A DNA stretch of 64,000 bases from Mobula birostris (taxonomy: Eukaryota): contig NC_092401.1 of assembly GCF_030028105.1 (NCBI RefSeq), positions 7,908,984 to 7,972,983 of the forward strand, given 5' to 3'. Made by a program: the position numbers and the translations under genes. Below are positions 1 to 64,000 of this stretch, in pieces (positions within the stretch are counted from its first letter, which is position 1; every line of letters begins with the position of its first letter). The notes beneath the pieces were generated by a model. That model saw nothing but the letters and a program-made list of their open reading frames with translations, did not search any database and was not told where the DNA came from.

Positions 1-659
1 TGCAAGATTTGACAAACTTCTGTAGATGTGTAATGGAGAGTGGTGACTGGCTGCATCAATGCCTTTGAATGAGAACATCAATGCCCTTGGACGAGAATCC
101 TCCAGAAAGTAGTCGATACTTCCCAGTACATCACAGGTAAAGCCGTCCCCACCACTGAGCACATCTACATGAAATGTTGTCACAGGAAAGCAGCATCCAT
201 CATCCTGGACCTCTAGTAACCAGGACATGCTCTCTTCTCACTGTTGTCATCAGGAAGAAAAGGTACAGGAGCCTCAGGACTCACACCACCATGTTCAGGA
301 ACTGTTATTACCCCTCAACCATCAGGCTTTTGAACCAGAGGGAATAACTTCACTTGCCCCATCATTGTAATGTAAACACAACCAATGGACTCACTTTCCA
401 GGACTCTTCATCTCATGTTCTCGATATTTATTGCTTATTTATTTATTACTATTATTACTTCTTTTCTTCTTCTTTTTGTATTTGCACAATTTGCTGTCTT
501 TTGGTCATCATTTGAACGCCCAAGTTGGTGTAGTCTTCACTGATTCTGTTTTGGTTATTATTCTAATGATGTATTGAGTATGCCCACAAGGAAATGAATC
601 TCTGGGTTGTACATGTTGTCATATATGTACTTTGATAATAAATTTTACTTTGAACTTTG
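1..659 (+). mobile_element. Rex1/Babar-type LINE, 3' fragment
   Basis: Degenerate C-terminal coding region (gcatccatcatc...ggtacaggagcctcagg), ending aataaattttactttgaactttg. Confidence 0.65.
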
Positions 660-690
660 CTCAACTTTTCCATCTTGGCTGGCCCAGTTA

Positions 691-1105
691 GTCGCTCCTG
701 TACTAGTCTTGTTTTTCCAGGCGCTTTGGTTTCCTTCCACAGTCCAAACAAATACCGATGGTAGAGTCATTCTAAATTGTCCAAACACACACCGGTGGTA
801 CAGTCATTGTAAATTGTCCAAACACATACTGGTGGTAGAGTCATTCTAAGTTGTCCAAACGCATACTGGTGGTACAGTCATTGTAAATTGTCCAAACACA
901 CACCGGTGGTACAGTCATTGTAAATTGTCCAAACGCATACTGGTGGTAGAGTCATTGTAAATTGTCCAAACACACACCGGTGCTAGGGTAATTGGTCATT
1001 GTAAATTGTCCCATGATTAGTCTGGAGTTAAATTGGGGGTTGCTGTATGGTGTGGCTCGAAGGCCTTAAAGGACTACTCCACACTGTATCTCAATCAATA
1101 AATAT
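691..1105 (+). mobile_element. 5'-truncated tRNA-derived V-domain SINE with internal tandem amplification
   Basis: ggtttccttccacagtccaaac core and ctgtatctcaatcaataaat tail match the other SINE copies in the window. Confidence 0.7.
744..1010 (+). repeat. 37-bp minisatellite, about 7 copies
   Basis: Unit ccaaacacacaccggtggtacagtcattgtaaattgt read directly in tandem. Confidence 0.9.
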
Positions 1106-1112
1106 ATATACA

Positions 1113-1470
1113 TATTAAACATTTAGATGATAATGTGGTAAAGTAGATCAGCAAATTTGTGGTTGACACCAAGATACTGGACATCACAGTATGCAGTGTG
1201 ATCTGGACCAGTTGGAAAAATGGACTGAGAAGTGGGAGATGGAATTTAATGCAGACAAGTGTGAGGTGTTGCACGTTGGGAGGACAAACCAGAATAGGAC
1301 TTACACAGTGAGGAGTGTACAACAAAGGGATCAGCAAATTATCAGATTGATAATTCCTAGAAAGTGGCATCACAAGTACATGAGGTCGTAAAGTGACCTC
1401 TTGGCTCAATGGCCTTCATAAATCAGAGCACTGAATATAATAGTTTAGATGTAATATTAAAATTGTAGAA
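1113..1470 (+). mobile_element. CR1 LINE RT fragment
   Basis: ORF 1191-1391 DLDQLEKWTEKWEMEFNADKCEVLHVG. Confidence 0.8.
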
Positions 1471-1474
1471 GAAC

Positions 1475-1944
1475 CTAGAACATAGACATAGACATCTACA
1501 GCACGTTACAGGCCATTTGGCCCACAATGTTATGCCAACCATTTAACCTAGTCTAGAAACTGCCTAGAATTTCCTACCACATAACCCTCTACTTTTCTAA
1601 GCTCCGTGTACATATCTAAGAGGCTCTTAAAAGACCCTGTTGTATCAGCTTCCACCACGGCCGCTGGCAGTGCATTCCACACACCCATCACTCTGTGTGG
1701 AAAAACTTACCCCTGACAACCCCCCTGTAGCTACTTCCAAGCACCTTAAAACTACGTCCTGTTGTGTTAGCCATTTCAGCCCTGGAGAAAGCCTCTGGAT
1801 GTCCATATGATCAATGCCTCTCACCATCTTATTCACCTCTATCAAGTCACCTCTCATCCTCCACCGCTCCAAGGAGAAAAGGCAAGTTCACTCAATCTAT
1901 TCTCATATGGCATGCTCTCCAATCCAGGCAACATCCTTGTGAAT
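1475..1944 (-). mobile_element. CR1 LINE 3' end (continues at 5018)
   Basis: ORF 1645-1872 RMRGDLIEV..., CR1 tail; interrupted by the LTR element at 1945. Confidence 0.85.
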
Positions 1945-2553
1945 TGTCATGATCCAGTCCATAAAGCCCACATTCTGGTTCACAGTCCGGTCCGTCGTTA
2001 CCTTATTTCGGGGTTTTCCTATTTTCCCTTGTTCCATTGGGTGCCTTAATTGAGGCACCTGATTCTCATCATGGGCTGGCACATAAATATCTCTCAAACG
2101 AAGGATTTTCTGCTGGACTGTTCCCTTCCCCATCCCCAACAGTTACCTCACCTGCCACTTTGTCAGAATCCTTGTCAAGTATCCTCGGCAGTCATCCCAG
2201 CCCTGCGTCCTAAAAAGGGTCCTGGCCCTGCATCCTGGAAAGTATCCCAGCCCTGCATCCTAGAAGAGTCCTGGTGTCTCTGAGCCCAAGTAGGAGTCCG
2301 GGCTCTGTACCCTAGAGCCTAACTCAGCCAAGTCCAAGGGCCGAGCCAAATCTAGTTCAAGAACCACGTCCTGTGCTGGAGTCTCCTCGTCCTGTGCTGA
2401 AGTTCCCTGGCCCAGCCCAAGAGTTCCCTTGCCCAGCCTTGTGCTGGAGATCCCTCGTCCAGTCCAGGAGTCTCTCATCTAGTCCAAGCCACGTCCAAGT
2501 ACCACGTCAGGTCCCAGTCCAGGCTTTGTATTCCCAGTACTATCTAGTGTCTA

Positions 2554-3648
2554 TGTCATGGTCCAGTCCATGAAGTCCGTATTCCGGTTCAAGGTCCGGT
2601 CCATCGACCCTTGCTCTAGGTTTTCCTATCTACCCTGTTTCTGTCCTTGTTGAGCTAATTGAGGCAGCTGATGCTCGTTGGGACTGGCTGCATAAATACC
2701 TCCAGAGACCAGGGCGTGGCTGCTGGATTGTTCTTGTTTTTACTCCTTGGATCCCTTCCTCTGCCTTCTGTTTCCTCGCCTGAAGCCCTGCCTTGTCTTG
2801 CCGGTAACTCTCGCCTCACCTGAAGTTCTTGTCTTGCCTTGCTTTGCCTGTAGCCTTGACTTGTCTTGCTGTCTGGTCCTGGAGCCACCCTATACCTAGC
2901 TCCCTTTCTGTCCCTTGCCTCCGCCCAGGTAGACCAGGCCGTCTTGCCGTTACCTGGGGTTGGTTCTGTCCCTTCCTGTCGCTTGCCCCTGTCAGGTGGT
3001 GAACCGCGCCCTGCCCAGGAGTACCGCGCCCTGCCCAGGAGTACCGCGCCCTGCCCAAGAGTACTGCGCCCTGCCCAGGAGAACCGCGCCCTGCCCAGGA
3101 AGAGCCAAGCCTCGCCTCAAGTCTCAAGTCTCCAGCCTCCTGCCAAGCCTCACCTCGCCTCGTCTCCTGCCTCCAGCCTCCAGCCTCGCCTCACCTCATC
3201 TCCTGCCTCCAGCCTCTAGCCTCGCCTCACCTCACGTCTTCTGCCTCCAGCCTCCTGCCAAGCCTCGCCTCGCCTCAAGTCTTCTGCCTCCAGCCTCCTG
3301 CCAAGCCTCGCCTCGCCTCAAGTCTTCTGCCTCCAGCCTCCTGCCAAGCCTTGCCTTGCCTCGTCTCCTGCCTCCAGCCTCCTGCCAAGCCAAGCCAAGT
3401 CTCTAGCCTCTAGCCTCTTGCCAAGCCAAGCCAAGTCTCTAGCCTCTAGCCTCAAGCTTCAAGCCTGTAGATTTCTGCCTCATCCTGCCTGCCTGCCAAG
3501 CCTCATCCTTGCCTATTTCTGGGGTCCGAGCTAGAAGCAAGACCCAGGTACTGGGTCCTTGTCCAGTCTCTGGCTTGGAGTCCAAGCCCGGACTCCTAGC
3601 TCTTTTGTCTTGAACTTGGGTCCGTTCCCAGCCACCGCCCTTATGACA
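2554..3648 (+). mobile_element. Solo LTR of a related family nested in the 5' LTR
   Basis: TGTCAT...ATGACA termini; perfect GTCTA TSD at 2549-2553 and 3649-3653; the uninterrupted site is present in the 3' LTR near 4690-4705. Confidence 0.9.
3003..3460 (+). repeat. Tandem arrays inside the nested LTR: 21-bp gagtaccgcgccctgcccagg units, then gcctccagcctcctgccaagcctcgcct-type units
   Basis: Read directly from the sequence. Confidence 0.85.
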
Positions 3649-5017
3649 GTCTAGTCTGTTCCTAGTCCCAAGTCCTAGCCTGGACCTGGGTTCCGAGCGC
3701 GATTCAAGACCCATGTGCCGGGTCCCTGTCCAGTCTCTGGCTCAGAGTCCTAGTCCAAGCTCCTAGTTCCAAGTTCCTTGTCCAGGTCCCACTTTCCTAG
3801 TTTTAGTCCTAGCCCAGGCCCTGTGTCTTTATCTCGTCCAGGGCCGGTGGCCATGGCAGGCATCATTTCTTCCCAACTTCCCTTGCATTCTTGATAATCT
3901 TAAGTCTCGTTCCTAGTACTTCAGTGTCTGTGTCTTGCATCTGGGTCCACTCCCATCACCACCCCTTGTAAAAGAACAGTCCAGTCATACATGGACCCAG
4001 CAACGCAGACAATGTCATTTAATTCTCACCATCCTGGGTTCCCTCCTGTTGAATCCCACCCACCCCCCCACACACACACGCATAGGTCGTCCATAGTCCG
4101 GGAAAGCTTGTTAGGTCGCCAGGAGGATCCCATAGTGGGGGGTGGAGTACTGTCATGGTCTGGTCCCTGAGGTCTGCATTCCAGTTCACGGTCCGGTCCG
4201 TCGACTCCTTATTCCGGGTTTTCCTGTTTTCCCTTGTTCCATTGGGTGCATTAATTGAGGCACCTGATTCTCATTTTGGGCTGGCACATAAATGTCTCTC
4301 AAACCAAGGATCCCCTCCCGGACTGTTCCCTTCCCCTCCCTTCCAAATCCCCGGTGGTTACCTCGCCTGCTACCTTTGTCAAGTATCCTTGGCAGTGACC
4401 TCATCAAATATCCTCAGCAGTTACCTTGGCAAATATCCTGGGCAGTCATCCCGGCCCTGCATCCTGGAAAGCATCCTGGCCCTGCATCCTAGAAGGGTCC
4501 CAGTGGCTCCGAGCCCAAGTAGGAGTCCCAGCTCAGTACCCTAGAGCTTAACCCAGCCAAGTCCAAGAGCCGAGCCAAATCTAGTTCAAGAGCCATGTCC
4601 TGTGCTGGAGTTCCCTCGCCCAGCCCAGGAGTCTCTCGTCTAGTCCAAGCCATGGCCTAGTACCTTGTCCAGTCCCAGTCCAGTACTATCTAGTGTCTAG
4701 TCTGTTCCTAGTCCTGAGTCCTCACCTGGATCCGGGTTCCGAGCCTGATTCAAGACCCATGCCCCAGGTCCCTGTCCAGTCTCTGGCTCAGAATCCTAGT
4801 CCAGGCTCCTAGTTCCAAGTTCCTCGTCCAGATCCCACTTCCCTAGTCTTAGTCCTAGCCTAGGCCCTGTGTCCTTGTCTCATCCAGGGCCTGTGTCCAT
4901 GGCAGGCGTCGTTTCTTCCCGACTTCCCTTGCATTCTTGGTAATCTTAGTCCAGCTCCTAGTCCTTCAGTGTCTGTGTCTTGCATTTGGGTCCACTCCCA
5001 TCACCCCCCTTGTAACA

Positions 5018-5745
5018 TAAATCTCCTCTGCACTCTGTCCATAGCATCCACATCCTTCCTGCAGTGAGGTGACCAGTACTCCAAGTGGGGTCTAATTAAG
5101 GTCTTAGATAAATGCAACATTACCTCACAGCTTTTGAATTCAATCCCATGGTTGATGAAGGTCAACACACCATACGCCTTCTTAACAACACTGTCAACCA
5201 GCACAGTTTTGAGTGTCCTATGGACACGATCCCAAGATTTCTCCGATCCTCCACGTTGCCAAGAGTCTTACCATTAATATACTATATTCTGTCTTCAAAG
5301 TTGACCTACCAAAATGAACCACCTCACACTTATCTGGCTTGAACTCCACCTGCCACTTCTCAGCCCAGTTCTGCATCCTATTGGTGTCCCACTGTAACCT
5401 CCGACAATCCTTCAGACTATCCACAACACCCCCAGCTTTCGTGGCATCAGCAAACTTACTAACCCACCCTTCTACTTCCTCATCCAGGCCATTTATAGAA
5501 ATCACAAAGAGGAGGGGCCCCAGAACAGATCCCTGCAAAACTCCTCTGATCATCGACCTTCATGCAGAATACGAACCATCTACAACCACTTTGCCTTCTG
5601 TGGGCAAGCCAATTCTCAATCCACAAAGCAAGGTCTCCTTGGATCCCATGCCTGCTTACTTTCTGAATTAACCTCACATGGGGAAGTTTATCAAATGCCT
5701 TACTGAAATCCATATATATGATATCCACTGCTCTGCCTTCATCAG
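5018..5745 (-). mobile_element. CR1 LINE RT region, continuation of 1475-1944
   Basis: ORFs [31 protein letters not shown]; joins 1944 seamlessly once the insertion is removed. Confidence 0.9.
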
Positions 5746-6324
5746 GATTTTGGTGAGACCAAATTTGGAGCAGTGTATGGGGTTCTGGTCACCAGCTATG
5801 GAAAGATAGCAATAAGCTTGATAGAGTTCAGAGAAAATTTTCAAGGATATTGCCAGGACTTGAGGACCTGATTTATAGGGAGAGTTGAATAGGTTCAGAC
5901 TTTATTTTTTGGAATGAGGGAGAAAGAGGGGAGATCTTATAGAAGTAAATAAAATAATAAGAGATACAGATAGGGTGAATGCATACAGACTTTGTTCTAA
6001 GACTGGAGGTCATACATCAGGGGTTCGCAACCTGGGGTCTACAGACTCCTTGCCTAATGGTATTGGTCTGTGGCACGAAAACAGTTGGGAACCCCTGTCA
6101 CTGAGTGAAAGATCCACCTGAGGGAGAACTTCTTCACTCAGAGGGTGTTGGGAATGTGCAACAAGCTGCCAGTGGAAATAGCAGATGCAGGTTCAATTGT
6201 AATATTCAGGAGAAGTTTAGATAAGTATTGGAGGGGTATAGAGGGGTATATGGCTGGGGGTAGATGGGATGAGGCCAACATGGACTAGAAGGGCCAAAGG
6301 GCCTGTTTTTGTGCTGTAGTGCTC
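5746..6324 (+). mobile_element. CR1 LINE 3' fragment
   Basis: gtgagaccaaatttggag...ggggagatcttatagaag...gggccaaagggcctg, degenerate. Confidence 0.7.
6018..6097. mobile_element. 80-bp hAT-type MITE
   Basis: TIRs caggggttc(g)caac / gttgggaacccctg; family copies at 20434, 49209, ~54649. Confidence 0.7.
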
Positions 6325-6773
6325 AACGGCTATTTGTCATCAACTACTTCCTCCTTTTTCTTTTCAGCAGGAACAAATCACATGATCGGAGGCTTCACCT
6401 CTATTGATTCACTGGGTATTTTGCTTCTAATTCTTGGGAAGTTCTTGTTGATCTCTTTTCTCACAACTCCAGTGCATGTCAGGTCTCTCCTTCCTCTCGA
6501 CATTTCCAAGGTCAAGCTACTCGGTGTTTGCAGCAGTTTCTGTTTTTGTTTTGGACTGAACTTGCCCTGGACTGGAAGGCCAGTTGTGTGATACAGATGA
6601 GTGAACTGCCCACAGTCTGGCAGCGTGTGGATTCATGGAGTCCACTCTCCTCTTCCAGAATTATTGTCCCTACAGTCTGGGAAAACAGAGTGGCGGTGAG
6701 CAGCTTCTTCAGCAGATGAGAAATGACCAGATGGGAGGCTGCTTGAGCTGTAATATAAATAGCCTGGAGAGTG

Positions 6774-7650
6774 GTTACAGAGCTCCATAATCAAGTTCGC
6801 AGACGACACCACGGTTGTTGGCCTGATCAGAAGGAATGACGAGACGGCCTACAGGTCCGGCACCTGGCCGAGTGGTGTACCGACAACAACCTGGCCCAAA
6901 GAGATCATTGTGAACTGCAGGCATGCTAGGAGCCACACTCACGACCCCCATCTACATCAACTGAACTGTAGTAGAGCACGTATCAAGCTTCAAATTCCTT
7001 GGTGTCCACATTTCCGAGGATCTCACCTTGTCCCTGAGCTCCTCCATCCTGATCAAAAAGACACAACAGCGCCTTTATTTCCTGCGGAGCATCAAGAAAG
7101 CTCACCTCTCTCCCAGGATACTGACGGACTTTTACCGCTGTACCATTGAGAGCATGCTCACCAACTGCATCTCAGTGTGGTATGGCAATTGTCCCGTATC
7201 GGACCGCAAAGCACTCCAGCATGTGGTGAAAACTGCCCAGTGGATTATCCGCACCCAATTGCCCACCATTGAGAACATCTACCATAAACGCTGTCTGGGC
7301 AGGGCGATAAGCATTATCAAGGATGCATCTCACCCTAACCATGGACTCTTTACTCTCCTCCCATCTGGTAGGTGCTATAGGAGCCTCCGCTCCAGCACCA
7401 GAAGACACAAGAAGAGCTTCTTCCTTGAGGCTGTGACATTGCTCAACCTCGCATCACAGCGCTAAGCAGTATTGCATCCATATTGCACTGTCTCAGTACT
7501 TGTGTGCTGTAGCACTTACTTTTTATTCGCAGTTATGTTGTGAATAACACTATTCTTTGCATTTCTGGTCAGATGCTAACTGCATTTCATTGGCTTTGTA
7601 TCTGTACTCGACACAATAACAAGAAAGTTGAATCCAATCTAATCTAATCT
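6774..7650 (+). mobile_element. Rex1/Babar-type LINE 3' part
   Basis: IIKFADDTTVVGLI; ORF 7028-7465 KKTQQRLYFLR...; (aatct)n tail. Confidence 0.85.
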
Positions 7651-8691
7651 ATTTAATGCAGGCCCTTTGGACCACAATGTTGTGCCAACTTTTAAACTAC
7701 TCCCCAATCAATCTAACCCTTCCCTCCTACACAGAACATAACCCTCCATTTTTGCTTTCATCCAAGTTTTTAGCGAAGAGATATGGGGAGAATTCCCGAA
7801 GGATGAATGTCTTGATTGAGATCATCTTACTCTAATGCACAAAATGTTTTTTTATTGACTTCCTGGAAAGTCAGATCCAGTTTCTGTATTTACTACATAG
7901 TTATGTATTGTGGTGCATCTGGCAAAGGATGAGATTAAACAGCGTCTCCCATGAAAGAAGCCCAAACTCAATCACAGACTGAATTCAGATCTTCCTCTTT
8001 AGAATCAGAATCTGAATTCAATATCACTGCCATATAGTGCGTCATGAAGTTTGGTGTTTTGTGGTAATAAATAAAAAACTATAAATTACAATAAGAAATA
8101 GTCGTATACGTAAAAAGATGAATTTAATGCAAAAAGAGAGCAAAAAAAAAGTGAGATATTATTCATGGGTTCATTCATTGTCCAGTTGTGCATATATGCA
8201 GTTCAGATCAGAGGTGATCCCTACAATCACAATAAAGTCCAAAATATATTACCGCTTGGAGTTTACTATCAGAAAACTATTTACTATCAGCCCCAGTGCA
8301 AAAGTGTCCTGTATAAAAACAAACTGAGCATCACATTCCTTGTCAGGAATAGCATTTCAGTCCCAGTGCTCATGTCTCGGAATAAAGCACAGTCTCACCG
8401 TTAGTTATTGGTTAAAAATCCCAATCCTCACAACCAGCAAACAGAAACTGAAAGACCACAAGATGCACCCTCCCACTTCTGAACATCTTGCACAATTTAC
8501 ACAGCAGTCCTTGTGCACAATTTACACACAGTACTTCCACAGTTTCAGCAATGCTCTTCCCCACCAACAGTGAGTTGCTCCTCTTCTCCGGTCTGCAGGT
8601 TCTAGACTGCAGCCAAGTTTGAGACTTCGGTGCTTCCTCAAACCTCTGCTATGCTCCTATCAACAAAGTTTTGAACTTACTTCTGTGTGTA

Positions 8692-8938
8692 TGTGATATT
8701 TCAATAATATTTGAGTAAATATGTGTTGTTTAATTAGGGATTCATCTTCATTTAAATAATTAATTACAAGTTATGAGTATAAATATATTAATTACACATG
8801 TCATTATACTACCACGTGATATGTGAGTCCCTTGCTTAAAGTAAATGTGAAGTTACACGCGCATTCCTGGACACCTGCGTCTTTTTTGAATTAGTTTAAT
8901 ATTTTGAAGCTACAAAACTTAACGATGGTGACGGGGAT
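8692..8938 (+). mobile_element. Possible AT-rich Gypsy LTR followed by PBS-like TGGTGACGGGGAT
   Basis: TGTGA start, ends ...aaaacttaacg, then TGG motif; recognised by resemblance only. Confidence 0.4.
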
Positions 8939-8939
8939 G

Positions 8940-9480
8940 GGATCATAGTGTGTAATTATAGCATCTGATGTCACCATTTCCTTTACCTTTTTGAAAGCCA
9001 CCTCACACTGCTTTGTCCACTGCCATTTCTACTCGATCTATAGTAATGAGTTCAAGAGGTGGAGCAGGTTTGGCAGGAACCTATTATAGTCACTTACAAA
9101 TCCTAAAAAGGACTGCAGCTGTGACACGTCTTTTGGCCTTGGGCCATCCATCACTGCTTAAATTTTCTCAGTGCACTTGTGTAATCCTTGTGCATCAGTT
9201 GTGTGGCCACAGTAAGTGATGCTTGGTTTAAAGAACTCACACTTGTCGCGACACGCTCTGAGCTTTTAACACTGTTTTGAGGCTTTGGAGATGTTCCTTG
9301 TCATCCTTGCCTGTAACAATGATGTCATCCAGGTAACACTGAGCGCCTGGGCAGCCTTGCAGAACCTGGCCCATAGCTTTCTGCCAGCGTGCAGGTGCAG
9401 ATATCACTCTGTTATAGCGATAAAGCCCTTTGTCAGTGGTTATGCTGAGAAACACTCTGGACTTTCTCCATCTGGGAGCC
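8940..9480 (-). mobile_element. Gypsy/Ty3 pol fragment (RT and connection), degenerate
   Basis: KGLYRYNR...QCYLDDIIVTG, then DKCEFFKPSITYCGH, QLQSFLGFV, EMVTSDAIITHYDP. Confidence 0.85.
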
Positions 9481-10299
9481 AAAGACATTGATAAAACAAA
9501 GATGAAAATTCTGCTAAGAAACATGAGCAGCTAATGATGAATTGGAAAAGCAGAACTTGACGACAAGGAGAATGATTTTGGAGGAGAGAATGCATGGTGC
9601 AAAGATTGCTGTGGGAGAAATATCTTCCAGTTCATGGGACACCAATACTAGGAAAGAGGGAAGTGTCACATTGGTGCTTTCACTTGAAATTGGCCAGGGC
9701 CAGAGACTAAGTAAATTAAATATCTGTGGCTTAAAACTGATCATCAGGGATTGGGATTGGAGGCATGGACAGGGGAGGAGTGGGGTGAAGAGAAACTTTA
9801 AAAGTTAAAGGACCAAGCAATAGTGTAGGTGAACAAAATGGGTAAAGACCAGCTGAATGCATCAGGAAGGGACAGAGAGGTGTAACTCCAGTGAGAATTC
9901 ATGAAGCAAAGATAAACTTGAAGGTTCTTTACGTGAAGAAATAGCAGAATAACCAAAAGCAAAAGGGCACAATCAAATAACCATTTCATAGTTGGGTTGT
10001 AACATGGCCAAGGATGGGAATGAAGTATTTGTGTTTACTTTTAGAAGTGACAGACAAATGGAAATGGAATTGGGCAGCAATGGTTTCAAAGGATGGGACA
10101 AAGACAGTAAAGGGAAAAAATGTTGCTCAGAAAATCAAATAGCATATTGGGCTTTAAATAGTTCTCATCATGTGGGTGGGGTATAAAATTCATGAGATTA
10201 GAAGTGTGTGTAACTAGAAAAACACAATAACTGTACGAGACAAGAAGCTGCATACAGGCTGGGCAAACCAATCAGCAGCAATAGTGTGCAGGACAAATT

Positions 10300-11585
10300 T
10301 AGATTAGATTAGATTAGGTTCAACTTTATTGTCATTGTGCCGAGTACAGATACAAAGCCAAGGAAATGCGTTTAGCATTTGACCAGAAATGCAAAGAATA
10401 GTGTTATTTACAAAATAACTGTGAATAAAAAAGTGCCACAGCACACAAATATAAAAGTACTGAGACAGTACAATATTGGTGCTATACTGCTTAGTGCTGT
10501 GATGAGAGGTTCAGCAGTGTCACAGCCTCAGGGAAGAAGCTCTTCTTGTGCCTGCTGGTGCGGGAGCGGAGGCTCCTGTAGCGCCTACCAGATGGGAGGA
10601 GAGTAAAAAATCCATGGTTAGGGTGAGATGCATCCTTGATAATGCTTATCACCCTGCCCAGGCAGTGCTTATGGTAGATGTTCTCAATGGTGGGCAATTA
10701 GGTGCCGATAACCTGCTGGGCAGTTTTCACCAAATGCAGGGTGCTTTGCGGTCCAATACAGGACAATTGCCATACCATACCGAGATGCAGTTGGTGAGTA
10801 TGCTCTCAATGGTACAGCGGTAAAAGTTCGTCAGTATCCTGGGATAGAGGTGAGCTTTCTTGATGCTCCGCAGGAAATAAAGACGCTGTTACACCTTTTT
10901 GATCAGGATGGAGGAGTTCAGGGACCAAGTGAGATCCTCAGAAATGTGGACACCATGGAATTTGAAGCTTGATACACGTTCCACTACAGTTCCGTTCATG
11001 TAGATGGGGACGTGAGTGTGACTCCTGGCATGCCTGAAGTCCACAATCATCTCCTTGGTCTTCTGGGTGTTAAGGGCCAGGTTGTTGTCGATCAGGTGCT
11101 GGACCTCATCCCTGTAAGTCGTCTCGTCATCCCCTCTGATCAGACCAACCACTGTGGTGCCGTCTGCGAACTTGATTATGGAGTTAGAACCATGTACAGG
11201 AATGCAGTCATAGGTGAAAAGGGAGTACAGAAGAGGGCTCAGCACACGGCGTTGAGCCACGCCGGTGTTCAGGGTGAGAGTGGAGGAGGAGAGGTTGTCT
11301 AACTTCACTGATTGGGGTCTGTTAGTCAGAAAGTCCAAGGTCCAATTGCAGAGGGATACGCTGATACCAAGCTGGCGAAGTTTGGCGATCAGCTTGGAGG
11401 GGATCACAGTATTGAATGCCGAACTAAAGTCAATAAACTGTATTCTGACGTAAGAGTTGGGGCTGTCCAGATGGGTCAGGGCAGAGTGAAGTGCTGTGGA
11501 GATGGCATCCTCTGTTGACCTGCTGGTGCGATAGGCAAATTAATGGGGGCCCAGGGTAGAGGGCAGACAGGATTTCAGACATGAT
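10300..11585 (-). mobile_element. Rex1/Babar-type LINE 3' part
   Basis: ORF 10889-11407 ([10 protein letters not shown]...[14 protein letters not shown]); tail identical in type to 7650. Confidence 0.9.
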
Positions 11586-11624
11586 AGAACCAGTTTACAG
11601 AGTGTATAAGATTTCTAAACCTGT

Positions 11625-11909
11625 TTTTTTTGATGAGATACAGTGCAGACAAGGCCCATCAGTCTCTTTGAGCCACACTGCCCAACAATCCCCTGATTTA
11701 ATCCCAGCCTAATCACGGGACAATTTACAATAACTAATAAGTTGATGAACCAATGCATCTTTGGACTTTGGGAGGAAACCAGAGCACCCAGAAGAAACCC
11801 ATGTGGTCACGGGAAAAATACAAACTCCTTACAGGCAGGGGCAGGAATTGAACCTGCGACGCCTGTACTGTAAAGCATTGTGCTAACCACTATGCTACCG
11901 TGCCACCCC
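11625..11909 (-). mobile_element. tRNA-derived V-domain SINE (HE1-like)
   Basis: Reverse complement has A box, B box gttcaattcc and cc(a)aagtccaaag core. Confidence 0.85.
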
Positions 11910-12039
11910 ATGTTTCTAGATCATTGGGATCTCTTCCATGATGAGAAACCAATGAAAAAACGGATTATTTTTAAACAGTTTTTCGTTTAATGAGAAATAG
12001 TTAATTTGAAGATCTCACAAGGTCCTTCAGAATTTCACA

Positions 12040-12335
12040 TCAAGGCCACAGTTTAGGAATTAGGGGTAGGCCATTTAGAACGGAGTTGAGGAAAAACTTT
12101 TTCACCCAGAGAGTGGTGGATATATGGAATGCTCTGCCCCAGAAGGCTGTGGAGGCCAAGTCTCTGGATGCTTTCAAAAAAGAGATGGATAGAGCTCTTA
12201 AAGATAGTGGAATCAAAGGTTATGGGGATAAGGCAGGAACTGGATACTGATTGCGGATGATCAGCCATGATCACAGTGAATGGCGGTGCTGGTTCGAGGG
12301 GCCGAATGGCCTACTCCTACACCTATTGTCTATTA
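12040..12335 (+). mobile_element. CR1 LINE 3' end
   Basis: aggaaaaactttttcacccagagagtggtgg...ggcctactcctacacctattgtctat. Confidence 0.85.
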
Positions 12336-13671
12336 AAGGTCATTTAGCTCAATTTGAAACCAGGATCTTAAATCTAAAGGAAGCAAATTGGAGAAGTCAT
12401 GAGCTGTGAGATGACTAAAATAGATTTGGAAACTAACTTAAAATATTTGACAATAAACCAGAAATGGATAGCTTTTCAAAGAATTTATGTAAAGTTGTAA
12501 ACTATATATTTATCTCTCATTAAGGCACAAAAAAGAGAAGAGTTCTGATCGTGGCTGGCGAGAGAAGTCAAGGGTTGTATTAGATCACAGGACAAGGCTG
12601 ATTACAATGCCAGAACCAGAGGTTTGGGAAATCAGCAAAGGAGGACCGAGGCTTTATAGTGAAAAGTGGGGCAGAATACAGGAACAAACTGACACAGAAT
12701 ATGAAAGCAGGCAGTAAGAGATTCTTCAGTGAGAAAGCTCAAACCTCAAGGCCTGTTGTGGTTCAAGGAGGCAGCTCATCGTCACCATCTCAGGGCAGCG
12801 AGGGATGGGCAATCAAATGCTGGCTCAGCCGCAAAACCCACTTCCCTTGAATGAATATATAAAGAAAATTGATGTCGGTCTTTTGCAGGCTGAAGCGGGT
12901 GGGGGGAAATCCTGTGAGAGAAGGAATTGACAGAGGTGTCAGTGAAAAACACTGAGAGGGAGGGACTGAGCTAACTAAAAGTCTGCAGTTCCTGATGAAC
13001 TGCATCTGACAGTTTTGAAGAGGTGACCAAGTATGGATATGCTGGTTGACACTGATCTGAAAGCATTTCCTACAGGCTGGAAGATAGCAAACAGATCCCC
13101 AGTATTTAAACAAGTATGACCTAATGGCCTTCATCTTCAGCACCACTTTCCTGCACTAATCTCTACTGCTGTCTGGGTGAAGATTTCTTTTTGTTTTTGT
13201 CCTGAAAGGCTTAAAGCCTTATTTTGAGGATGTCACCCTAACAAGGTGGCAGGGGGAGCAGCCAATAAAATTCAAATACACTAGTAAGGGTCAAGCAAGG
13301 TCTCAGGAAATTCAGCACGCTCTCTGAAAACTGCAGGAGGCCTGCCCACAACTGCTTGGCCTAAAGGAACTTGGCCAAGCCCAGGGCTGTCAGAGAGCCC
13401 AGGCTGAGTCTCAGGAAACAGAGTCTGCTCCACCTTATGCACGTCTCCCTTTGTTGTTTGTCTGAAGTTGTTGTTGGTACAGTGTCCTTATGCATCAGCA
13501 CCCTGGACTGTGAAATGGCAGCAACCCATCCCTGACCTGAGTTTGAGTTTTCCTTCACTTTGTTTCTGGAGAGTTGTCTCTGTTCAACGTCATTCCACTG
13601 AACCCGTCTCAGACTGTGAACTCACTGTCTGGGTGTGAAGTGAAAATCCATTTCCCAGCATGCAATCACCA

Positions 13672-14430
13672 TAAGATGATAAGACCATAAGACAAAGGAG
13701 CAGAAGTCAGCCATTCGGCCCATCGAGTCTGCTCTGCCATTTTATCATAAGCTGATCCATTCTCCCATTTAGTCCCACTGCCCCGCCTTCTCACCACAAC
13801 CTTTAATGCCCTGGCTGCTCAGATACCTATCAATCTCTGCCTTAAATACACCCAAAGACTTGGCCTCCACTGCCGCCCATGGCAACAAATTCCATAGATT
13901 CACCACCCCCTGGCTAAAAAAATTTCTTCGCATTTCTGTTCTGAATGGGTGCCTTTCAATCCTTAAGTCATGCCCTCTCGTACTAGACTCCCCCATCATG
14001 GGAAACAACTTTGCCACATCCACTCTGTCCATGCCTTTCAACATTCGAAATGTTTCTATGAGGTCTCCCCTCATTCTTCTAAACTCCAAGGAATACAGTC
14101 CAAGAGCGGACGAACATTCCTCATATGTTAACCTTCTCATTCCCGGAATTATTCGAGTGAATTTTCTCTGTACCCTCTCCAACGTCAGCACATCCTTTCT
14201 TAAATAAGGAGACCAAAGTACTCACAGTACTGCCCACAGTACTCCAAGTGAGGTCTCACCAGCCCCTTATAGAGCCTCAACATCACATCCCTGCTCCTAT
14301 ACTGTATTCCTCTAGAAATGAATGCCAACATTGCATTTGCCTTCTTTACCACTGACTCAATCTGGAGGTTAACCTCAAGGGTATCCTGTACGAGGACTCC
14401 CAAGTCCCGTTGCTTCTCAGAACTTTGAAT
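13672..14430 (-). mobile_element. CR1 LINE 3' part
   Basis: ORFs 13769-14191 and 14200-14445 (LVRPHLEYC, RMRGDLIETF). Confidence 0.9.
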
Positions 14431-15049
14431 TGCCACCTCATACATGGCAATATCTTTCTATTGAGGTTACTTTTTATTTCTCCTTTAAATGTTCTGTTAT
14501 CAGGTGTGTTTGGAACAAAAGATGCCATGACCACTTGTTCTGTACTCCTCTGTTTTCTGAATACACAGCAAGACAATGTGAAGCCCCATTGCTGGACATT
14601 CAGGATCTGATCTGTGATCCTGTCAGTAAGTGCAGTCCTGTTGGTCTGTACACTTGGTTAAAATCTACATCATGCCACCATTGTACAAGTCATAACTTGC
14701 AGCTAGATGCCTGTATAACTCATAGTGAAACAAAAATAGATGAAAATTTGACTGAAATTCTTATTCCTTAGGTGCTGTGGTTTCTTAGTGTCAGAGCTGA
14801 ACCTTTCAAACTGACAACAGGCTGGAAAGGAAGCCTTGAGAAGTTTGTTTACTTGACAAAGAGACTTCTGGTCTGTATTAGTGTTATGTGTTACACCTGT
14901 TACCACGTCAGCACATTAACAGCAAGATGACTCTAGTGCAGCTCAAATGGTGTGAAAATTAGTGGAAAACTAGATAACAAGTTTTAACATGCTGAAAAAC
15001 TCAATACAAAACTTGTCCTGCTTCAAAACATCTTCGCTCTGCTAAGGGT

Positions 15050-17230
15050 TAGATCAGAATAAGAATCAGGTTTAATATTGCCGGCATATGTCGTGAAATT
15101 TGTTAAATTTACAGCAGCAGTACAATGAAATGCATGACAAATAAACAGAGAGAATTAAACTGAGTTACAGTAAGTTTATATATGTCTATTAAATAGTTAC
15201 GTTAAAACAAGTAGTGCAAAAAACAAGTAAAAAAGTAGTGAGGTAGTGTTCATGTGTGCAACATCCATTCAGAAATCAGATGACAGAGGGGAAGAAGCTG
15301 TTCCTGAATCATTGAGTGTGTGCCTTCAGGCTCCTGTACCTCCTACCTGATGGTAGCAATGAGAAGAGGGCATGCCCTGGGTGGTGAGGACCCTCAGTGA
15401 TGGACTCCGCCTTCCGAAGGCACCACTCTTTGAAGATGTCTTGGATACCACGATGGTTGATGCCCAGGATGGAATTGACTAATTTTACAAGTTCCTGCAA
15501 CTTATTTCAATCCTGTGCTGTAGCCACCCCACCCCCCACCATCCCAGATGGTGGGCAGCCAGTCAGAATGCTCTCCATGGTACATTTGTAGAAATTTATT
15601 TGACAAACCAAATCTCCTCAAACTCCTAATGAAGTATAATGAAGCCACTGTCTTGCCTTCTTTATAGCTGTATCAATATGTTGGGTCCAGGTTAGATCCT
15701 CACAGATATTAACACCCATGAACTTGAAATTGCTCACTCTCTCCACTTCTGATCCCTCTATGAGGATTGGTTTGTGCTCCTTCGCCTCACCCTTCACAAT
15801 CAGCTCTCTGGTCTCGGTGATGTTGAGTGCAATGTTGTTGCTAACCGGTATACCTCACTCCTGTACACCCTCATCTCCATCTGAAATTCTGCCAACAATG
15901 GTTGTATCATCAGTAAATTTAGAATGCTGTTTGAGCTATGCTAACCACACTGTCATGGGTGTAGAGAGAGTAGAGCAGTGGGCCAAGAAACATATTCCTG
16001 TGTAAACTGTCAGTGAGGTGGAGATGTTACTTCCAATCAGCACAGATTGTGGCCTTTCGTAGGAAGTCGAGAATCCAGTCGCAGAGGGAGGTACAGAGGC
16101 CGAGGTCTTGTAGCTTTTCGATCAGGACTGTAGGAATGATGGTGTTGAATGCTGAGCTACAGTCAATGAACAGCATTCTGACATCAGTATTTGCGTTGTC
16201 CAGGACATCCAAGGCTGCCTGGAGAGCCATTCAGATCACATCTGTTGTAGACCTGTTGTGGCTGTAGGCGAATTGCAGTGGGTCCAGGTTTTTCCTGAGC
16301 CAGGTGCTGATTCTAGCCGTGACCAACCTCTCAAAGTATTTCATCACTGTACATGCACATGTGAGCTCTACTGGACGATAGTCATTGAGGCATCTCACAC
16401 TGCCCTTCTTGGACACTGGTATAATTGTTGCCCTTTTGCAGCATGTGGGAAATTCTGACCGTAACAATGAAGGATTGAAAATGTCTTTGAGCACTCCTGC
16501 CAGTTGTTGGCTCAGGTTTTCAGAGCCTGGCCTGGGACTCCATTGGGCCCTGCTTCCTTGTGAGGGTTCACCGTCTTTAAAGACAGCCTGATGCCAGCCT
16601 CTGAGACAGACGTCACAGTGGCATTGGATGCTGCAGGTTTTCTCATAGCTGTGGTTTTATTTTCATTTTCAAAGCGAGCATAAAAGGTGTTGATCTCGTC
16701 TGGTACTGAAGCATCGCTGCCATTCATAATGTTGGGTTTTGCTTTGTAGGAAATAATATCCTGCAACTCCTACCAGAGTTGACATGTATCTAATATTACC
16801 TCCAACCTCTCCCTGAATTGTTTCTTGGCTCTTGAAATAGTTCTTTGTAAGTCATACCTGGTTTTCTTGTACAGACCTGAGTCACCAGACTTAAATGCCA
16901 CTGATCTAGCCTTCAGCAGACTACAAATCTCCTGGTTCACCCACAGCTTTTGGTTTGAGAATGTACAGTAAGCCTTCATAGGCACACACTCGTCCACACA
17001 GGTTTTAATGAAGTCAGTGACAAGTGGGGCATACTCATCCAGGCTTGAAGATAACTCCCTGTACACAGTCCAAAGCAGCCCTGTAGGTGCTCCTGTGTCT
17101 TCCTGGTCCATACCTTCTTGGTCCTCATTACTGGTGCTGCAGTCTTTAGTGTCTGCCTATACTCGGGGAGTAGAGGTACAACCAGATGATTAGACTTCCC
17201 AAAGTGCAGGTGTGGGACACGATTGCACTT
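15050..17230 (-). mobile_element. Rex1/Babar-type LINE, about 2.2 kb, frameshifted
   Basis: ORFs [30 protein letters not shown]. Confidence 0.9.
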
Positions 17231-18039
17231 AGTGTAATAGTGGTTCAGTGTGTTATTTCCTCTATACTAGTTATTCAGATGATTCAATCAAGACTATTAT
17301 TAAATTACCAATGAATTGATTTTGGATTTAAGTAGGGAGTGCTTAGAGAAAGATTTGCATTTATGGGTTACAGTGATTAAGGGGCACATTGCACAGAGTC
17401 AGAAACAGAATGAGAAGGTCTCAGGATAGAGAGTACTCTTTGAAATCAAGGAGAGTCAGAGAATAGACAATATCTAGAGGTGGAAGGTAGCTTACAAGGC
17501 ACCTGAAAACAGGATTAACTACATGCAGGGAGAGAGAGGCCAGCAAGTGCATTTAAACACAGAAAGGACAGTATAAATCTGGCATTTCATCCAGTTTTAA
17601 TTAACTATGTGAATGAGTTCTGAGCTGTGCTGTTTGAGCCTTACCTCATTTCCCCTGATGTAGAAATTCCAACCAAACTTACCATAGGAATCGCTGCTGA
17701 CATTCCTACCTTCTGCTATAAGTCTGAACTTGGAGGTGAATGCAATTGGTTAGTGTGCAGATGATACAAAGATTGACTGTTTTGTTGACAGGAGTGTTAT
17801 CGGCTGCTGGGTGATATTGATGAGCTGGTAATGTGGGCAGAGGCATGACTGGTGGAATTTAATCTCAGTTGGCATGAACACAGTGGCCAATGGGAACATC
17901 TCTGTGTTGTGTCACTCTGTGACCAATTTACTACTGAACAGGACAAGGGCCATGACTACTTTTAAGGCAATCCAGGAGTAACAGATTTTAACTGGAGGAC
18001 GTGACTCAGCAAAGAACTTAATGTGGCTGAGTTGAAGAA

Positions 18040-19240
18040 GACCAAAGACTGGTGTCTAGAGAGATTGATGGTGGTAGTGCAGTGGATGTTGTCTACATGG
18101 ATTTTAGTAAGGAATCTGACCAAGTTCTTCCTGGGAGGCTAATCCAGAAGATTAAGATGCATGGGGTCTGGATTGGGTGTTTGCATTCAGAACTGGCTTG
18201 CCAATAGGTGACAGAGGGTAGTGGTTGAAGAGACTTATTCAAGCTGCAGGTCTGTAACTAGTGGAGTTCTGCAGGGATCTCTGCTGGGACCTCTACTGTT
18301 TGTGATGACCTGGACGAAAATGTGGATGAGTGGGTTGTAAGTTTGCAGATGATATCAAGATTGGTGGAGTTGTGGTGAGTGTAGAGGACTGGCAAAGAAT
18401 ACAGCACAACATAGATCAGTTGGAGATACGAGCAGATAAATGGCAGATGGAGTTTAACCCTGATAATGTGAGGTGTTGTACCTTGGTAGGGCAAATGCAA
18501 GGAGACAGTACACAGTTAAGGGCAAGATCCTTAACAGTGATGCTGAGTAGAGAGATCTTGGGATCGAAGTTCACCGTCCCTTGAAAGTGGCTACACAGGT
18601 TGATGAAGTGGTTAAGAAGGTTTATGGAACGCTTGTTTTTATTAGTCGAGGCACTGAGCTCTAAAGTCAGGGGAATATGTTGCAACCTTACAAAACTGAT
18701 TAGGCCACATCTGGAGTATTACATACTGTTCTGGTTGCCCCACGATATGAAGGATGTTGAGGCTTTGAAGAGGTTTACCAGGATGTTGCCTGGTTCAGAG
18801 GGCATGTGCTATCAAGACAGGCTGGATAAACTTCGTTTGCTTTCTCTGGATCGCCCAAGGCTGAGGGGTGATCTGACAGAGAACTACAAGAGAGGCAGAC
18901 ACAAGGTGGATAAAGGGTATCTGTTTTCTGGGGGGTTGAAACATCTAGTGCCAGACGGGTGGCATTGAATGTGAGAGGGGACAGGTTCCAGGTGGATGTA
19001 AGGAGTAAGTTTTTTGCTCAGTGTGGTGAATGCCTGGAATACGCTGCCTGGTATGGTGGTAGATGCCAATACATTGGAGGTTTTTAAGAGACGTTTGGAT
19101 AGGCACATGGATGTAAGGAAGATGGAGGGATATGGACATGGTGTAGATCAGAGGGATTGGTGTTTGGGTGTTTTTGATTTGTTTTTTATCTGGTTCAGGC
19201 CAAATGGCCAGTTCCTGTGCTGTCGCTTCTATGTTCTATG
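18040..19240 (+). mobile_element. CR1 LINE RT to 3' end
   Basis: KFADDIKIGG, LIRPHLEY, RFTRMLPG fragments. Confidence 0.85.
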
Positions 19241-19276
19241 AAGCACTGGGTGGCTGGTTCTGGTGCACAGTCTTGA

Positions 19277-19575
19277 GGGCACCACAATGGCCTAGCGGTT
19301 AGCACAACGCTATTACAGATCAGAGCGTCAGGAGTTCAGTCCTAATGTCCTCTGTAAAGCATCTGTACGTCCTCCCCGTGGAGTGCGTGGGTTTTCCCCA
19401 GGTGCTCTGGTTTCCTCCCACAGTCCAAACACGTACTGGTTATGAGGTTAATTGTTCTTTGTAAACTGTTCCGTGATGAGTCTAGGATTAAATCAGTGGG
19501 TTACTGGTGGTGTGGCTCGAAGGGCTAGAAGAGCCTGTTCTGTACTGTATCTCAATAAATAAAAACAATAAAAAA
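19277..19575 (+). mobile_element. tRNA-derived V-domain SINE (HE1-like)
   Basis: tggcctagcgg A box, gttcagtcc B box, cccacagtccaaa core, aataaa tail. Confidence 0.85.
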
Positions 19576-20247
19576 TAGATGGTGAGAAATGTCTGCAGAA
19601 CCCTGTGGGTGTTGGACATTGTACCTGATGTGTGATCAAGCACACTGGAGTAAGACATGGCTTCAGTTACTTCCAACACCAACCATGGTGTGAAAAGATT
19701 CTTCTTACCAACATTGATGTTTAATCGTGCTTCATTGACAAAATAGATTTTCTTCAAAATATACATTCACTTCATTAAAATTTACTTATACAAATGTGTT
19801 GACTAGAAATAGCCCTTTTATATCAATATCTACAATGTTGCTGAGTGGTAGGAACATGAACAGCAGTGCTGAAAATATTGTCTGCACAAGACATGGTTTA
19901 TGGATGTCTATGTAATGAAACACACAATAAATATCCAGTCACCAGCTGCAACAAAAGCTTAAAGATAATGACAGTGAAACACGTACTGATATACTTGTAA
20001 TGCTGTAACAGAAACTGTTTATAATACAGTATAAAGTATTTGCAGTTCGATTGAGTCCACAATGTAGTTATGTAAAAACAGTAAGCTCAAGGCAGTGAAA
20101 AGTAGTGAGCCTGATTATTTTGATTTCAGAAACAGAACTGGGTGAGTCCAAAACTGAGGCAGAAATGAGATGAATTTAACACAAAAAGTAATTCAGAAAT
20201 AATTAAGAGTTACAGGAATAAAATGGACATCTGACAGTTAATATATC

Positions 20248-20392
20248 ACACTGGGGTACAGTAATGGTGGAGACAGGTCTGTAGTTATAACTCTGGGATG
20301 CAGTGCTGGTGGGGACAGGTCTGTAATTGTGTAACACTGGGGTACAGTAATGGTGGGGATGTGTTTGTCACTGTATAACACTGGTGTAGAGC
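20248..20392 (+). repeat. ~42-44-bp minisatellite, about 3.3 copies
   Basis: acactggggtacagtaatggtgg(a/g)gacaggtctgt units. Confidence 0.75.
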
Positions 20393-20433
20393 ATTCCACA
20401 CACTGTCAGATTCTGCTCTAACTCTATTTTTAC

Positions 20434-20513
20434 CAGTGGTTCCCACCTGGGGGTTCACGGACCCCTCAGTTAATGGTAGGGGTCCATGGCATCAAAAAGG
20501 TTGGGAACATCTG
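20434..20513. mobile_element. 80-bp hAT-type MITE
   Basis: cagtggttccc...ggttgggaacatctg. Confidence 0.65.
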
Positions 20514-20614
20514 ACTTACAGGTTGCGTAGCGGGCCGTATCACAGGAAGGAGACAGATAGAAAAATAACTGAGTCAGTGTACAGGAAGGAGACAGATAGG
20601 CAACAACCCTTCGC

Positions 20615-21405
20615 AGTTCAGGCAACACCAAGAGCTGGTCAATGATTTCAGGAGGTCTGGGTGGGATTTGGCCGGTGGAGGGTGGTGGGGTGCACACGCT
20701 CCTGTCTGCATAACCTGTGGTTGAGACTGTTAAGGACTTGAAGTTCCCAGCAGTGTGGATGAGTCTGTCCTTGCCCATCCTCACAGATCCCATGGCCAGG
20801 AAATGTCACCAATGCCTCTACCTCCCCAGGAGGCTAAAGAAAGTAGATGTGACCCCATTGACGCTGACCGATTTTTAATATGGTGCAGCATGGGAAACAG
20901 CCTCTCCTGGCTTGGTATGACAACTGCTCTGCCCATGAACACAAGAAATTGCAGAGGGTGTGGACACAGCTCAGCACATCATGGAAACCAGCCTCCCTTT
21001 CAGAGACTCTGTCTACACGTCTCACTGCCTGAGTAAAGCAACTGGCATCGTCAAAGATCCCTCCCACCTCGGACATTCTCTCTTCACCCCTCTCCGTATG
21101 GGCAGGAGATACAAGAGTCTGAAAGCACATAGCACAGGCTCAGGGACTGCTTCTACCCCACTGTTTCAGTACAATAGACTCTTGACCTCACAACCTGCCT
21201 CATTATGCTCTTGTACCTTATTTTCTGCCTGCACTACGCCCTCTGTCACTGTTACACCTTACTCTGTGTTCTGATATTGTTTTCCCTCGTACTGCCTCAG
21301 TGCACTGTGTGATGAATTGATCTGTATGTACAGTAACCAAGACAAGCTTTTCACTGTATCTCTGTACATACGACGATAATGCACTCATTCCAATTCCAGT
21401 CCCAG
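20615..21405 (+). mobile_element. Rex1/Babar-type LINE 3' part
   Basis: IVKDPSHLGHSLFTPLRMGRRYKSLKA motif. Confidence 0.75.
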
Positions 21406-23106
21406 AGAACAAGCTCCTCTGGCAGTAACCACAATTTCAATGGATTCTCAGAACTATTCTGGCTGCAAGATTATTTGAGTTACTCTCCGTCCCAGATCCG
21501 ACCTTGTTCTAAATGCAGAACATGAACGGTAGTCAAGTGTTTAACAAGGCTGGACAAATATATGCCAATATTTATGCATATTTGACACCATATCGCTACT
21601 CTGAAATTTATTTTTATATTAGTCTTTAATAGTGTTGCTTTTTTGTCACACCAATGCACCACAGCAAATTCCTAATTGTATATGGCAAATAAAATTGATT
21701 CTCTCTTTATTATGGTATTTCTTTATAATGGATAATGATTTGTCCTTCAGGTAAAAAGTATTTTTCCTCAACACTCCCCTCTTCTTCTGTTCCCCACTCT
21801 GACCCTTCAGCTTTTCTCACCTGCCTGTCACCTCCCTCCTGGTGCTCCTCCTCTTTCCCTCTCTCCTCTGAACCACTCTCCTCTCCTATCAGATTCCGCC
21901 TTCTCCAGCCCGTTACCTTTCCCACCTGGCTTCACCTCTCATTTTCTAACTATCCTCCTTCCCCTCAACCTAACTTTCCCCTTCCTTTCCAGTCCTGATG
22001 AAGGGTCTCGACCTGAAAAGTCGACTGTTTATTCATTTCCAGAGGTGCTGCCAGATTTGCTGCGTTCCTCCAACAATTTTTCTGTGTTGCTTACGGTATC
22101 TCCCTGCTTGTCGACAGTGTGAAATGAGAAATGTTAGCCCTGAGAATTGTGTACAGCCAGCTTTTATGGAGAAACAGACCAGCTCTTTTCCATATTTTTC
22201 TGAATGATTTGAACAAACGGAAGATAATTTGTGTAGACTGTAAATGCACCTCTCGACAAACAGGTGGTGTACCACTAAACACTGGAGGTTAGAAGAACCC
22301 TTCTCAATGTGAGTGGAACCAGGATGGCTGCTCTTTCTGAAAATGGAAGACTGTGGAGCTGGAGGCAAAGTTTCGGGGTGAGTGAATGGTCATTTGGAAC
22401 TGAATTAGGGAGGAGTTCCTTCTCTCTGGTTGTGAATTTATTTCAGAGTGCGCTCGGACAGAACGCCACTGACTTCTATTTATAACGCTCTGAGAACCGG
22501 ACATCAATCGACACCAGGGGATGATTAAAAAGCAAGAGAGAGACACCATGTGGTCTGGGAAGGGAACTGCAGAGTTTAATACTGAAGGCAGCTGCAAGCA
22601 CAGCTCCCCCTAGTGCAGGGATGAATCAGCAATGGGCAGTCAGAAAGTCCTCGGGGAGTTGTGTAACTGGAACAGGGATAGAAAGCAATCATATATTAAC
22701 TATTTAAACAAGAGGATGAGAACGTTGCGAAACGAGTTGCCTCACATTTTATCCACTTGTAACATAATATGAAGACAATATTTGTGTCATTTAAGCAAAT
22801 AGTTACCACAGAAGAAGATGATTGCAACATGTGAACAAATCTGTTATCCAACAGTAATTTCCATGAGTGGGACGGAAAGTTGCCAGGCTCAGATGCCCTT
22901 ACTGCTGAAATAGTCTTGATGCCCATGTTCAGGTGGTGACTCCGTGTTCGTAGAAATCCAAATCAACTTTCTGATGAATTGATTCAAAACAACCCGGAAA
23001 TCAACACTCCTGGGAACGAAGTGTCCTTGCATTTAGCACAGTATATGTTGCCGGTAGACTGTAGTATTGGAATCGGCAGTCTCCCTCAGTAACAATATTC
23101 ATTAAA
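21400..23106 (-). other. Probable 3' UTR of the ICAM-family gene; candidate AATAAA at 22442-22437, 21711-21706, 21612-21607
   Basis: Largely non-repetitive sequence downstream of the stop, with TTTATT on the + strand at those positions. The site actually used cannot be determined. Confidence 0.35.
21760..22090 (+). mobile_element. Penelope-like element 3' end, with partly degenerate hammerhead at 21991-22026
   Basis: Pyrimidine-rich tract, then agtcCTGATGAagggtctcgacctGAAAagtcgact. Confidence 0.75.
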
Positions 23107-23384
23107 TTATTGTTTTATCTGTGCAGAATTGATAGATGTAACACCATATATATTAGTTTGTGAGTGGTTATTGTTTAGAACTCCGTCTGAATTCACTTCT
23201 GTTAAAGGAAAAGATTCCTGATCAATCCCAGAAGGGATTTCCTGATTTTTGTGGGGTGCTGCATTCTTGACCTCGTAATGCCCTGTTTTCCGAGCTCTGT
23301 TTCTTAGGATGCAGGCGACGACCAGCATGACTAACAGTATTAGGATGGGTAGCAAGATTGCCAGCACCATCTTCCAATCATCAC
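23107..23384 (-). CDS. ICAM-family gene, terminal exon (transmembrane helix plus cytoplasmic tail)
   Basis: gttccccAG|GT GAT GAT TGG AAG ATG GTG; TM segment MVLAILLPILILLVMLVVACIL, then RNRARKTGHYEV; TAA at 23109-23107. Confidence 0.9.
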
Positions 23385-24045
23385 CTGGGGAACATGCACA
23401 AAAGCCATTACAGAATCATTAACCATCTCAGGCAAATACATCAATTGTAAAACCACTGATCCTTCTGAAAATCCCAGAATTTTGTAGATTTCATGTACCT
23501 TACTGTTTACTCTCCCATGCTTTCTCATTTTCTATATAAACACATACTACACATGAAACATTTTGACATGGCACTTCACAACCAATGAAAATCATTTCTG
23601 AGGAGTAATGACTGAAGGTCAAATTTCACCCAGCAAGACCAGAAACAAACACGTGGCAATGCCATCATCTGCTTTAATAATGCTGATTGAGGGTCAAGTA
23701 GTGACCAGGATTCCATTAGAAATCATCTGCTCTTTGAGTTTGTGTCATTTTGTTTTAGCTACAAGCCTGAGAAAGCAGGCTGTTTAATGCCTCAGCTGGA
23801 AGGCAGCACCTCGGAGAGTGCTCCCTCAGGTTGGAAGCCCGTGATGAGCTGTGTGCCCAGGGTTCAGAGCTAGGCCCATTGCTGTTTGGTCAAGAACATA
23901 CAGGGACATGTTTAGGAAGTTTACAGATGACAAGAAGAATAGGTGGCATTATGGACAGTGGAGGTGGTTATCGGGAATTACAGGGAAATCTTGATCGGCT
24001 ATGTAAGTAGACAGAGGAATAGCAAATGGAGTTTAATTCAGATAC

Positions 24046-24325
24046 GGAGGCACGGTAACATTGTGGTTAGCACAGCGCTTTACAGGACCAGCAACCCAGG
24101 TTCAGTTCCTGCCACTGTCTGTAAGGAGTTTGCATGATCCCACTGTGACTGTATGGGTTTCCTCTGAGTTCCTCCCACAGTCCAAAGACCTACCAGCTGG
24201 TAGGTTAACTGGTCATTGTAAATTGTCCCGTGATTAGGCTAGGGTTCAATCAGGGGTTGCTAGGTGGCAATAGAACAGAAAGAGCCGGAAAGGACTGTCC
24301 CATGCTGGAACTCAATCAATATATA
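24046..24325 (+). mobile_element. tRNA-derived V-domain SINE inserted in a CR1 fragment
   Basis: Same head, core and tail as the 19277 copy. Confidence 0.85.
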
Positions 24326-24594
24326 AATTTGAGGTGTTGCATTTTGGGAAGTGAAGTTAGTGTAGGACTTTGCACAGTGAACGGCAGAGCCCTGGGGTGT
24401 GTGCAGAACAGAGAGATCGAGTGATCTCAGTTCCCTTAAAGTGCTGTCAGAAGCAGACAGTATGGTGACAATGGCTTTTGGCACACTGACCTTCATCAGT
24501 CAGAGTATTGAGGGTAGCGTCTGTACAGGATGTCAGTGGGGCCACATTTGGAATAGTTTTCCGTTCCACTTGTCCTTTCACTGGAAAGATGTTG

Positions 24595-25520
24595 TCACCC
24601 TCACCCACATCTCCTGCATTTCCCGAACATCCGTGCTCACTCCATCATCCCACCACCTTAACAGTGATCGAGATCCTCTTGTCCTTATCTACAACCCCAT
24701 GAGCCTCTGCATCCAACACATCATTCTCCTCAACGTCCACCATCTCCAAAACGATCTTACCACTAAACATATCGTTACCTCCTCACTCTGCAGAGATCAC
24801 TCCCTCAGTGATTCCCTTCTCCATTTGTCCCTCCCCATTAAACTTCCTCCTGGCACATATCCCAGCAAGTGGCCAAAGTGCTCCACCTGCCCATTCACAT
24901 CCCTGCTCACCTCCATTCAGGGCCACAAACAGTCCTTCCAGGTGAGGCAACACATCCCCTGTGAATCTGCTGGGTTGTCTATTCTGTCCAGGGCTCCCAA
25001 TGTGACCTCTCCTACACTGATGAGCTCCATCGTTCATTGGGGGACAGCTTTGTCGAGCGCCTCCGCTCCATCTGCCAAGACCTTTTAATTCTGATTCCCA
25101 TTCATGTCCATCCATGGTCTCCATTGTTCCAAGATGAGGCCACCCTCAAAGTGAAGGAGCATCAGCTGGGTAGCCATTCCTCCTGGGTAGCCTCCAACCT
25201 GATGGCATGAATCTTGATTTCTCCTTCCGGTTCAAAAAAATTCCCTCCCACTTTCCTCTTTTGCTATTCCCTCCTGAGAGCAGTTACCTCTTCTCACTTG
25301 CCTATCAGCTCCCCCTGGGTCTCCTCCTCGTTCCCTTTCTACTGTGGTCCACTGTCTTCTATCAGATTCCTTCCTCCCCAGTCCTTCATCTTTCCCATCC
25401 ACTTAGAATCACCTTTCACCATCCCTATTATCCCTCCCCTCCACCCACCTTTTTAGTCTGGTTTCTTCCCCTTCCTCTCCAGTCCTGAAGAAGGGTGTCA
25501 GCCCGAAACGTAGACTGGTA
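24595..25520 (+). mobile_element. Penelope-like element, 5'-truncated, with GIY-YIG endonuclease remnant
   Basis: ORF 24399-25088 segment PLVLIYNP...PGTYP...CSTCPF...FQVRQHIPCES, followed by 3' repeat with hammerhead. Confidence 0.85.
25479..25518 (+). ncRNA. Minimal type-I hammerhead ribozyme motif (Penelope-associated)
   Basis: Stem I CCAGUC/GACUGG; CUGAAGA; extra A; stem II GGGU-GUCA-GCCC; GAAA; palindromic ACGU; GUA cleavage triplet. Confidence 0.7.
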
Positions 25521-25773
25521 TGAACAGTGAAGAGGCCAGTTACAAAGCAACACTGTTTGAGGCAGAGATCTCAAAGCAAAACACTGCAGATGCTGAAAAT
25601 CTGAAATAAGTACACTAGAATGGGAATACTTAGAAGTAAACAGGGTTAACCTTCCAGACCTTTCATTTGATCCAACTTGAAGCTCTGTTTCTCTGTTCCA
25701 AGATGCTGTTGGACCTGCTGAGTATCCCAACATTTTCTGTCTTCATTACTCTTAAAAGGTAGTTTGCCCATTT

Positions 25774-26011
25774 CAACACACACAAAATGCAGGAGGAACT
25801 CAGCAGGCCAGGCAGAATCTGTGGAAAAGAGTAAACAGTCGATGTTTCGGACTGACACCCTTCAGCAGGACTCACGAAGGGACCTGGTGAAGAGTCTCAG
25901 CCTGAAACATCGACTGTTTATTCTTTTCCACAAATGTTGCCTGGCCTTCTGAGTTCCTCCAGCATTTTGTGTGTGTTGCTTTGGATTTCCAACATCTACA
26001 GACTTTCTCAT
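25774..26011. mobile_element. Short Penelope-derived inverted-dimer (hairpin) insertion
   Basis: 96-bp inverted arms at 25774-25869 and 25883-25978; perfect 12-bp TSD GTTTGCCCATTT at 25762-25773 and 26012-26023. Confidence 0.85.
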
Positions 26012-26414
26012 GTTTGCCCATTTGCTTCTTTGCTGTTGGTGTGCAGAGGAATAGGGAAAAATAATGAATAACAGGACGTCAATCTCAGGAGTCAGACAGC
26101 TCAGTTTAACACCGCATCTGACAGCTGGTATGTCTGAGACTGCTTTCTCAGTACTGCACAGGACACTAGCCTAGTTTTAATGCCCAAGATACTCGAGAGG
26201 GATTGAACCGCCAATCTCCCGACTCGAGGCAGGAGTACCATCCGACGAGCAACACACGGTCTGATGTAGAGAGAGATTGTACACCTTTGTTTATCCTGGG
26301 CATGTCATAACTCTCAGCATTTACTGGTGATCACTCAGGGATGATACCTCAGCTCTGAAATGGTTTATTATTTATTTTCTTATCCATGCACACCGACCAA
26401 GGTAACTTACTGAC

Positions 26415-26696
26415 CTTCCATCTTGATTTCCACTTGCTCCTCATCCGTTCCAAATTTATTGCTGGCTCTACACTTGTAAATTCCTTTATGTTCTGATGTT
26501 GCCTGGGAAATGTGGAGAACCCCAGGAAGGTCGGTTTCCCCTGCGACTCCCTGACCGGGTCTTTCCCACGTCAGTGTTACTTGGGGGTTTCCACTGGAGT
26601 GACAAGTGACTGTAACTTCATCATCTACTCTGATGAAGACTGAAAACCTGGACACGGTTTTGTTATTTACTGATATAGTTGTGTTTCGTGGTTTAT
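26415..26696 (-). CDS. ICAM-family gene, exon for Ig domain 6
   Basis: ctcttttccAG|AT AAA CCA CGA...ATG GAA G|GTCAGT; 282 bp, phase 1-1. VTCHSSGNPQVTLTW...HKGIYKCRASNKFG. Confidence 0.92.
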
Positions 26697-26719
26697 CTGG
26701 AAAAGAGTGAAAGGAGTGA

Positions 26720-27240
26720 AATTAACCAGCCCCTCCCATAGGACATAGAACAGTACAGCACAGGGTGGGCTCTTTGTCCCATGATGTTGTACCGACCTTT
26801 ATAAACCTATTCCATCGACAACCCAACCCCTCCCTCCTACACAGCCCATCGTCCTCCATTCTTCTTTCATTCACGTGCCTATCTAAGTCTCTTAAATGTC
26901 CCTTATGTATCCGGCTCAACACCCTCCCCTGACAGTGCAGTCCAGACACTTCCTACTGACTATGTAAAAACTTGCCTCTGAATCCGTGGCTCACCATAAA
27001 AGGATGTCCTCTGCTACAGCCATTACCTGCCGGGGAATTAGGCGCTGGCTGTCCACTCTTCCTACGCCTCTTACAATCTTACACAATCATCCTCCTTGGC
27101 TCCAAAGAGCTCACTCAACCTTTCCACAGAAGACAGGCTCTCTAATCCAGGCAGCATCCTGGTGAATCTCCTCTGCACCATCTCTAAAGCTTCTTCATCT
27201 TTCCTATAATGAGGCGACTGGACATCACTACACTGTGACT
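26720..27240 (-). mobile_element. CR1 LINE 3' fragment
   Basis: KDEEALEMVQRRFTRMLPGLE in ORF 27071-27556. Confidence 0.75.
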
Positions 27241-27879
27241 CCAAAAGGCTGGAAAATCGAATTTGACTGTATGCTGAGCTCACTTCAGAGCAGCTGTGGT
27301 CAAAGTCCCGAGAGGCTTCAATCCAGAGTTCACTCTCAGTAAACAAACCATCTCTCTCTGCAATGAGCCCAGAACTCTCGTTGTCGTCAGGCTGAGAAAC
27401 AACAGATTCTTTCGAGCCGCATGAGCTCCTTTTAACCAGAAGCATTTTAAGAGAGCCTTGTGCAGGGAGCAGTCCCACTGTCTGCTTCTCTGGTAGGGGG
27501 TGGGGGTGTGATTCACCACCAGGCCACAGTTTTCTCCAGGAAACACCAACCCTCATTCATGCCACGAGGTGAAGTATCTCAGCACTAACTCACTGTGTCC
27601 ACTGTGGCTCATGGGAGCACCACCAGTCTTGTTTCAAACCGTTCTGGATTGAAGTTGTACGCCAGAGACTGGAGCACAATATCGAGGCCGGAGTGGTGGT
27701 GAACCTATGGCATGTGTGCCCAGGATGGCACAGGCAGAAACTTTGTTGGCATGCAGCAATGCCCCTTGATTCTTCTGATTTTTTTCATTTATTTCAATGT
27801 CTCTGTTATACTTTTATTAATAGTAACTTAATGAATGCACAAATTGTTACTTATGTGTAAGTAACAATTACACATTGTA

Positions 27880-28270
27880 ATAGAGTCATAGAAAAGTACA
27901 GCTCAGGAACAGGCCCTTCGGTCCATCTAGTCCATGCCAAAACTTTGTAAACAGCCTTCTCCCATCGACCTGCACCGGGACCATAGCCCTCCATATCCCT
28001 ACCATCCATGAACTGATCCAAACTTTGCATAAATGTTGAAACTGCCACTTGCAATTGGCAGCTCATTCCACACTGTCACACCTCTGAGTGAAGAAGACTC
28101 CTCTCATGTTCTCCTTAAACTTCATACCTTTCACCCCTACCTCATGGCCTCTGGTTGTAGACCACCCAACCTCAGTTGAAAAAGCCTGCTTTTATTTACC
28201 CTACCGATACCCCTCATAATTTTGTATACCTCTGTACTATCTCTTCTCAATCTTCTACATTCTAAGGAAT
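27880..28270 (-). mobile_element. CR1 LINE 3' fragment
   Basis: CR1 tail agagtcatagaaaagtacagc...ggcccttcgg and antisense RT end. Confidence 0.7.
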
Positions 28271-28717
28271 AAGCTCCTAGTAATAAGTAAAGGTATTTAC
28301 TATAAACACTATGAATAAAGGCTTTTCCTTCAAAGAGTTCATATCTAATTTAATTGATTTGGAAATCAAAATCTATTAATCCCATCAAGTCACTGAACTG
28401 TAAACATTTAAACCATTTTTGATAATGTTGTTCACATTGTAAATCCATGCTGTATTTCAATATTTATGCACATTTTATTCCACATTCATGATTTAAACTT
28501 TAAGTGTTGAATGTTGTTTCATTTCCTTTTTAACTAAGACATTAAGCTGAAGTTCCATTTTGTAGAGTTGCCATTCTGAAGAGGAACAGAATTCACCCTT
28601 GTGCCCTGGGCATATTTTGTTTCTGTTTTTGATGATATTGTACAGACAGGGAATAAAGCAACTTATTCTGCTCCCATGTCTTATGGTCTATTCCACAAAG
28701 GAACCTCCTATACTTAC

Positions 28718-28963
28718 ACAAAATCTCTGCATGGTGAGAGGAGTTGGTGGAACCAATATCATTGCTGACTCTGCACATGTACTGACCACTGTCTCCCAGT
28801 TGGACTGAGGGGATGTGCAGTGTCTCACCACTACTGATCGTTTTTCCATCTTTGATCCAGCGCACCTCCGGAACTGGGTTGGCATCTGCGCGACAGGTTA
28901 AATTCTGGGATTTCCCTTCAATCCAGTCCTGCTTTTCAGAGATCTGTGCTTTCCTTGGAGAAT
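28718..28963 (-). CDS. ICAM-family gene, exon for Ig domain 5
   Basis: aactttacAG|AT TCT CCA AGG...ATT TTG T|GTAAGT; 246 bp, phase 1-1. WIEGKSQNLTCRADANPVPEVRWIKDG...DSGQYMCRVSN. Confidence 0.92.
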
Positions 28964-29119
28964 CTGTAAAGTTGGTTGGAAATAGAAATTAAAAGCTGAA
29001 AGTTAAGAGCACAGGATCGTTTCTTGGTGATTTTTGGTGCTGACCAAGTTCCACTTCTCAGAGTAGAGAGACTTTTACTTTAATAGCCTGTGCTACCACC
29101 AAGCACAGCAAGTCAAATG

Positions 29120-29495
29120 CACTCAGTGGCCACTTTATTAGGTATACCTGAAGACCCCAGTTTGGTCTTCTGCTGCTGTAGCCCGTCCTCTTCACATTTC
29201 AACATGCTATGCATTCAGAGATGCTCTTCTGCACACCACTGTTGTAACACATGGTCATTTGAGTTCCTGTCACTTTCCTGTCAGTTTGAACCAGTCTGGG
29301 ACTCTCCTCTGAACTCTCCTGTTAACAAGGTGTTTTTGTCCACAGAATCACCGCCCACTGGATAGCTTTTGTTTTTTTGCACCATTCTCTGCAACTCTTG
29401 TTGTGCATGAAAATCTCAGGAGGTTGGCAGCTTGAGATACTCAAACCACCCTGTCTGGCACCAACAAGCATTCCACAGTCAAAGTCACTTAGATG
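29120..29495. mobile_element. Tc1-like DNA transposon fragment
   Basis: cactcagtggccactttattaggta terminus plus degenerate internal sequence; by resemblance. Confidence 0.5.
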
Positions 29496-29689
29496 CTAAT
29501 GTTTGATTGAAATGTGAATAAACTTTCCTATCCATGGACCTGTCCAAGTGCTTTTAAGACCATTTTGAGAGGATTAACATATAAAAGCAAAGAGGTAATG
29601 TTAAGGGTTTATAAAGCACTGGTGAGGCCTCACTTGGAGTATTGTGAGCAGTTTTAGGCCCCTCATCTGAGAAAGGATGTGCTGAAACA

Positions 29690-30840
29690 TAGAATAGAAA
29701 TATAGAAAACGTACAGCACAATACAGGCCCTTCGACTGACAAAGCTGTGCCAAATATGTCCCTACCTTAGAACTACCGAGGCTTACCCATAGCCTTCTAT
29801 TTTTCTAAGCTCCATGTATCCATCCAGGAGTCTCTTAAAAGACCCTATCGTTTCCGCCTCCACCACCACCAGCGGCAGCCCATTCCACGCCCTCACCACT
29901 CTCTGTGTAAAAAAACTTACCACTGACATCTCCTCTGTACCTACTTCCAAGCACCTTAAGACTATGCCCTCTCATGCTGGCCATTTCAGCCCTAGGAAAA
30001 AGCCTCTGACTATCCACACGATCAATGCCTCTCATTATATTGTACACCGCTATCAGGTCACTTCTCATCCTCCGTCGCTCCAAGGAGAAAAGGCCAAGTT
30101 CATTCAACCAGATGTTCCTCAATCCAGGCAACATTCTTGTAAATCTTCTGTGCACCCTTTATAGGGTTTCCATGTCTTTCATATAGTGAGGCGACCAGAA
30201 CTGAGCGCAGCACTCCAAGTGTGGTCTGACCAGGGTCTGATATAGCTGCAACATTACCTCTCGGCTCTTAAACTCAATCCCACGATTGATGAAGGCCAAT
30301 ACACCACATGCCTTCCTAACCACAGAGTCAACCTGTGTAGCAGTTTTGAGTGTCCTATGGACTCGAACCCCAAGATCCCTCTGATCCCCCACACTGCCAA
30401 GTGTCTTACCACTAATACTATATTCTACCATCATATTTGACCTACCAAAATGAACCACCTGATACTTATCTGGGTTGAACTCCATCTGCCACTTCTCAGC
30501 CCAGCCTTGCATCCTATCAGTGTCCCGCTGTAACCTCTGACAGCCCTCCGCATTATCTACAATATCCCCAACCTTTGCATCATCAGCAAATTTACTAACT
30601 TATCCCTCCACTTCCTCATCCAGGTCATTTATAAAAATCACAAAGAGTAGGGGTCCCAGAACAGATCCCTGAGGTACACCACTGGTCACCGGCCTCCATG
30701 CAGAATATAACCCGTCTACAACCACTCTTTGCCTTCTGTGGGCAAGACAGTTCTGGATCCACAAAGCAATGTCCCCTTGGATCCCATGCCTCCTTACTTT
30801 CTCAATAAGCCTTGCATGGGGTGCCTTATCAAACGCCTTG
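29690..30840 (-). mobile_element. CR1 LINE RT to 3' end
   Basis: ORFs 29835-30155, 30159-30512, 30600-30926 ([18 protein letters not shown]). Confidence 0.9.
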
Positions 30841-30847
30841 CCTCCTA

Positions 30848-31463
30848 CAAGGGGTGATTGATAAGTTTGTGGCCTAAGGTAGAAAGAGTCAATTTTAGAA
30901 AACCTAGCACATTTATTTTTCAACATAGTCCCCTCCTACATTTACACACTTAGTCCAACAGTCGTGGAGCATACGGATCCCTTCTTTGTAGAAGTGGTCC
31001 ACAGCAGGGGTGATTGATAAGTTTGTGGCCTAATGTAGAAGGAGATATTAACTTCAAACTTTCTGCATTATCACTCAAAGAGTTGAACTGCATGTGCATG
31101 TAACAAGAGCGACTTGGACCTCCAGGCAGTCCACAGCAGGGGTGATTGATAAGTTCGTGGCCCAATGTAGAAGGAGATGAGTTACTCAGCTCTCGTTACA
31201 TGCACGTGCAGGTCAACTCTGAGTGAAAATGCAGCAAGTTTGAAGTTAATAACTCATCTCTTCCTACTTTAGGCCACAAACTTATCAATCACCCCTGCTG
31301 TGGACCACTTCTGGAGGTCCAAGATGCCGACCTCTACAGAGAAGGGATCTGTATGCTCCACGACCGCTGGATTAAGTGTGTAAATGTAAGAAAAATAAAT
31401 GTGCTAGGATTTCTGAAATTGACTCCTTCTACCTTCGGCCACGAACTTATCAATCACCCCTCG
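30848..31463. mobile_element. Mariner-derived MITE with five TIR copies
   Basis: Flanked by TA...TA; aggggtgattgataagtt(t/c)gtggcc at 30850, 31006, 31138 (+) and 31271, 31436 (-); mariner C-terminal remnant EGICMLHDRWIKCVNV. Confidence 0.85.
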
Positions 31464-31469
31464 TATATT

Positions 31470-31960
31470 GAAACTGGAGAAGGCTCAGAGGAGGTTCATG
31501 AAAATGATTCCTTCATTGAAAGGCTTGTCACATGAGGAGCGTTTGACGGCCCTGGGCCTGTACTCACTGGAATTCAAAAGAATGAGGGGAATCTCACTGA
31601 AACCCATCAAGTGTTGAAAGGCCTCGATAGAGTGGATCTGGTGAGGAGAGTGGCAGAGTATAAGGCCAAAGGACAGTGCCACGGAATAGAGGGGCGTTCT
31701 TTTACAATGCAGATGTAGAATTTCTTCAGCCAGAGAGTGGTGAATCTGTGTAACTTGTTGCCATAGGAAACTATGGAGGCCAAGTCATTGGGTATACTTA
31801 AGGTGGAGGTTGATAGATTCTCGATTGTTCGGGGCATGAAAGGATGCAGGGAGAAAGCAGGAGATTGGGACGGACAGGGAGAATGGATCAGTCTTGATGA
31901 AATGACAGAGCAAAATCAATGGGCCAAATGGCCTAATTCTGCTCCTAAATCTTATGGTTT
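31470..31960 (+). mobile_element. CR1 LINE 3' fragment
   Basis: gagggggaatctcactgaaac...cagagagtggtgaatctgtg...tggcctaattctgctcc. Confidence 0.8.
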
Positions 31961-34900
31961 TTTAAATGTTACTAACATAGTTATCGAAGCTCTGTGATAT
32001 ATCAACTCTTTTTCAGCTTTATGTCTTTTATAATGTGTTTTTGCACATTCTTTCTTTTTGCTGTATAAGTGATTTAATTTTGAAGCTTGATACCCTTGTT
32101 GCCACTGTGCAATTTAAATTTGGCCCAATTTCTAAGTTTTTCTATGTGAGGGGGTTGATGTTCTCGCAGTTCAGTGATTTGTTTTTCTGCATGGGGAAAG
32201 GGAGGATTTAATGCTCTTGTTGCCATTACCAGTGAAATTTGAGGTGATTTGTAAGTTTTTTTGTGTGGGGTAGGGTCATGAATGGCTTCCATATTTTTCT
32301 TTGTTCCCTGGCTATCTGGAGAAGATCAATCTCAGAGTTATATAGTGCATACATACTGTGACAATAAATGAACCTTTGAAACTTTTTCACCTGGTAGCTC
32401 ATTCCATATACCCTCTCGATAAAAAAGTCACCCCTCAGGTTCCTGTTGCATCTACCCCCTCAGCTTAAACCAATGCCTGCAAGTTCTAGGTTCCCAACCT
32501 GGGATAAGCATCACAATCAATACCAGTACAGTTTACCAGTGGCTGCGTTATCCCTAATGGAGTTACTTTGTCATCTACTGAGTCATTTGCTAAGGGTTAA
32601 CAGCAGAAAGCTTCATGCCTGTAGTTGGCACTGATTCACATTTAGAACAGAGAAAGATGTGCATTACAGCATTAATGCCTGCTGAGCATTGGTAACATCC
32701 TGCTTTTGAGGAGAGCTGAGGAAGTCTGCAGTTCATAGTAATCCCACAAGGTGGCAGTGCATCATACATTTTGATATTGAGCCTCAACTCCTTTAAACCT
32801 CCCTACACTGAGCCCATTCATTCCCTGAGATCCTCAAAGGAGAGAAAATGAGCATTGTTATTTCAATATTGGTGAAAATTGTATAATTCCAATACTCCGA
32901 CCTTAGATATAGCAACAGAAAGGAAAGGTGAGAAGTTACAGATCAGAATCAATATCACCAGCAATGATGATTTGTTAAATATAAAGAAAGAAAGCTGAAT
33001 TAGACCAAGAATAAATATATGTCTATTAAATAGTTAAATAAAAATAAGTAGTGTAGAACAAAAAGTAGTGAGGTAGTGTTCACGGGTTCAATGTCATTTA
33101 GAAATCAGATACCACCTTCTAGAAGTTTTGGGCAGGTATCAGAACCCATCCTGCACTTGATTCAGGATCTCTTATTCCCCCAAACCTCTCCCCACTCCAT
33201 GCTCTCTGGAACACCTGGCATTAACCAACCTGAAGTCCCCAGAAGTGCCTGACGAAGAGTCATCGATCTGAAATGTTAACTTTGCCGGACTTGTGTGTTG
33301 CCAACATTATGTGTGTTTTGTTTCTGAAGTGTCACTGCCTCCCGAACTCTTCATTTGCTCCTTGAAAAGTCCTGTTGAACTGAGTCACAGGGACATGATG
33401 GACAGCCTCGGACTGTATTATCTGATTGATCCTGTTCTGTGGATTTGCTGAGGATGCCCAGAGGAAATTGAATCTCAGTGTTGTATGTGGTGATATGTAT
33501 AAACTGATAATAAATTTACTCTGAACTTTCAACACGGGGGCACATGTCTGAGATGAGTGGGAAAATGAGATGAGTTTCTCTAGTTTGTGACAAGTTACAA
33601 AACCAGTTGTCACAGAATAGGGGAACTTCGGGTTCAGAAGGGAACGTACAAAGGACAGAGTTATGTTGACCTTTGTTAACAGGCTGGCCAGGTGACAGGA
33701 AACCTCGAGACAAAATGCTTCAGTCAGGTTACAGTATCACAATGTGGAAAGCTGACCAGGTATGCTCCATCCACAAAGAGCAGAACAAAGCCAACACAAT
33801 CATTTGGTGTTTGCTCCCTGACGTGGGAATACTGTATATTCCAGTTGTTCACCGGTTACTGAGTTACCAAAAGCTTTGCACAATTATCTTCACCAGACCG
33901 ACGCCATTAGTTCATGAGGGAAACTTAGCAGCGCCGTAAGGGAAATCAGAAACAGGTAACAGATGTTGGCCATGTCAGTGTTGCCTGGCTCCAAAGAAAC
34001 GAATCGGCAAAACAAAAAATACAAGATTTTGATTGGGAAGGGTGAGAGGGGAGGGGGGTAGGTCAGGAAATGGAGTCATTGGAGGTGGGGGTCATAGAGG
34101 GGGCACGGGAGCTGGGAGGCAGAGAGGGCACAGGGAGGCAGAGAGGGGTTGCGGGAGGGAATTCAGAGAGGGGTCAAGAGAAGGGGGTCAGAGAAGGCAT
34201 GGGGAGTCAGAGGGGCCACAGAATGAACTCGGGCCTCACGCCGCGGGGTCACTTGCTTTTCCGCTGCTGGGGGGGTGAGGCGTCCAAGCCGTCATGCTCT
34301 ACCGCGAGCAGCACAGCGCTGTTGTGGTTGACTGAAGATTCCATTTGAACTGAGGGGTCTGGACTATATGCATATAGATTTGTCTTCTTGTGTCTTTATT
34401 ATTTTTCGATATATTCCTCTATTTGTGAGGACTGGGCCTCTACGCCATGTATCGCCGAGCGGCCGTGGGCATCAGGGCCAGTCGAGAGATGATCACAGTG
34501 ACTGGGGATCTGGACTATACAAGTGCATAATCTGTGTCATTGCAATTTACTGATATTCTGTATGGGTTTGTTGATTTGTACATGTAGGAACTGGGCATCA
34601 AACGGCGGTGATTCCGGCTGGGGAGGATGTGTGGGAGGCAAACCTAGACTCTTTTATTCCGTGAATGTGTTCTTGTGTGTGACTGTTGGTTATGTGTTTT
34701 AGCACCTTGACCCCATTAGTAACGCTCTCTCGTTTGGCTGTATTCATCTGTGTTTGAATGACAATTAAACTTGAACTGAATTGAAGATGATTTGACTTGG
34801 TTCGGGTTTAGACAGAGCAAATAGTGATCAGGTGACCCTGTCAGTGGATAGTCGGAAGTCCCTCGAGTCAGAGTCCCAGGCAACCGTGGGGAGTTGAGCA

Positions 34901-35826
34901 AAACCCGTTCATGTGGAGTGTGTTTGTGAGGTGGAGCTCTCTTCCTGAAGGCTGAGGGAGCAGAATCAATCAGGCTGAAGGATGGGCTCAAGGGAAAGTA
35001 GGCTGGAAGGCTAATGGGGCTAAATGGATTAATTTGAAAAGAGCAGGGAAGGTCTTGATGGGCAGAATGGCCTCTGTTGTAATGATTCAAGGATATAATT
35101 TTATTTTATTTAGAAATATAGTATGGTTACAGGCCATTCGGGGTCTACGAGCCTGCACCACCCAACTACTCACATGTGACTACGTATCTATGTCTATGAA
35201 GGTGACTCTTTGGCAGTCCCTGCCTGTTCAATACTTGTTCCACTACACTCGCCAGGGTGGTTCCATTCATTGTATGAGCCCCACCCTCAAATGGATCAGG
35301 ATTGAACACCATTGACCAGCCCTCGGCCCACTCTCTTAGATAACCAGGATGTCCCTGTAAGTTACTGATAATTCTTTACTGCCTACAATACCATTGGTAC
35401 CATCTGCAAACTCACACCTTCACAGCAAAATTGTTTTTACTGTATAAATAACGAACAAAGATGTCAGTAGCAGTCGTTGTAGGATACCATTAACCAAAGG
35501 CCTTCAGCCCAAGAAACAGATTTCCACCATTCCCCTCTGCTTCCGACTGGCAAACCACTTGTGAATCCAGTTAACCATCTCTGCCCTGTCCCTCCTGACC
35601 ACCATCCTCATGGTCTCCTCTTCGAAAAACTCTAACCAATCTTTCAGTCAAGGTTTACCACATACAGAGCCATGCTGATTCTCCCAAAGCATAACTTGTC
35701 CATCCAAATCCCAGATTCCCATCCCGACACTGATGTCGGATGTGTTCCCTTATTATTTGTCATATTAACCCAAATCGTATGAATTGCTTTAATATTTCCT
35801 TCTAATTAACCTGAACTAATTTAATA

Positions 35827-36430
35827 CAGAAATCCCCCGCTTTTTGAATGTTCGCTTTACGATACCTTGCTGTTACGAAAGACCTACATGAGTTACCTGT
35901 TTTTGCTAACAGAAGGTGTTTTCACTATTACAAAAAAAGGCAGCACGCGAAAAAGCAGCCGCTCTCCCCCAGATTAGGAATGGCATTCTAGCTGGCATTG
36001 CTTAAACACATGCCTGTGAGCATCCGTTTGCAAGATGCGTTCTAAGGTATCACAGAAGTCTAAAAGAGCTTGTAAGGGTGTTACACTTAGCGTAAAACTA
36101 GGCATAATTAAGCGTGTCGATCGTGGTGAACGAAGCAAGGACAAAGTGAGTTTGGCTTATGGAAGTTGACGAAGATGATGTTGAAGAGGTTTTGGCATCC
36201 CATGACCAAGAACTGATAGATGAAGAGCTGAAGTAATTGGAAGAGGAAAGGATAACAAACGAAACTGAATGCAGTAGTGTACGGACTGAAAGTGAAGTCA
36301 TCCAGGAACTGAACGTGAAACAACTGCGTGAGATTTTCACAGCAATAATTGCAGAAAAGTACAACTTTAATTTTGAAAGGGTACGTTGGTTTAGGGCATA
36401 TTTGCAAGTTGGTTTGAGTCCTTACAAAGA
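35827..36430 (+). mobile_element. Tigger/pogo-type internally deleted DNA transposon
   Basis: TA|cagaaatcccc start; N-terminal remnant fused to acidic C-terminal EVDEDDVEEVLASHDQEL. Confidence 0.7.
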
Positions 36431-36990
36431 ACTGTATGATAGCTGCGTGGTCCCATGGTGTTTTATACTTGCGTACTATTGTTTGCACAGATGAATGTGG
36501 TACCTTCAGGTGTTTGGAAATTGCTCCCAAGGATAAACCAGACTTGACATCATTTTCTGACCTCAATCTGATAGAAAATTTGTGGGCAGAACTGAAAAAG
36601 CGTGTGCGAGCAAGGAGGCCTACAAACCTGACTCAGTTACACCAGTTCTGTCTGGAGAAATGGAACAAAATTCCAGCAACTTACTGTGAGAAGCTTGTGG
36701 AAAGCTACCCAAAACGTTTGACCCAAGTTAAACAATTTAAAGGCAATGCTACCAAATACTAACAAAGTGTATGTTAACTTCTAACACACTGGGAAATTGA
36801 TGAAAGAAATAAAAGCTGAAATAAATCATCCTCTCTACTATTATTCTGACATTTCACATTCTTAAAGTAAAGTAGTGATCCTAACTGACATAAGACAGGG
36901 AATGTTTTCTAGGATTAAGTGTCAGGAATTGTGAAAAACTGAATTTAAATGTATTTGGCTAAGATGTATGTAAATTTCTGACTTCAACTG
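36430..36990 (+). mobile_element. Sleeping Beauty-like Tc1 remnant: inverted N-terminal piece plus C-terminus and right TIR
   Basis: Minus strand KSGLSLGAISKHLKVPHSSVQTIVRKYK; plus strand DLNLIENLWAELKKRVRARRPTNLTQLHQFC; ends tgtatgtaaatttctgacttcaactg|TA. Confidence 0.85.
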
Positions 36991-36999
36991 TATGTGAAG

Positions 37000-38748
37000 A
37001 GCAAGAGGATAAGACGTGAGTGAATAGGACCAATCAAGTGTGACAGTGGAAAAGTGTGAATAGAACTGGAGGAGATGGCACAGGTATTTAGTGAATACTG
37101 AAGCAAAGTATTCATTATAAAGAATGATCTTGGCGATTGTAGGGATAACTTGCAGCGGGCCGAAAAGCTTGAGCATGTAGATATTAAGGAAGAGGATGTG
37201 CTGGAACTTTTGGAAAGCATCAAGTTGGATAAGTCACCAGGACCAGATGGGATGTACTCCAGGCTACTGTGGGAAACGAGGGAGGAGGATGGGAGAGATT
37301 CCGGAGCATTGGAGGGTTGCGAATGTTGTTCCCTTATTCGAGAAAGGGAGTAGGGATAGCCCAGGAAATTATAGACCAGTGAGTCTTACTTCAGCGGTTG
37401 GTAAATTGATGGAGAAGATCCTGAGGGGTAGGATTTCTGAATATTTGGAGAGGCATAATATGATTAGGGATAGTCAGCATGGCTTTGTCAAAGGCAGGTC
37501 GTGCCTTAGGAGCCTGATTGAATTTTTTGAGGATGTGACATTGATGAGGGTAGAGCCATAGATGCAGTGTATATGGATTTCAGCAAGGCATTTGATAAGG
37601 TACCCCATGCAAGGCTTATTGAGAAAGTAAGGAGACATGGGATCCAAGGGGACATTGCTTTGTGGATCCAGAACTGGCTTGCCCACAGAAGGCAAAGAGT
37701 GGTTGTAGACGGGTTATATTCTGCATGGAGGCCGGTGACCAGTGGTGTACCTCAGGGATCTGTTCTGGGACCCCTACTCTTTGTGATTTTTATAAATGAC
37801 CTGAATGAGGAAGTGGAGGGATAGATTAATAAATTTGCTGATGACACAAAGGTTGGGGCTGTTGTGGATAGTGTGGAGGGCTGTCAGAGGTTACAGCAGG
37901 ACATTGATAGGATGGAAAACTGGGCTGAGAAGTGGCAGATGGAGTTCAACCCAGATAAGTGTGAGATGATTCATTTTGTAGGCCAAATATGATGGCAGAA
38001 TATAGCATTAATGGTAAGACTCTTGGCAGTGTGCAGGATCAGAAAGATCCTGGGGTCCAAGTCCATAAGACACTCAAAGCTGCTACGCAGGTTGACTCTG
38101 TGGTTAAGGCGGCATACGGTGCATTGGCCTTCATCAATTGTGGGATTGTGTTTAAGAGCTGAGAGGTTACATTGCAGCTATATAGGACCCTGGTCAGACC
38201 CCACCTGGAATACGGTGCTCAATTCTGGTCGCCTCACTACAGGAAAGACATGGAAACCACAGAAAGGGTGCAGAGGAGATTTACAAGGATATTGCCTGGA
38301 TTGGGGAGCATGCCTTATGAGAATAGGTTGAGTGAACTCAGCCTCTTCTCCTTGGAGCGACGGAGGATGAGAGGTGACCTGATAGAGGTGTACAAGATAA
38401 TGAAAGGCATTGATCGTGTGGATAGTTAGAGGCTTTTTCCCGAGGGCTGAAATGGCTAGCACAAGGGGGCATAGTTCTAAGGTGCTTGGAAGTAGGTACA
38501 TAGGAGATGTCAGGCGTAAGTTTTTTTTTAAAAAAAACACAGAGTGGTGAGTGCGTGGAATGGGCAGCTAGCAGTGGTGGTGGAGGCGGAAACGTCAGGG
38601 TCTTTTAAGAGTCTCCTGGATGGACACATGGAGCTTAGAAAAATAGAGGGCTATGGGAAAGCTTAGGTAGTTCTAAGGTAAGGACATGTTTGGTACTGCT
38701 TTGTGGGCTGAAGGGCCTGTATTGTGCTGTAGGTTTTCTATGTTTCTA
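37000..38748 (+). mobile_element. CR1 LINE, about 1.75 kb of ORF2 3' part
   Basis: [34 protein letters not shown], (ttctatgt) tail. Confidence 0.95.
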
Positions 38749-38842
38749 TAAGCAGACGCTAATGTGACAATGGCCCCATGCGTCCCCACAGTACTGATGC
38801 ATCAAAATACGAGAGATGATTGATCCAGTCAAACACTCCCAA

Positions 38843-38946
38843 AGCAACACACACACAACGCTGGAGGGACTCAGCAGGTCAGGCAGCATCTATGGAAATG
38901 ACATTTCAGGCCGAGACCCTTCTTCAGCACTGGGAAGGAAGGGGGA
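38843..38946 (-). mobile_element. Penelope-like 3' end fragment (degenerate hammerhead)
   Basis: Reverse complement ctgaagaagggtctcggcctgaaatgtc...gtgtgtgttgc. Confidence 0.7.
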
Positions 38947-39068
38947 AGACTACAGGACACTCCCGTAGTTTGAGAAGTTCTGTATGGAGTGGGAGGAGAG
39001 CTGGTTGTTCATCTGCATTTGAAATAAAGAACTCAACAGCCTTTAGTGTTGATAATCAGATCACTTAC

Positions 39069-39350
39069 ACTGGACAGCGAGAGTGGTGGACTGCCGTTTA
39101 ACAATGGTGTTGGCGTGATGGTGAAGTGTCAGCTCGGCCTCGCAGGTGAACTGCTGTCCATTCAGTTCTGCTGGTGGATTCACAGTGTGGTAGATAGTCA
39201 GCCCAGTACTGGCTGACCTGTTCGCTAATATCTCACTTCCCTTCTTCAGTCTGAGTTGAAGTTCCCCTGAGACGTTAAACACACTGCAGGTAATATTCAC
39301 CGGAATTCCCTCAGTGGTGATCGGGATTTGGATTTCAGGGTTGGAGAAAA
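39069..39350 (-). CDS. ICAM-family gene, exon for Ig domain 4
   Basis: gttgttacAG|TT TTC TCC...GTC CAG T|GTAAGT; 282 bp, phase 1-1. VNITCSV...FTCEAEL; lacks the canonical Trp, as ICAM1 D4 does. Confidence 0.9.
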
Positions 39351-40271
39351 CTGTAACAACAGAAAACATTGTTAGGAACTTTCTCAAAGTGAGTTCTGCA
39401 GCCCTTCTGTACCACTAGACTGAGGTAGCAAATGGAACTCTTTTGAAGTCTGTCTGTGATACAGCACCCACCTACCTCACTGTGTGTCTAGTGGCTAAAG
39501 AAATTGCTGTGGGAATTATCAAAATCCACCCCACCCCCAACAGTTCCCAGCATCATTCACTCTTGACCCAATCTCATCAAAGCAAATGACACATTGGTTC
39601 AGTGCATCTTTGAGTTTGAGCAATCCTGGTAAAGCTGTCATTCACCACAACAGGGTTAGTTTAGCTAGTAACCAGCCAGTGGTTTCTTGGTCATTTCAGA
39701 TAGCACTTTGCTTCAATGCAATGATGAATAACCCACAGAATTAATTCATTGGGTATGAAGTGTGTGAGTGTGTGTGCGCGTGCGTGCGTAGAGAGCGCAC
39801 ACGTGTTATATATACACTGTGCATCTAATTGCAACTTGTAATTTATGTATTGCACCTTGGGTATGAAGTACTTTGGTATATTGTGAGGGTGAGAGCCTGT
39901 GCGGAATATATTTTACTGACAGTGCATGTACGTTGTGAAATTTGTGGCAGCAGTACAGTGCAATACATAAAACTATAAATTGTGAATATATATATATATA
40001 TACACACACACACATACACTCTATATCTAATTGCAACCTATAGATTATTTTATGTATTGTGCTGTACTGCTGCCACAAATCAACAAATGTCACAACACAA
40101 GTCAATAATGATAAACCTGATTCTGATTTAACTTTGCTGCAAACTTCTGTCTCCTTTCTATCTAATGATACGTTTGTTGGCAGCCTTTGATTCCACATTC
40201 AGTTTCTATCTCTGTCAAATTGCCAGTCGCTGCTTCTGCAACACAATTTTATCCTGGTACATCAGATATTG

Positions 40272-40318
40272 ATAGACACACACACACACACACACACATA
40301 CAGATAGATAGATAGATA
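40272..40318. repeat. (CA)n plus (GATA)n microsatellite
   Basis: Read directly. Confidence 0.9.
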
Positions 40319-41057
40319 CCTATATCTTACTGTAATTTATAATTTGTTCTTGTTATCATGCATTGCACTGTACTGCTGCTGCAAAACAATAAATTTCATG
40401 ACATGTGCCAATGGTGTTGAACCAGATTCTGATTAATGGCCAAGCTTCGTCTCATGCTCCATTGAACCTGCTCCATTGATAAACCCACTGGCTAAATAAC
40501 TACATCTGATTCAAAGATTCATTTTATTATCAAAGTATGTATTCAGAACACAACTCTGATATTCGTCTTCTCCAGATAGCCATAACACTCAGAAAAATTG
40601 TGGGAGTTGTTTGAAAAGACATTGACCACCTCACACCCACCCATCCCCTCCCCGCATGAAAAAGGAATAGGAAACTGGCAAACACCCCCAACCCTCCCTT
40701 GCACGAAAAACGAACAGATCGCCCAGATAGAAAACAGCAGCTGAAATATCAAACCCCAAACCTCCCAACCTTTCCCTTCCACAAAAACTAACAGTTCACC
40801 CACATGGAAAACGGCAGCTAGAACAAGCCCCAAACCCCCAACACCCTCCCTCACAAAAAAAAAGGAACAAAACTCCCCCGACTCCCTCCCTTAAAACCTA
40901 TATTCCTTTTTCCCTGTAATTCTATTGATTTCTGTTTCAAATAACGATTGACTGAAAACCTGCTCTGTGATACTGTCTGATTGACTGTCTAGGAGCAGGA
41001 AGGAAACTCTAAAACATTACTGTCTAGTCAAAGTGCTCAATTATCCAGCATACTTAC

Positions 41058-41351
41058 CGTACACGTCAATGGTAATGCTATCATTCTTTGATGAAACTGA
41101 TGGATAGTCCTCAAAATCTGCCATACAGTTGAGTTCAGTCACACCGGTCTCTCGTGGTGTCCATGTAGCTGTTGCCTGGACTGTGGTGGGATTTGATCTA
41201 CTGGCAACTGAATTCCATTCCTCACCATCTTGAAACCATTTTAATCTCACCTTCTCGGCAGGGTAGATGTTTGAGACCTCACACGTCAATGTGGTCTCCT
41301 GATTTACTTCTACAGGGTCTCTGTTGAGAATCCTTGGAGGCTCTGCAAAAG
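41058..41351 (-). CDS. ICAM-family gene, exon for Ig domain 3
   Basis: gtattgcAG|CT TTT GCA GAG...GTG TAC G|GTAAGT; 294 bp, phase 1-1. LTCEVSNIYPAEKVRLKW...LNCMADF. The alternative AG 9 nt downstream would create TAG, so it was excluded. Confidence 0.92.
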
Positions 41352-41635
41352 CTGCAATACACATAAGAAATTCACTGCACATTGGTTTGCCTTGGCCTGT
41401 TTCAGACACTGATAGAATGATGCAAAACTGACCAAACCTCTATAAGCCTCTATACACCACCAGGAGTTCATCAAACCCACATCAGTGTCAACAGATTCCA
41501 TACTATGCTCTTTCTCTGAACTCTTTCTGCTCTTCAGACATCCCAAAAATCTAACTCTTTGCTCCTCCCGTGGGCAGTAATAGAGTAAACTCTCACTGAC
41601 TTATCAAGAGTGTGATCTCAATGAGCAGCTAGTTT

Positions 41636-41900
41636 GGGGTGGCACGGTAGTGTAGTGGTTAGCACAACGCTTTACAGTGCAGGTGATCCATGTTCAATTC
41701 CTGATGCTGCCTGTAAGGAGTTTGTACGTTTTCCTGTGACCGTGTGGGTTTCCTCCCACAGTCCAAAGACGTACTGGTTGGTGGGTGAACTGGTCATTGT
41801 AAATCGCAGTGTGATTAGGATCGGGTTAAAATGGTGGATTGGTAGGCAGTGTGACACGAAGGGTCGGGAGGGCCTATTCTGTGTTGTAGCCTTTGAATCT
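41636..41900 (+). mobile_element. tRNA-derived V-domain SINE (HE1-like)
   Basis: tagtgtagtgg A box, gttcaattcc B box, core motif. Confidence 0.85.
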
Positions 41901-42590
41901 ACTTTGTTCCGCCTGTACTGGCCCAAGAGAATGGCTGATCCCTAAAGAATGGTCATAAAGCTTTTGGCACATTTGCTTTCATAAATCAAAGTATTGCGTA
42001 GAGGAGATGGGACGTTATGTTGAAGTTTCATAAGGCATTGGTGAGGCCTAATTTGGAGTATTGTGTGTAGTTCTGGTCACCTACCTATTGGAAAGATGTA
42101 AATAAGGTTGAAAAAGTACAGATAAAATTTACAAGGATTTTGCCCTGGACTGCAGGATCTGAGTTATAAAGAAAGATCGAATAGGTTTGGACTTAATTCC
42201 TTGGAATCTAGAAGATTGAGAGGAGATTTCATAGAGTCATAAAAAATTATGAGGGGTATAAGGCTAGTAGGGTATTAGGGTAAAGGCTAGTAGGCTTTTC
42301 GCACTGAGGTTGGGTGGGAATACAACTAGAGGTCATGAGTTAAGGGTGAAAGGTGAAAAGTTTAAGGGGAACATGAGGGGAAACTTCTTCATTCAAATGG
42401 CTGTGAGAATGTGGAATGAGCTGCCAGTGCAAGTGGTGCATGTGAGCTCGATTTGAACATTTAAGGCAAGTTAGGATAGGTACCTGGTTGGTAGGGGTAT
42501 GGAGGGCTGTGGTGTTGATGCAGATGGATGGGAGTAGGTCGATTAAATGGTTCAGCACAAACTAGGTGGGCTGTACTTTTCTATGACTCT
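41900..42590 (+). mobile_element. CR1 LINE 3' part
   Basis: gcattggtgaggcctaatttggagtattg...gattgagaggagatttc. Confidence 0.8.
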
Positions 42591-42898
42591 GTCTATTACC
42601 ACCACCTGCACTGACCACCAAGAAGGACACCGGAGTATCAGGTAAGAGTGCAGAATTTGCAGGAGTTTGGAATTGTTTCAGTGATCTTCAGCCAAATAAT
42701 CTCTTCTACTTCCATGGCTCTCTGAAGTTGTAAACTTTGAGTCTCAGTTCAAGACAAAGAAGTTTTGCTGAACAGATAAAACAAGAAATGTGAAAGCCTT
42801 TAAAGCAGGGCCACTCATTGCTTATTTTTGCAAATTCTTAACCAATGTGGGGGGGGGGGGAGTTGGGGGTGGCAGTTCAATTTCAAAATGGAACTCAC

Positions 42899-43210
42899 AG
42901 TAAGTTTTCAGAGTCACAGATGCGTTTGCAATCCATTTGGTCGTGTTAGGGCCTAAGTTCAACTCTGCCAAGCAGGTGTACACCAGTCCATCGTCTGAAA
43001 TACTTGGATTGAAATTAAGGACGTTCTTCAGTGGACCATCATCTGGGTAACCTGGTTCCTCTGTGGAATTACGCTGAACAACCTCACTCCCTCTGAGCCA
43101 GGTGAGTACGAGTTTGTTCTTTGGATAGACCTTCGGGCCAGTACACTCCAGCTGATACGGTTTGTTAACTTGCAGCACGTCAGGAGGTGGAACAATGCTT
43201 AAATTTCGAT
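42899..43210 (-). CDS. ICAM-family gene, exon for Ig domain 2
   Basis: ctcctttaacAG|AT CGA AAT...ACT TAC T|GTGAGT; 312 bp, phase 1-1. LECTGPKVYPKNKLVLTWLRG...YTCLAELNLG resembles ICAM D2. Confidence 0.92.
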
Positions 43211-43271
43211 CTGTTAAAGGAGAATCATGTTAACAAAATTCATGCAAATTACAAATCTAGATTATGCTTGT

Positions 43272-43945
43272 GTCAAACACAAGAAAATCTGTAGAGGCTG
43301 GAAATTTGCAGTAACACACACAAAATGCTGGAGGAACTCAGCTGGCCAGACAGCATCTAAGGAAAAGAGTAAACAGTCGATGCTTTGAGTGGAGACCCTT
43401 CATCAGGTTTGGTAAAAGAAGGGGAGAAGTCAGAACAAGAAGGTGGGAGGAGGGGAGGAAGAATTACAAGGTGGTAAGTGAAAGGGGAAACTGGGAGGGG
43501 GAGGGGGTGAAGTGAAGAGCAAGGAAATTGATTGGTGAAAGAGATACAGTAAAGGGCTGGGGAAGATGGAATTTGATAGTAGAGGATCAAAGACCACAGA
43601 AGAAAGGGAAGGGGGAGTAGCACCACAGGGAGGTGATGGGCAGGTAGGGAGATGAGGTGAGACGGGGAGCAGGAATGGGGAACGGTGAAGGAGAGGAGGG
43701 GTACAATTCAATGTTCATGCCATCAGGTTGGAAGTTACACAGACAGAATATTTGTTTCCTTCTCTCACCTGATCTCCTTGCCTGTCCAGTTTCACCCATC
43801 ACCTGCCACCTTGTACTTTCTTCTTCCCTCCCCCAACTTCTCCCCTTCCTTCTCAGTCCTGAAGAAGGGTCTCAGCCCAAAATGTTGACTGTTTACTCTT
43901 TCCACAGGTGCTGCCTGGCCTGCTGAACTCCTCCAGCAATGTTGT
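43272..43945. mobile_element. Two Penelope-like 3' ends in inverted orientation
   Basis: Minus copy ~43272-43720 and plus copy ~43750-43945; both carry degenerate ctgaNgaagggtctc motifs. Confidence 0.75.
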
Positions 43946-44029
43946 ACTTGTCCCACCTTTCATTCCATTCACTGTCATTTCAGGTGACTTCAGAACTTTG
44001 AAATACTCTTTAATATTAAGTCTACCTTC

Positions 44030-45115
44030 ATTAAAAAAATTCTTCAAACTTTAATGAATGTCACTAACAAGTGGTGCTCAAGTATAAAGTTATTTTACCA
44101 TACACATGTACACCACCAAACAAACCAACATCCTTCTGGAGCAAGGTGCACAACACAGTACACATACAGTAAACTCACACACAACACAAAGTAATATTAC
44201 CACAAATAACGAGGTGCATTACAACACAAGTTAAAACATAAACAGTATAATGCTACTGGTGCTTCAAACCTGATGAGGCCTGGGTGGTGCCAGGGAGTTC
44301 AGTAATCTTACAGCCTGGGGGAAGAAGCTCTCTCCCATCCTAACAATACCTGTTTTGATACTACAGTAACCCGTGTCTGATAGTAGGGGTCAAAGAGACT
44401 GTTGGACGGATGGCAGAGATTATTGACAATGGTAAGGGCCCTGCATACCCAGCACTCCTGATAAATATCTCTAATGGGTGGAAGAGAGACCCCAATAATC
44501 CTTTCAGCAGTCCTTACAATCCTTTGTACAGACTTATGGTCAGGTGCCTTGCAATTCCTGTACCAGATAGATATGCAGCTGGTCAGGACACTCTCAATAG
44601 TGTTCCTGTAAAAATTGTTGGCATGGAGTGGTGGGACAGGGTGGGGGTGTGGGAAATGGAAAGCCTAGTTTGCCCCAATCTCCTCAGGAAATGGAGATGC
44701 TGCTGTACTTTCTTGTCCAAAGAAGTGGTGTCGAGGGACCATTATGTTCACTCCCAGAAACTCGGAGCTCCTAACTCTATCCACTGAGGAGCCATTTATG
44801 TGCAGTGAGGAATAGTCAGCCTTCAGTTTCCTAGTGTCTGCAATCATCTCTCTAGTCTCGTTCACACTGGGACTCAAGTTGTGCTCGCACCATTCTACCT
44901 GCCACTCTACATCCTCTCTGTATGACGTCTCATCATCGTTGTTCATGAGGCCAGCCGCTGTTGTGTCATCAGCAAACTTGATGATTCGGTTTGCACTCAA
45001 CCTGGCAGTGTAGTCATGCGTCAGCAGCGTGAATAGCAGCGGGCTGAGCGCGCAGCCCCGGGGGATAACCAGTGCTCAGCGTGACGAGCTACAATTGTTG
45101 CTGCCAACATAGACA
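44030..45115 (-). mobile_element. Rex1/Babar-type LINE 3' part
   Basis: ORF 44665-45000 IIKFADDTTAAGL. Confidence 0.85.
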
Positions 45116-45393
45116 GCAATTTATTCAGTCACAGAACATTCACCTCTGGCATATCCATATCTCTGAATTCGGTAAGCCGGTGACGACACTGGTGTGCCTA
45201 GTCACTTAAAGGCTTAGCAAACAAACTGCTTTCCTCCAAAGACATTAGCAAACCAATCAACAATTCAACTGCTCCATGGGGCAAGTCAAGTCTATTGTCA
45301 TTAACTATATTCCTATATATATAGTTAAATGAGACAATGTTTCTTCAAACCAGGGCATAAGCACAATAGTACACATAACACACTTATTTCTGG

Positions 45394-46248
<855 letters not shown>

Positions 46249-46379
46249 TATGTACTTAACACTAAAAATCATTACATACTACTAACATAATGACAATATG
46301 ATGTGTGCAGGGTAACTAGAGCAACACAGCAGCATCAGCAGAATACCTGAATCAGCTGTTGAATAAAATCAAACAACGA

Positions 46380-47020
46380 CAGGCTTTCGGTCTCCACCCA
46401 TGGTGCCGTGGTTTCATGAAAAAGTTACAGTAAACTGTATTTGTATTGTACCTGTTTCAGGTTTTATGTAAGATATATATATTAAAGAAAATCACCATTT
46501 CAAACTTGTTCTGATGTTCGATTTTTATCAGTGACCATCTTGGCAAACTTAACAACTAATTTCTCTGCTGCTTCATGATCAGCAGATGTTTACCTTTAAA
46601 ATTTTTAAATCTTTAAAAATTTAATGTTTTGCTTTTCAGAAATTTCTGTAATTGCCCAGCATATTCAGAAATCCCTTCAATTTTCAGTTTGTCATGATAG
46701 ATCTTTGCTTGTTTCATGATCAGCATACCGTCAAGCGGCACATGTTCACTGCCACTAATGAATCCACTCTTTCAAGATGATTGAGAGCTTAATTTTTCAC
46801 TTTATGCAGTGTTTTTCCATTCTTCGTTAACTCTGTTCATTACATATGAGGTCACCCTCAGAACTCCCTGTGAAACACAGACCTGTGTATTGCTTGGGAA
46901 CTTTCACAGCAACTTGTGGAATTTTCCATTTGTGGTGTCATGTCAGCATTCAAAAAAAGATAAATTTGGATTTCGGAGGTTTTCAGATTTGGGTATTTTG
47001 GATAAGGGGTAATCAAGTTG
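46380..47020 (-). mobile_element. Tigger/pogo (CENP-B type) transposon remnant
   Basis: Antisense LKEWIH...VPLDGMLIMKQAKIYH; MER2/Tigger-like terminus before TA. Confidence 0.7.
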
Positions 47021-49208
47021 TATTGACTTCTACTTTATCTATTTTTAGTTCCCTTGCAAATAACAACTTTTGTACCATTGCCTGGGAGAACTGACTCATC
47101 CAAATGCAGAGCAAATTATTTTGTTCTAACTAATGTGTCTTCGACATTCTCAGACGTTTCATCTCTTCAGCTTTGAACAGAGTTGTCACTGAGAAGAATC
47201 ACTTTAATTATTTGGTCTGGAGACTTGTACGAAACTGTACTCAGAACCTTCCTTACTGCTGGCAGAATCAGTTCTTCTCCAATTGTATTGGGCTTTCCAG
47301 ATTTAACAATCAGCTAAGAAATATTGTATGAAGATCAGAAACCATCACCGTTTTGTTGAGGAGTGCTAGCAAACATGTTTTGAAGTGTTTTCCATTTCTG
47401 AAAGTCTTCACAAAATGACTGAAAATAAGCCAAGTGCTTGTTTGCTTTATCAAATGTCCAAGGAGCCTGGACAGTTCCATTTCTTCATTTGAAAACAAAG
47501 GCTTTTTTCACACTACAGACACATTGGCTGCTATTGGTTGCTTGGTGCTGGTACAAATCCACATTTCGCATACTCCACATTATGCTGTGCACACTTCTTT
47601 TTCATTTGATCTGTATCTGCCATTTTTGATATGGATTAACTATGGTCAATCACCTATTGTTTAAATCCAACCTCAAATACAGTGATCAATAAATGGGAAA
47701 GTTATAACGTCATCTTAGCTCAGGCAAAACCTGACCCTCTGCCTGAACGTACATAAAGCAGGGCAGTGATATCTCTGTTGGGCCGTGGACTGGAGAAATG
47801 CACTCAAGACCATTTGAAAGGGCAGATTCTGAACTTTACCATATCGAACGCTGGAACTGCATCACTGCATGGTTAGATTACAGAAATTGTACTAGCTAAC
47901 ACTGTACTACAATAGTGAACAGCAATAATGTGTGGGCCAGGCCTGGAATAACTATTTCTTCAGTCCAGATTTCTCCTGATATGCCAAATAGAGAAGTATC
48001 ACATTGCTTTTCAGCAACTATAACTCTCTTCAAGCAAATTCTAAGAGAATGGTGGGTTAGAAAGAAACAAGGTGATGATGTGATCATTGTAATCAAACAT
48101 GAGGCACTGTGGATTATATCCCTATAATAAGTAATTCATTTCTTAAATCAAGCCTGGAATCCCTTAGGTTTTAAAATATTTTTTGTTTTTGTATTTGCAC
48201 AGTTTGTTGTCTTTCACACATTTGTTGTTTCTCTGCCACATTGGATGTGGCCTTTCATTGATTCCATTGTGTTTCTTGGATTAACTGTGCCCACAAGAAG
48301 GTGAAGCTCAAGGTTGTATGCGGTGACACAATGTATATATACTTTAGTAATAAATTTACTTTGAACTTTGATAACATTAACTACATGAATATATTTACTG
48401 AGGCAAGATGTTTCCCAAAACTGAATTACTAAATCATTTGGCAGACTCAAGAACCTAATCCCCATGTGAGCAAAACATGGTGAAATCTACACAAGTTCAA
48501 TTTGTTCAGAATTTGGAACTAGAATCAAGTAAACTGTAAGCAAAGACTTAAATCCTACATTGTTTAAATATTTTAAAAGGGTGTTAACTGAAAAATAGCA
48601 TTAAATGATTCACTCTGCTGCTCTCCTGCTGAATACAAAGCGGATTCTGAACTTAGATGTTAGATTCTTCACCACTGAGTTTTCCCAAAAGTCTCTGTCC
48701 GTGCCCTTCAGCAGAGTTCGCAGCCCCAGAGTCAATCAGATGTCCCCTATTTTTGATCATTTCCCACCTCTTCTAACTCAGTCAGGTGCGATAATGCAAT
48801 GGAAGCTATCATAGGCTGTTGTGGTTTTTGTCTGCAAACTTCGTGGAAATTTGCCCTGCTAATACGATGAACTGAATACCGAGGCTTTGGGCCTACTCTG
48901 GGGATTTGGATTTAAGAACTCAATTTGGTTCGGAATGCTGTTGTTGCTCACTTCTATTGCTGATATGATTTGTGTTTGTCCTCTTTCTCTATGGGCACTG
49001 GTCTTAATATTTTGTTTAACCTGGGTTCTTTCAGGTCTTTTGCTTTGTGACTGCCTGTTAGCAAACAAATCTCAAGGTTGTATAATTTATATATTCTTTG
49101 ATAATAAATGCACTTTGAATCTGTGACTTTTATAAATTAATTGATGCCTTCCTATGTAATGGGAAATCTTTAATCCAAAGTACACTTAAATTATACAACG
49201 TAATAGAT

Positions 49209-49288
49209 CAGGGGTTCCCAACCTGGGGTCAATGGACCCCTTGCTTAATGGTGTTGGACCATGGCACAAAAAGTGTTGGCAACCCCTG
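49209..49288. mobile_element. 80-bp hAT-type MITE with 8-bp TSD
   Basis: TIRs caggggttcccaac / gttggcaacccctg; TSD TAATAGAT / CAATAGAT. Confidence 0.85.
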
Positions 49289-50106
49289 CAATAGATTTAA
49301 TTTGATGTTACTTTGATTTTAAGCCTCTTTTTAAAAAATGTTAAACAATACAAAATTTTAGCTACAATTTACACAAGTTTAAACACACAAAAATCAGTAC
49401 AATATTTTCATTACAGAATGTCTGCCTGCAGCAGACTTCATTACAAGCTAAAGTCACTGTGGCCTCTTTAACTAATTAATCATTAAAACAAAACTACACA
49501 ATGGCATTGTTAAATTGCTTTTATTGGTTTTTCTTTACATACAACAGAACATCACCACACAGATCATGGGATCCCAACCAGGAAAAAAAAGTCAATTACA
49601 CAGTTACGCCTGTATATTTCAGAATCAGATTTAATATCGCTGGCTTACGTCAAAAAATCTGTTGACTTTGCAGCAACAGTACAAGGCGATACATGATAGA
49701 GGGAAAAAAAATAACTGTGAACCTTCCAGTAAGCTGGTGCGTGTGGTCACAGTGGCATCTATGGGGTCAACAAAAGGTGTTAATGTCATATTTAAACAAA
49801 TTTTTAATGCTTGAAAGATCCTGCTATACATTAAAAATTTAAAGAACAGCCCCTTCAGGTCTACCCCATCAGCGAGTTGCTCGCTGGCAGAGACAATGAA
49901 GGAGCTATGCATCGTGCTGCTCCCCAAGTCGAAGGCAACGAACAGTCTAATAGCGAGCAACTGTCTTGGTTGCTTTTCTTGTGATCGTAAGTCCATTTTG
50001 GATATAGTTAATGTGTTAATAGAGAATGCTGCAAGGTTGATTCACTGATTTATTGGTGGGGAGCAGGGGCGGGTGGCGAGGAAGCTGCATGGCCTCAGTC
50101 GTAGCT

Positions 50107-50475
50107 CGGACTAGGCCTCAAACTACAGTGCCGCCAGTTTACAGCTGCCAGAGGAGAGGCGTCAGAGCCAGTGCACTCCACCAGGGTGGGTGTCCAGGCT
50201 GGAATCGGTGCTGACCACCCCCCCCCCCCACCCCAACCCCGAGTGTTCAAGTAGCAGAAGACAAGCCCTGTTGTCGTCATCTGTACAGCATTCAGTGGAC
50301 TCGGCCTCAAGCTGCAGTGTTTCCTGTTTACAGCTACCAGGAGAGGGACGTCAGAGCCAGTGCACTCTACCAGGGGCATCGTGGCAGAGCATCAGGGCTG
50401 GAATTGGTGCTGCTACCCCTCCCCCACCCCTCGTTCGGCAGAAGACAAGCTCTATTGTAGTTGACTGAAGATTTC
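50107..50475 (+). repeat. Unclassified ~185-bp repeat in tandem dimer (third copy at 53245-53420)
   Basis: ctcggcctcaag...tttacagct(a/g)ccag...gtcagagccagtgca...ggctggaat...gcagaagacaagc read in all three copies. Confidence 0.75.
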
Positions 50476-50544
50476 AATAGACTCAGGGTTTGATTTATAC
50501 ATTTTGCATAGTCGTATTTTACTAATGTCCTTTATGACCATAAA

Positions 50545-51435
50545 TAGGGGTCCCCAACCTTTCTTGCACCGCAGACCGGCCGATTCGGGGGGGGGGGGGG
50601 GGAGGAGAGAGGGGGAGAGCGGTGTTCAAGTGGGGTTAAACTCACCTCAACATGTCTTTTACAGTTAGGGTTGCCAACTTTCTCACTCCCAAATAAGGGA
50701 CAAAAGTAGCAGTCAAATCCTGACGAAGGGTCCCTGCCCCAAACATTGACTATACCTCTTCCTATAGCTGCTACCTGGCCTGCTGCGTTCACCAGCATTT
50801 TTTGTGTGTGTTGACAGGACACTTTGTGTTTACCCCAAGAAAGACTACCATGACCATGAAGCCTTGCGTGGGCACCTGTGTGCGTACGCGTGCCGTGCGC
50901 ATATGTGACATGCGCGTGTGCGTATGTGCCGATTTTTTTTCACAAATCGGTTTTGGCTTAATCTCCCCGACTACACTGAACATACATTATTTCTACTTTA
51001 TATAGGCTGTGTATTTATCATATCATTCCTGCTTTTACTATATGTTAGAGTTATTTTAGGTTTTGTGTGTTATTTGGTATGATTGGGTAGGTTATTTTTT
51101 TGGGTCTGGGAACGCTCAAAAATTTTTCCCATATAAATTAATGGTAATTGCTTCTTCGCCTTACGCCATTTCGGCATGAAAGGTTTCATAGGAATGCTCT
51201 ACCTTAGAGGGGGAAATACAGGACAAGGGTGGTTCCGTATGGGACAAACCAAATTAGCCCAATATACGGGATGTCCCGACAAATACGGGACAGTTGGCAA
51301 CCCTATGTTAAAGTTCAACAGTGTGTGACAGGGAATGAGGAAAGGTGCAGCTGACTCATATAGTTTCCTCACGGCCTGGTAGCACATGTTTTGCGGCCTG
51401 GTACCGGTCCGCGGCCCGGTGGTTGGGGACCACTG
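50545..51435. mobile_element. Composite hAT-type MITE with nested TIR element (50666-51305) and Penelope fragment
   Basis: Outer TIRs taggggtccccaacc / ggttggggaccactg; inner TIRs tagggttgccaact; flanks share CCATAA. Confidence 0.7.
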
Positions 51436-53110
51436 CCATAAGATATAGAAACAGAATTAGGCCTTTGGCACATTTCCTGCCTTCTGCCCCATATCCCTTC
51501 ATGCCCTGACCAATCAAGCATTTATCAGCCTCTGCCTTACATATACATAAAGACTTGGCCTCCGCTGCTTCCTGTGGCAAAGAATTCCACGGATTCACCA
51601 CTCTCTGGCTAAAGAAATAGCTCTTTATCGCCATTCTAAAAGGATGCCCCTCTATTCTGAGACTCACCCACCATAGGAAACATACTCTCCACATCCACTT
51701 TATCAAGCGCTTTCACCATTTTATAAGTTTCAATTAGGTCACCCTTCATTCTTCTGAATTCTAGTGAATACAGGACCAGAACCATCAAACATTCTTCATA
51801 TGACAAGGCATTCAATCCTGGAATCATTTTTGTGAACATCCTTTGAACTCTCTCCAGTTTCAGTACATCCTTTCTAAGATAAAGGGCCCTAAACTGCTCA
51901 CAAAGCTCCAAGTGAGGCCTCATCAGTGCTTTATAAAGTCTCAACACTACATCCTTGCTTTTATATTCCAGTCCTCTTGAAATGAATAGTAACATTGCAT
52001 TTGTCTTCCTCACCACAGACTCAACCTGCAAATTAACCTTTAGGGAATCCTGCTCAAGGACTCCCAAGACCTTCTGTGTCTCAAGTTTTTGTATTTTCTC
52101 TCCATTTAGAAACTAGCCAACCCTTTCATTTCTTCTACCAAAGTGCATGACCATACACTTCCCTACACTATATTCCATCTGCCATTTTTTGACCCATTCT
52201 CCTAATCTGTCCGAGTCTTTCTATAGCCTCAATACTCCCTCAAAACTACCTGTGCCTCCACCTATCTTCATATCATCTGCAAACTTTGTTGCAAAGCCAC
52301 ATTTTCATCATCCAGATCACTGATATACAACATAAAAAGAATCAGTCCCAGCACAGATCCCTGTGGAACACCACCAGTCAATGGTACCCAGCCAGAAAAG
52401 GTTCCCTTTATTCCCACTCTTTGCCTTTGGCCAATCAGCCACTGCTTTATCCATGCTAGAAACTTTCCTGTAATGCCATGCGCTCATAGCTTGTTAAGCA
52501 GCCTCAAGTGTGGCACCTTATGACCACTTGCTCCCAAGAGTTCTTTTCCTTATGCTCTCTAATCAATTCTGCTTCATTGCACAACAATCAATCCAGAATA
52601 GCTGATCCCCTAGTGCGCTCAACCAAAAGCTGCTCTAAAAAGCCATCTCATAGGCATTCTAGAAATTCTCCCGCTTGGAATCCAGCACCAACCCGATTTT
52701 TTCAATCTACCTGCATATTGAAATCCCCCATGACTATTCTAACATTGCCCTTCTGGCATGCATTTTCCATCTCCCATTGTCATTTGTAGACCACATCCTT
52801 ACTACTATTTGGGGATCTGTATACAACTCCCATCAGGGTCTCTTTACTCTGGCAGTTCCTTAGCTCTACTCACATAATTCAACGCCTTCCAACCCTATGT
52901 CACCTCTAATGATTTGATTTCATCTTTTACCAACAGAGCAACACCACCCCCTCTGCCTTCCTGCCTGTCCTTTCAATACAATGTGTATCCTTGGACATTA
53001 AGCTCCCAGCTACAGTCTTCTTTCAGCCATGATTCAGTGGTGCCTACCAACATCATACCTGTCAGTCTGTAACCATGCTAGAAGTTGATCTACCTTATTC
53101 TCCCATCTCC
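51436..53110 (-). mobile_element. CR1 LINE 3' part
   Basis: ORF 51636-52067 LMRPHLELC...RMKGDLIETYK. Confidence 0.85.
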
Positions 53111-53489
53111 TGCAACTTAGGGACGACTACCTCCCTGTAGCACTTGTCTATCATCTCATTCTCCTGTATGAGTGGAAGGTCATCCAGCTGCAGCTCCAGA
53201 CACTTAATACGTCCTTTATATGCTTGTTGTATTGAATATGCCAATAACTCGGCCTCAAGCCATGGTGTTGCCTGTTTACAGCTGCCAGGAGATAGTTGTC
53301 AGAGCCAGTGCAGTGTGGCATCCAGGCTGGAATCTGTGCTGCCCCCCTCCGCCCCCAACCCAAGTGTTCAATCAGCAGAAGGCAAACTATATTGTGGTCG
53401 TCTGCAGATTTTGGTGGCATTGGATGGCTTGAGTTTGAACTCTTATTGAGTGGTTGTATCTTTCTATCTTATACGTGCTATGTACACAA

Positions 53490-54030
53490 ACACACTAAAT
53501 AGTTAAATTAAACAAATTAAATTAGTGCAAAAATAGAAATAAAGTATGGGGTACTGTCCGTGGGTTTACTGTCCATTCAGAAATCTGATGGCAGAGGGGA
53601 AGAAGCTATTCCTGAATTACTGAGTGTGTGCCTTCAGGCTTCTGTACCTCCTCCTGATGGTAGCAATGAGAACAAGGCAATGAGCTGGGTGATGGGGGTC
53701 CTTATTGATGGACAATGCTTTTTTGAGGCATCGCTCCTTGAAGAGGTCCCAGATACTGTGGAGTCTAGTACCCATGATGGAAATATATTTACAATTTTCT
53801 GCAGCTTATTTCGATTCTGTGCAGTCACTCCCCCCGCCATACCAGACAGTGATGCAGCCAGTTAGAATGCCCTCCACGGTACATCAGTAGAAATTTGAGG
53901 ATTTTTGGAGTCAAACCAAATCTCCTCAAACTCCAATTAAATATAGCCACTGGTATGGCTCCTTTGTAGCTGCATCAATATGTTAGGTCCAGGATAGATC
54001 CTGAGAGATACTGACACTCAGGAACTTCTG
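53490..54030 (-). mobile_element. Rex1/Babar-type LINE 3' part
   Basis: ALFSLLPSGG motif, same family as 15050. Confidence 0.75.
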
Positions 54031-54178
54031 CTTGGACTTATCGCAGTATTAGGCTCAGTTGCATGCCAGGCACACAGTAGCATCTTTGTGTGAATTTTTT
54101 CAAATGATAAATTATTTATTTGCTGCCATTTATCCTATAACATTTTGCTATATACTCAGAATAAGAGATGTTACTTAC

Positions 54179-54454
54179 TGTACACTGGAACCACCAGTTT
54201 CCTCTCCCGCACTGCCGTTCCTGCAGATTGACAGATTACAGTACATGGCACTGTCAGATCCCATTTCTGGATACTCGAAAATCGGTCTGTAATCAACTTA
54301 TCAGCATGAGTTCTGTTGGGATTTAGCCCTGGTTTATATTCCAGAATGATCCTTGGGTTGTTACACATTGTACTGCAGGTCACCTCCAGGGACTCCCCGA
54401 ATTCCACCACTGGACGGCTGGTTTCGATCAAAACCTCAAATCCATACACTTCAT
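54179..54454 (-). CDS. ICAM-family gene, exon for Ig domain 1 (ICAM N-terminal type)
   Basis: Minus strand tctggcAG|AT GAA GTG...GTG TAC A|GTAAGT; 276 bp, phase 1-1. Encodes EVLIETSRPVVEFGESLEVTCSTMCNNPRIILEYK...PCTVIC...VVPVY, with the CxxxC...CxxxC pattern of ICAM D1. Confidence 0.9.
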
Positions 54455-54937
54455 CTGCCAGAGAAACAATCACAATCAGTATGGGAACATTGAACCCATT
54501 TAAACAAAAGTTATGATAAAACTCATGGCACAGTTTTAAATTATCACCTCAGTAAGGCCATCAGTTCTTGAAAGGTAGACGCCATCAATGTCCATCTGTT
54601 ACCAGACAGAGCACACATACTCTAATGAGAGTCCCATGTTCATCTAGCACAGGTGTTCCCAAGCATTTTGATGCTGTGGACCCTGTACCATTAACCAAGG
54701 GGTCTGTGGGCCCCCGATCTAGAATCTGCATTATTGCAGCAGTTCAGTGATAGATTCTGCATTCAAAGACATGGAGGCTGTGAACTTTGGACACGTACTT
54801 CACCACAAACTCACCAAACGCATTATTTAAGCAATAGTTTAAACCTAAGAGCCACGTGTCCACCCATGGGGTTCGGCCTATAACTCCACTCTCCGCAGCC
54901 TGCAGCTTCTTCCTTCCTACTAGCTGTTCTTTCAGTG

Positions 54938-54973
54938 AGTCCTGACGAAGGGTCTCGGCCCGAAACGTCGACT
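54938..54973 (+). ncRNA. Minimal type-I hammerhead ribozyme motif in a Penelope 3' fragment (~54880-55037)
   Basis: AGUC/GACU stem I; CUGACGA; A; GGGU-CUCG-GCCC; GAAA; ACGU; GUC triplet. Confidence 0.72.
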
Positions 54974-55261
54974 GTACCTCTTCCTAGAGATGCTGCCTGC
55001 CCTGCTGCGTTCACCAGCAACTTTGATGTGTGTTGCTTCTTCCCTCTGCCAGCTACGGTAACCAGCAGAAATATCCTGAATATAGCTACAAGAACAAGGG
55101 GTGGGAGAGGTAATTATGAAATTCAATGGCCCAATACATTTCATGAATACCCAAGACAGGTTGGAAACAGGAGTGGTTTCAAGGGTGAAGGATTTTAGAA
55201 TAAGCGGCAAGTGATACGCCTAAACCAGGAGCAGGAATTTACTGCCTTACATTTATATCTA

Positions 55262-55885
55262 ATTAGATTAGATTATGAAGACACGCAGTCCTCTTTTATT
55301 GTCATTTAGTAATGCATGCATTAAGAAGTGATACAATATTTCCTCCGGTGTGATATCACAAAAACACAGGACAAACCAAGACTGAAAAAACTAACAAAAC
55401 CACATAATTATAACATATAGTTACAACAGTGCAACAATACCATAACTTGATGAAGAACAGTCCAGGGCACAGTAAGTTCAAAGTCTCTCAAATGTCCCAC
55501 ATCTCACATAGATGGGAGAAGGAAAAAAAACTCTCCCTGCCATGCCCGACCACAGTCCGACTCTGAGTCATCCGAAAACTTCGAGCCTCCGAATCAGCCT
55601 CCGACACCGAGTACCGAGCGCCATCTCTGTCCGAACGATTCCACCTCAATCTCGGTTGCCAACAGCAGGCAAAGCCGGGGATTTTGAGGCCTTCCCTCCG
55701 GAAGAGTCTCAATCACGCAGTAACAACAGCAGCGAACCTGCGTTTCAGAAATTTCTCCAGCTGTTCCTCTGTGCTTTCACGTCTGTCTCCATCAAATCAG
55801 AATTGTCCACGGCCCCTATTTAACGGATACAATATAATTTTCACCGGAGGGCTGCGTGATCAACGCGCTGCTATCTCCTCCTCCC
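55262..55885 (-). mobile_element. Non-coding CpG-rich retroposon-like repeat with (aatct)n tail
   Basis: Reverse complement ends gacaataaaagagg...taatctaatctaat; no tRNA head or RT motif seen. Confidence 0.55.
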
Positions 55886-55908
55886 GCCGTGAAATTAAGT
55901 GAAATACA

Positions 55909-56174
55909 GGGGCAACACAGTAGCATAGTGTTAGCACAATAATTTACAGTGCCGGTGACACGGGTGCAATTCCCACCACTTCCTGTAAGGAGTCTGTACA
56001 TTCCTCTGCTTCCTCGCTCCTCCACATACTCCAGTTTCCTCCCACAGACGTACTGGTTGGTAGGTTGATTCATCATTAAAAATTGTCCATGACTAAGCTC
56101 GGATTAAATCAGGGGACTGCTGGTGGCGCAGTTTGAAGGGCCTATTCTGCACTGTATCTCAATAAATAAATACA
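55909..56174 (+). mobile_element. tRNA-derived V-domain SINE
   Basis: Family head, core and tail; possible AAATACA TSD. Confidence 0.8.
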
Positions 56175-56664
56175 TTTCAATATTTTAAAATAATTTTTGC
56201 TGAGTGTAGACTTCAGAGGCAAGTGTTCAAAGTCCATGTGTTACCAAAGTGTGTATACTATTTAGAACCTGGAGGTTCATCTCCTAATAGGCAGCCACAA
56301 AACAAAGAAACCATAAAAAAAAAGGCCATCAAACACCCAACATGCACAAAAGGAAAAACACAAACTGTGCAAACAATATAAGTAAATAACATTCAGAACT
56401 AAAGTTCACGAAAGAGAGTCCACAGTGTAAAGTAGTACATGTAATGTCTAAACATCTGCTATAAGATTTCCCCCATAACAGACTATGGAACAAGGTCAGA
56501 GCGAGTGCACCTGGAAGGCAAATAGTGAACCACATTACTTGATGGCTTCACGAAAGGACACATTGTCTGCAAATGAAAAGTCGATTTTCAGAGAAGTAGT
56601 TGGAGACCTGGAACTATTGCTCTTCACTCAGTACAGCTTCTATGGAATTAAGAACTTGAGGACA

Positions 56665-59396
56665 GGACAGATATGAAAAGGAGGTGGGGTGGTATTGCTG
56701 GTTAGAGAGGAGATTAACGCAATAGAAAGGAAGGATGTTAGCCGGGAGGATGTGGAGTCGATATGGGTAGAGCTGCATAACACTAAGGGGCAGAAAACGC
56801 TGGTGGGAGTTGTGTACAGGCCACCTAACAGTAGTAGTGAGGTTGGGGATGGCATTAAACAGGAAATTAGAAATGTGTGCAATAAAAGAACAGCAGTTAT
56901 AATGGGTGACTTCAATCTACATATAGATTGGGTGAACCAAATTGGTAAGGGTGCTGAGGAAGAGGATTTCTTGGAATGTATGCGGGATAGTTTTCTGAAC
57001 CAACTTGTCGAGGAACCAACTAGAGAACAGGCCATTCTGGACTGCATATTGAGCAATGAGGAAAGGTTAGTTAGCAATCTTGTCGTGTGAGGCCCCTTGG
57101 GTAAGAGTGACCATAATATGGTGGAATTCTTCATTAAGATGAGGAGTGATATAGTTAATTCAGAAACAAAGGTTCTGAACTTAAAGAAGGGTAACTTTGA
57201 AGGTATGAGACATGAATTAGCTAAGATAGACTAGCAAATGATACTTAAAGGATTGACGGTGGATATGCAATGGCAAGCATTTAAAGATCGCATGGATGAA
57301 CTACAACGATTGTTCATCCCAGTTTGGCAAAAGAATAAACCAGGCAAGGTAGTGCACCTGTAGCTGACAAGGGAAGTTAGGGATAGTATCAATTCCAAAG
57401 AAGAGACATGCAAATTAGCCAGAAAGAGCAGCACACCTGAGGACTGGTAGAAACTCAGAGTCCAGCAGAGGAGGACAAAGGGCTTAATTAGGAAAGGGAA
57501 AAAAAAAGATTATGAGAGAAAGCTGGTAGGGAACATAAAAACTGACTATAAAAGCTTTTATAGATATGTGAAAAGAAAAAGATTGATTAAGACAAATATA
57601 GGTCCCTTACAGTCAGAAACAGGTGAATTGATTATGGGGAACAAGGACATGGCAGACCAATTGAATAACTACCTTGGTTCTGTCTTCACTAAGAAGGACA
57701 TAAATTAACTTCCAGAAATAGTAGGGGACAGAGGGTCCAGTGAGATGGAGGAACTGAGGGAAAAACATGTAAGTAGGGAAGTGGTGTTAGGTAAATTGAA
57801 GGGATTAAAGGCAGATAAGTCCCCAGGACCAGATAGTCTGCATCCCAGAGTGCTTAAGGAAGTAGCTCAAGAAATAGTGGATGCATTAGTGATAATTTTT
57901 CAAAACTCTTTAGATTCTGGATTAGTTCCTGAGGATTGGAGGGTGGCTAATGTAACCCCACTTTTTTAAAAAAGGAGGGAGAGAGAAAAATCGGGGAATT
58001 ATAGACCGGTAAGCCTGACATCGGTGGTGGGGAAAATGCTAGAGTCAGTTATCAAAGATGTGATAAAAGCACATTTGGAAAGCGGTGAAATCATCGGACA
58101 AAGTCAGCATGGATTTGTGAAAGGAAAATCATGGCCGACGAATCTCAGAATTTTTTTTGAGGATGTAACTGGTAGAGTGGATAGGGGAGAACCAGTGGAT
58201 GTGGTATATTTGGATTTTCAAAATGCTTTTGACAGGTCCCACACAGGAGATTAGTGTGCAAACTTAAAACACACGGTTTTGGGGGTATGGTATTGATGTG
58301 GATAGAGAATTTGTTGGCAGACAGGAAGCAAAGAGTGGGAATAAATGGGACTTTTTCAGAATGGCAGGCAGTGACTAGTGGGGTACCGCAAGGCTCAGTG
58401 CTGGCACCCCAGCTGTTTACAATATATATTAATGACTTAGATGAGGGAATTTAATGCAGCATTTCTAAGTTTGCGGACGACACGAAGCTGGGCGGCAGTG
58501 TTAGCTGTGAGGAGGATGCTAAGAGGATGCAGGGTGACTTGGATAGGTTAGGCGAGTGGGCAAATTCATGGCAGATGCAATTTAATGTGGATAAATGTGA
58601 GGTTATCCACTTTGGTGGCAAGAACAGGAAAACAGATTATCTGAATGTTGGCCGATTAGGAAAAGGGGAGGTGCAACGAAACCTGGGTGTCATTGTACAC
58701 CAGACATTGAAAGAGGGTATGCAGGTACAGCAGGCAGTGAAAAAGGTGAATGCTATACTGGCATTCTTAGCAAGAGGATTTGAGTACAGGAGCAGGGAGG
58801 TACTACTACAGTTGTACAAGGCCCTGGTGAGACTACACCTGGAATATTGTGTGCAGTTTTGGTCCCCTAATCTGAGGAAAGACATTCTTGCCATAGAGGG
58901 AGTACAAAGAAGGTTCACCAGATTGACTCCTGGGATGGCAGGACTTTTATATGATGAAAGACTGGGTCAACTAGGCTTATACTCTCTGGGATTTAGAAGA
59001 TTGAGGGGGAAATCTTATTGAAACGTATAAAATTCTAAAGGGATTGGACAGGCTAGATGCAGGAAGATTGTTCCCGATGTTGGGGAAGTCCAGAACGAGG
59101 GGTCACAGTTTAAGGATAAAGGGGAAGCCTTTTAGGACCGAGATTAGGAAAAACTTCTTCACACAGAGAGTGGTGAATCTGTGGAATTCTCTGCCATAGG
59201 AAACAGTTGAGGCCAGTTCATTGGCTATATTTAAGAGGGAGTTAGATATGGCCCTTGTGGCTAAAGGGATCAGAGGGTATGGAGAGAAGGCTGGTACAGG
59301 GTTCTGAGTTGGATGATCAGCCATGATCATACTGAATGGTGGAGCAGGCTCGAAGGGCCGATTGGCCTACTCCTGCACCTATTTTCTATGTTTCTA
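56665..59396 (+). mobile_element. CR1 LINE, ~2.7 kb ORF2 (APE endonuclease plus RT), disrupted
   Basis: GVVYRPPNS, IMGDFN, SDHN (APE); [28 protein letters not shown] (RT); stops and frameshifts; ttctatgtttct tail. Confidence 0.95.
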
Positions 59397-59529
59397 ATTC
59401 AGGAGAACATTAGTAAACATACAGAATTAGTAACTAAATGACAGAAGAGGTGCAACACAAGTAGATGAGAAAAATAAGGAGATCATTCACAAGGTTCAGA
59501 CTAAACAGTCCAAATACTGAAGTACAATA

Positions 59530-59670
59530 AAGTCTGCTGATGCTGGAAACCCAAAGACAGACAGACACAGAGCGAGAGAGAGACACACACAAAATCTTTA
59601 GGTCAGACAGCATCTTTGGAAATGAATGAACAGTCGATGTTTCAGTCCGAGACTCTTCTTCAGGACTCCA
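59530..59670 (-). mobile_element. Penelope-like 3' end fragment
   Basis: Reverse complement agtcctgaagaagagtctcggactgaaacatcgact. Confidence 0.65.
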
Positions 59671-60010
59671 GAGGACCATAAGATTTAGGAGCAGAATTTG
59701 GCCATTTGGCCCATCGAGTCTGCTCCACCATTTTACCATAGCTGACCCATTTTCCCTCTCAGCCACAATCTCCTGCCTTTTCCTCATAAACCTTCACACC
59801 CTGACCAATCAAGAATCTATCAACCTCCGCTTTAAATATACCCAATGACTTGGTCTCCACAGTTGCCTTTGGCAACAAATTCCACAGATTCACCAGTCTC
59901 CGGCTAAGGAAATTCCTACTCATCCATGTTCTAAATAGACATCCCTATTCTAAGCCTGTACCCTTGGGTCTTAGCCCCCTCCCCCCATCTTAGGAAACAT
60001 CCTCTCCATT
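59670..60010 (-). mobile_element. CR1 LINE 3' end
   Basis: gaccataagatttaggagcagaatttggcc... same tail type as 13672. Confidence 0.8.
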
Positions 60011-60299
60011 GAGACTTTCCTCACTACCAACTCAAAAGAATACCACCAATATATACAATCCTTGTGCGAATGAGACTGAAAGACAATGCACAGTGTCCGA
60101 TACAATGAACATATAAAATGGGAATTAATTCATGGATAAAAGACTGGTGTGGAAAAGAAGAGGCACTTGCACTATTTCTGGGACAAGAACCAATGGTTCC
60201 ATGCCTGAGGAGAATGCATTACTAGGGAGGACACCTGCCCCATTACAATGGAGCCAACACAAACTTGAATACATCTTCCACCTGGGCACTTTCGTAGCT

Positions 60300-60600
60300 A
60301 ATCAAAAACACAAAAAATCTGCAGATGCAGGTCAGGCAGCATCTATAGAAAAGAGTAAACAATTGACGTTTTGGGCTGAGACCCTTCTTTAGGGCCAAGA
60401 AGGAAGATAGGAGATGCCTGAATTAAAAGTGGGGACTGGACAATAGGAGAAAGGGAAGGACGAGGGGACCCAGGGGGAAGTAATAGGCAGGTGAGAAGAG
60501 ATAAGAGGTCAGAATGAAGAATAGAGGAAGGGAGGGGGGAGGAATTTTGTTCACTGGAAGGAGAAATTGATATTCATACCATCTGCAGTTTGCTGCACCA
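60300..60600 (-). mobile_element. Penelope-like 3' end fragment
   Basis: aaaatctgcagatgc...gagacccttc plus purine tract. Confidence 0.7.
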
Positions 60601-60762
60601 AATATTGAGTTCTCCAACTTCAGTTACCTTGCTCTCTCTGCATTAGACATAGCATTTTCCACTGAAATTATTCATCTGTGATAACGGTTCTGTTTCTAGT
60701 TCAGTCGGGGGGGGGGGTGTTTTGTGTATGCGCGTGCGTGTGTGCATATCTATATACATACA

Positions 60763-62553
60763 CAGTGGCATACAAAAATTTGGGCACCCCTGGTCAAAAT
60801 TTCTGTTGCTAGTGAATAGCTAAGCAAGTAAAAGGTGAACTGATTTCTAAAAGGCATAAAGTTAAAGATGAAACATTTCTTTAATATTTTAAGCACAAAA
60901 ACTTTTTTATTTCCATCTTTTACAGTTTCAAAATAACAAAAAAGGAAAAGGGCTCGAAGCAAAAGATTGGGCACCCTGAATGGCCAAACTTAGTAACATC
61001 CCCTTTGGCAAGTATCTTAGCTTTTTGTAGCCAGCTAAGAGTCTTTCAACTCTTGTTTGGGGGATTTTCACCCAGTCTTCCTTGCAAAAGGATCCTAGTT
61101 CTGTGAGATTCTTGGGCCGTCTTGCATGCACTGCTCTTTTGAGGTCTATCCACAGATTCTTGATGATGTTTAGGTCAGGGCACTGTGAGGGCCATGGCAA
61201 AACCTTCAGCTTGCGCATCTTGAGGTAGTCCATTGTGGATTTTGAGGTGTGTTTAGGTTCATTATCCTGTTGTAGAAGCCATCCTCTTTTTATCTTTGGC
61301 TTTTTTTTAAAAAAAAACAGATGTGATGTTTGCTTCCAGAATTTGCTGGTATTTAATTGAATTCATTCTTCCCTCTACCAGTAAATGTTCCCCGTGCCAC
61401 TGGCTGCAATACAAGCCCAAAACATGATCGATCCACCCCATGCTTAACAGTTAGAGAGGGGTTCTTTTCATGAAATTCTGCACCCTTTTTTCTCCAAACA
61501 TACCTTTGCTCATTGCTGCCAAAAAGTTCTATTTTAACTTCATCAGTCCACAGGACTTGTTTCCAAAATGCATCAGGCTTGTTTAGATGTTCCTTTGAAC
61601 TTTCTGAGTAGAACTTTTTGGCCACAATGAGCAAAGGTATGTTTGGAGAAAAAAAAAGGGTACAGAATTTCATGCAAAGAACTCCTCTCCAAATGTTAAG
61701 TACAGGGGTGAATCGATCATGCTTTGGGCTTGTGTTGCAGCCAGTGGCACAGGGAACATTTACTGGTAGAGGGAAGAATGAATTCAATTAAATACCAGCA
61801 AATTCTAGAAGCAAACATCACACCATTTGTAAAAAAGCCGAAGATGAAAAGAGCAACACAAACACAAAATGCTGGTGGAACGCAGCAGGCTAGGCGGCAT
61901 CTATAGGAAGAAGTACCATCGGCGTTTTGGGCCGATGCTGCCTGGCCCGCTGCGTTCCACCAGCATTTTGTGTGTGTTGCTTGAATTTTCAGCATCTGCA
62001 GATTTTCTCATGAAGATGAAGAGGATGGCTTCTACAACAGGATAATGAACCTAAACACACTCCAAAATCCACAATGGACTACCTCAAGAGGTGCAAGCTG
62101 AAGGTTTTGCCATGGTCCTCACAGTCCTCTGACCTAAACATCATCAAGAATCTGTGGATAGACCTCAAAACAGCAATGCATGCAAGACCGCCCAAGAATC
62201 TCACAGAACTAGAAGCCTTTTGCAAGGAAGACTGAGCAAAAATCCCCCAAACAAATATTGAAAGACCCTTAGCTGGCTACAAAAAGTGTTTACAAGCTAA
62301 GATACTTGCCAAAGTGGGTGCTACTAAGTACTGCCATGCAGGGTGCCCAAACTTTTGCTTCGGGCCTTTTTCCCTTTTTGTTATTTTGAAACTGTAAAAG
62401 ATGGAAATAAAAAAGTTTTCTTGCCTTAAAATGTTAAAGAAATGTGTCATCTTTAACTTCATGCTTTTTGGAAATCAGTTCATCTTTTACTTGCTTAGCT
62501 ATTCACAGTAACAGAAATTTTGACCGGGGTGGCCAAACTTTTGCATGCCACAG
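60763..62553. mobile_element. Palindromic (fold-back) Tc1-derived element
   Basis: Arms 60763-61531 and 61609-62553 are reverse complements, each = transposase C-terminal half plus right TIR; 77-bp spacer. Confidence 0.92.
61853..62011. mobile_element. Penelope-derived hairpin insertion in the right arm of the Tc1 palindrome
   Basis: gcaacacaaacacaaaatgctggtggaacgcagcagg ... cctggcccgctgcgttccaccagcattttgtgtgtgttgc; TSD GAAGATGAAAAGA / GAAGATGAAGAGG. Confidence 0.85.
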
Positions 62554-62984
62554 TAGGTAGGTAGGGATGGATAGATGGATATAAATTCTTTACACATCTA
62601 CAAGATCTCCCTTCATTCTTCTGTCCAGTCTACTCAATGTTCTTGGGCCTGTACTCAAGTCTCAGTGTCTTTGATCTCTCTCTATAATCTAATCCTTCCT
62701 GGCAACATCCTCAATTTTTTTTTTCTGCACTTTCTTATTGCAGGGTGACCAGAACTGAACACAACAGTCCAAATATTGCCTCAGCAACATCTTCTACAAC
62801 TACAACATAACACCCTAACTTCTACATGCCCTAACTGATGAAGAACAGCATGCCAAAAGCCTCATCACCTTGTCTACCTGTGACACCACATTCAGGGAAA
62901 CATGTACCTGTACTCCTGACTCCCCGTTTTACAACACTCCCCAGAGGCCTTTGCTGCCCGATCCTAAAGGCTTTCCCAGTCTTT

Positions 62985-63895
62985 GTGTGCTTAGCCCACT
63001 GCTCTACTCTCTCCACACCTATGACTCTGTGGCTAGGCACAGTTCAAGTGCCGTCTATAAACTTGCTGACAATACAGCCATTGTCGGCAGACTTTCAGAT
63101 GGTTACAAGAGGTTGTACAGGAGCAAGATACATCAGCTAGTTGAGTGGTGTCACAGCAACAACCTTGCACCCACCATCAGTAAGCTCAAAGAAATTATTG
63201 TGGGGTTCAGAAAGGGTAAGACAAAGGGAACACACACCAGTCCTCAGAGGGATCAGAAGTGGAAAGAGTGAGCAATTTCAAGCTCCTGCATGTTAATATT
63301 GCTGAGGCTCTAACCTGGAGCCAACAGATCCATGCAGCTACAAAGAAGGCACGACAGCGGCTATATTTCACTAGGATTTTGAGAAGATTTTGTATGTCAC
63401 TGAAAACACTCAAAACAGATGTACCATGGACAGCATTCTAACTGGGCAGTATCACTGTCTGGTATTGGGGGCAGTGAGGAGGGTGGGGCTACTGCACGGG
63501 ATCGAAGTGAGGTGCAGAGTTGTAAATTTAGTCAGCTCCATCACAAGCACTAGCTTCTGTAGTATCCAGGACATCTTCAAGCGGTGATGTCTCAAAAAGG
63601 TGGCGTCCATCAATATGGACCCCCATCACCCAGGTCATGACTTGTTCTCATTGCTACCATCAGGAGGAAGGTACAGAAGCCTGAAGACGCACACTCAATG
63701 ATTCAGGAACAGTTACTTCCCATCTGATTTCTGAACGGAATTTGAACCCATGAACACTACGTCACTATATTTTTCTTTCTATTCATGCACCGCTTTTTAA
63801 ACTAATAAAAAAAAAAATCGGGTTTTTTCTCCATTACTATGCACTGCTGTCTCAGGGTCAAACTTTACAATATATACCAGTGATATTAAACCTGA
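62985..63895 (+). mobile_element. Rex1/Babar-type LINE 3' part
   Basis: [12 protein letters not shown]...YKLADNTAIVG; KKARQRLYF. Confidence 0.85.
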
Positions 63896-64000
63896 CACTA
63901 ATTCCTGTGGCACCAACTTTGCCCTACTTGTCAATTTAAGAATATTCTCAACCTCCTCTGTAAACCACAAGCTGTGGGTTCCTCAAAGAACCCCTCTTTC

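What the first reader, a model, noticed from the sequence alone, without database searches (positions are those of the whole stretch)
2113..3984. Exact 11-nt Tf1-type self-priming signature
Seen: no tRNA-type TGG PBS follows the 5' LTR. Instead GAACAGTCCAG (3974-3984) is the exact reverse complement of CTGGACTGTTC (2113-2123), which lies 31 nt after a CATAAATA TATA-like box. The motif recurs at the same spacing in the 3' LTR (CCGGACTGTTC, 4318-4328) and in the nested LTR (CTGGATTGTTC, 2723-2733). Established: S. pombe Tf1 primes reverse transcription by pairing the first 11 nt of its mRNA with the sequence just 3' of the 5' LTR, and this is proposed for Tf1/sushi-group chromoviruses. Inference: two related self-priming LTR families here, with the transcription start predicted at about 2113.
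Basis: partly seen in the sequence, partly recalled or inferred. Interest (0 to 1): 0.75.

Follow-up and report, generated by a model that had tools for sequence, protein, structure and literature searches.

The report
Self-priming signature in dead mini-retrotransposon
An old, protein-less LTR retrotransposon in this vertebrate genome (earlier scan notes say a ray) has no tRNA primer site; the 11 bases after its left repeat match its own predicted transcript start, as in the known yeast Tf1 and fish sushi elements, so it is a real but ordinary new example.

Summary
CTGGACTGTTC (2113-2123) is the exact reverse complement of GAACAGTCCAG (3974-3984). That 11-mer begins at the first base after the 5' LTR.

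The locus is one old integration (1945-5017) with a 5-bp target duplication inside a CR1-like LINE:
- The 5' LTR (1945-3973) is split by a nested solo LTR of a related family (2554-3647, duplication GTCTA).
- The 3' LTR is 4151-5017.

A match this long arises by chance at about 0.002. It also starts 31 nt after a TATA-like box kept in all three LTR copies, which makes chance unlikely. No TGG lies in the 18 nt after the LTR. A two-strand fold pairs the two 11-mers in its minimum-energy structure. A strong U5-leader stem brackets the PBS.

This fits Tf1/sushi-type self-priming, already proposed for vertebrate elements. Three things remain untested:
- co-variation: the nested LTR has no PBS and no other copy could be fetched;
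- the transcription start;
- chromovirus membership: there is no pol.

The scan has already reported the same kind of signature on other DNA of this genome. Verdict: new member of a known kind, modest interest.

The parts
1940..1944 (+). Left copy of the 5-bp target-site duplication (TGAAT) in a CR1-like LINE
   Evidence: The uninterrupted paralogous LINE copy near 30140-30160 reads ...CTTGTAAATCTTCT..., so TAAAT was duplicated; the left copy has one A-to-G change.
1945..3973 (+). 5' LTR of the outer element (TGTCATG...TTGTAAAA), interrupted by a nested solo LTR
   Evidence: BLAST and alignment against the 3' LTR give 86-90% identity and K2P 0.11-0.16.
2082..2089 (+). TATA-like box CATAAATA, 31 nt before the motif
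   Evidence: CATAAAT is invariant in all three LTR copies.
2113..2123 (+). Putative self-primer, the predicted first 11 nt of the transcript: CTGGACTGTTC
   Evidence: Exact reverse complement of 3974-3984. The two are paired in the minimum-energy two-strand fold. The 11-mer duplex is -17.7 kcal/mol.
2549..2553 (+). Left target duplication (GTCTA) of the nested solo LTR
   Evidence: GTCTA occurs on both sides at 2549-2553 and 3648-3652. The 3' LTR has a single GTCTA at the homologous place.
2554..3647 (+). Nested solo LTR of a related family (TGTCATGG...TTATGACA, 1094 nt). It has its own TATA (2691-2698), the motif CTGGATTGTTC (2723-2733), and tandem arrays of 20 nt (2998-3117) and about 43 nt (3075-3465).
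   Evidence: Its U3 is 74-76% identical to the outer LTRs and its last 150 nt or so are homologous to outer U5.
3648..3652 (+). Right target duplication (GTCTA) of the nested solo LTR
3921..3950 (+). U5 arm of the U5-leader stem
   Evidence: Pairs with 3991-4015 at -30.6 kcal/mol; 0 of 300 shuffles did as well. The local fold of 3925-4015 has z = -3.0. The arm differs at 1 base from the 3' LTR copy.
3974..3984 (+). Primer-binding site GAACAGTCCAG, flush with the end of the 5' LTR
3974..4150 (+). Internal stub of 177 nt: PBS, leader, ATG at 3991, a C/CA-rich junction and a purine tract. It has no protein domain.
   Evidence: No Pfam hit for the stub or LTR ORFs. No copy elsewhere in the window.
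3991..4015 (+). Leader arm of the U5-leader stem, just 3' of the PBS
4134..4147 (+). Polypurine-like tract AGTGGGGGGTGGAG, 3 nt before the 3' LTR
   Evidence: Read directly from the sequence.
4151..5017 (+). 3' LTR (867 nt, TGTCATGG...TTGTAACA), with TATA-like box at 4287-4294 and motif variant CCGGACTGTTC at 4318-4328
5018..5022 (+). Right copy of the 5-bp target-site duplication (TAAAT)

Best explanation
This is the fossil of a non-autonomous LTR retrotransposon: two 0.87-kb LTRs around a 177-nt non-coding stub. It primed its own reverse transcription in the way Tf1 does.

Proposed mechanism:
1. Transcription starts about 31 nt after the LTR's TATA-like box, at or next to 2113.
2. The first 11 nt of the RNA fold back over roughly 0.85 kb of R-U5 onto the 11-nt PBS that directly follows the 5' LTR.
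3. A U5-leader stem brackets the PBS and holds it in a loop.
4. The RNase H of a partner element's reverse transcriptase would cut after nt 11, and the freed 3' end primes minus-strand DNA.

Shown here: the exact complementarity, its position flush with the LTR, the conserved TATA spacing, the lack of a tRNA-type PBS, the predicted pairings, and the single integration event with a 5-bp duplication. Inferred: the start site, the cleavage, the partner supplied in trans, and that the partner is a Tf1/sushi chromovirus.

The copy is long dead. Its LTRs are 11-16% diverged and the 5' LTR is split by a later solo-LTR insertion.
For: - Exact 11/11 complement, with chance about 0.002.
- The window holds 7 near-matches of the pattern against 1.8 expected.
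- The PBS starts at the first base after the LTR.
- The motif starts 31, 31 and 32 nt after an invariant CATAAAT in the three LTR copies.
- There is no similarity beyond the 11-mer, so this is not a decayed inverted duplication.
- The global minimum-energy fold of the two natural strands 2113-2553 and 3653-4060 pairs 2113-2123 with 3974-3984.
- A U5-leader stem encloses the PBS loop: -30.6 kcal/mol, 0 of 300 shuffles as good; local z = -3.0. It crosses the primer-PBS duplex, as does one side duplex of the three-duplex 'pretzel' described for Tf1/sushi RNAs (PMC10085805).
- No TGG lies in the 18 nt after the LTR.
- The termini are TG...CA and the target duplication is 5 bp, confirmed against an empty paralogous site.
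- Literature: in Tf1 the first 11 bases pair with the PBS and RNase H cuts between bases 11 and 12 (PMC7175516). The mechanism is proposed for vertebrate Tf1/sushi elements (PMC6317226, PMC4600332).
Against: - This is a single copy, so no co-variation could be tested.
- There is no RNA evidence for the start site, and C at +1 after G is not a typical initiator.
- The 3' LTR copy of the motif has a C at position 2, which would give a C-A mismatch. Either this is a later change or the present perfect match arose through two CpG transitions.
- The second side duplex (3838-3860 with 3950-3969) is strong with the 5' LTR letters at -19.9 kcal/mol, but only at background level (-12.3) with the 3' LTR letters.
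- No AAUAAA-type poly(A) signal lies anywhere in R-U5, so the extent of R is unknown.
- The primer and the PBS are about 0.85 kb apart, far more than I recall for Tf1's short 5' leader (from memory; no figure was read here).
- There is no pol, and no autonomous partner was found.
Confidence: 0.7

Rival explanations
1. The complementarity is a coincidence. The element was primed by something else, such as an internal tRNA fragment or another cellular RNA, and the 11-mer match has no function.
For: There is only one copy. A post hoc search across many LTR elements in a large genome will meet some matches at the 1e-3 level. An identical 11-mer lies in unrelated DNA at 55455. The 3' LTR motif differs at one base.
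Against: The match sits exactly at the canonical PBS position and exactly at TATA+31, for a joint chance of about 1e-5 by my arithmetic. No TGG lies within 18 nt of the LTR. The first TGG, at 3992, would imply a tRNA 3' end with U rather than the near-invariant C at position 61 (general tRNA knowledge) and is part of the leader stem. The only tRNA-like sequence in the window, a SINE head at 11833-11904, does not match.
Confidence: 0.12
2. The 5'-end-to-PBS pairing is real but serves another purpose, such as packaging, dimerisation or translational control, while priming uses an unidentified primer.
For: Long-range 5' UTR structures around the PBS are common in retroelements. The U5-leader stem is also found in tRNA-primed retroviruses, so it does not discriminate between the two.
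Against: There is no alternative PBS candidate in the loop 3950-3991. The length of 11 nt and the flush position equal the experimentally established Tf1 arrangement (PMC7175516).
Confidence: 0.08
3. Self-priming is right, but the element does not belong to the Tf1/sushi chromovirus clade. Its partner is another lineage that evolved self-priming independently, as proposed for the plant Ty1/copia TAR lineage.
For: No pol, chromodomain or gag is present. Self-priming is predicted outside Tf1/sushi (PMC6317226). The only Ty3/gypsy-like RT fragment in the window (9237-9524, minus strand) is unrelated in position and carries no LTR of this family.
Against: In vertebrates, the papers read here propose self-priming only for the Tf1/sushi group (PMC6317226, PMC10085805). 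The 5-bp duplication and TG...CA ends fit Ty3/gypsy. The fish Sushi LTR model has its AAUAAA signal unusually close to the LTR's 3' end (PMC3601003), which fits the long stretch after the TATA box here.
Confidence: 0.1

Closest known systems
Tf1 and Tf2 of Schizosaccharomyces pombe (and Tj1, Tosmo, Tcry1): experimentally established self-primed LTR retrotransposons
   Same: The PBS follows the 5' LTR and is complementary to 11 nt of the element's own transcript start. There is no tRNA PBS. [quoted passage not shown] The target duplication is 5 bp (the Tf1 figure is from memory) and the ends are TG...CA.
   Different: This element has no coding capacity. About 0.85 kb separates its primer from its PBS. 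Only one of the two side duplexes is convincing. The host is a vertebrate. There is no experimental evidence for it.
Vertebrate Tf1/sushi-group chromoviruses (sushi-ichi and relatives; Butler et al. 2001, cited in PMC4600332, PMC6317226 and PMC10085805; that paper was not readable here)
   Same: Vertebrate host, a proposed self-priming PBS, and an early TATA followed by a long downstream LTR portion (Sushi LTR model, PMC3601003).
   Different: Those are autonomous gag-pol elements with a chromodomain and a clear AATAAA in the LTR. This element has no pol and no AAUAAA-type signal. Clade membership could not be tested.
TRIM and LARD-type non-autonomous LTR retrotransposons
   Same: Two LTRs around a short non-coding core with a PBS and a purine tract, presumably mobilised in trans.
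   Different: TRIMs are under 1 kb, with 100-250 bp repeats and a tRNA-complementary PBS (PMC6934838). Here the LTRs are 867 nt, the element is about 1.9 kb (1945-5017 without the nested insert), and the PBS is self-complementary.
Earlier findings of this scan on other DNA of the same genome (s1-145316 and others)
   Same: Protein-less two-LTR elements of about 2.1-2.5 kb whose post-LTR 11-12 nt match a site about 30 nt after the LTR's TATA box.
   Different: Those are AI notes that I did not check. Sequence look-ups found no recorded look-alike of this copy, so whether it is the same family is unknown.

Membership tests
Tf1-type self-priming LTR elements (mechanistic class) | A PBS directly 3' of the 5' LTR that is complementary to a sequence inside the LTR | tested here: met
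   3974-3984 is the exact reverse complement of 2113-2123 and is flush with the LTR end at 3973.
Tf1-type self-priming LTR elements (mechanistic class) | The complementary sequence is the very 5' end of the mRNA | tested here: inconclusive
   The motif begins 31 nt after a conserved TATA-like box. No transcript data exist.
Tf1-type self-priming LTR elements (mechanistic class) | No PBS complementary to a tRNA 3' end | tested here: met
   No TGG lies in 3974-3991. The TGG at 3992 is 18 nt from the LTR, lies in a stem, and implies a non-tRNA-like T arm. No vertebrate tRNA library was available, so tRNA halves are not excluded.
Tf1-type self-priming LTR elements (mechanistic class) | A three-duplex 'pretzel' RNA structure (PMC10085805) | tested here: inconclusive
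   The central duplex appears in the minimum-energy fold. The downstream side duplex is strong. The upstream side duplex depends on which LTR's letters are used. With a single copy there is no co-variation.
Tf1-type self-priming LTR elements (mechanistic class) | RNase H cleavage between nt 11 and 12 creates the primer | not testable with these tools
   This needs biochemistry. Only the 11-nt length agrees (PMC7175516).
Tf1-type self-priming LTR elements (mechanistic class) | Primer and PBS co-vary among copies and subfamilies | not testable with these tools
   There is no second copy with a PBS in the window. The metagenome scan gave only a chance hit. Protein routes were blank.
Tf1/sushi clade of chromoviruses (Ty3/gypsy, Metaviridae) | RT and integrase phylogeny, and an integrase chromodomain | not testable with these tools
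   The element has no pol.
Tf1/sushi clade of chromoviruses (Ty3/gypsy, Metaviridae) | TG...CA LTR termini and a 5-bp target duplication (these fit the Ty3/gypsy superfamily but are not specific to it) | tested here: met
   The ends are TGTCATG...TTGTAACA. The duplication TAAAT is verified against an empty paralogous site. The nested LTR has duplication GTCTA.
TRIM (terminal-repeat retrotransposon in miniature) | Under 1 kb in total, repeats of 100-250 bp, tRNA-complementary PBS (PMC6934838) | tested here: not met
   The LTR is 867 nt, the element is about 1.9 kb (1945-5017 without the nested insert), and the PBS is not of tRNA type.

The most novel reading that the evidence does not exclude
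Cartilaginous-fish genomes may hold a diversified radiation of protein-less LTR elements that keep Tf1-type self-priming across an unusually long R-U5 of about 0.85 kb. Related families would share a U3 and self-primer module and a U5-end and PBS module around unrelated, repeat-expanded cores. That would be a natural vertebrate system in which primer-PBS co-evolution and trans-mobilisation by a sushi-like partner can be read directly from genome copies.
Probability: 0.3. Interest if true: 0.45.

Novelty: new member of a known kind. Interest (0 to 1): 0.3.

Why it matters
Self-priming is a rare way to start reverse transcription. It has been proven only in fission-yeast elements and inferred elsewhere from sequence. 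This copy adds a clean vertebrate example in a non-autonomous element, with the primer and the PBS far apart. If many copies exist, as earlier notes of this scan suggest, their primer-PBS pairs offer a cheap co-variation test of the mechanism and a handle for finding the autonomous partner. The copy itself is dead and changes no general view.

Tried and rejected
- **Other copies in the window.** BLAST of both LTRs and the stub found only the element itself. The extra exact 11-mer at 55455 sits in unrelated sequence.
- **Public DNA.** One metagenome scan with a conserved U3 pattern returned one AT-rich chance match, L001.
- **Protein route to more copies or to a partner.**
  - The 129-aa ORF that runs from the LTR's ATG gave no word-search hit and no exact record.
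  - The 152-aa frame covering the stub's 3' end plus U3 gave 0 hits among 1.84 billion representatives.
  - Pfam found nothing on the stub or LTR ORFs.
  - These ORFs are best read as non-coding.
- **Pol-tail idea.** I recalled that the stub's last codons resemble the C-terminal tail of fish Tf2-like pol proteins. This is memory only and could not be tested, so it is not used.
- **Six-frame motif scan for sushi-type pol remnants.** It found only a Ty3/gypsy-like RT fragment at 9237-9524 (minus strand), unrelated to this element.
- **tRNA priming.** ARAGORN found no tRNA gene. Rfam found only a tRNA-like SINE head. Neither fits the PBS.
- **Motif conservation between the two LTR families.** 10/11 is not significant against the 74-76% background (my binomial estimate is about 0.2).
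- **Original Tf1 papers.** They are not held in the library, so reviews and later papers were cited instead.
- **Steps deliberately left out.** The long-range fold used the two natural pieces as separate strands.
Full report
**Observation**

2113-2123 reads CTGGACTGTTC and 3974-3984 reads GAACAGTCCAG, its exact reverse complement. The 3' LTR carries CCGGACTGTTC at 4318-4328 and the nested LTR carries CTGGATTGTTC at 2723-2733.

The match ends sharply on both sides. A 12th pair between 2112 and 3985 would be a G-U wobble.

The TATA-like box CATAAAT starts 31 nt upstream of the motif in both outer LTRs and 32 nt upstream in the nested LTR. The spacing is therefore nearly identical, not exactly so.

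**Anatomy**

- The outer element runs from 1945 to 5017.
- Its 3' LTR is 4151-5017: 867 nt, from TGTCATGG to TTGTAACA.
- Its 5' LTR is 1945-3973 and is split by a 1094-nt solo LTR (2554-3647, TGTCATGG...TTATGACA). That insertion is flanked by a GTCTA duplication, which is single at the homologous place in the 3' LTR.
- The internal part is only 177 nt (3974-4150). It holds the 11-mer flush with the LTR, an ATG at 3991, a C/CA-rich stretch and a purine tract (4134-4147) 3 nt before the 3' LTR.
- It encodes nothing recognisable.
- The whole element sits in a CR1-like LINE. An uninterrupted paralogous LINE copy near 30140-30160 shows the empty site and a 5-bp duplication TAAAT, with one later change in the left copy. 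So this is one integration event, not two unrelated LTRs.
- The two LTRs differ by K2P 0.11-0.16, with many CpG-context changes. I infer that the copy is tens of millions of years old and inactive.

The nested LTR is related to the outer LTRs in two regions. Its first 180 nt or so, from the start of U3 through the motif, are 74-76% identical. Its last 150 nt or so, including the final 40 nt of U5, are also homologous. Its middle differs and holds 20-nt and roughly 43-nt tandem arrays.

**Is it more than chance?**

- In 20000 shuffles of the 2029-nt 5' LTR, an exact complement of 11 nt or more to the sequence starting 0-5 nt after the LTR appeared at a frequency of 0.0018.
- The empirical rate for unrelated window 11-mers is 8.8e-4.
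- The match also starts where a TATA-driven transcript is expected to start. That is a further factor of roughly 0.005, by my arithmetic and post hoc.
- The sequence beyond the 11-mer shows no similarity, which argues against a decayed inverted duplication.

**Priming alternatives**

There is no TGG in the 18 nt after the LTR. The first TGG, at 3992, lies inside a stem. Read as a tRNA complement, it would require U at tRNA position 61, where C is nearly invariant (general knowledge).

The window holds no tRNA gene. Its only tRNA-like sequence is a SINE head that does not match. A tRNA-half or other cellular primer cannot be excluded without a host tRNA set.

**RNA structure**

I folded two natural pieces as separate strands, without joining them: 2113-2553 (the predicted transcript start up to the nested insertion) and 3653-4060 (the rest of U5 plus the leader). 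The global minimum-energy structure pairs 2113-2123 with 3974-3984 base for base. The 11-bp duplex alone is -17.7 kcal/mol.

Locally, 3921-3950 in U5 pairs with 3991-4015 just after the PBS. This stem is -30.6 kcal/mol, and 0 of 300 shuffles did as well. The fold of 3925-4015 has z = -3.0. The stem places the LTR end and the PBS in a loop of about 42 nt.

This stem crosses the primer-PBS duplex. So does one of the two side duplexes of the three-duplex 'pretzel' reported for Tf1/sushi RNAs (PMC10085805).

A candidate for the other side duplex (3838-3860 with 3950-3969) scores -19.9 kcal/mol with the 5' LTR letters. With the 3' LTR letters it scores only -12.3, which is background. I treat it as weak.

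A U5-leader stem also occurs in tRNA-primed retroviruses. It supports the location of the PBS, not the kind of primer.

**Which letters are ancestral?**

The 5' LTR and the PBS agree on CTGG/CCAG, while the 3' LTR has CCGG. There are two possible histories:
- one T-to-C change in the 3' LTR, or
- two CpG transitions, one in the 5' LTR and one in the PBS.

The first is more parsimonious and agrees with CTGG in the nested family. Under either history the ancestral pair was fully complementary (inference).

**Comparison with what is known**

- The mechanism is regarded as common to the Tf1/sushi group, including vertebrate members (PMC10085805, PMC6317226, PMC4600332).
- It is also predicted for some other lineages (PMC6317226).
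- The fish Sushi LTR model has an AT-rich stretch that could serve as a TATA box, and an AATAAA motif unusually close to the LTR's 3' end (PMC3601003).

Here U3 is about 167 nt and the part after the TATA box is about 700 nt. No AAUAAA-type hexamer occurs anywhere in R-U5, and this remains unexplained.

The element works like a Tf1/sushi element. Clade membership cannot be tested because it has no pol and I could not reach an autonomous partner. It is not a TRIM in the strict sense (PMC6934838).

**What could not be done**

None is in the window. The one metagenome scan gave a chance hit only. The protein-based routes were blank.
- The nested LTR is a solo LTR, so 'two self-priming families' rests on one family with a PBS and one without.

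**Earlier scan notes**

The scan has already reported the same kind of signature on other DNA of this genome. Several first-reader notes and one follow-up (s1-145316) describe abundant protein-less two-LTR elements whose post-LTR 12 nt match a site 30 nt after the TATA box. I treat these as unchecked leads. Other notes call the host a manta ray or cartilaginous fish, which I did not verify.

**Verdict**

Self-priming is the best explanation for the outer element, at about 0.7. The mechanism and its presence in vertebrates are already known, so this is a new member of a known kind, of modest interest.

Noticed in passing
window 4318-5017 and 2113-2553, 3653-3973: No AAUAAA-type poly(A) hexamer occurs anywhere in the predicted R-U5 of either outer LTR or of the nested LTR. 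The only CATAAA is the TATA-like box itself. Where transcripts ended, and how long R is, is unexplained.
   Followed up: partly
window 2998-3117 and 3075-3465: Inside the nested solo LTR there are five 20-nt tandem units followed by about nine units of roughly 43 nt. Repeat expansion accounts for much of this LTR's length.
   Followed up: no
window 705-1037: A 37-nt tandem repeat with about nine units. Its end (991-1039) is an inverted match of 11690-11738, next to a tRNA-like SINE head.
   Followed up: no
window 11833-11904 (-): An Rfam tRNA match (32.5 bits) that ARAGORN does not call. It looks like the tRNA-derived head of a SINE.
   Followed up: partly
window 9237-9524 (-), extending to about 8900: A degenerate Ty3/gypsy-like reverse-transcriptase fragment (YLDDIIV motif, weak RVT_1 hit). 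It lies between two LINE fragments in inverted orientation (6783-7651 and 10300-11183, 91% complementary). One LINE ORF hits ALKBH8_N and another hits RVT_1.
   Followed up: partly
window 4155-4544 (+): A 129-codon open frame starts at the ATG inside the LTR's first bases (TGTCATGG) and runs through U3 into R. It has no relatives in any protein search, so it is probably non-coding.
   Followed up: yes
window 36108-36566 (-): An ORF with a Sleeping Beauty transposase HTH domain (just below the Pfam cut-off), a Tc1/mariner remnant.
   Followed up: no
window 55455-55465: A second exact GAACAGTCCAG in unrelated, A-rich sequence. I take it for a chance match.
   Followed up: partly

Follow-up and report, generated by a model that had tools for sequence, protein, structure and literature searches.

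A gene of the giant manta ray encoding six Ig domains that probably belongs to the ICAM family

ICAM-1 and ICAM-3 have five Ig domains, ICAM-2 has only two, ICAM-5 (telencephalin) has nine, and VCAM-1, which belongs to the same superfamily, has seven with an internal repeat of D1-D3. The glutamates E34 and E37 of ICAM-1, -3 and -5 bind the MIDAS metal (PMC4237329), and the KKGEY motif of ICAM-5 binds alpha-actinin (PMC4365481). As to cartilaginous fish, myeloid cells of the nurse shark express an "Icam3" gene as well as the genes for integrin alpha M and alpha X (PMC10529500), and as of 2014 an alpha E-type integrin was the only leukocyte integrin identified in chimaera. The layout of the manta ray protein described here resembles that of a mammalian ICAM-5 made shorter: it has six domains instead of nine and the internal I-set repeats D6-D8 are missing. 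Sequence identity to ICAM-5, which in mammals is a neuronal protein, is only ~15-23%, and the manta gene is not a 1:1 orthologue of it.

The stretch of DNA analysed (the window) comprises 64,000 nucleotides. Seven exons were found on its minus strand between positions 54454 and 23107; all acceptors are AG, all donors are GT(A/G/C)AGT and every junction lies in phase 1. The first six exons encode one Ig domain each: D1 (54454-54179, 276 nt), D2 (43210-42899, 312 nt), D3 (41351-41058, 294 nt), D4 (39350-39069, 282 nt), D5 (28963-28718, 246 nt) and D6 (26696-26415, 282 nt). The last coding exon (23384-23107, 278 nt including the stop codon at 23107-23109) encodes a stalk, a TM helix and a cytoplasmic tail. 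The sole choice made in building the model was the acceptor of D3, which was set at 41351 because use of the closer AG would introduce a TAG codon. The spliced product has 655 amino acids and no internal stop; the six Ig domains are followed by the TM helix and the tail, each Ig domain has two cysteines with an extra pair in D1, and N-x-S/T sequons occur 13 times in the ectodomain and once in the tail. Over its full length of 655 residues the product is 100% identical to a RefSeq protein of Mobula birostris, XP_072104326.1 (residues 22-676), which is named "intercellular adhesion molecule 1-like"; therefore, an independent public gene model uses exactly the same exons. The exact match also identified the source as giant manta ray and bore out the initial annotation, which had proposed a probable cartilaginous fish, seven phase-1 exons coding for ~655 residues with six Ig domains, a TM helix and a tail, and about 13 N-glycan sequons. 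The signal-peptide exon (21 aa) is outside the window; from the annotated gene span of 43,623 bp it was placed ~2.7 kb past position 64000. A tblastn search with the six domains against the whole 64-kb window revealed no further Ig exons in the introns. Coding exons 2-8 of an intact gene, probably of the ICAM family, lie in the window, and the product is a type I membrane glycoprotein that has six Ig domains. The gene is not new and is already in public databases as ICAM-1-like.

Because all exons are in phase 1, any Ig exon could be skipped in frame, and the exons may be real while the six-Ig form is not the main product, the gene being silent or giving mostly shorter, exon-skipped isoforms. 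No transcript and no transcript-sized contig with the exact protein was found, and an isoform without part of D4 is predicted for the sawfish orthologue. Against this, the splice sites are all canonical, the frame is open and D2-D6 are under purifying selection (dN/dS 0.26-0.49 and 0.32-0.55, 95% bootstrap intervals). Furthermore, five of the six Ig exon lengths and the phases are identical in the orthologues of sawfish and sevengill shark, the sevengill D4 being 6 nt longer, and the six-Ig architecture is present in at least ten shark and ray species. That the six-Ig form is not the main product is very unlikely.

D1 is of the ICAM N-terminal type with two disulfides (CSTMC...CTVIC) and was recognised by the Pfam model ICAM_N with 28.3 bits, the curated cut-off being 21. 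Its conserved Glu sits in I-L-E-Y (Glu59 of the precursor) and aligns with the Glu in the L/I-E-T motif of tetrapod ICAMs. D2 carries a TWLRG motif and is conserved better than any other domain among the paralogues of sharks and rays; its best PDB matches were D2 of ICAM-5 (4e-5), VCAM-1 (2.5e-3) and ICAM-2 (4.5e-3). Single-sequence searches with D1 did not reach mammalian ICAMs significantly; profiles alone reach them. When a shark/ray D1-D2 profile was run against the PDB, ICAM-2 was the best match (2.9e-21, 79 bits), with both domains covered including the CSTTC and LRG motifs, albeit with the Glu offset by one residue in the alignment. It was followed by ICAM-5 (6e-13, 52 bits), VCAM-1 (6.5e-9, 39 bits), ICAM-1 (5.5e-7) and ICAM-3 (7e-6). 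Down to an E-value of 7e-6 the matches were ICAMs and VCAM-1 only, and MAdCAM-1 was absent from the matches of this search; below, single-domain matches such as SYG-2 (3e-4) and a shark antigen receptor (8e-4) were interleaved with D1-only chains of ICAM-1. A search of 1.84 billion proteins with D1 gave, outside sharks and rays, teleost multi-(D1-D2) proteins, a turtle protein which is a member of the sauropsid ICAM-1/ICAM-5 family, an insect (Homalodisca) protein with an E-value of 1.3e-7, one ENA protein and nothing else.

The rank of VCAM-1, between ICAM-5 and ICAM-1, raises the question of whether what the manta gene represents in cartilaginous fish is VCAM1, or an ancestor shared by ICAMs and VCAM, and not the ICAMs, in which case the product would be a ligand for alpha4-type integrins. 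The two proteins share an N-terminal two-domain module, a short tail and a stalk of several Ig domains, I-set ones among them; several members of the gene's cluster are named "vascular cell adhesion protein 1-like" by NCBI, and the D1-D2 module occurs more than once in some paralogues, in the manner of the D1-D3 repeat of VCAM1. However, VCAM-1 scores below both ICAM-2 and ICAM-5, it has C-S-T-T-G-C spacing, so that a residue must be inserted within C-x-x-x-C, and an Asp in the inserted C-D loop replaces the strand-end Glu; the Glu of ICAM-5, by contrast, aligns with that of the shark/ray family. The closest tetrapod relatives in the D1 search were sauropsid ICAMs and not VCAM1, the manta gene has no internal D1-D3 repeat, and in its tail and last domain it matches ICAM-5-like proteins. 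Together with the fold comparison given below, this makes the VCAM1 assignment rather unlikely, and the ICAM-family assignment is supported.

The remaining domains were compared one by one with those of tetrapod ICAMs, and domain HMMs matched D1 to D1, D3 to D3, D4 to D4 and D5 to D5. D3 is C1-set-like (NIYPAEKVRLKWF) and gave 40 bits with Pfam ICAM1_3_5_D2 and 31 bits with C1-set; Pfam's ICAM D2 model thus matches D3 of the manta protein and not its D2. A D3-D4 profile found ICAM-1 (3e-10; the best stretch, residues 190-306 with i-E 7e-5, extends from D3 into D4) and ICAM-5 (4e-8, residues 197-314), and manta D3 is in register with D3 of both. D4 lacks the Trp, as in ICAM-1 and ICAM-3, shows 90-96% identity between paralogues of stingray and manta and matched the D4 position of tetrapod ICAMs with 14-19 bits, but also D2. 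D5 (I-set, Pfam 5e-15) had its best matches, with 29-39 bits, at the D5 position of ICAM-1-like and ICAM-5-like proteins of tetrapods; it has the motif W-I-E-G...C-R-A-D-A-N-P common to ICAM-1 and ICAM-3 and retains the canonical Trp at the site where an additional Cys pair is present in tetrapod D5. D6, a membrane-proximal I-set domain (Pfam 4e-12) that ICAM-1 and ICAM-3 do not have, matched best the final Ig domain in ICAM-5-like proteins of sauropsids (27-32 bits, compared with 9-22 for the D5 model) and that of cypriniform fish relatives. The ICAM motifs noted in D1-D5 by the initial annotation were all present. As caveats, D2, D3 and D4 cross-match one another, and D5 and D6 taken alone are generic I-set domains. 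We conclude that D1-D5 are collinear with D1-D5 of ICAM-1 and ICAM-5 and that the counterpart of D6 is the I-set domain next to the membrane in ICAM-5-like proteins.

The AlphaFold model (mean pLDDT 78) has six beta-sandwiches. ICAM-5 was the top match in Foldseek (3e-33), rabbit ICAM-5 D1-D6 aligning to the whole ectodomain (query 1-584, 23% identity), and ICAM-1 aligned over query 1-490, which is exactly the signal peptide plus D1-D5 (TM 0.63-0.67, 21-24% identity). Full-chain superpositions of the predicted ectodomain were obtained with ICAM-1 D1-D5 and ICAM-5 D1-D4 only (TM 0.62-0.67); among PDB entries, 1z7z (ICAM-1) gave a TM of 0.62, 4oia (ICAM-5 D1-D4) 0.65-0.67 and 2oz4 (D3-D5) 0.78. 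VCAM1 came next after ICAM-5 by E-value (~5e-31), yet with a TM of 0.25 and 17-18% identity. The model also bears on the view that the protein is a generic multi-Ig surface protein of the CD22/Siglec, PECAM1 or hemicentin kind, ICAM-like via the Ig fold only. Single domains do look this way: D5 and D6 matched DSCAM and contactin best in the PDB, along with CEA and CD22, and D3 matched SIRP, Ig constant and MHC class II C1 domains and CD22. PECAM1 and CD22 are in the Foldseek list, and two relatives are called "hemicentin-like" by NCBI. But PECAM1 and CD22 superpose with TM 0.25-0.38 at ~15% identity and titin and contactin in the PDB with 0.17-0.29, D1 is of the ICAM_N type with a double disulfide and not a V-set, and down to an E-value of 7e-6 the D1-D2 profile matched ICAMs and VCAM-1 only. 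This view, already disfavoured, is hardly credible. ICAM-family membership, as initially proposed, is agreed on by Pfam ICAM_N, the D1-D2 and D3-D4 profiles, the domain HMMs and Foldseek.

In sharks and rays, ICAM-like genes are arranged in tandem clusters, and the manta gene is one member of such a cluster. Orthologues with an identical D1-D6-TM layout were found in stingray (82% identity), sawfish (69%) and sharks (51-58%), and a second six-Ig paralogue (P0047, 87% identical) is present in manta. The number of Ig domains in neighbouring paralogues is four, five, six (with D3-D4 repeated) or eight, and the similarity between paralogues differs from domain to domain; domain number in the cluster varies by gain and loss of exon cassettes. 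The six domains, put forward at first as a number not seen in the human family, are real and are simply the common elasmobranch layout, present in most sharks and rays. In a tree that has no outgroup (neither VCAM1 nor MAdCAM1), the shark/ray cluster as a group is co-orthologous to the bony-vertebrate ICAM cluster, and the co-orthology of the manta gene is with the entire ICAM cluster of tetrapods and not with any one ICAM.

We infer that the manta gene is transcribed and that its product binds an integrin. The Glu of D1, just past a predicted strand at residues 54-57 which is taken as strand C, would contact the metal ion in the I-domain of a beta2-type leukocyte integrin; the long stalk would project D1 away from the cell surface and the tail would anchor the protein to cortical actin. 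The TM helix was predicted by AlphaFold at residues 586-613 and is followed by the juxtamembrane sequence R-K-T-G-H-Y-E-V. Its K-x-G-x-Y-x-V motif resembles K-K-G-E-Y-N-V of sauropsid ICAM-5 and is like the alpha-actinin-binding motif KKGEY of ICAM-5; it is nearer to ICAM-5 than to K-I-R-K-Y of sauropsid ICAM-1-like proteins. A615, K617, G619, Y621 and V623 are invariant among 14 relatives.

Seven open segments were found on the minus strand of the window, and all of their junctions are in phase 1. As delimited by splice sites and phase, they comprise the exons for D1 (54454-54179), D2 (43210-42899), D3 (41351-41058), D4 (39350-39069), D5 (28963-28718) and D6 (26696-26415), followed by one exon for the transmembrane (TM) helix and the tail (23384-23107). 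The splice sites are all canonical, with acceptor AGs that follow a pyrimidine-rich run and GTAAGT, GTGAGT or GTCAGT as donors. The AG nearest to the frame was rejected as acceptor of D3, since a TAG codon arises across that junction; therefore, the exon was taken from the AG nine bases upstream. Splicing yields a product of 655 aa without stop, comprising six Ig domains with the expected Cys pairs (two pairs in D1), a hydrophobic helix of 22 residues and a tail of 67 residues, with 13 N-x-S/T sequons in the ectodomain and one in the cytoplasmic part. The exon coordinates and phase, protein length, domain count, TM helix, tail and approximately 13 sequons proposed in the initial annotation were thus right. 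A tblastn search of the window with all domains revealed no extra Ig exons in the introns; weak Ig-like intronic matches, for example at 39873-39944 (E 0.2), were judged to be due to chance.

A full-length search starting from a sawfish relative retrieved the RefSeq protein XP_072104326.1 (P0043), "intercellular adhesion molecule 1-like [Mobula birostris]", with 676 aa, of which residues 22-676 are 100% identical to the spliced product. The window is therefore from the giant manta ray, which bears out the earlier assignment to a probable cartilaginous fish, and the public gene model uses exactly the same exons. The exact protein is, thus, already public under an ICAM name. Its signal peptide of 21 residues is not encoded within the window; since the annotated gene spans 43,623 bp, exon 1 lies about 2.7 kb beyond position 64000. 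An ORF at 56535 (MWFTICLPG...) was considered as signal exon and rejected, because a usable phase-1 donor is missing and the signal peptide of the annotated protein is encoded outside the window. A transcript-sized contig with the exact manta protein was not found.

D1 matched the Pfam model ICAM_N (PF03921) with 28.3 bits (gathering cut-off 21). It has the two-disulfide ICAM-type pattern (C-x-x-x-C ... C-x-x-x-C) in the form of CSTMC and CTVIC, with no change at any of the four Cys among 20 relatives. The protein as a whole is a type I glycoprotein whose D1 is of the ICAM type. When 1.84 billion representative proteins were searched with D1, 23 matches were obtained, mostly from sharks and rays, whose source names were ICAM-1/-2/-4/-5-like or VCAM1-like. 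Matches outside the cartilaginous fish were two loach proteins, one pufferfish, one turtle and one unnamed ENA protein; one insect (Homalodisca) protein was also matched (E 1.3e-7). The turtle match belongs to the sauropsid ICAM-1/ICAM-5 family, whose other members come from birds, tuatara, anole and a bat. As single sequence, D1 gave weak matches to ICAM-2, -3 and -1 (E 0.06-1), and D2 found D2 of ICAM-5 (4e-5), then VCAM-1 and ICAM-2. D5 and D6 are I-set domains according to Pfam, and D4, D5 and D6 searched singly against the PDB gave generic Ig matches that did not indicate a family.

A D1-D2 profile was then built from 20 shark, ray and chimaera modules and searched against the PDB. It matched ICAM-2 (E 2.9e-21), ICAM-5 (6e-13), VCAM-1 (6.5e-9), ICAM-1 (5.5e-7) and ICAM-3 (7e-6); only ICAMs and VCAM-1 were among the matches down to E 7e-6. 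The profile spans both domains of ICAM-2 and ICAM-5, and an ICAM-type D2 with the L-R-G motif is present. At the level of sequence comparison we take this profile to be decisive for the superfamily. VCAM1, which is found by the profile at a better E value than ICAM-1, differs from the manta protein in D1, where it has the spacing C-S-T-T-G-C and an Asp-containing C-D loop (Q-I-D-S-P); the HMM alignment needs an insertion in VCAM-1 at both places. Furthermore, D1-D3 are repeated as D4-D6 in VCAM1, whereas the manta gene runs from D1 through D6 with no repeated D1; neither the D1 spacing and loop nor the internal repeat of VCAM1 was found in it. MAdCAM1 has D1-D2 followed by a mucin-like region, which is missing in the manta protein, where six compact Ig domains fill the ectodomain of the AlphaFold model, and no MAdCAM-1 chain was among the PDB matches of the D1-D2 profile at E up to 1.

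In the AlphaFold model, calculated from 14 relatives (mean pLDDT 78), six domains fold as beta-sandwiches and residues 586-613 form a helix. The top matches of the model among reviewed UniProt models were ICAM-5 of mouse, human and rabbit (down to 2.8e-33), with residues 11-563 of rabbit ICAM-5 aligning to residues 1-584 of the manta protein at 23% identity. VCAM1 came next (about 5e-31, 17-18% identity, TM 0.25). ICAM-1 aligned over manta residues 1-490, a stretch that coincides exactly with signal peptide and D1-D5, with 21-24% identity and TM scores of 0.63-0.67, depending on the hit. Among solved structures, only ICAM chains gave full-chain superpositions: D1-D5 of ICAM-1 (1z7z; TM 0.62), D1-D4 of ICAM-5 (4oia; 0.65-0.67) and D3-D5 of ICAM-1 (2oz4; 0.78). 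Titin, contactin and others score by summed Ig similarity, with TM about 0.2.

The correspondence was also followed domain by domain. In direct comparison with ICAM structures, D2 pairs with D2 and D3 with D3. ICAM-1 was the best PDB match of a D3-D4 profile (3e-10), in which D3 and the start of D4 align to residues 190-306 of ICAM-1 and 197-314 of ICAM-5, placing manta D3 in register after D2. The Pfam model for "ICAM-1/3/5 D2" (PF21146) matches manta D3 (41059-41349, 40 bits) and not D2 (42900-43208). HMMs were made for each domain from nine six-Ig orthologues and scored on tetrapod ICAMs. The D1 and D3 HMMs found D1 and D3 of the tetrapod proteins, the second tetrapod domain fitted the D2, D3 and D4 HMMs about equally well, D4 found D4 weakly (14-19 bits) with cross-matches to D2, and D5 found the fifth domain with 29-39 bits. 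The claim that D1-D5 follow the ICAM order is, therefore, supported by the register of D3, the per-domain HMMs (weakly for D4) and the superposition with D1-D5 of ICAM-1. The last Ig domain of ICAM-5-like proteins was always matched best by the D6 HMM (27-32 bits vs 9-22 for D5), and the HMM of TM helix and tail gave matches as well. The manta tail contains the motif R-K-T-G-H-Y-E-V, whose K, G, Y and V are invariant in 14 relatives and which is similar to K-K-G-E-Y-N-V in the ICAM-5 of sauropsids. Alpha-actinin binds human ICAM-5 at KKGEY (PMC4365481); by this likeness, the juxtamembrane motif of the manta protein may hold the protein to cortical actin.

In ICAM-1, ICAM-3 and ICAM-5, D1 binds the MIDAS metal of the alpha L I domain through a Glu at which strand C ends, E34 in the first and E37 in the other two (PMC4237329). 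Glu59 of the manta protein (I-L-E-Y) is kept in at least 90% of the shark and ray relatives and closely follows a strand (54-57) predicted in the AlphaFold model. In the profile alignment it falls on the Glu of L-E-T in ICAM-5, and it aligns with the L/I-E-T Glu of tuatara, anole, turtle, bird and bat ICAMs. Judged by these alignments, Glu59 occupies the position of the integrin-binding Glu, a statement on position only, and the manta protein would be a ligand of an I-domain leukocyte integrin. According to a nurse-shark spleen atlas, myeloid cells express integrin alpha M, integrin alpha X and a gene named "Icam3" (PMC10529500). In a chimaera, an alpha E-type subunit was the only one identified as of 2014.

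The orthologues of sawfish and sevengill shark, whose DNA was examined, have eight coding exons with the same phases as the manta gene. Five of the six Ig exons are identical in length in the two species (276, 312, 294, 246 and 282 nt); the D4 exon has 282 nt in sawfish vs 288 nt in sevengill shark. dN/dS of the manta gene against these two orthologues was 0.43 and 0.45 for the ectodomain, with 95% bootstrap intervals of 0.26-0.49 and 0.32-0.55 for D2-D6. D1 evolves fastest (0.83 and 0.61), with 95% bootstrap intervals that include 1. The manta gene is intact and constrained.

The domain HMMs were also used to label 56 shark, ray and chimaera proteins. The order D1-D2-D3-D4-D5-D6-TM was found in two manta genes (P0043 and its 87% identical paralogue P0047), stingray, sawfish and electric ray, and likewise in sevengill, bullhead, bamboo, epaulette and white shark. 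Six Ig domains are therefore usual in elasmobranchs and nothing exceptional; the numbers in neighbouring paralogues are four, five, six (with D3-D4 repeated) or eight. As an Ig-exon cassette family it is a clean example: every exon is in phase 1, and the number of domains differs between neighbours. The genes stand in tandem: the paralogue P0041 is followed by P0027 4.9 kb on, the eight-Ig gene P0040 spans 35,164 bp, and the sevengill six-Ig gene is flanked on both sides by ICAM-like genes. These flanks (1-3312 and 36042-36982 of the sevengill DNA L002) are on the same strand, the upstream one carrying an ICAM-like gene of 367 aa and the downstream one a second six-Ig-type gene (661 aa). The 10 kb around cluster members of manta, sawfish and sevengill contained further ICAM-like genes or nothing, and no flanking marker genes were found there.

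An unrooted tree of 76 D1-D2 modules, calculated without VCAM1 and MAdCAM1, separates cartilaginous fish, tetrapod ICAMs and teleosts into three starred clades. Accordingly, the manta gene is co-orthologous to the ICAM cluster of tetrapods and not to one ICAM. Within the cartilaginous-fish clade, modules group by lineage, not by gene architecture. Among the manta and stingray paralogues P0043, P0047, P0027, P0040, P0041 and P0044, similarity changes domain by domain: D2 of P0043 is 89% identical to that of a paralogue with repeated D3-D4 vs 79% to those of its six-Ig sister and orthologue, the identity for D4 is 90-96% throughout the compared paralogues, and D3 is of two types. Judged by this pattern, the tandem copies seem to have exchanged or homogenised exons. 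The predicted teleost relatives repeat the D1-D2 module. In those from loaches (P0012 and P0015), the module occurs four to five times and is followed by one D6-type I-set domain, a TM helix and a K-x-G-x-Y tail; in the one from pufferfish (P0022) it occurs three times, with the second domain labelled as D3 type, and is followed by two D5-type domains, with no match to TM helix or tail.

A published analysis of shark or ray ICAMs was not found, and one survey treats ICAM1 as late, arising with the bony fish (PMC7916592). Added here are the domain-level match to ICAM-5 and ICAM-1, the conserved Glu with the tail motif, and the evidence of constraint. According to this result, an ICAM-type integrin ligand with a Glu at the metal-binding position and a tail like that of ICAM-5 would already have existed at the base of the jawed vertebrates. 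The result also suggests that neuronal ICAM-5 has retained an old architecture rather than being new in mammals. A further-reaching scenario, which we regard as possible but rather doubtful, is that the six-Ig layout (D1-D5, a membrane-proximal I-set domain and a KKGEY-like tail) was that of the ancestral jawed-vertebrate ICAM, from which ICAM-5 was expanded and ICAM-1 and ICAM-3 were truncated, and that the tandem copies of sharks and rays keep reshuffling or homogenising their Ig exons, which would make the genes mosaics in which D1 evolves fast. In practical terms the gain is modest: the protein is a candidate ligand for studies of leukocyte adhesion in sharks and rays.

Further elements were seen in the window. 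On the minus strand at 14541-14657, 39 codons resemble the second half of D1, with N-R-T, I-T-D, V-Q-Q-W and the Cys in register; 13 of the 39 residues are identical to D1 (E 3.8e-4 in a tblastn search of the window), and there are stop codons a short way upstream of the stretch. The stretch may be the relic of a decayed D1 exon between the manta gene and its eight-Ig neighbour. The D4-D5 intron (10 kb) contains inverted fragments of a LINE reverse transcriptase at 29694-30841 and 37583-38749, arms of about 1.15 kb each that are 86-94% complementary, with no exon between them. Tc1/mariner-like transposase fragments, recognised by ORF translation, occupy introns and the upstream region of the gene at 36436-36762, 45590-45967 and 62074-62235 on the plus strand and at 60928-61233 on the minus strand.
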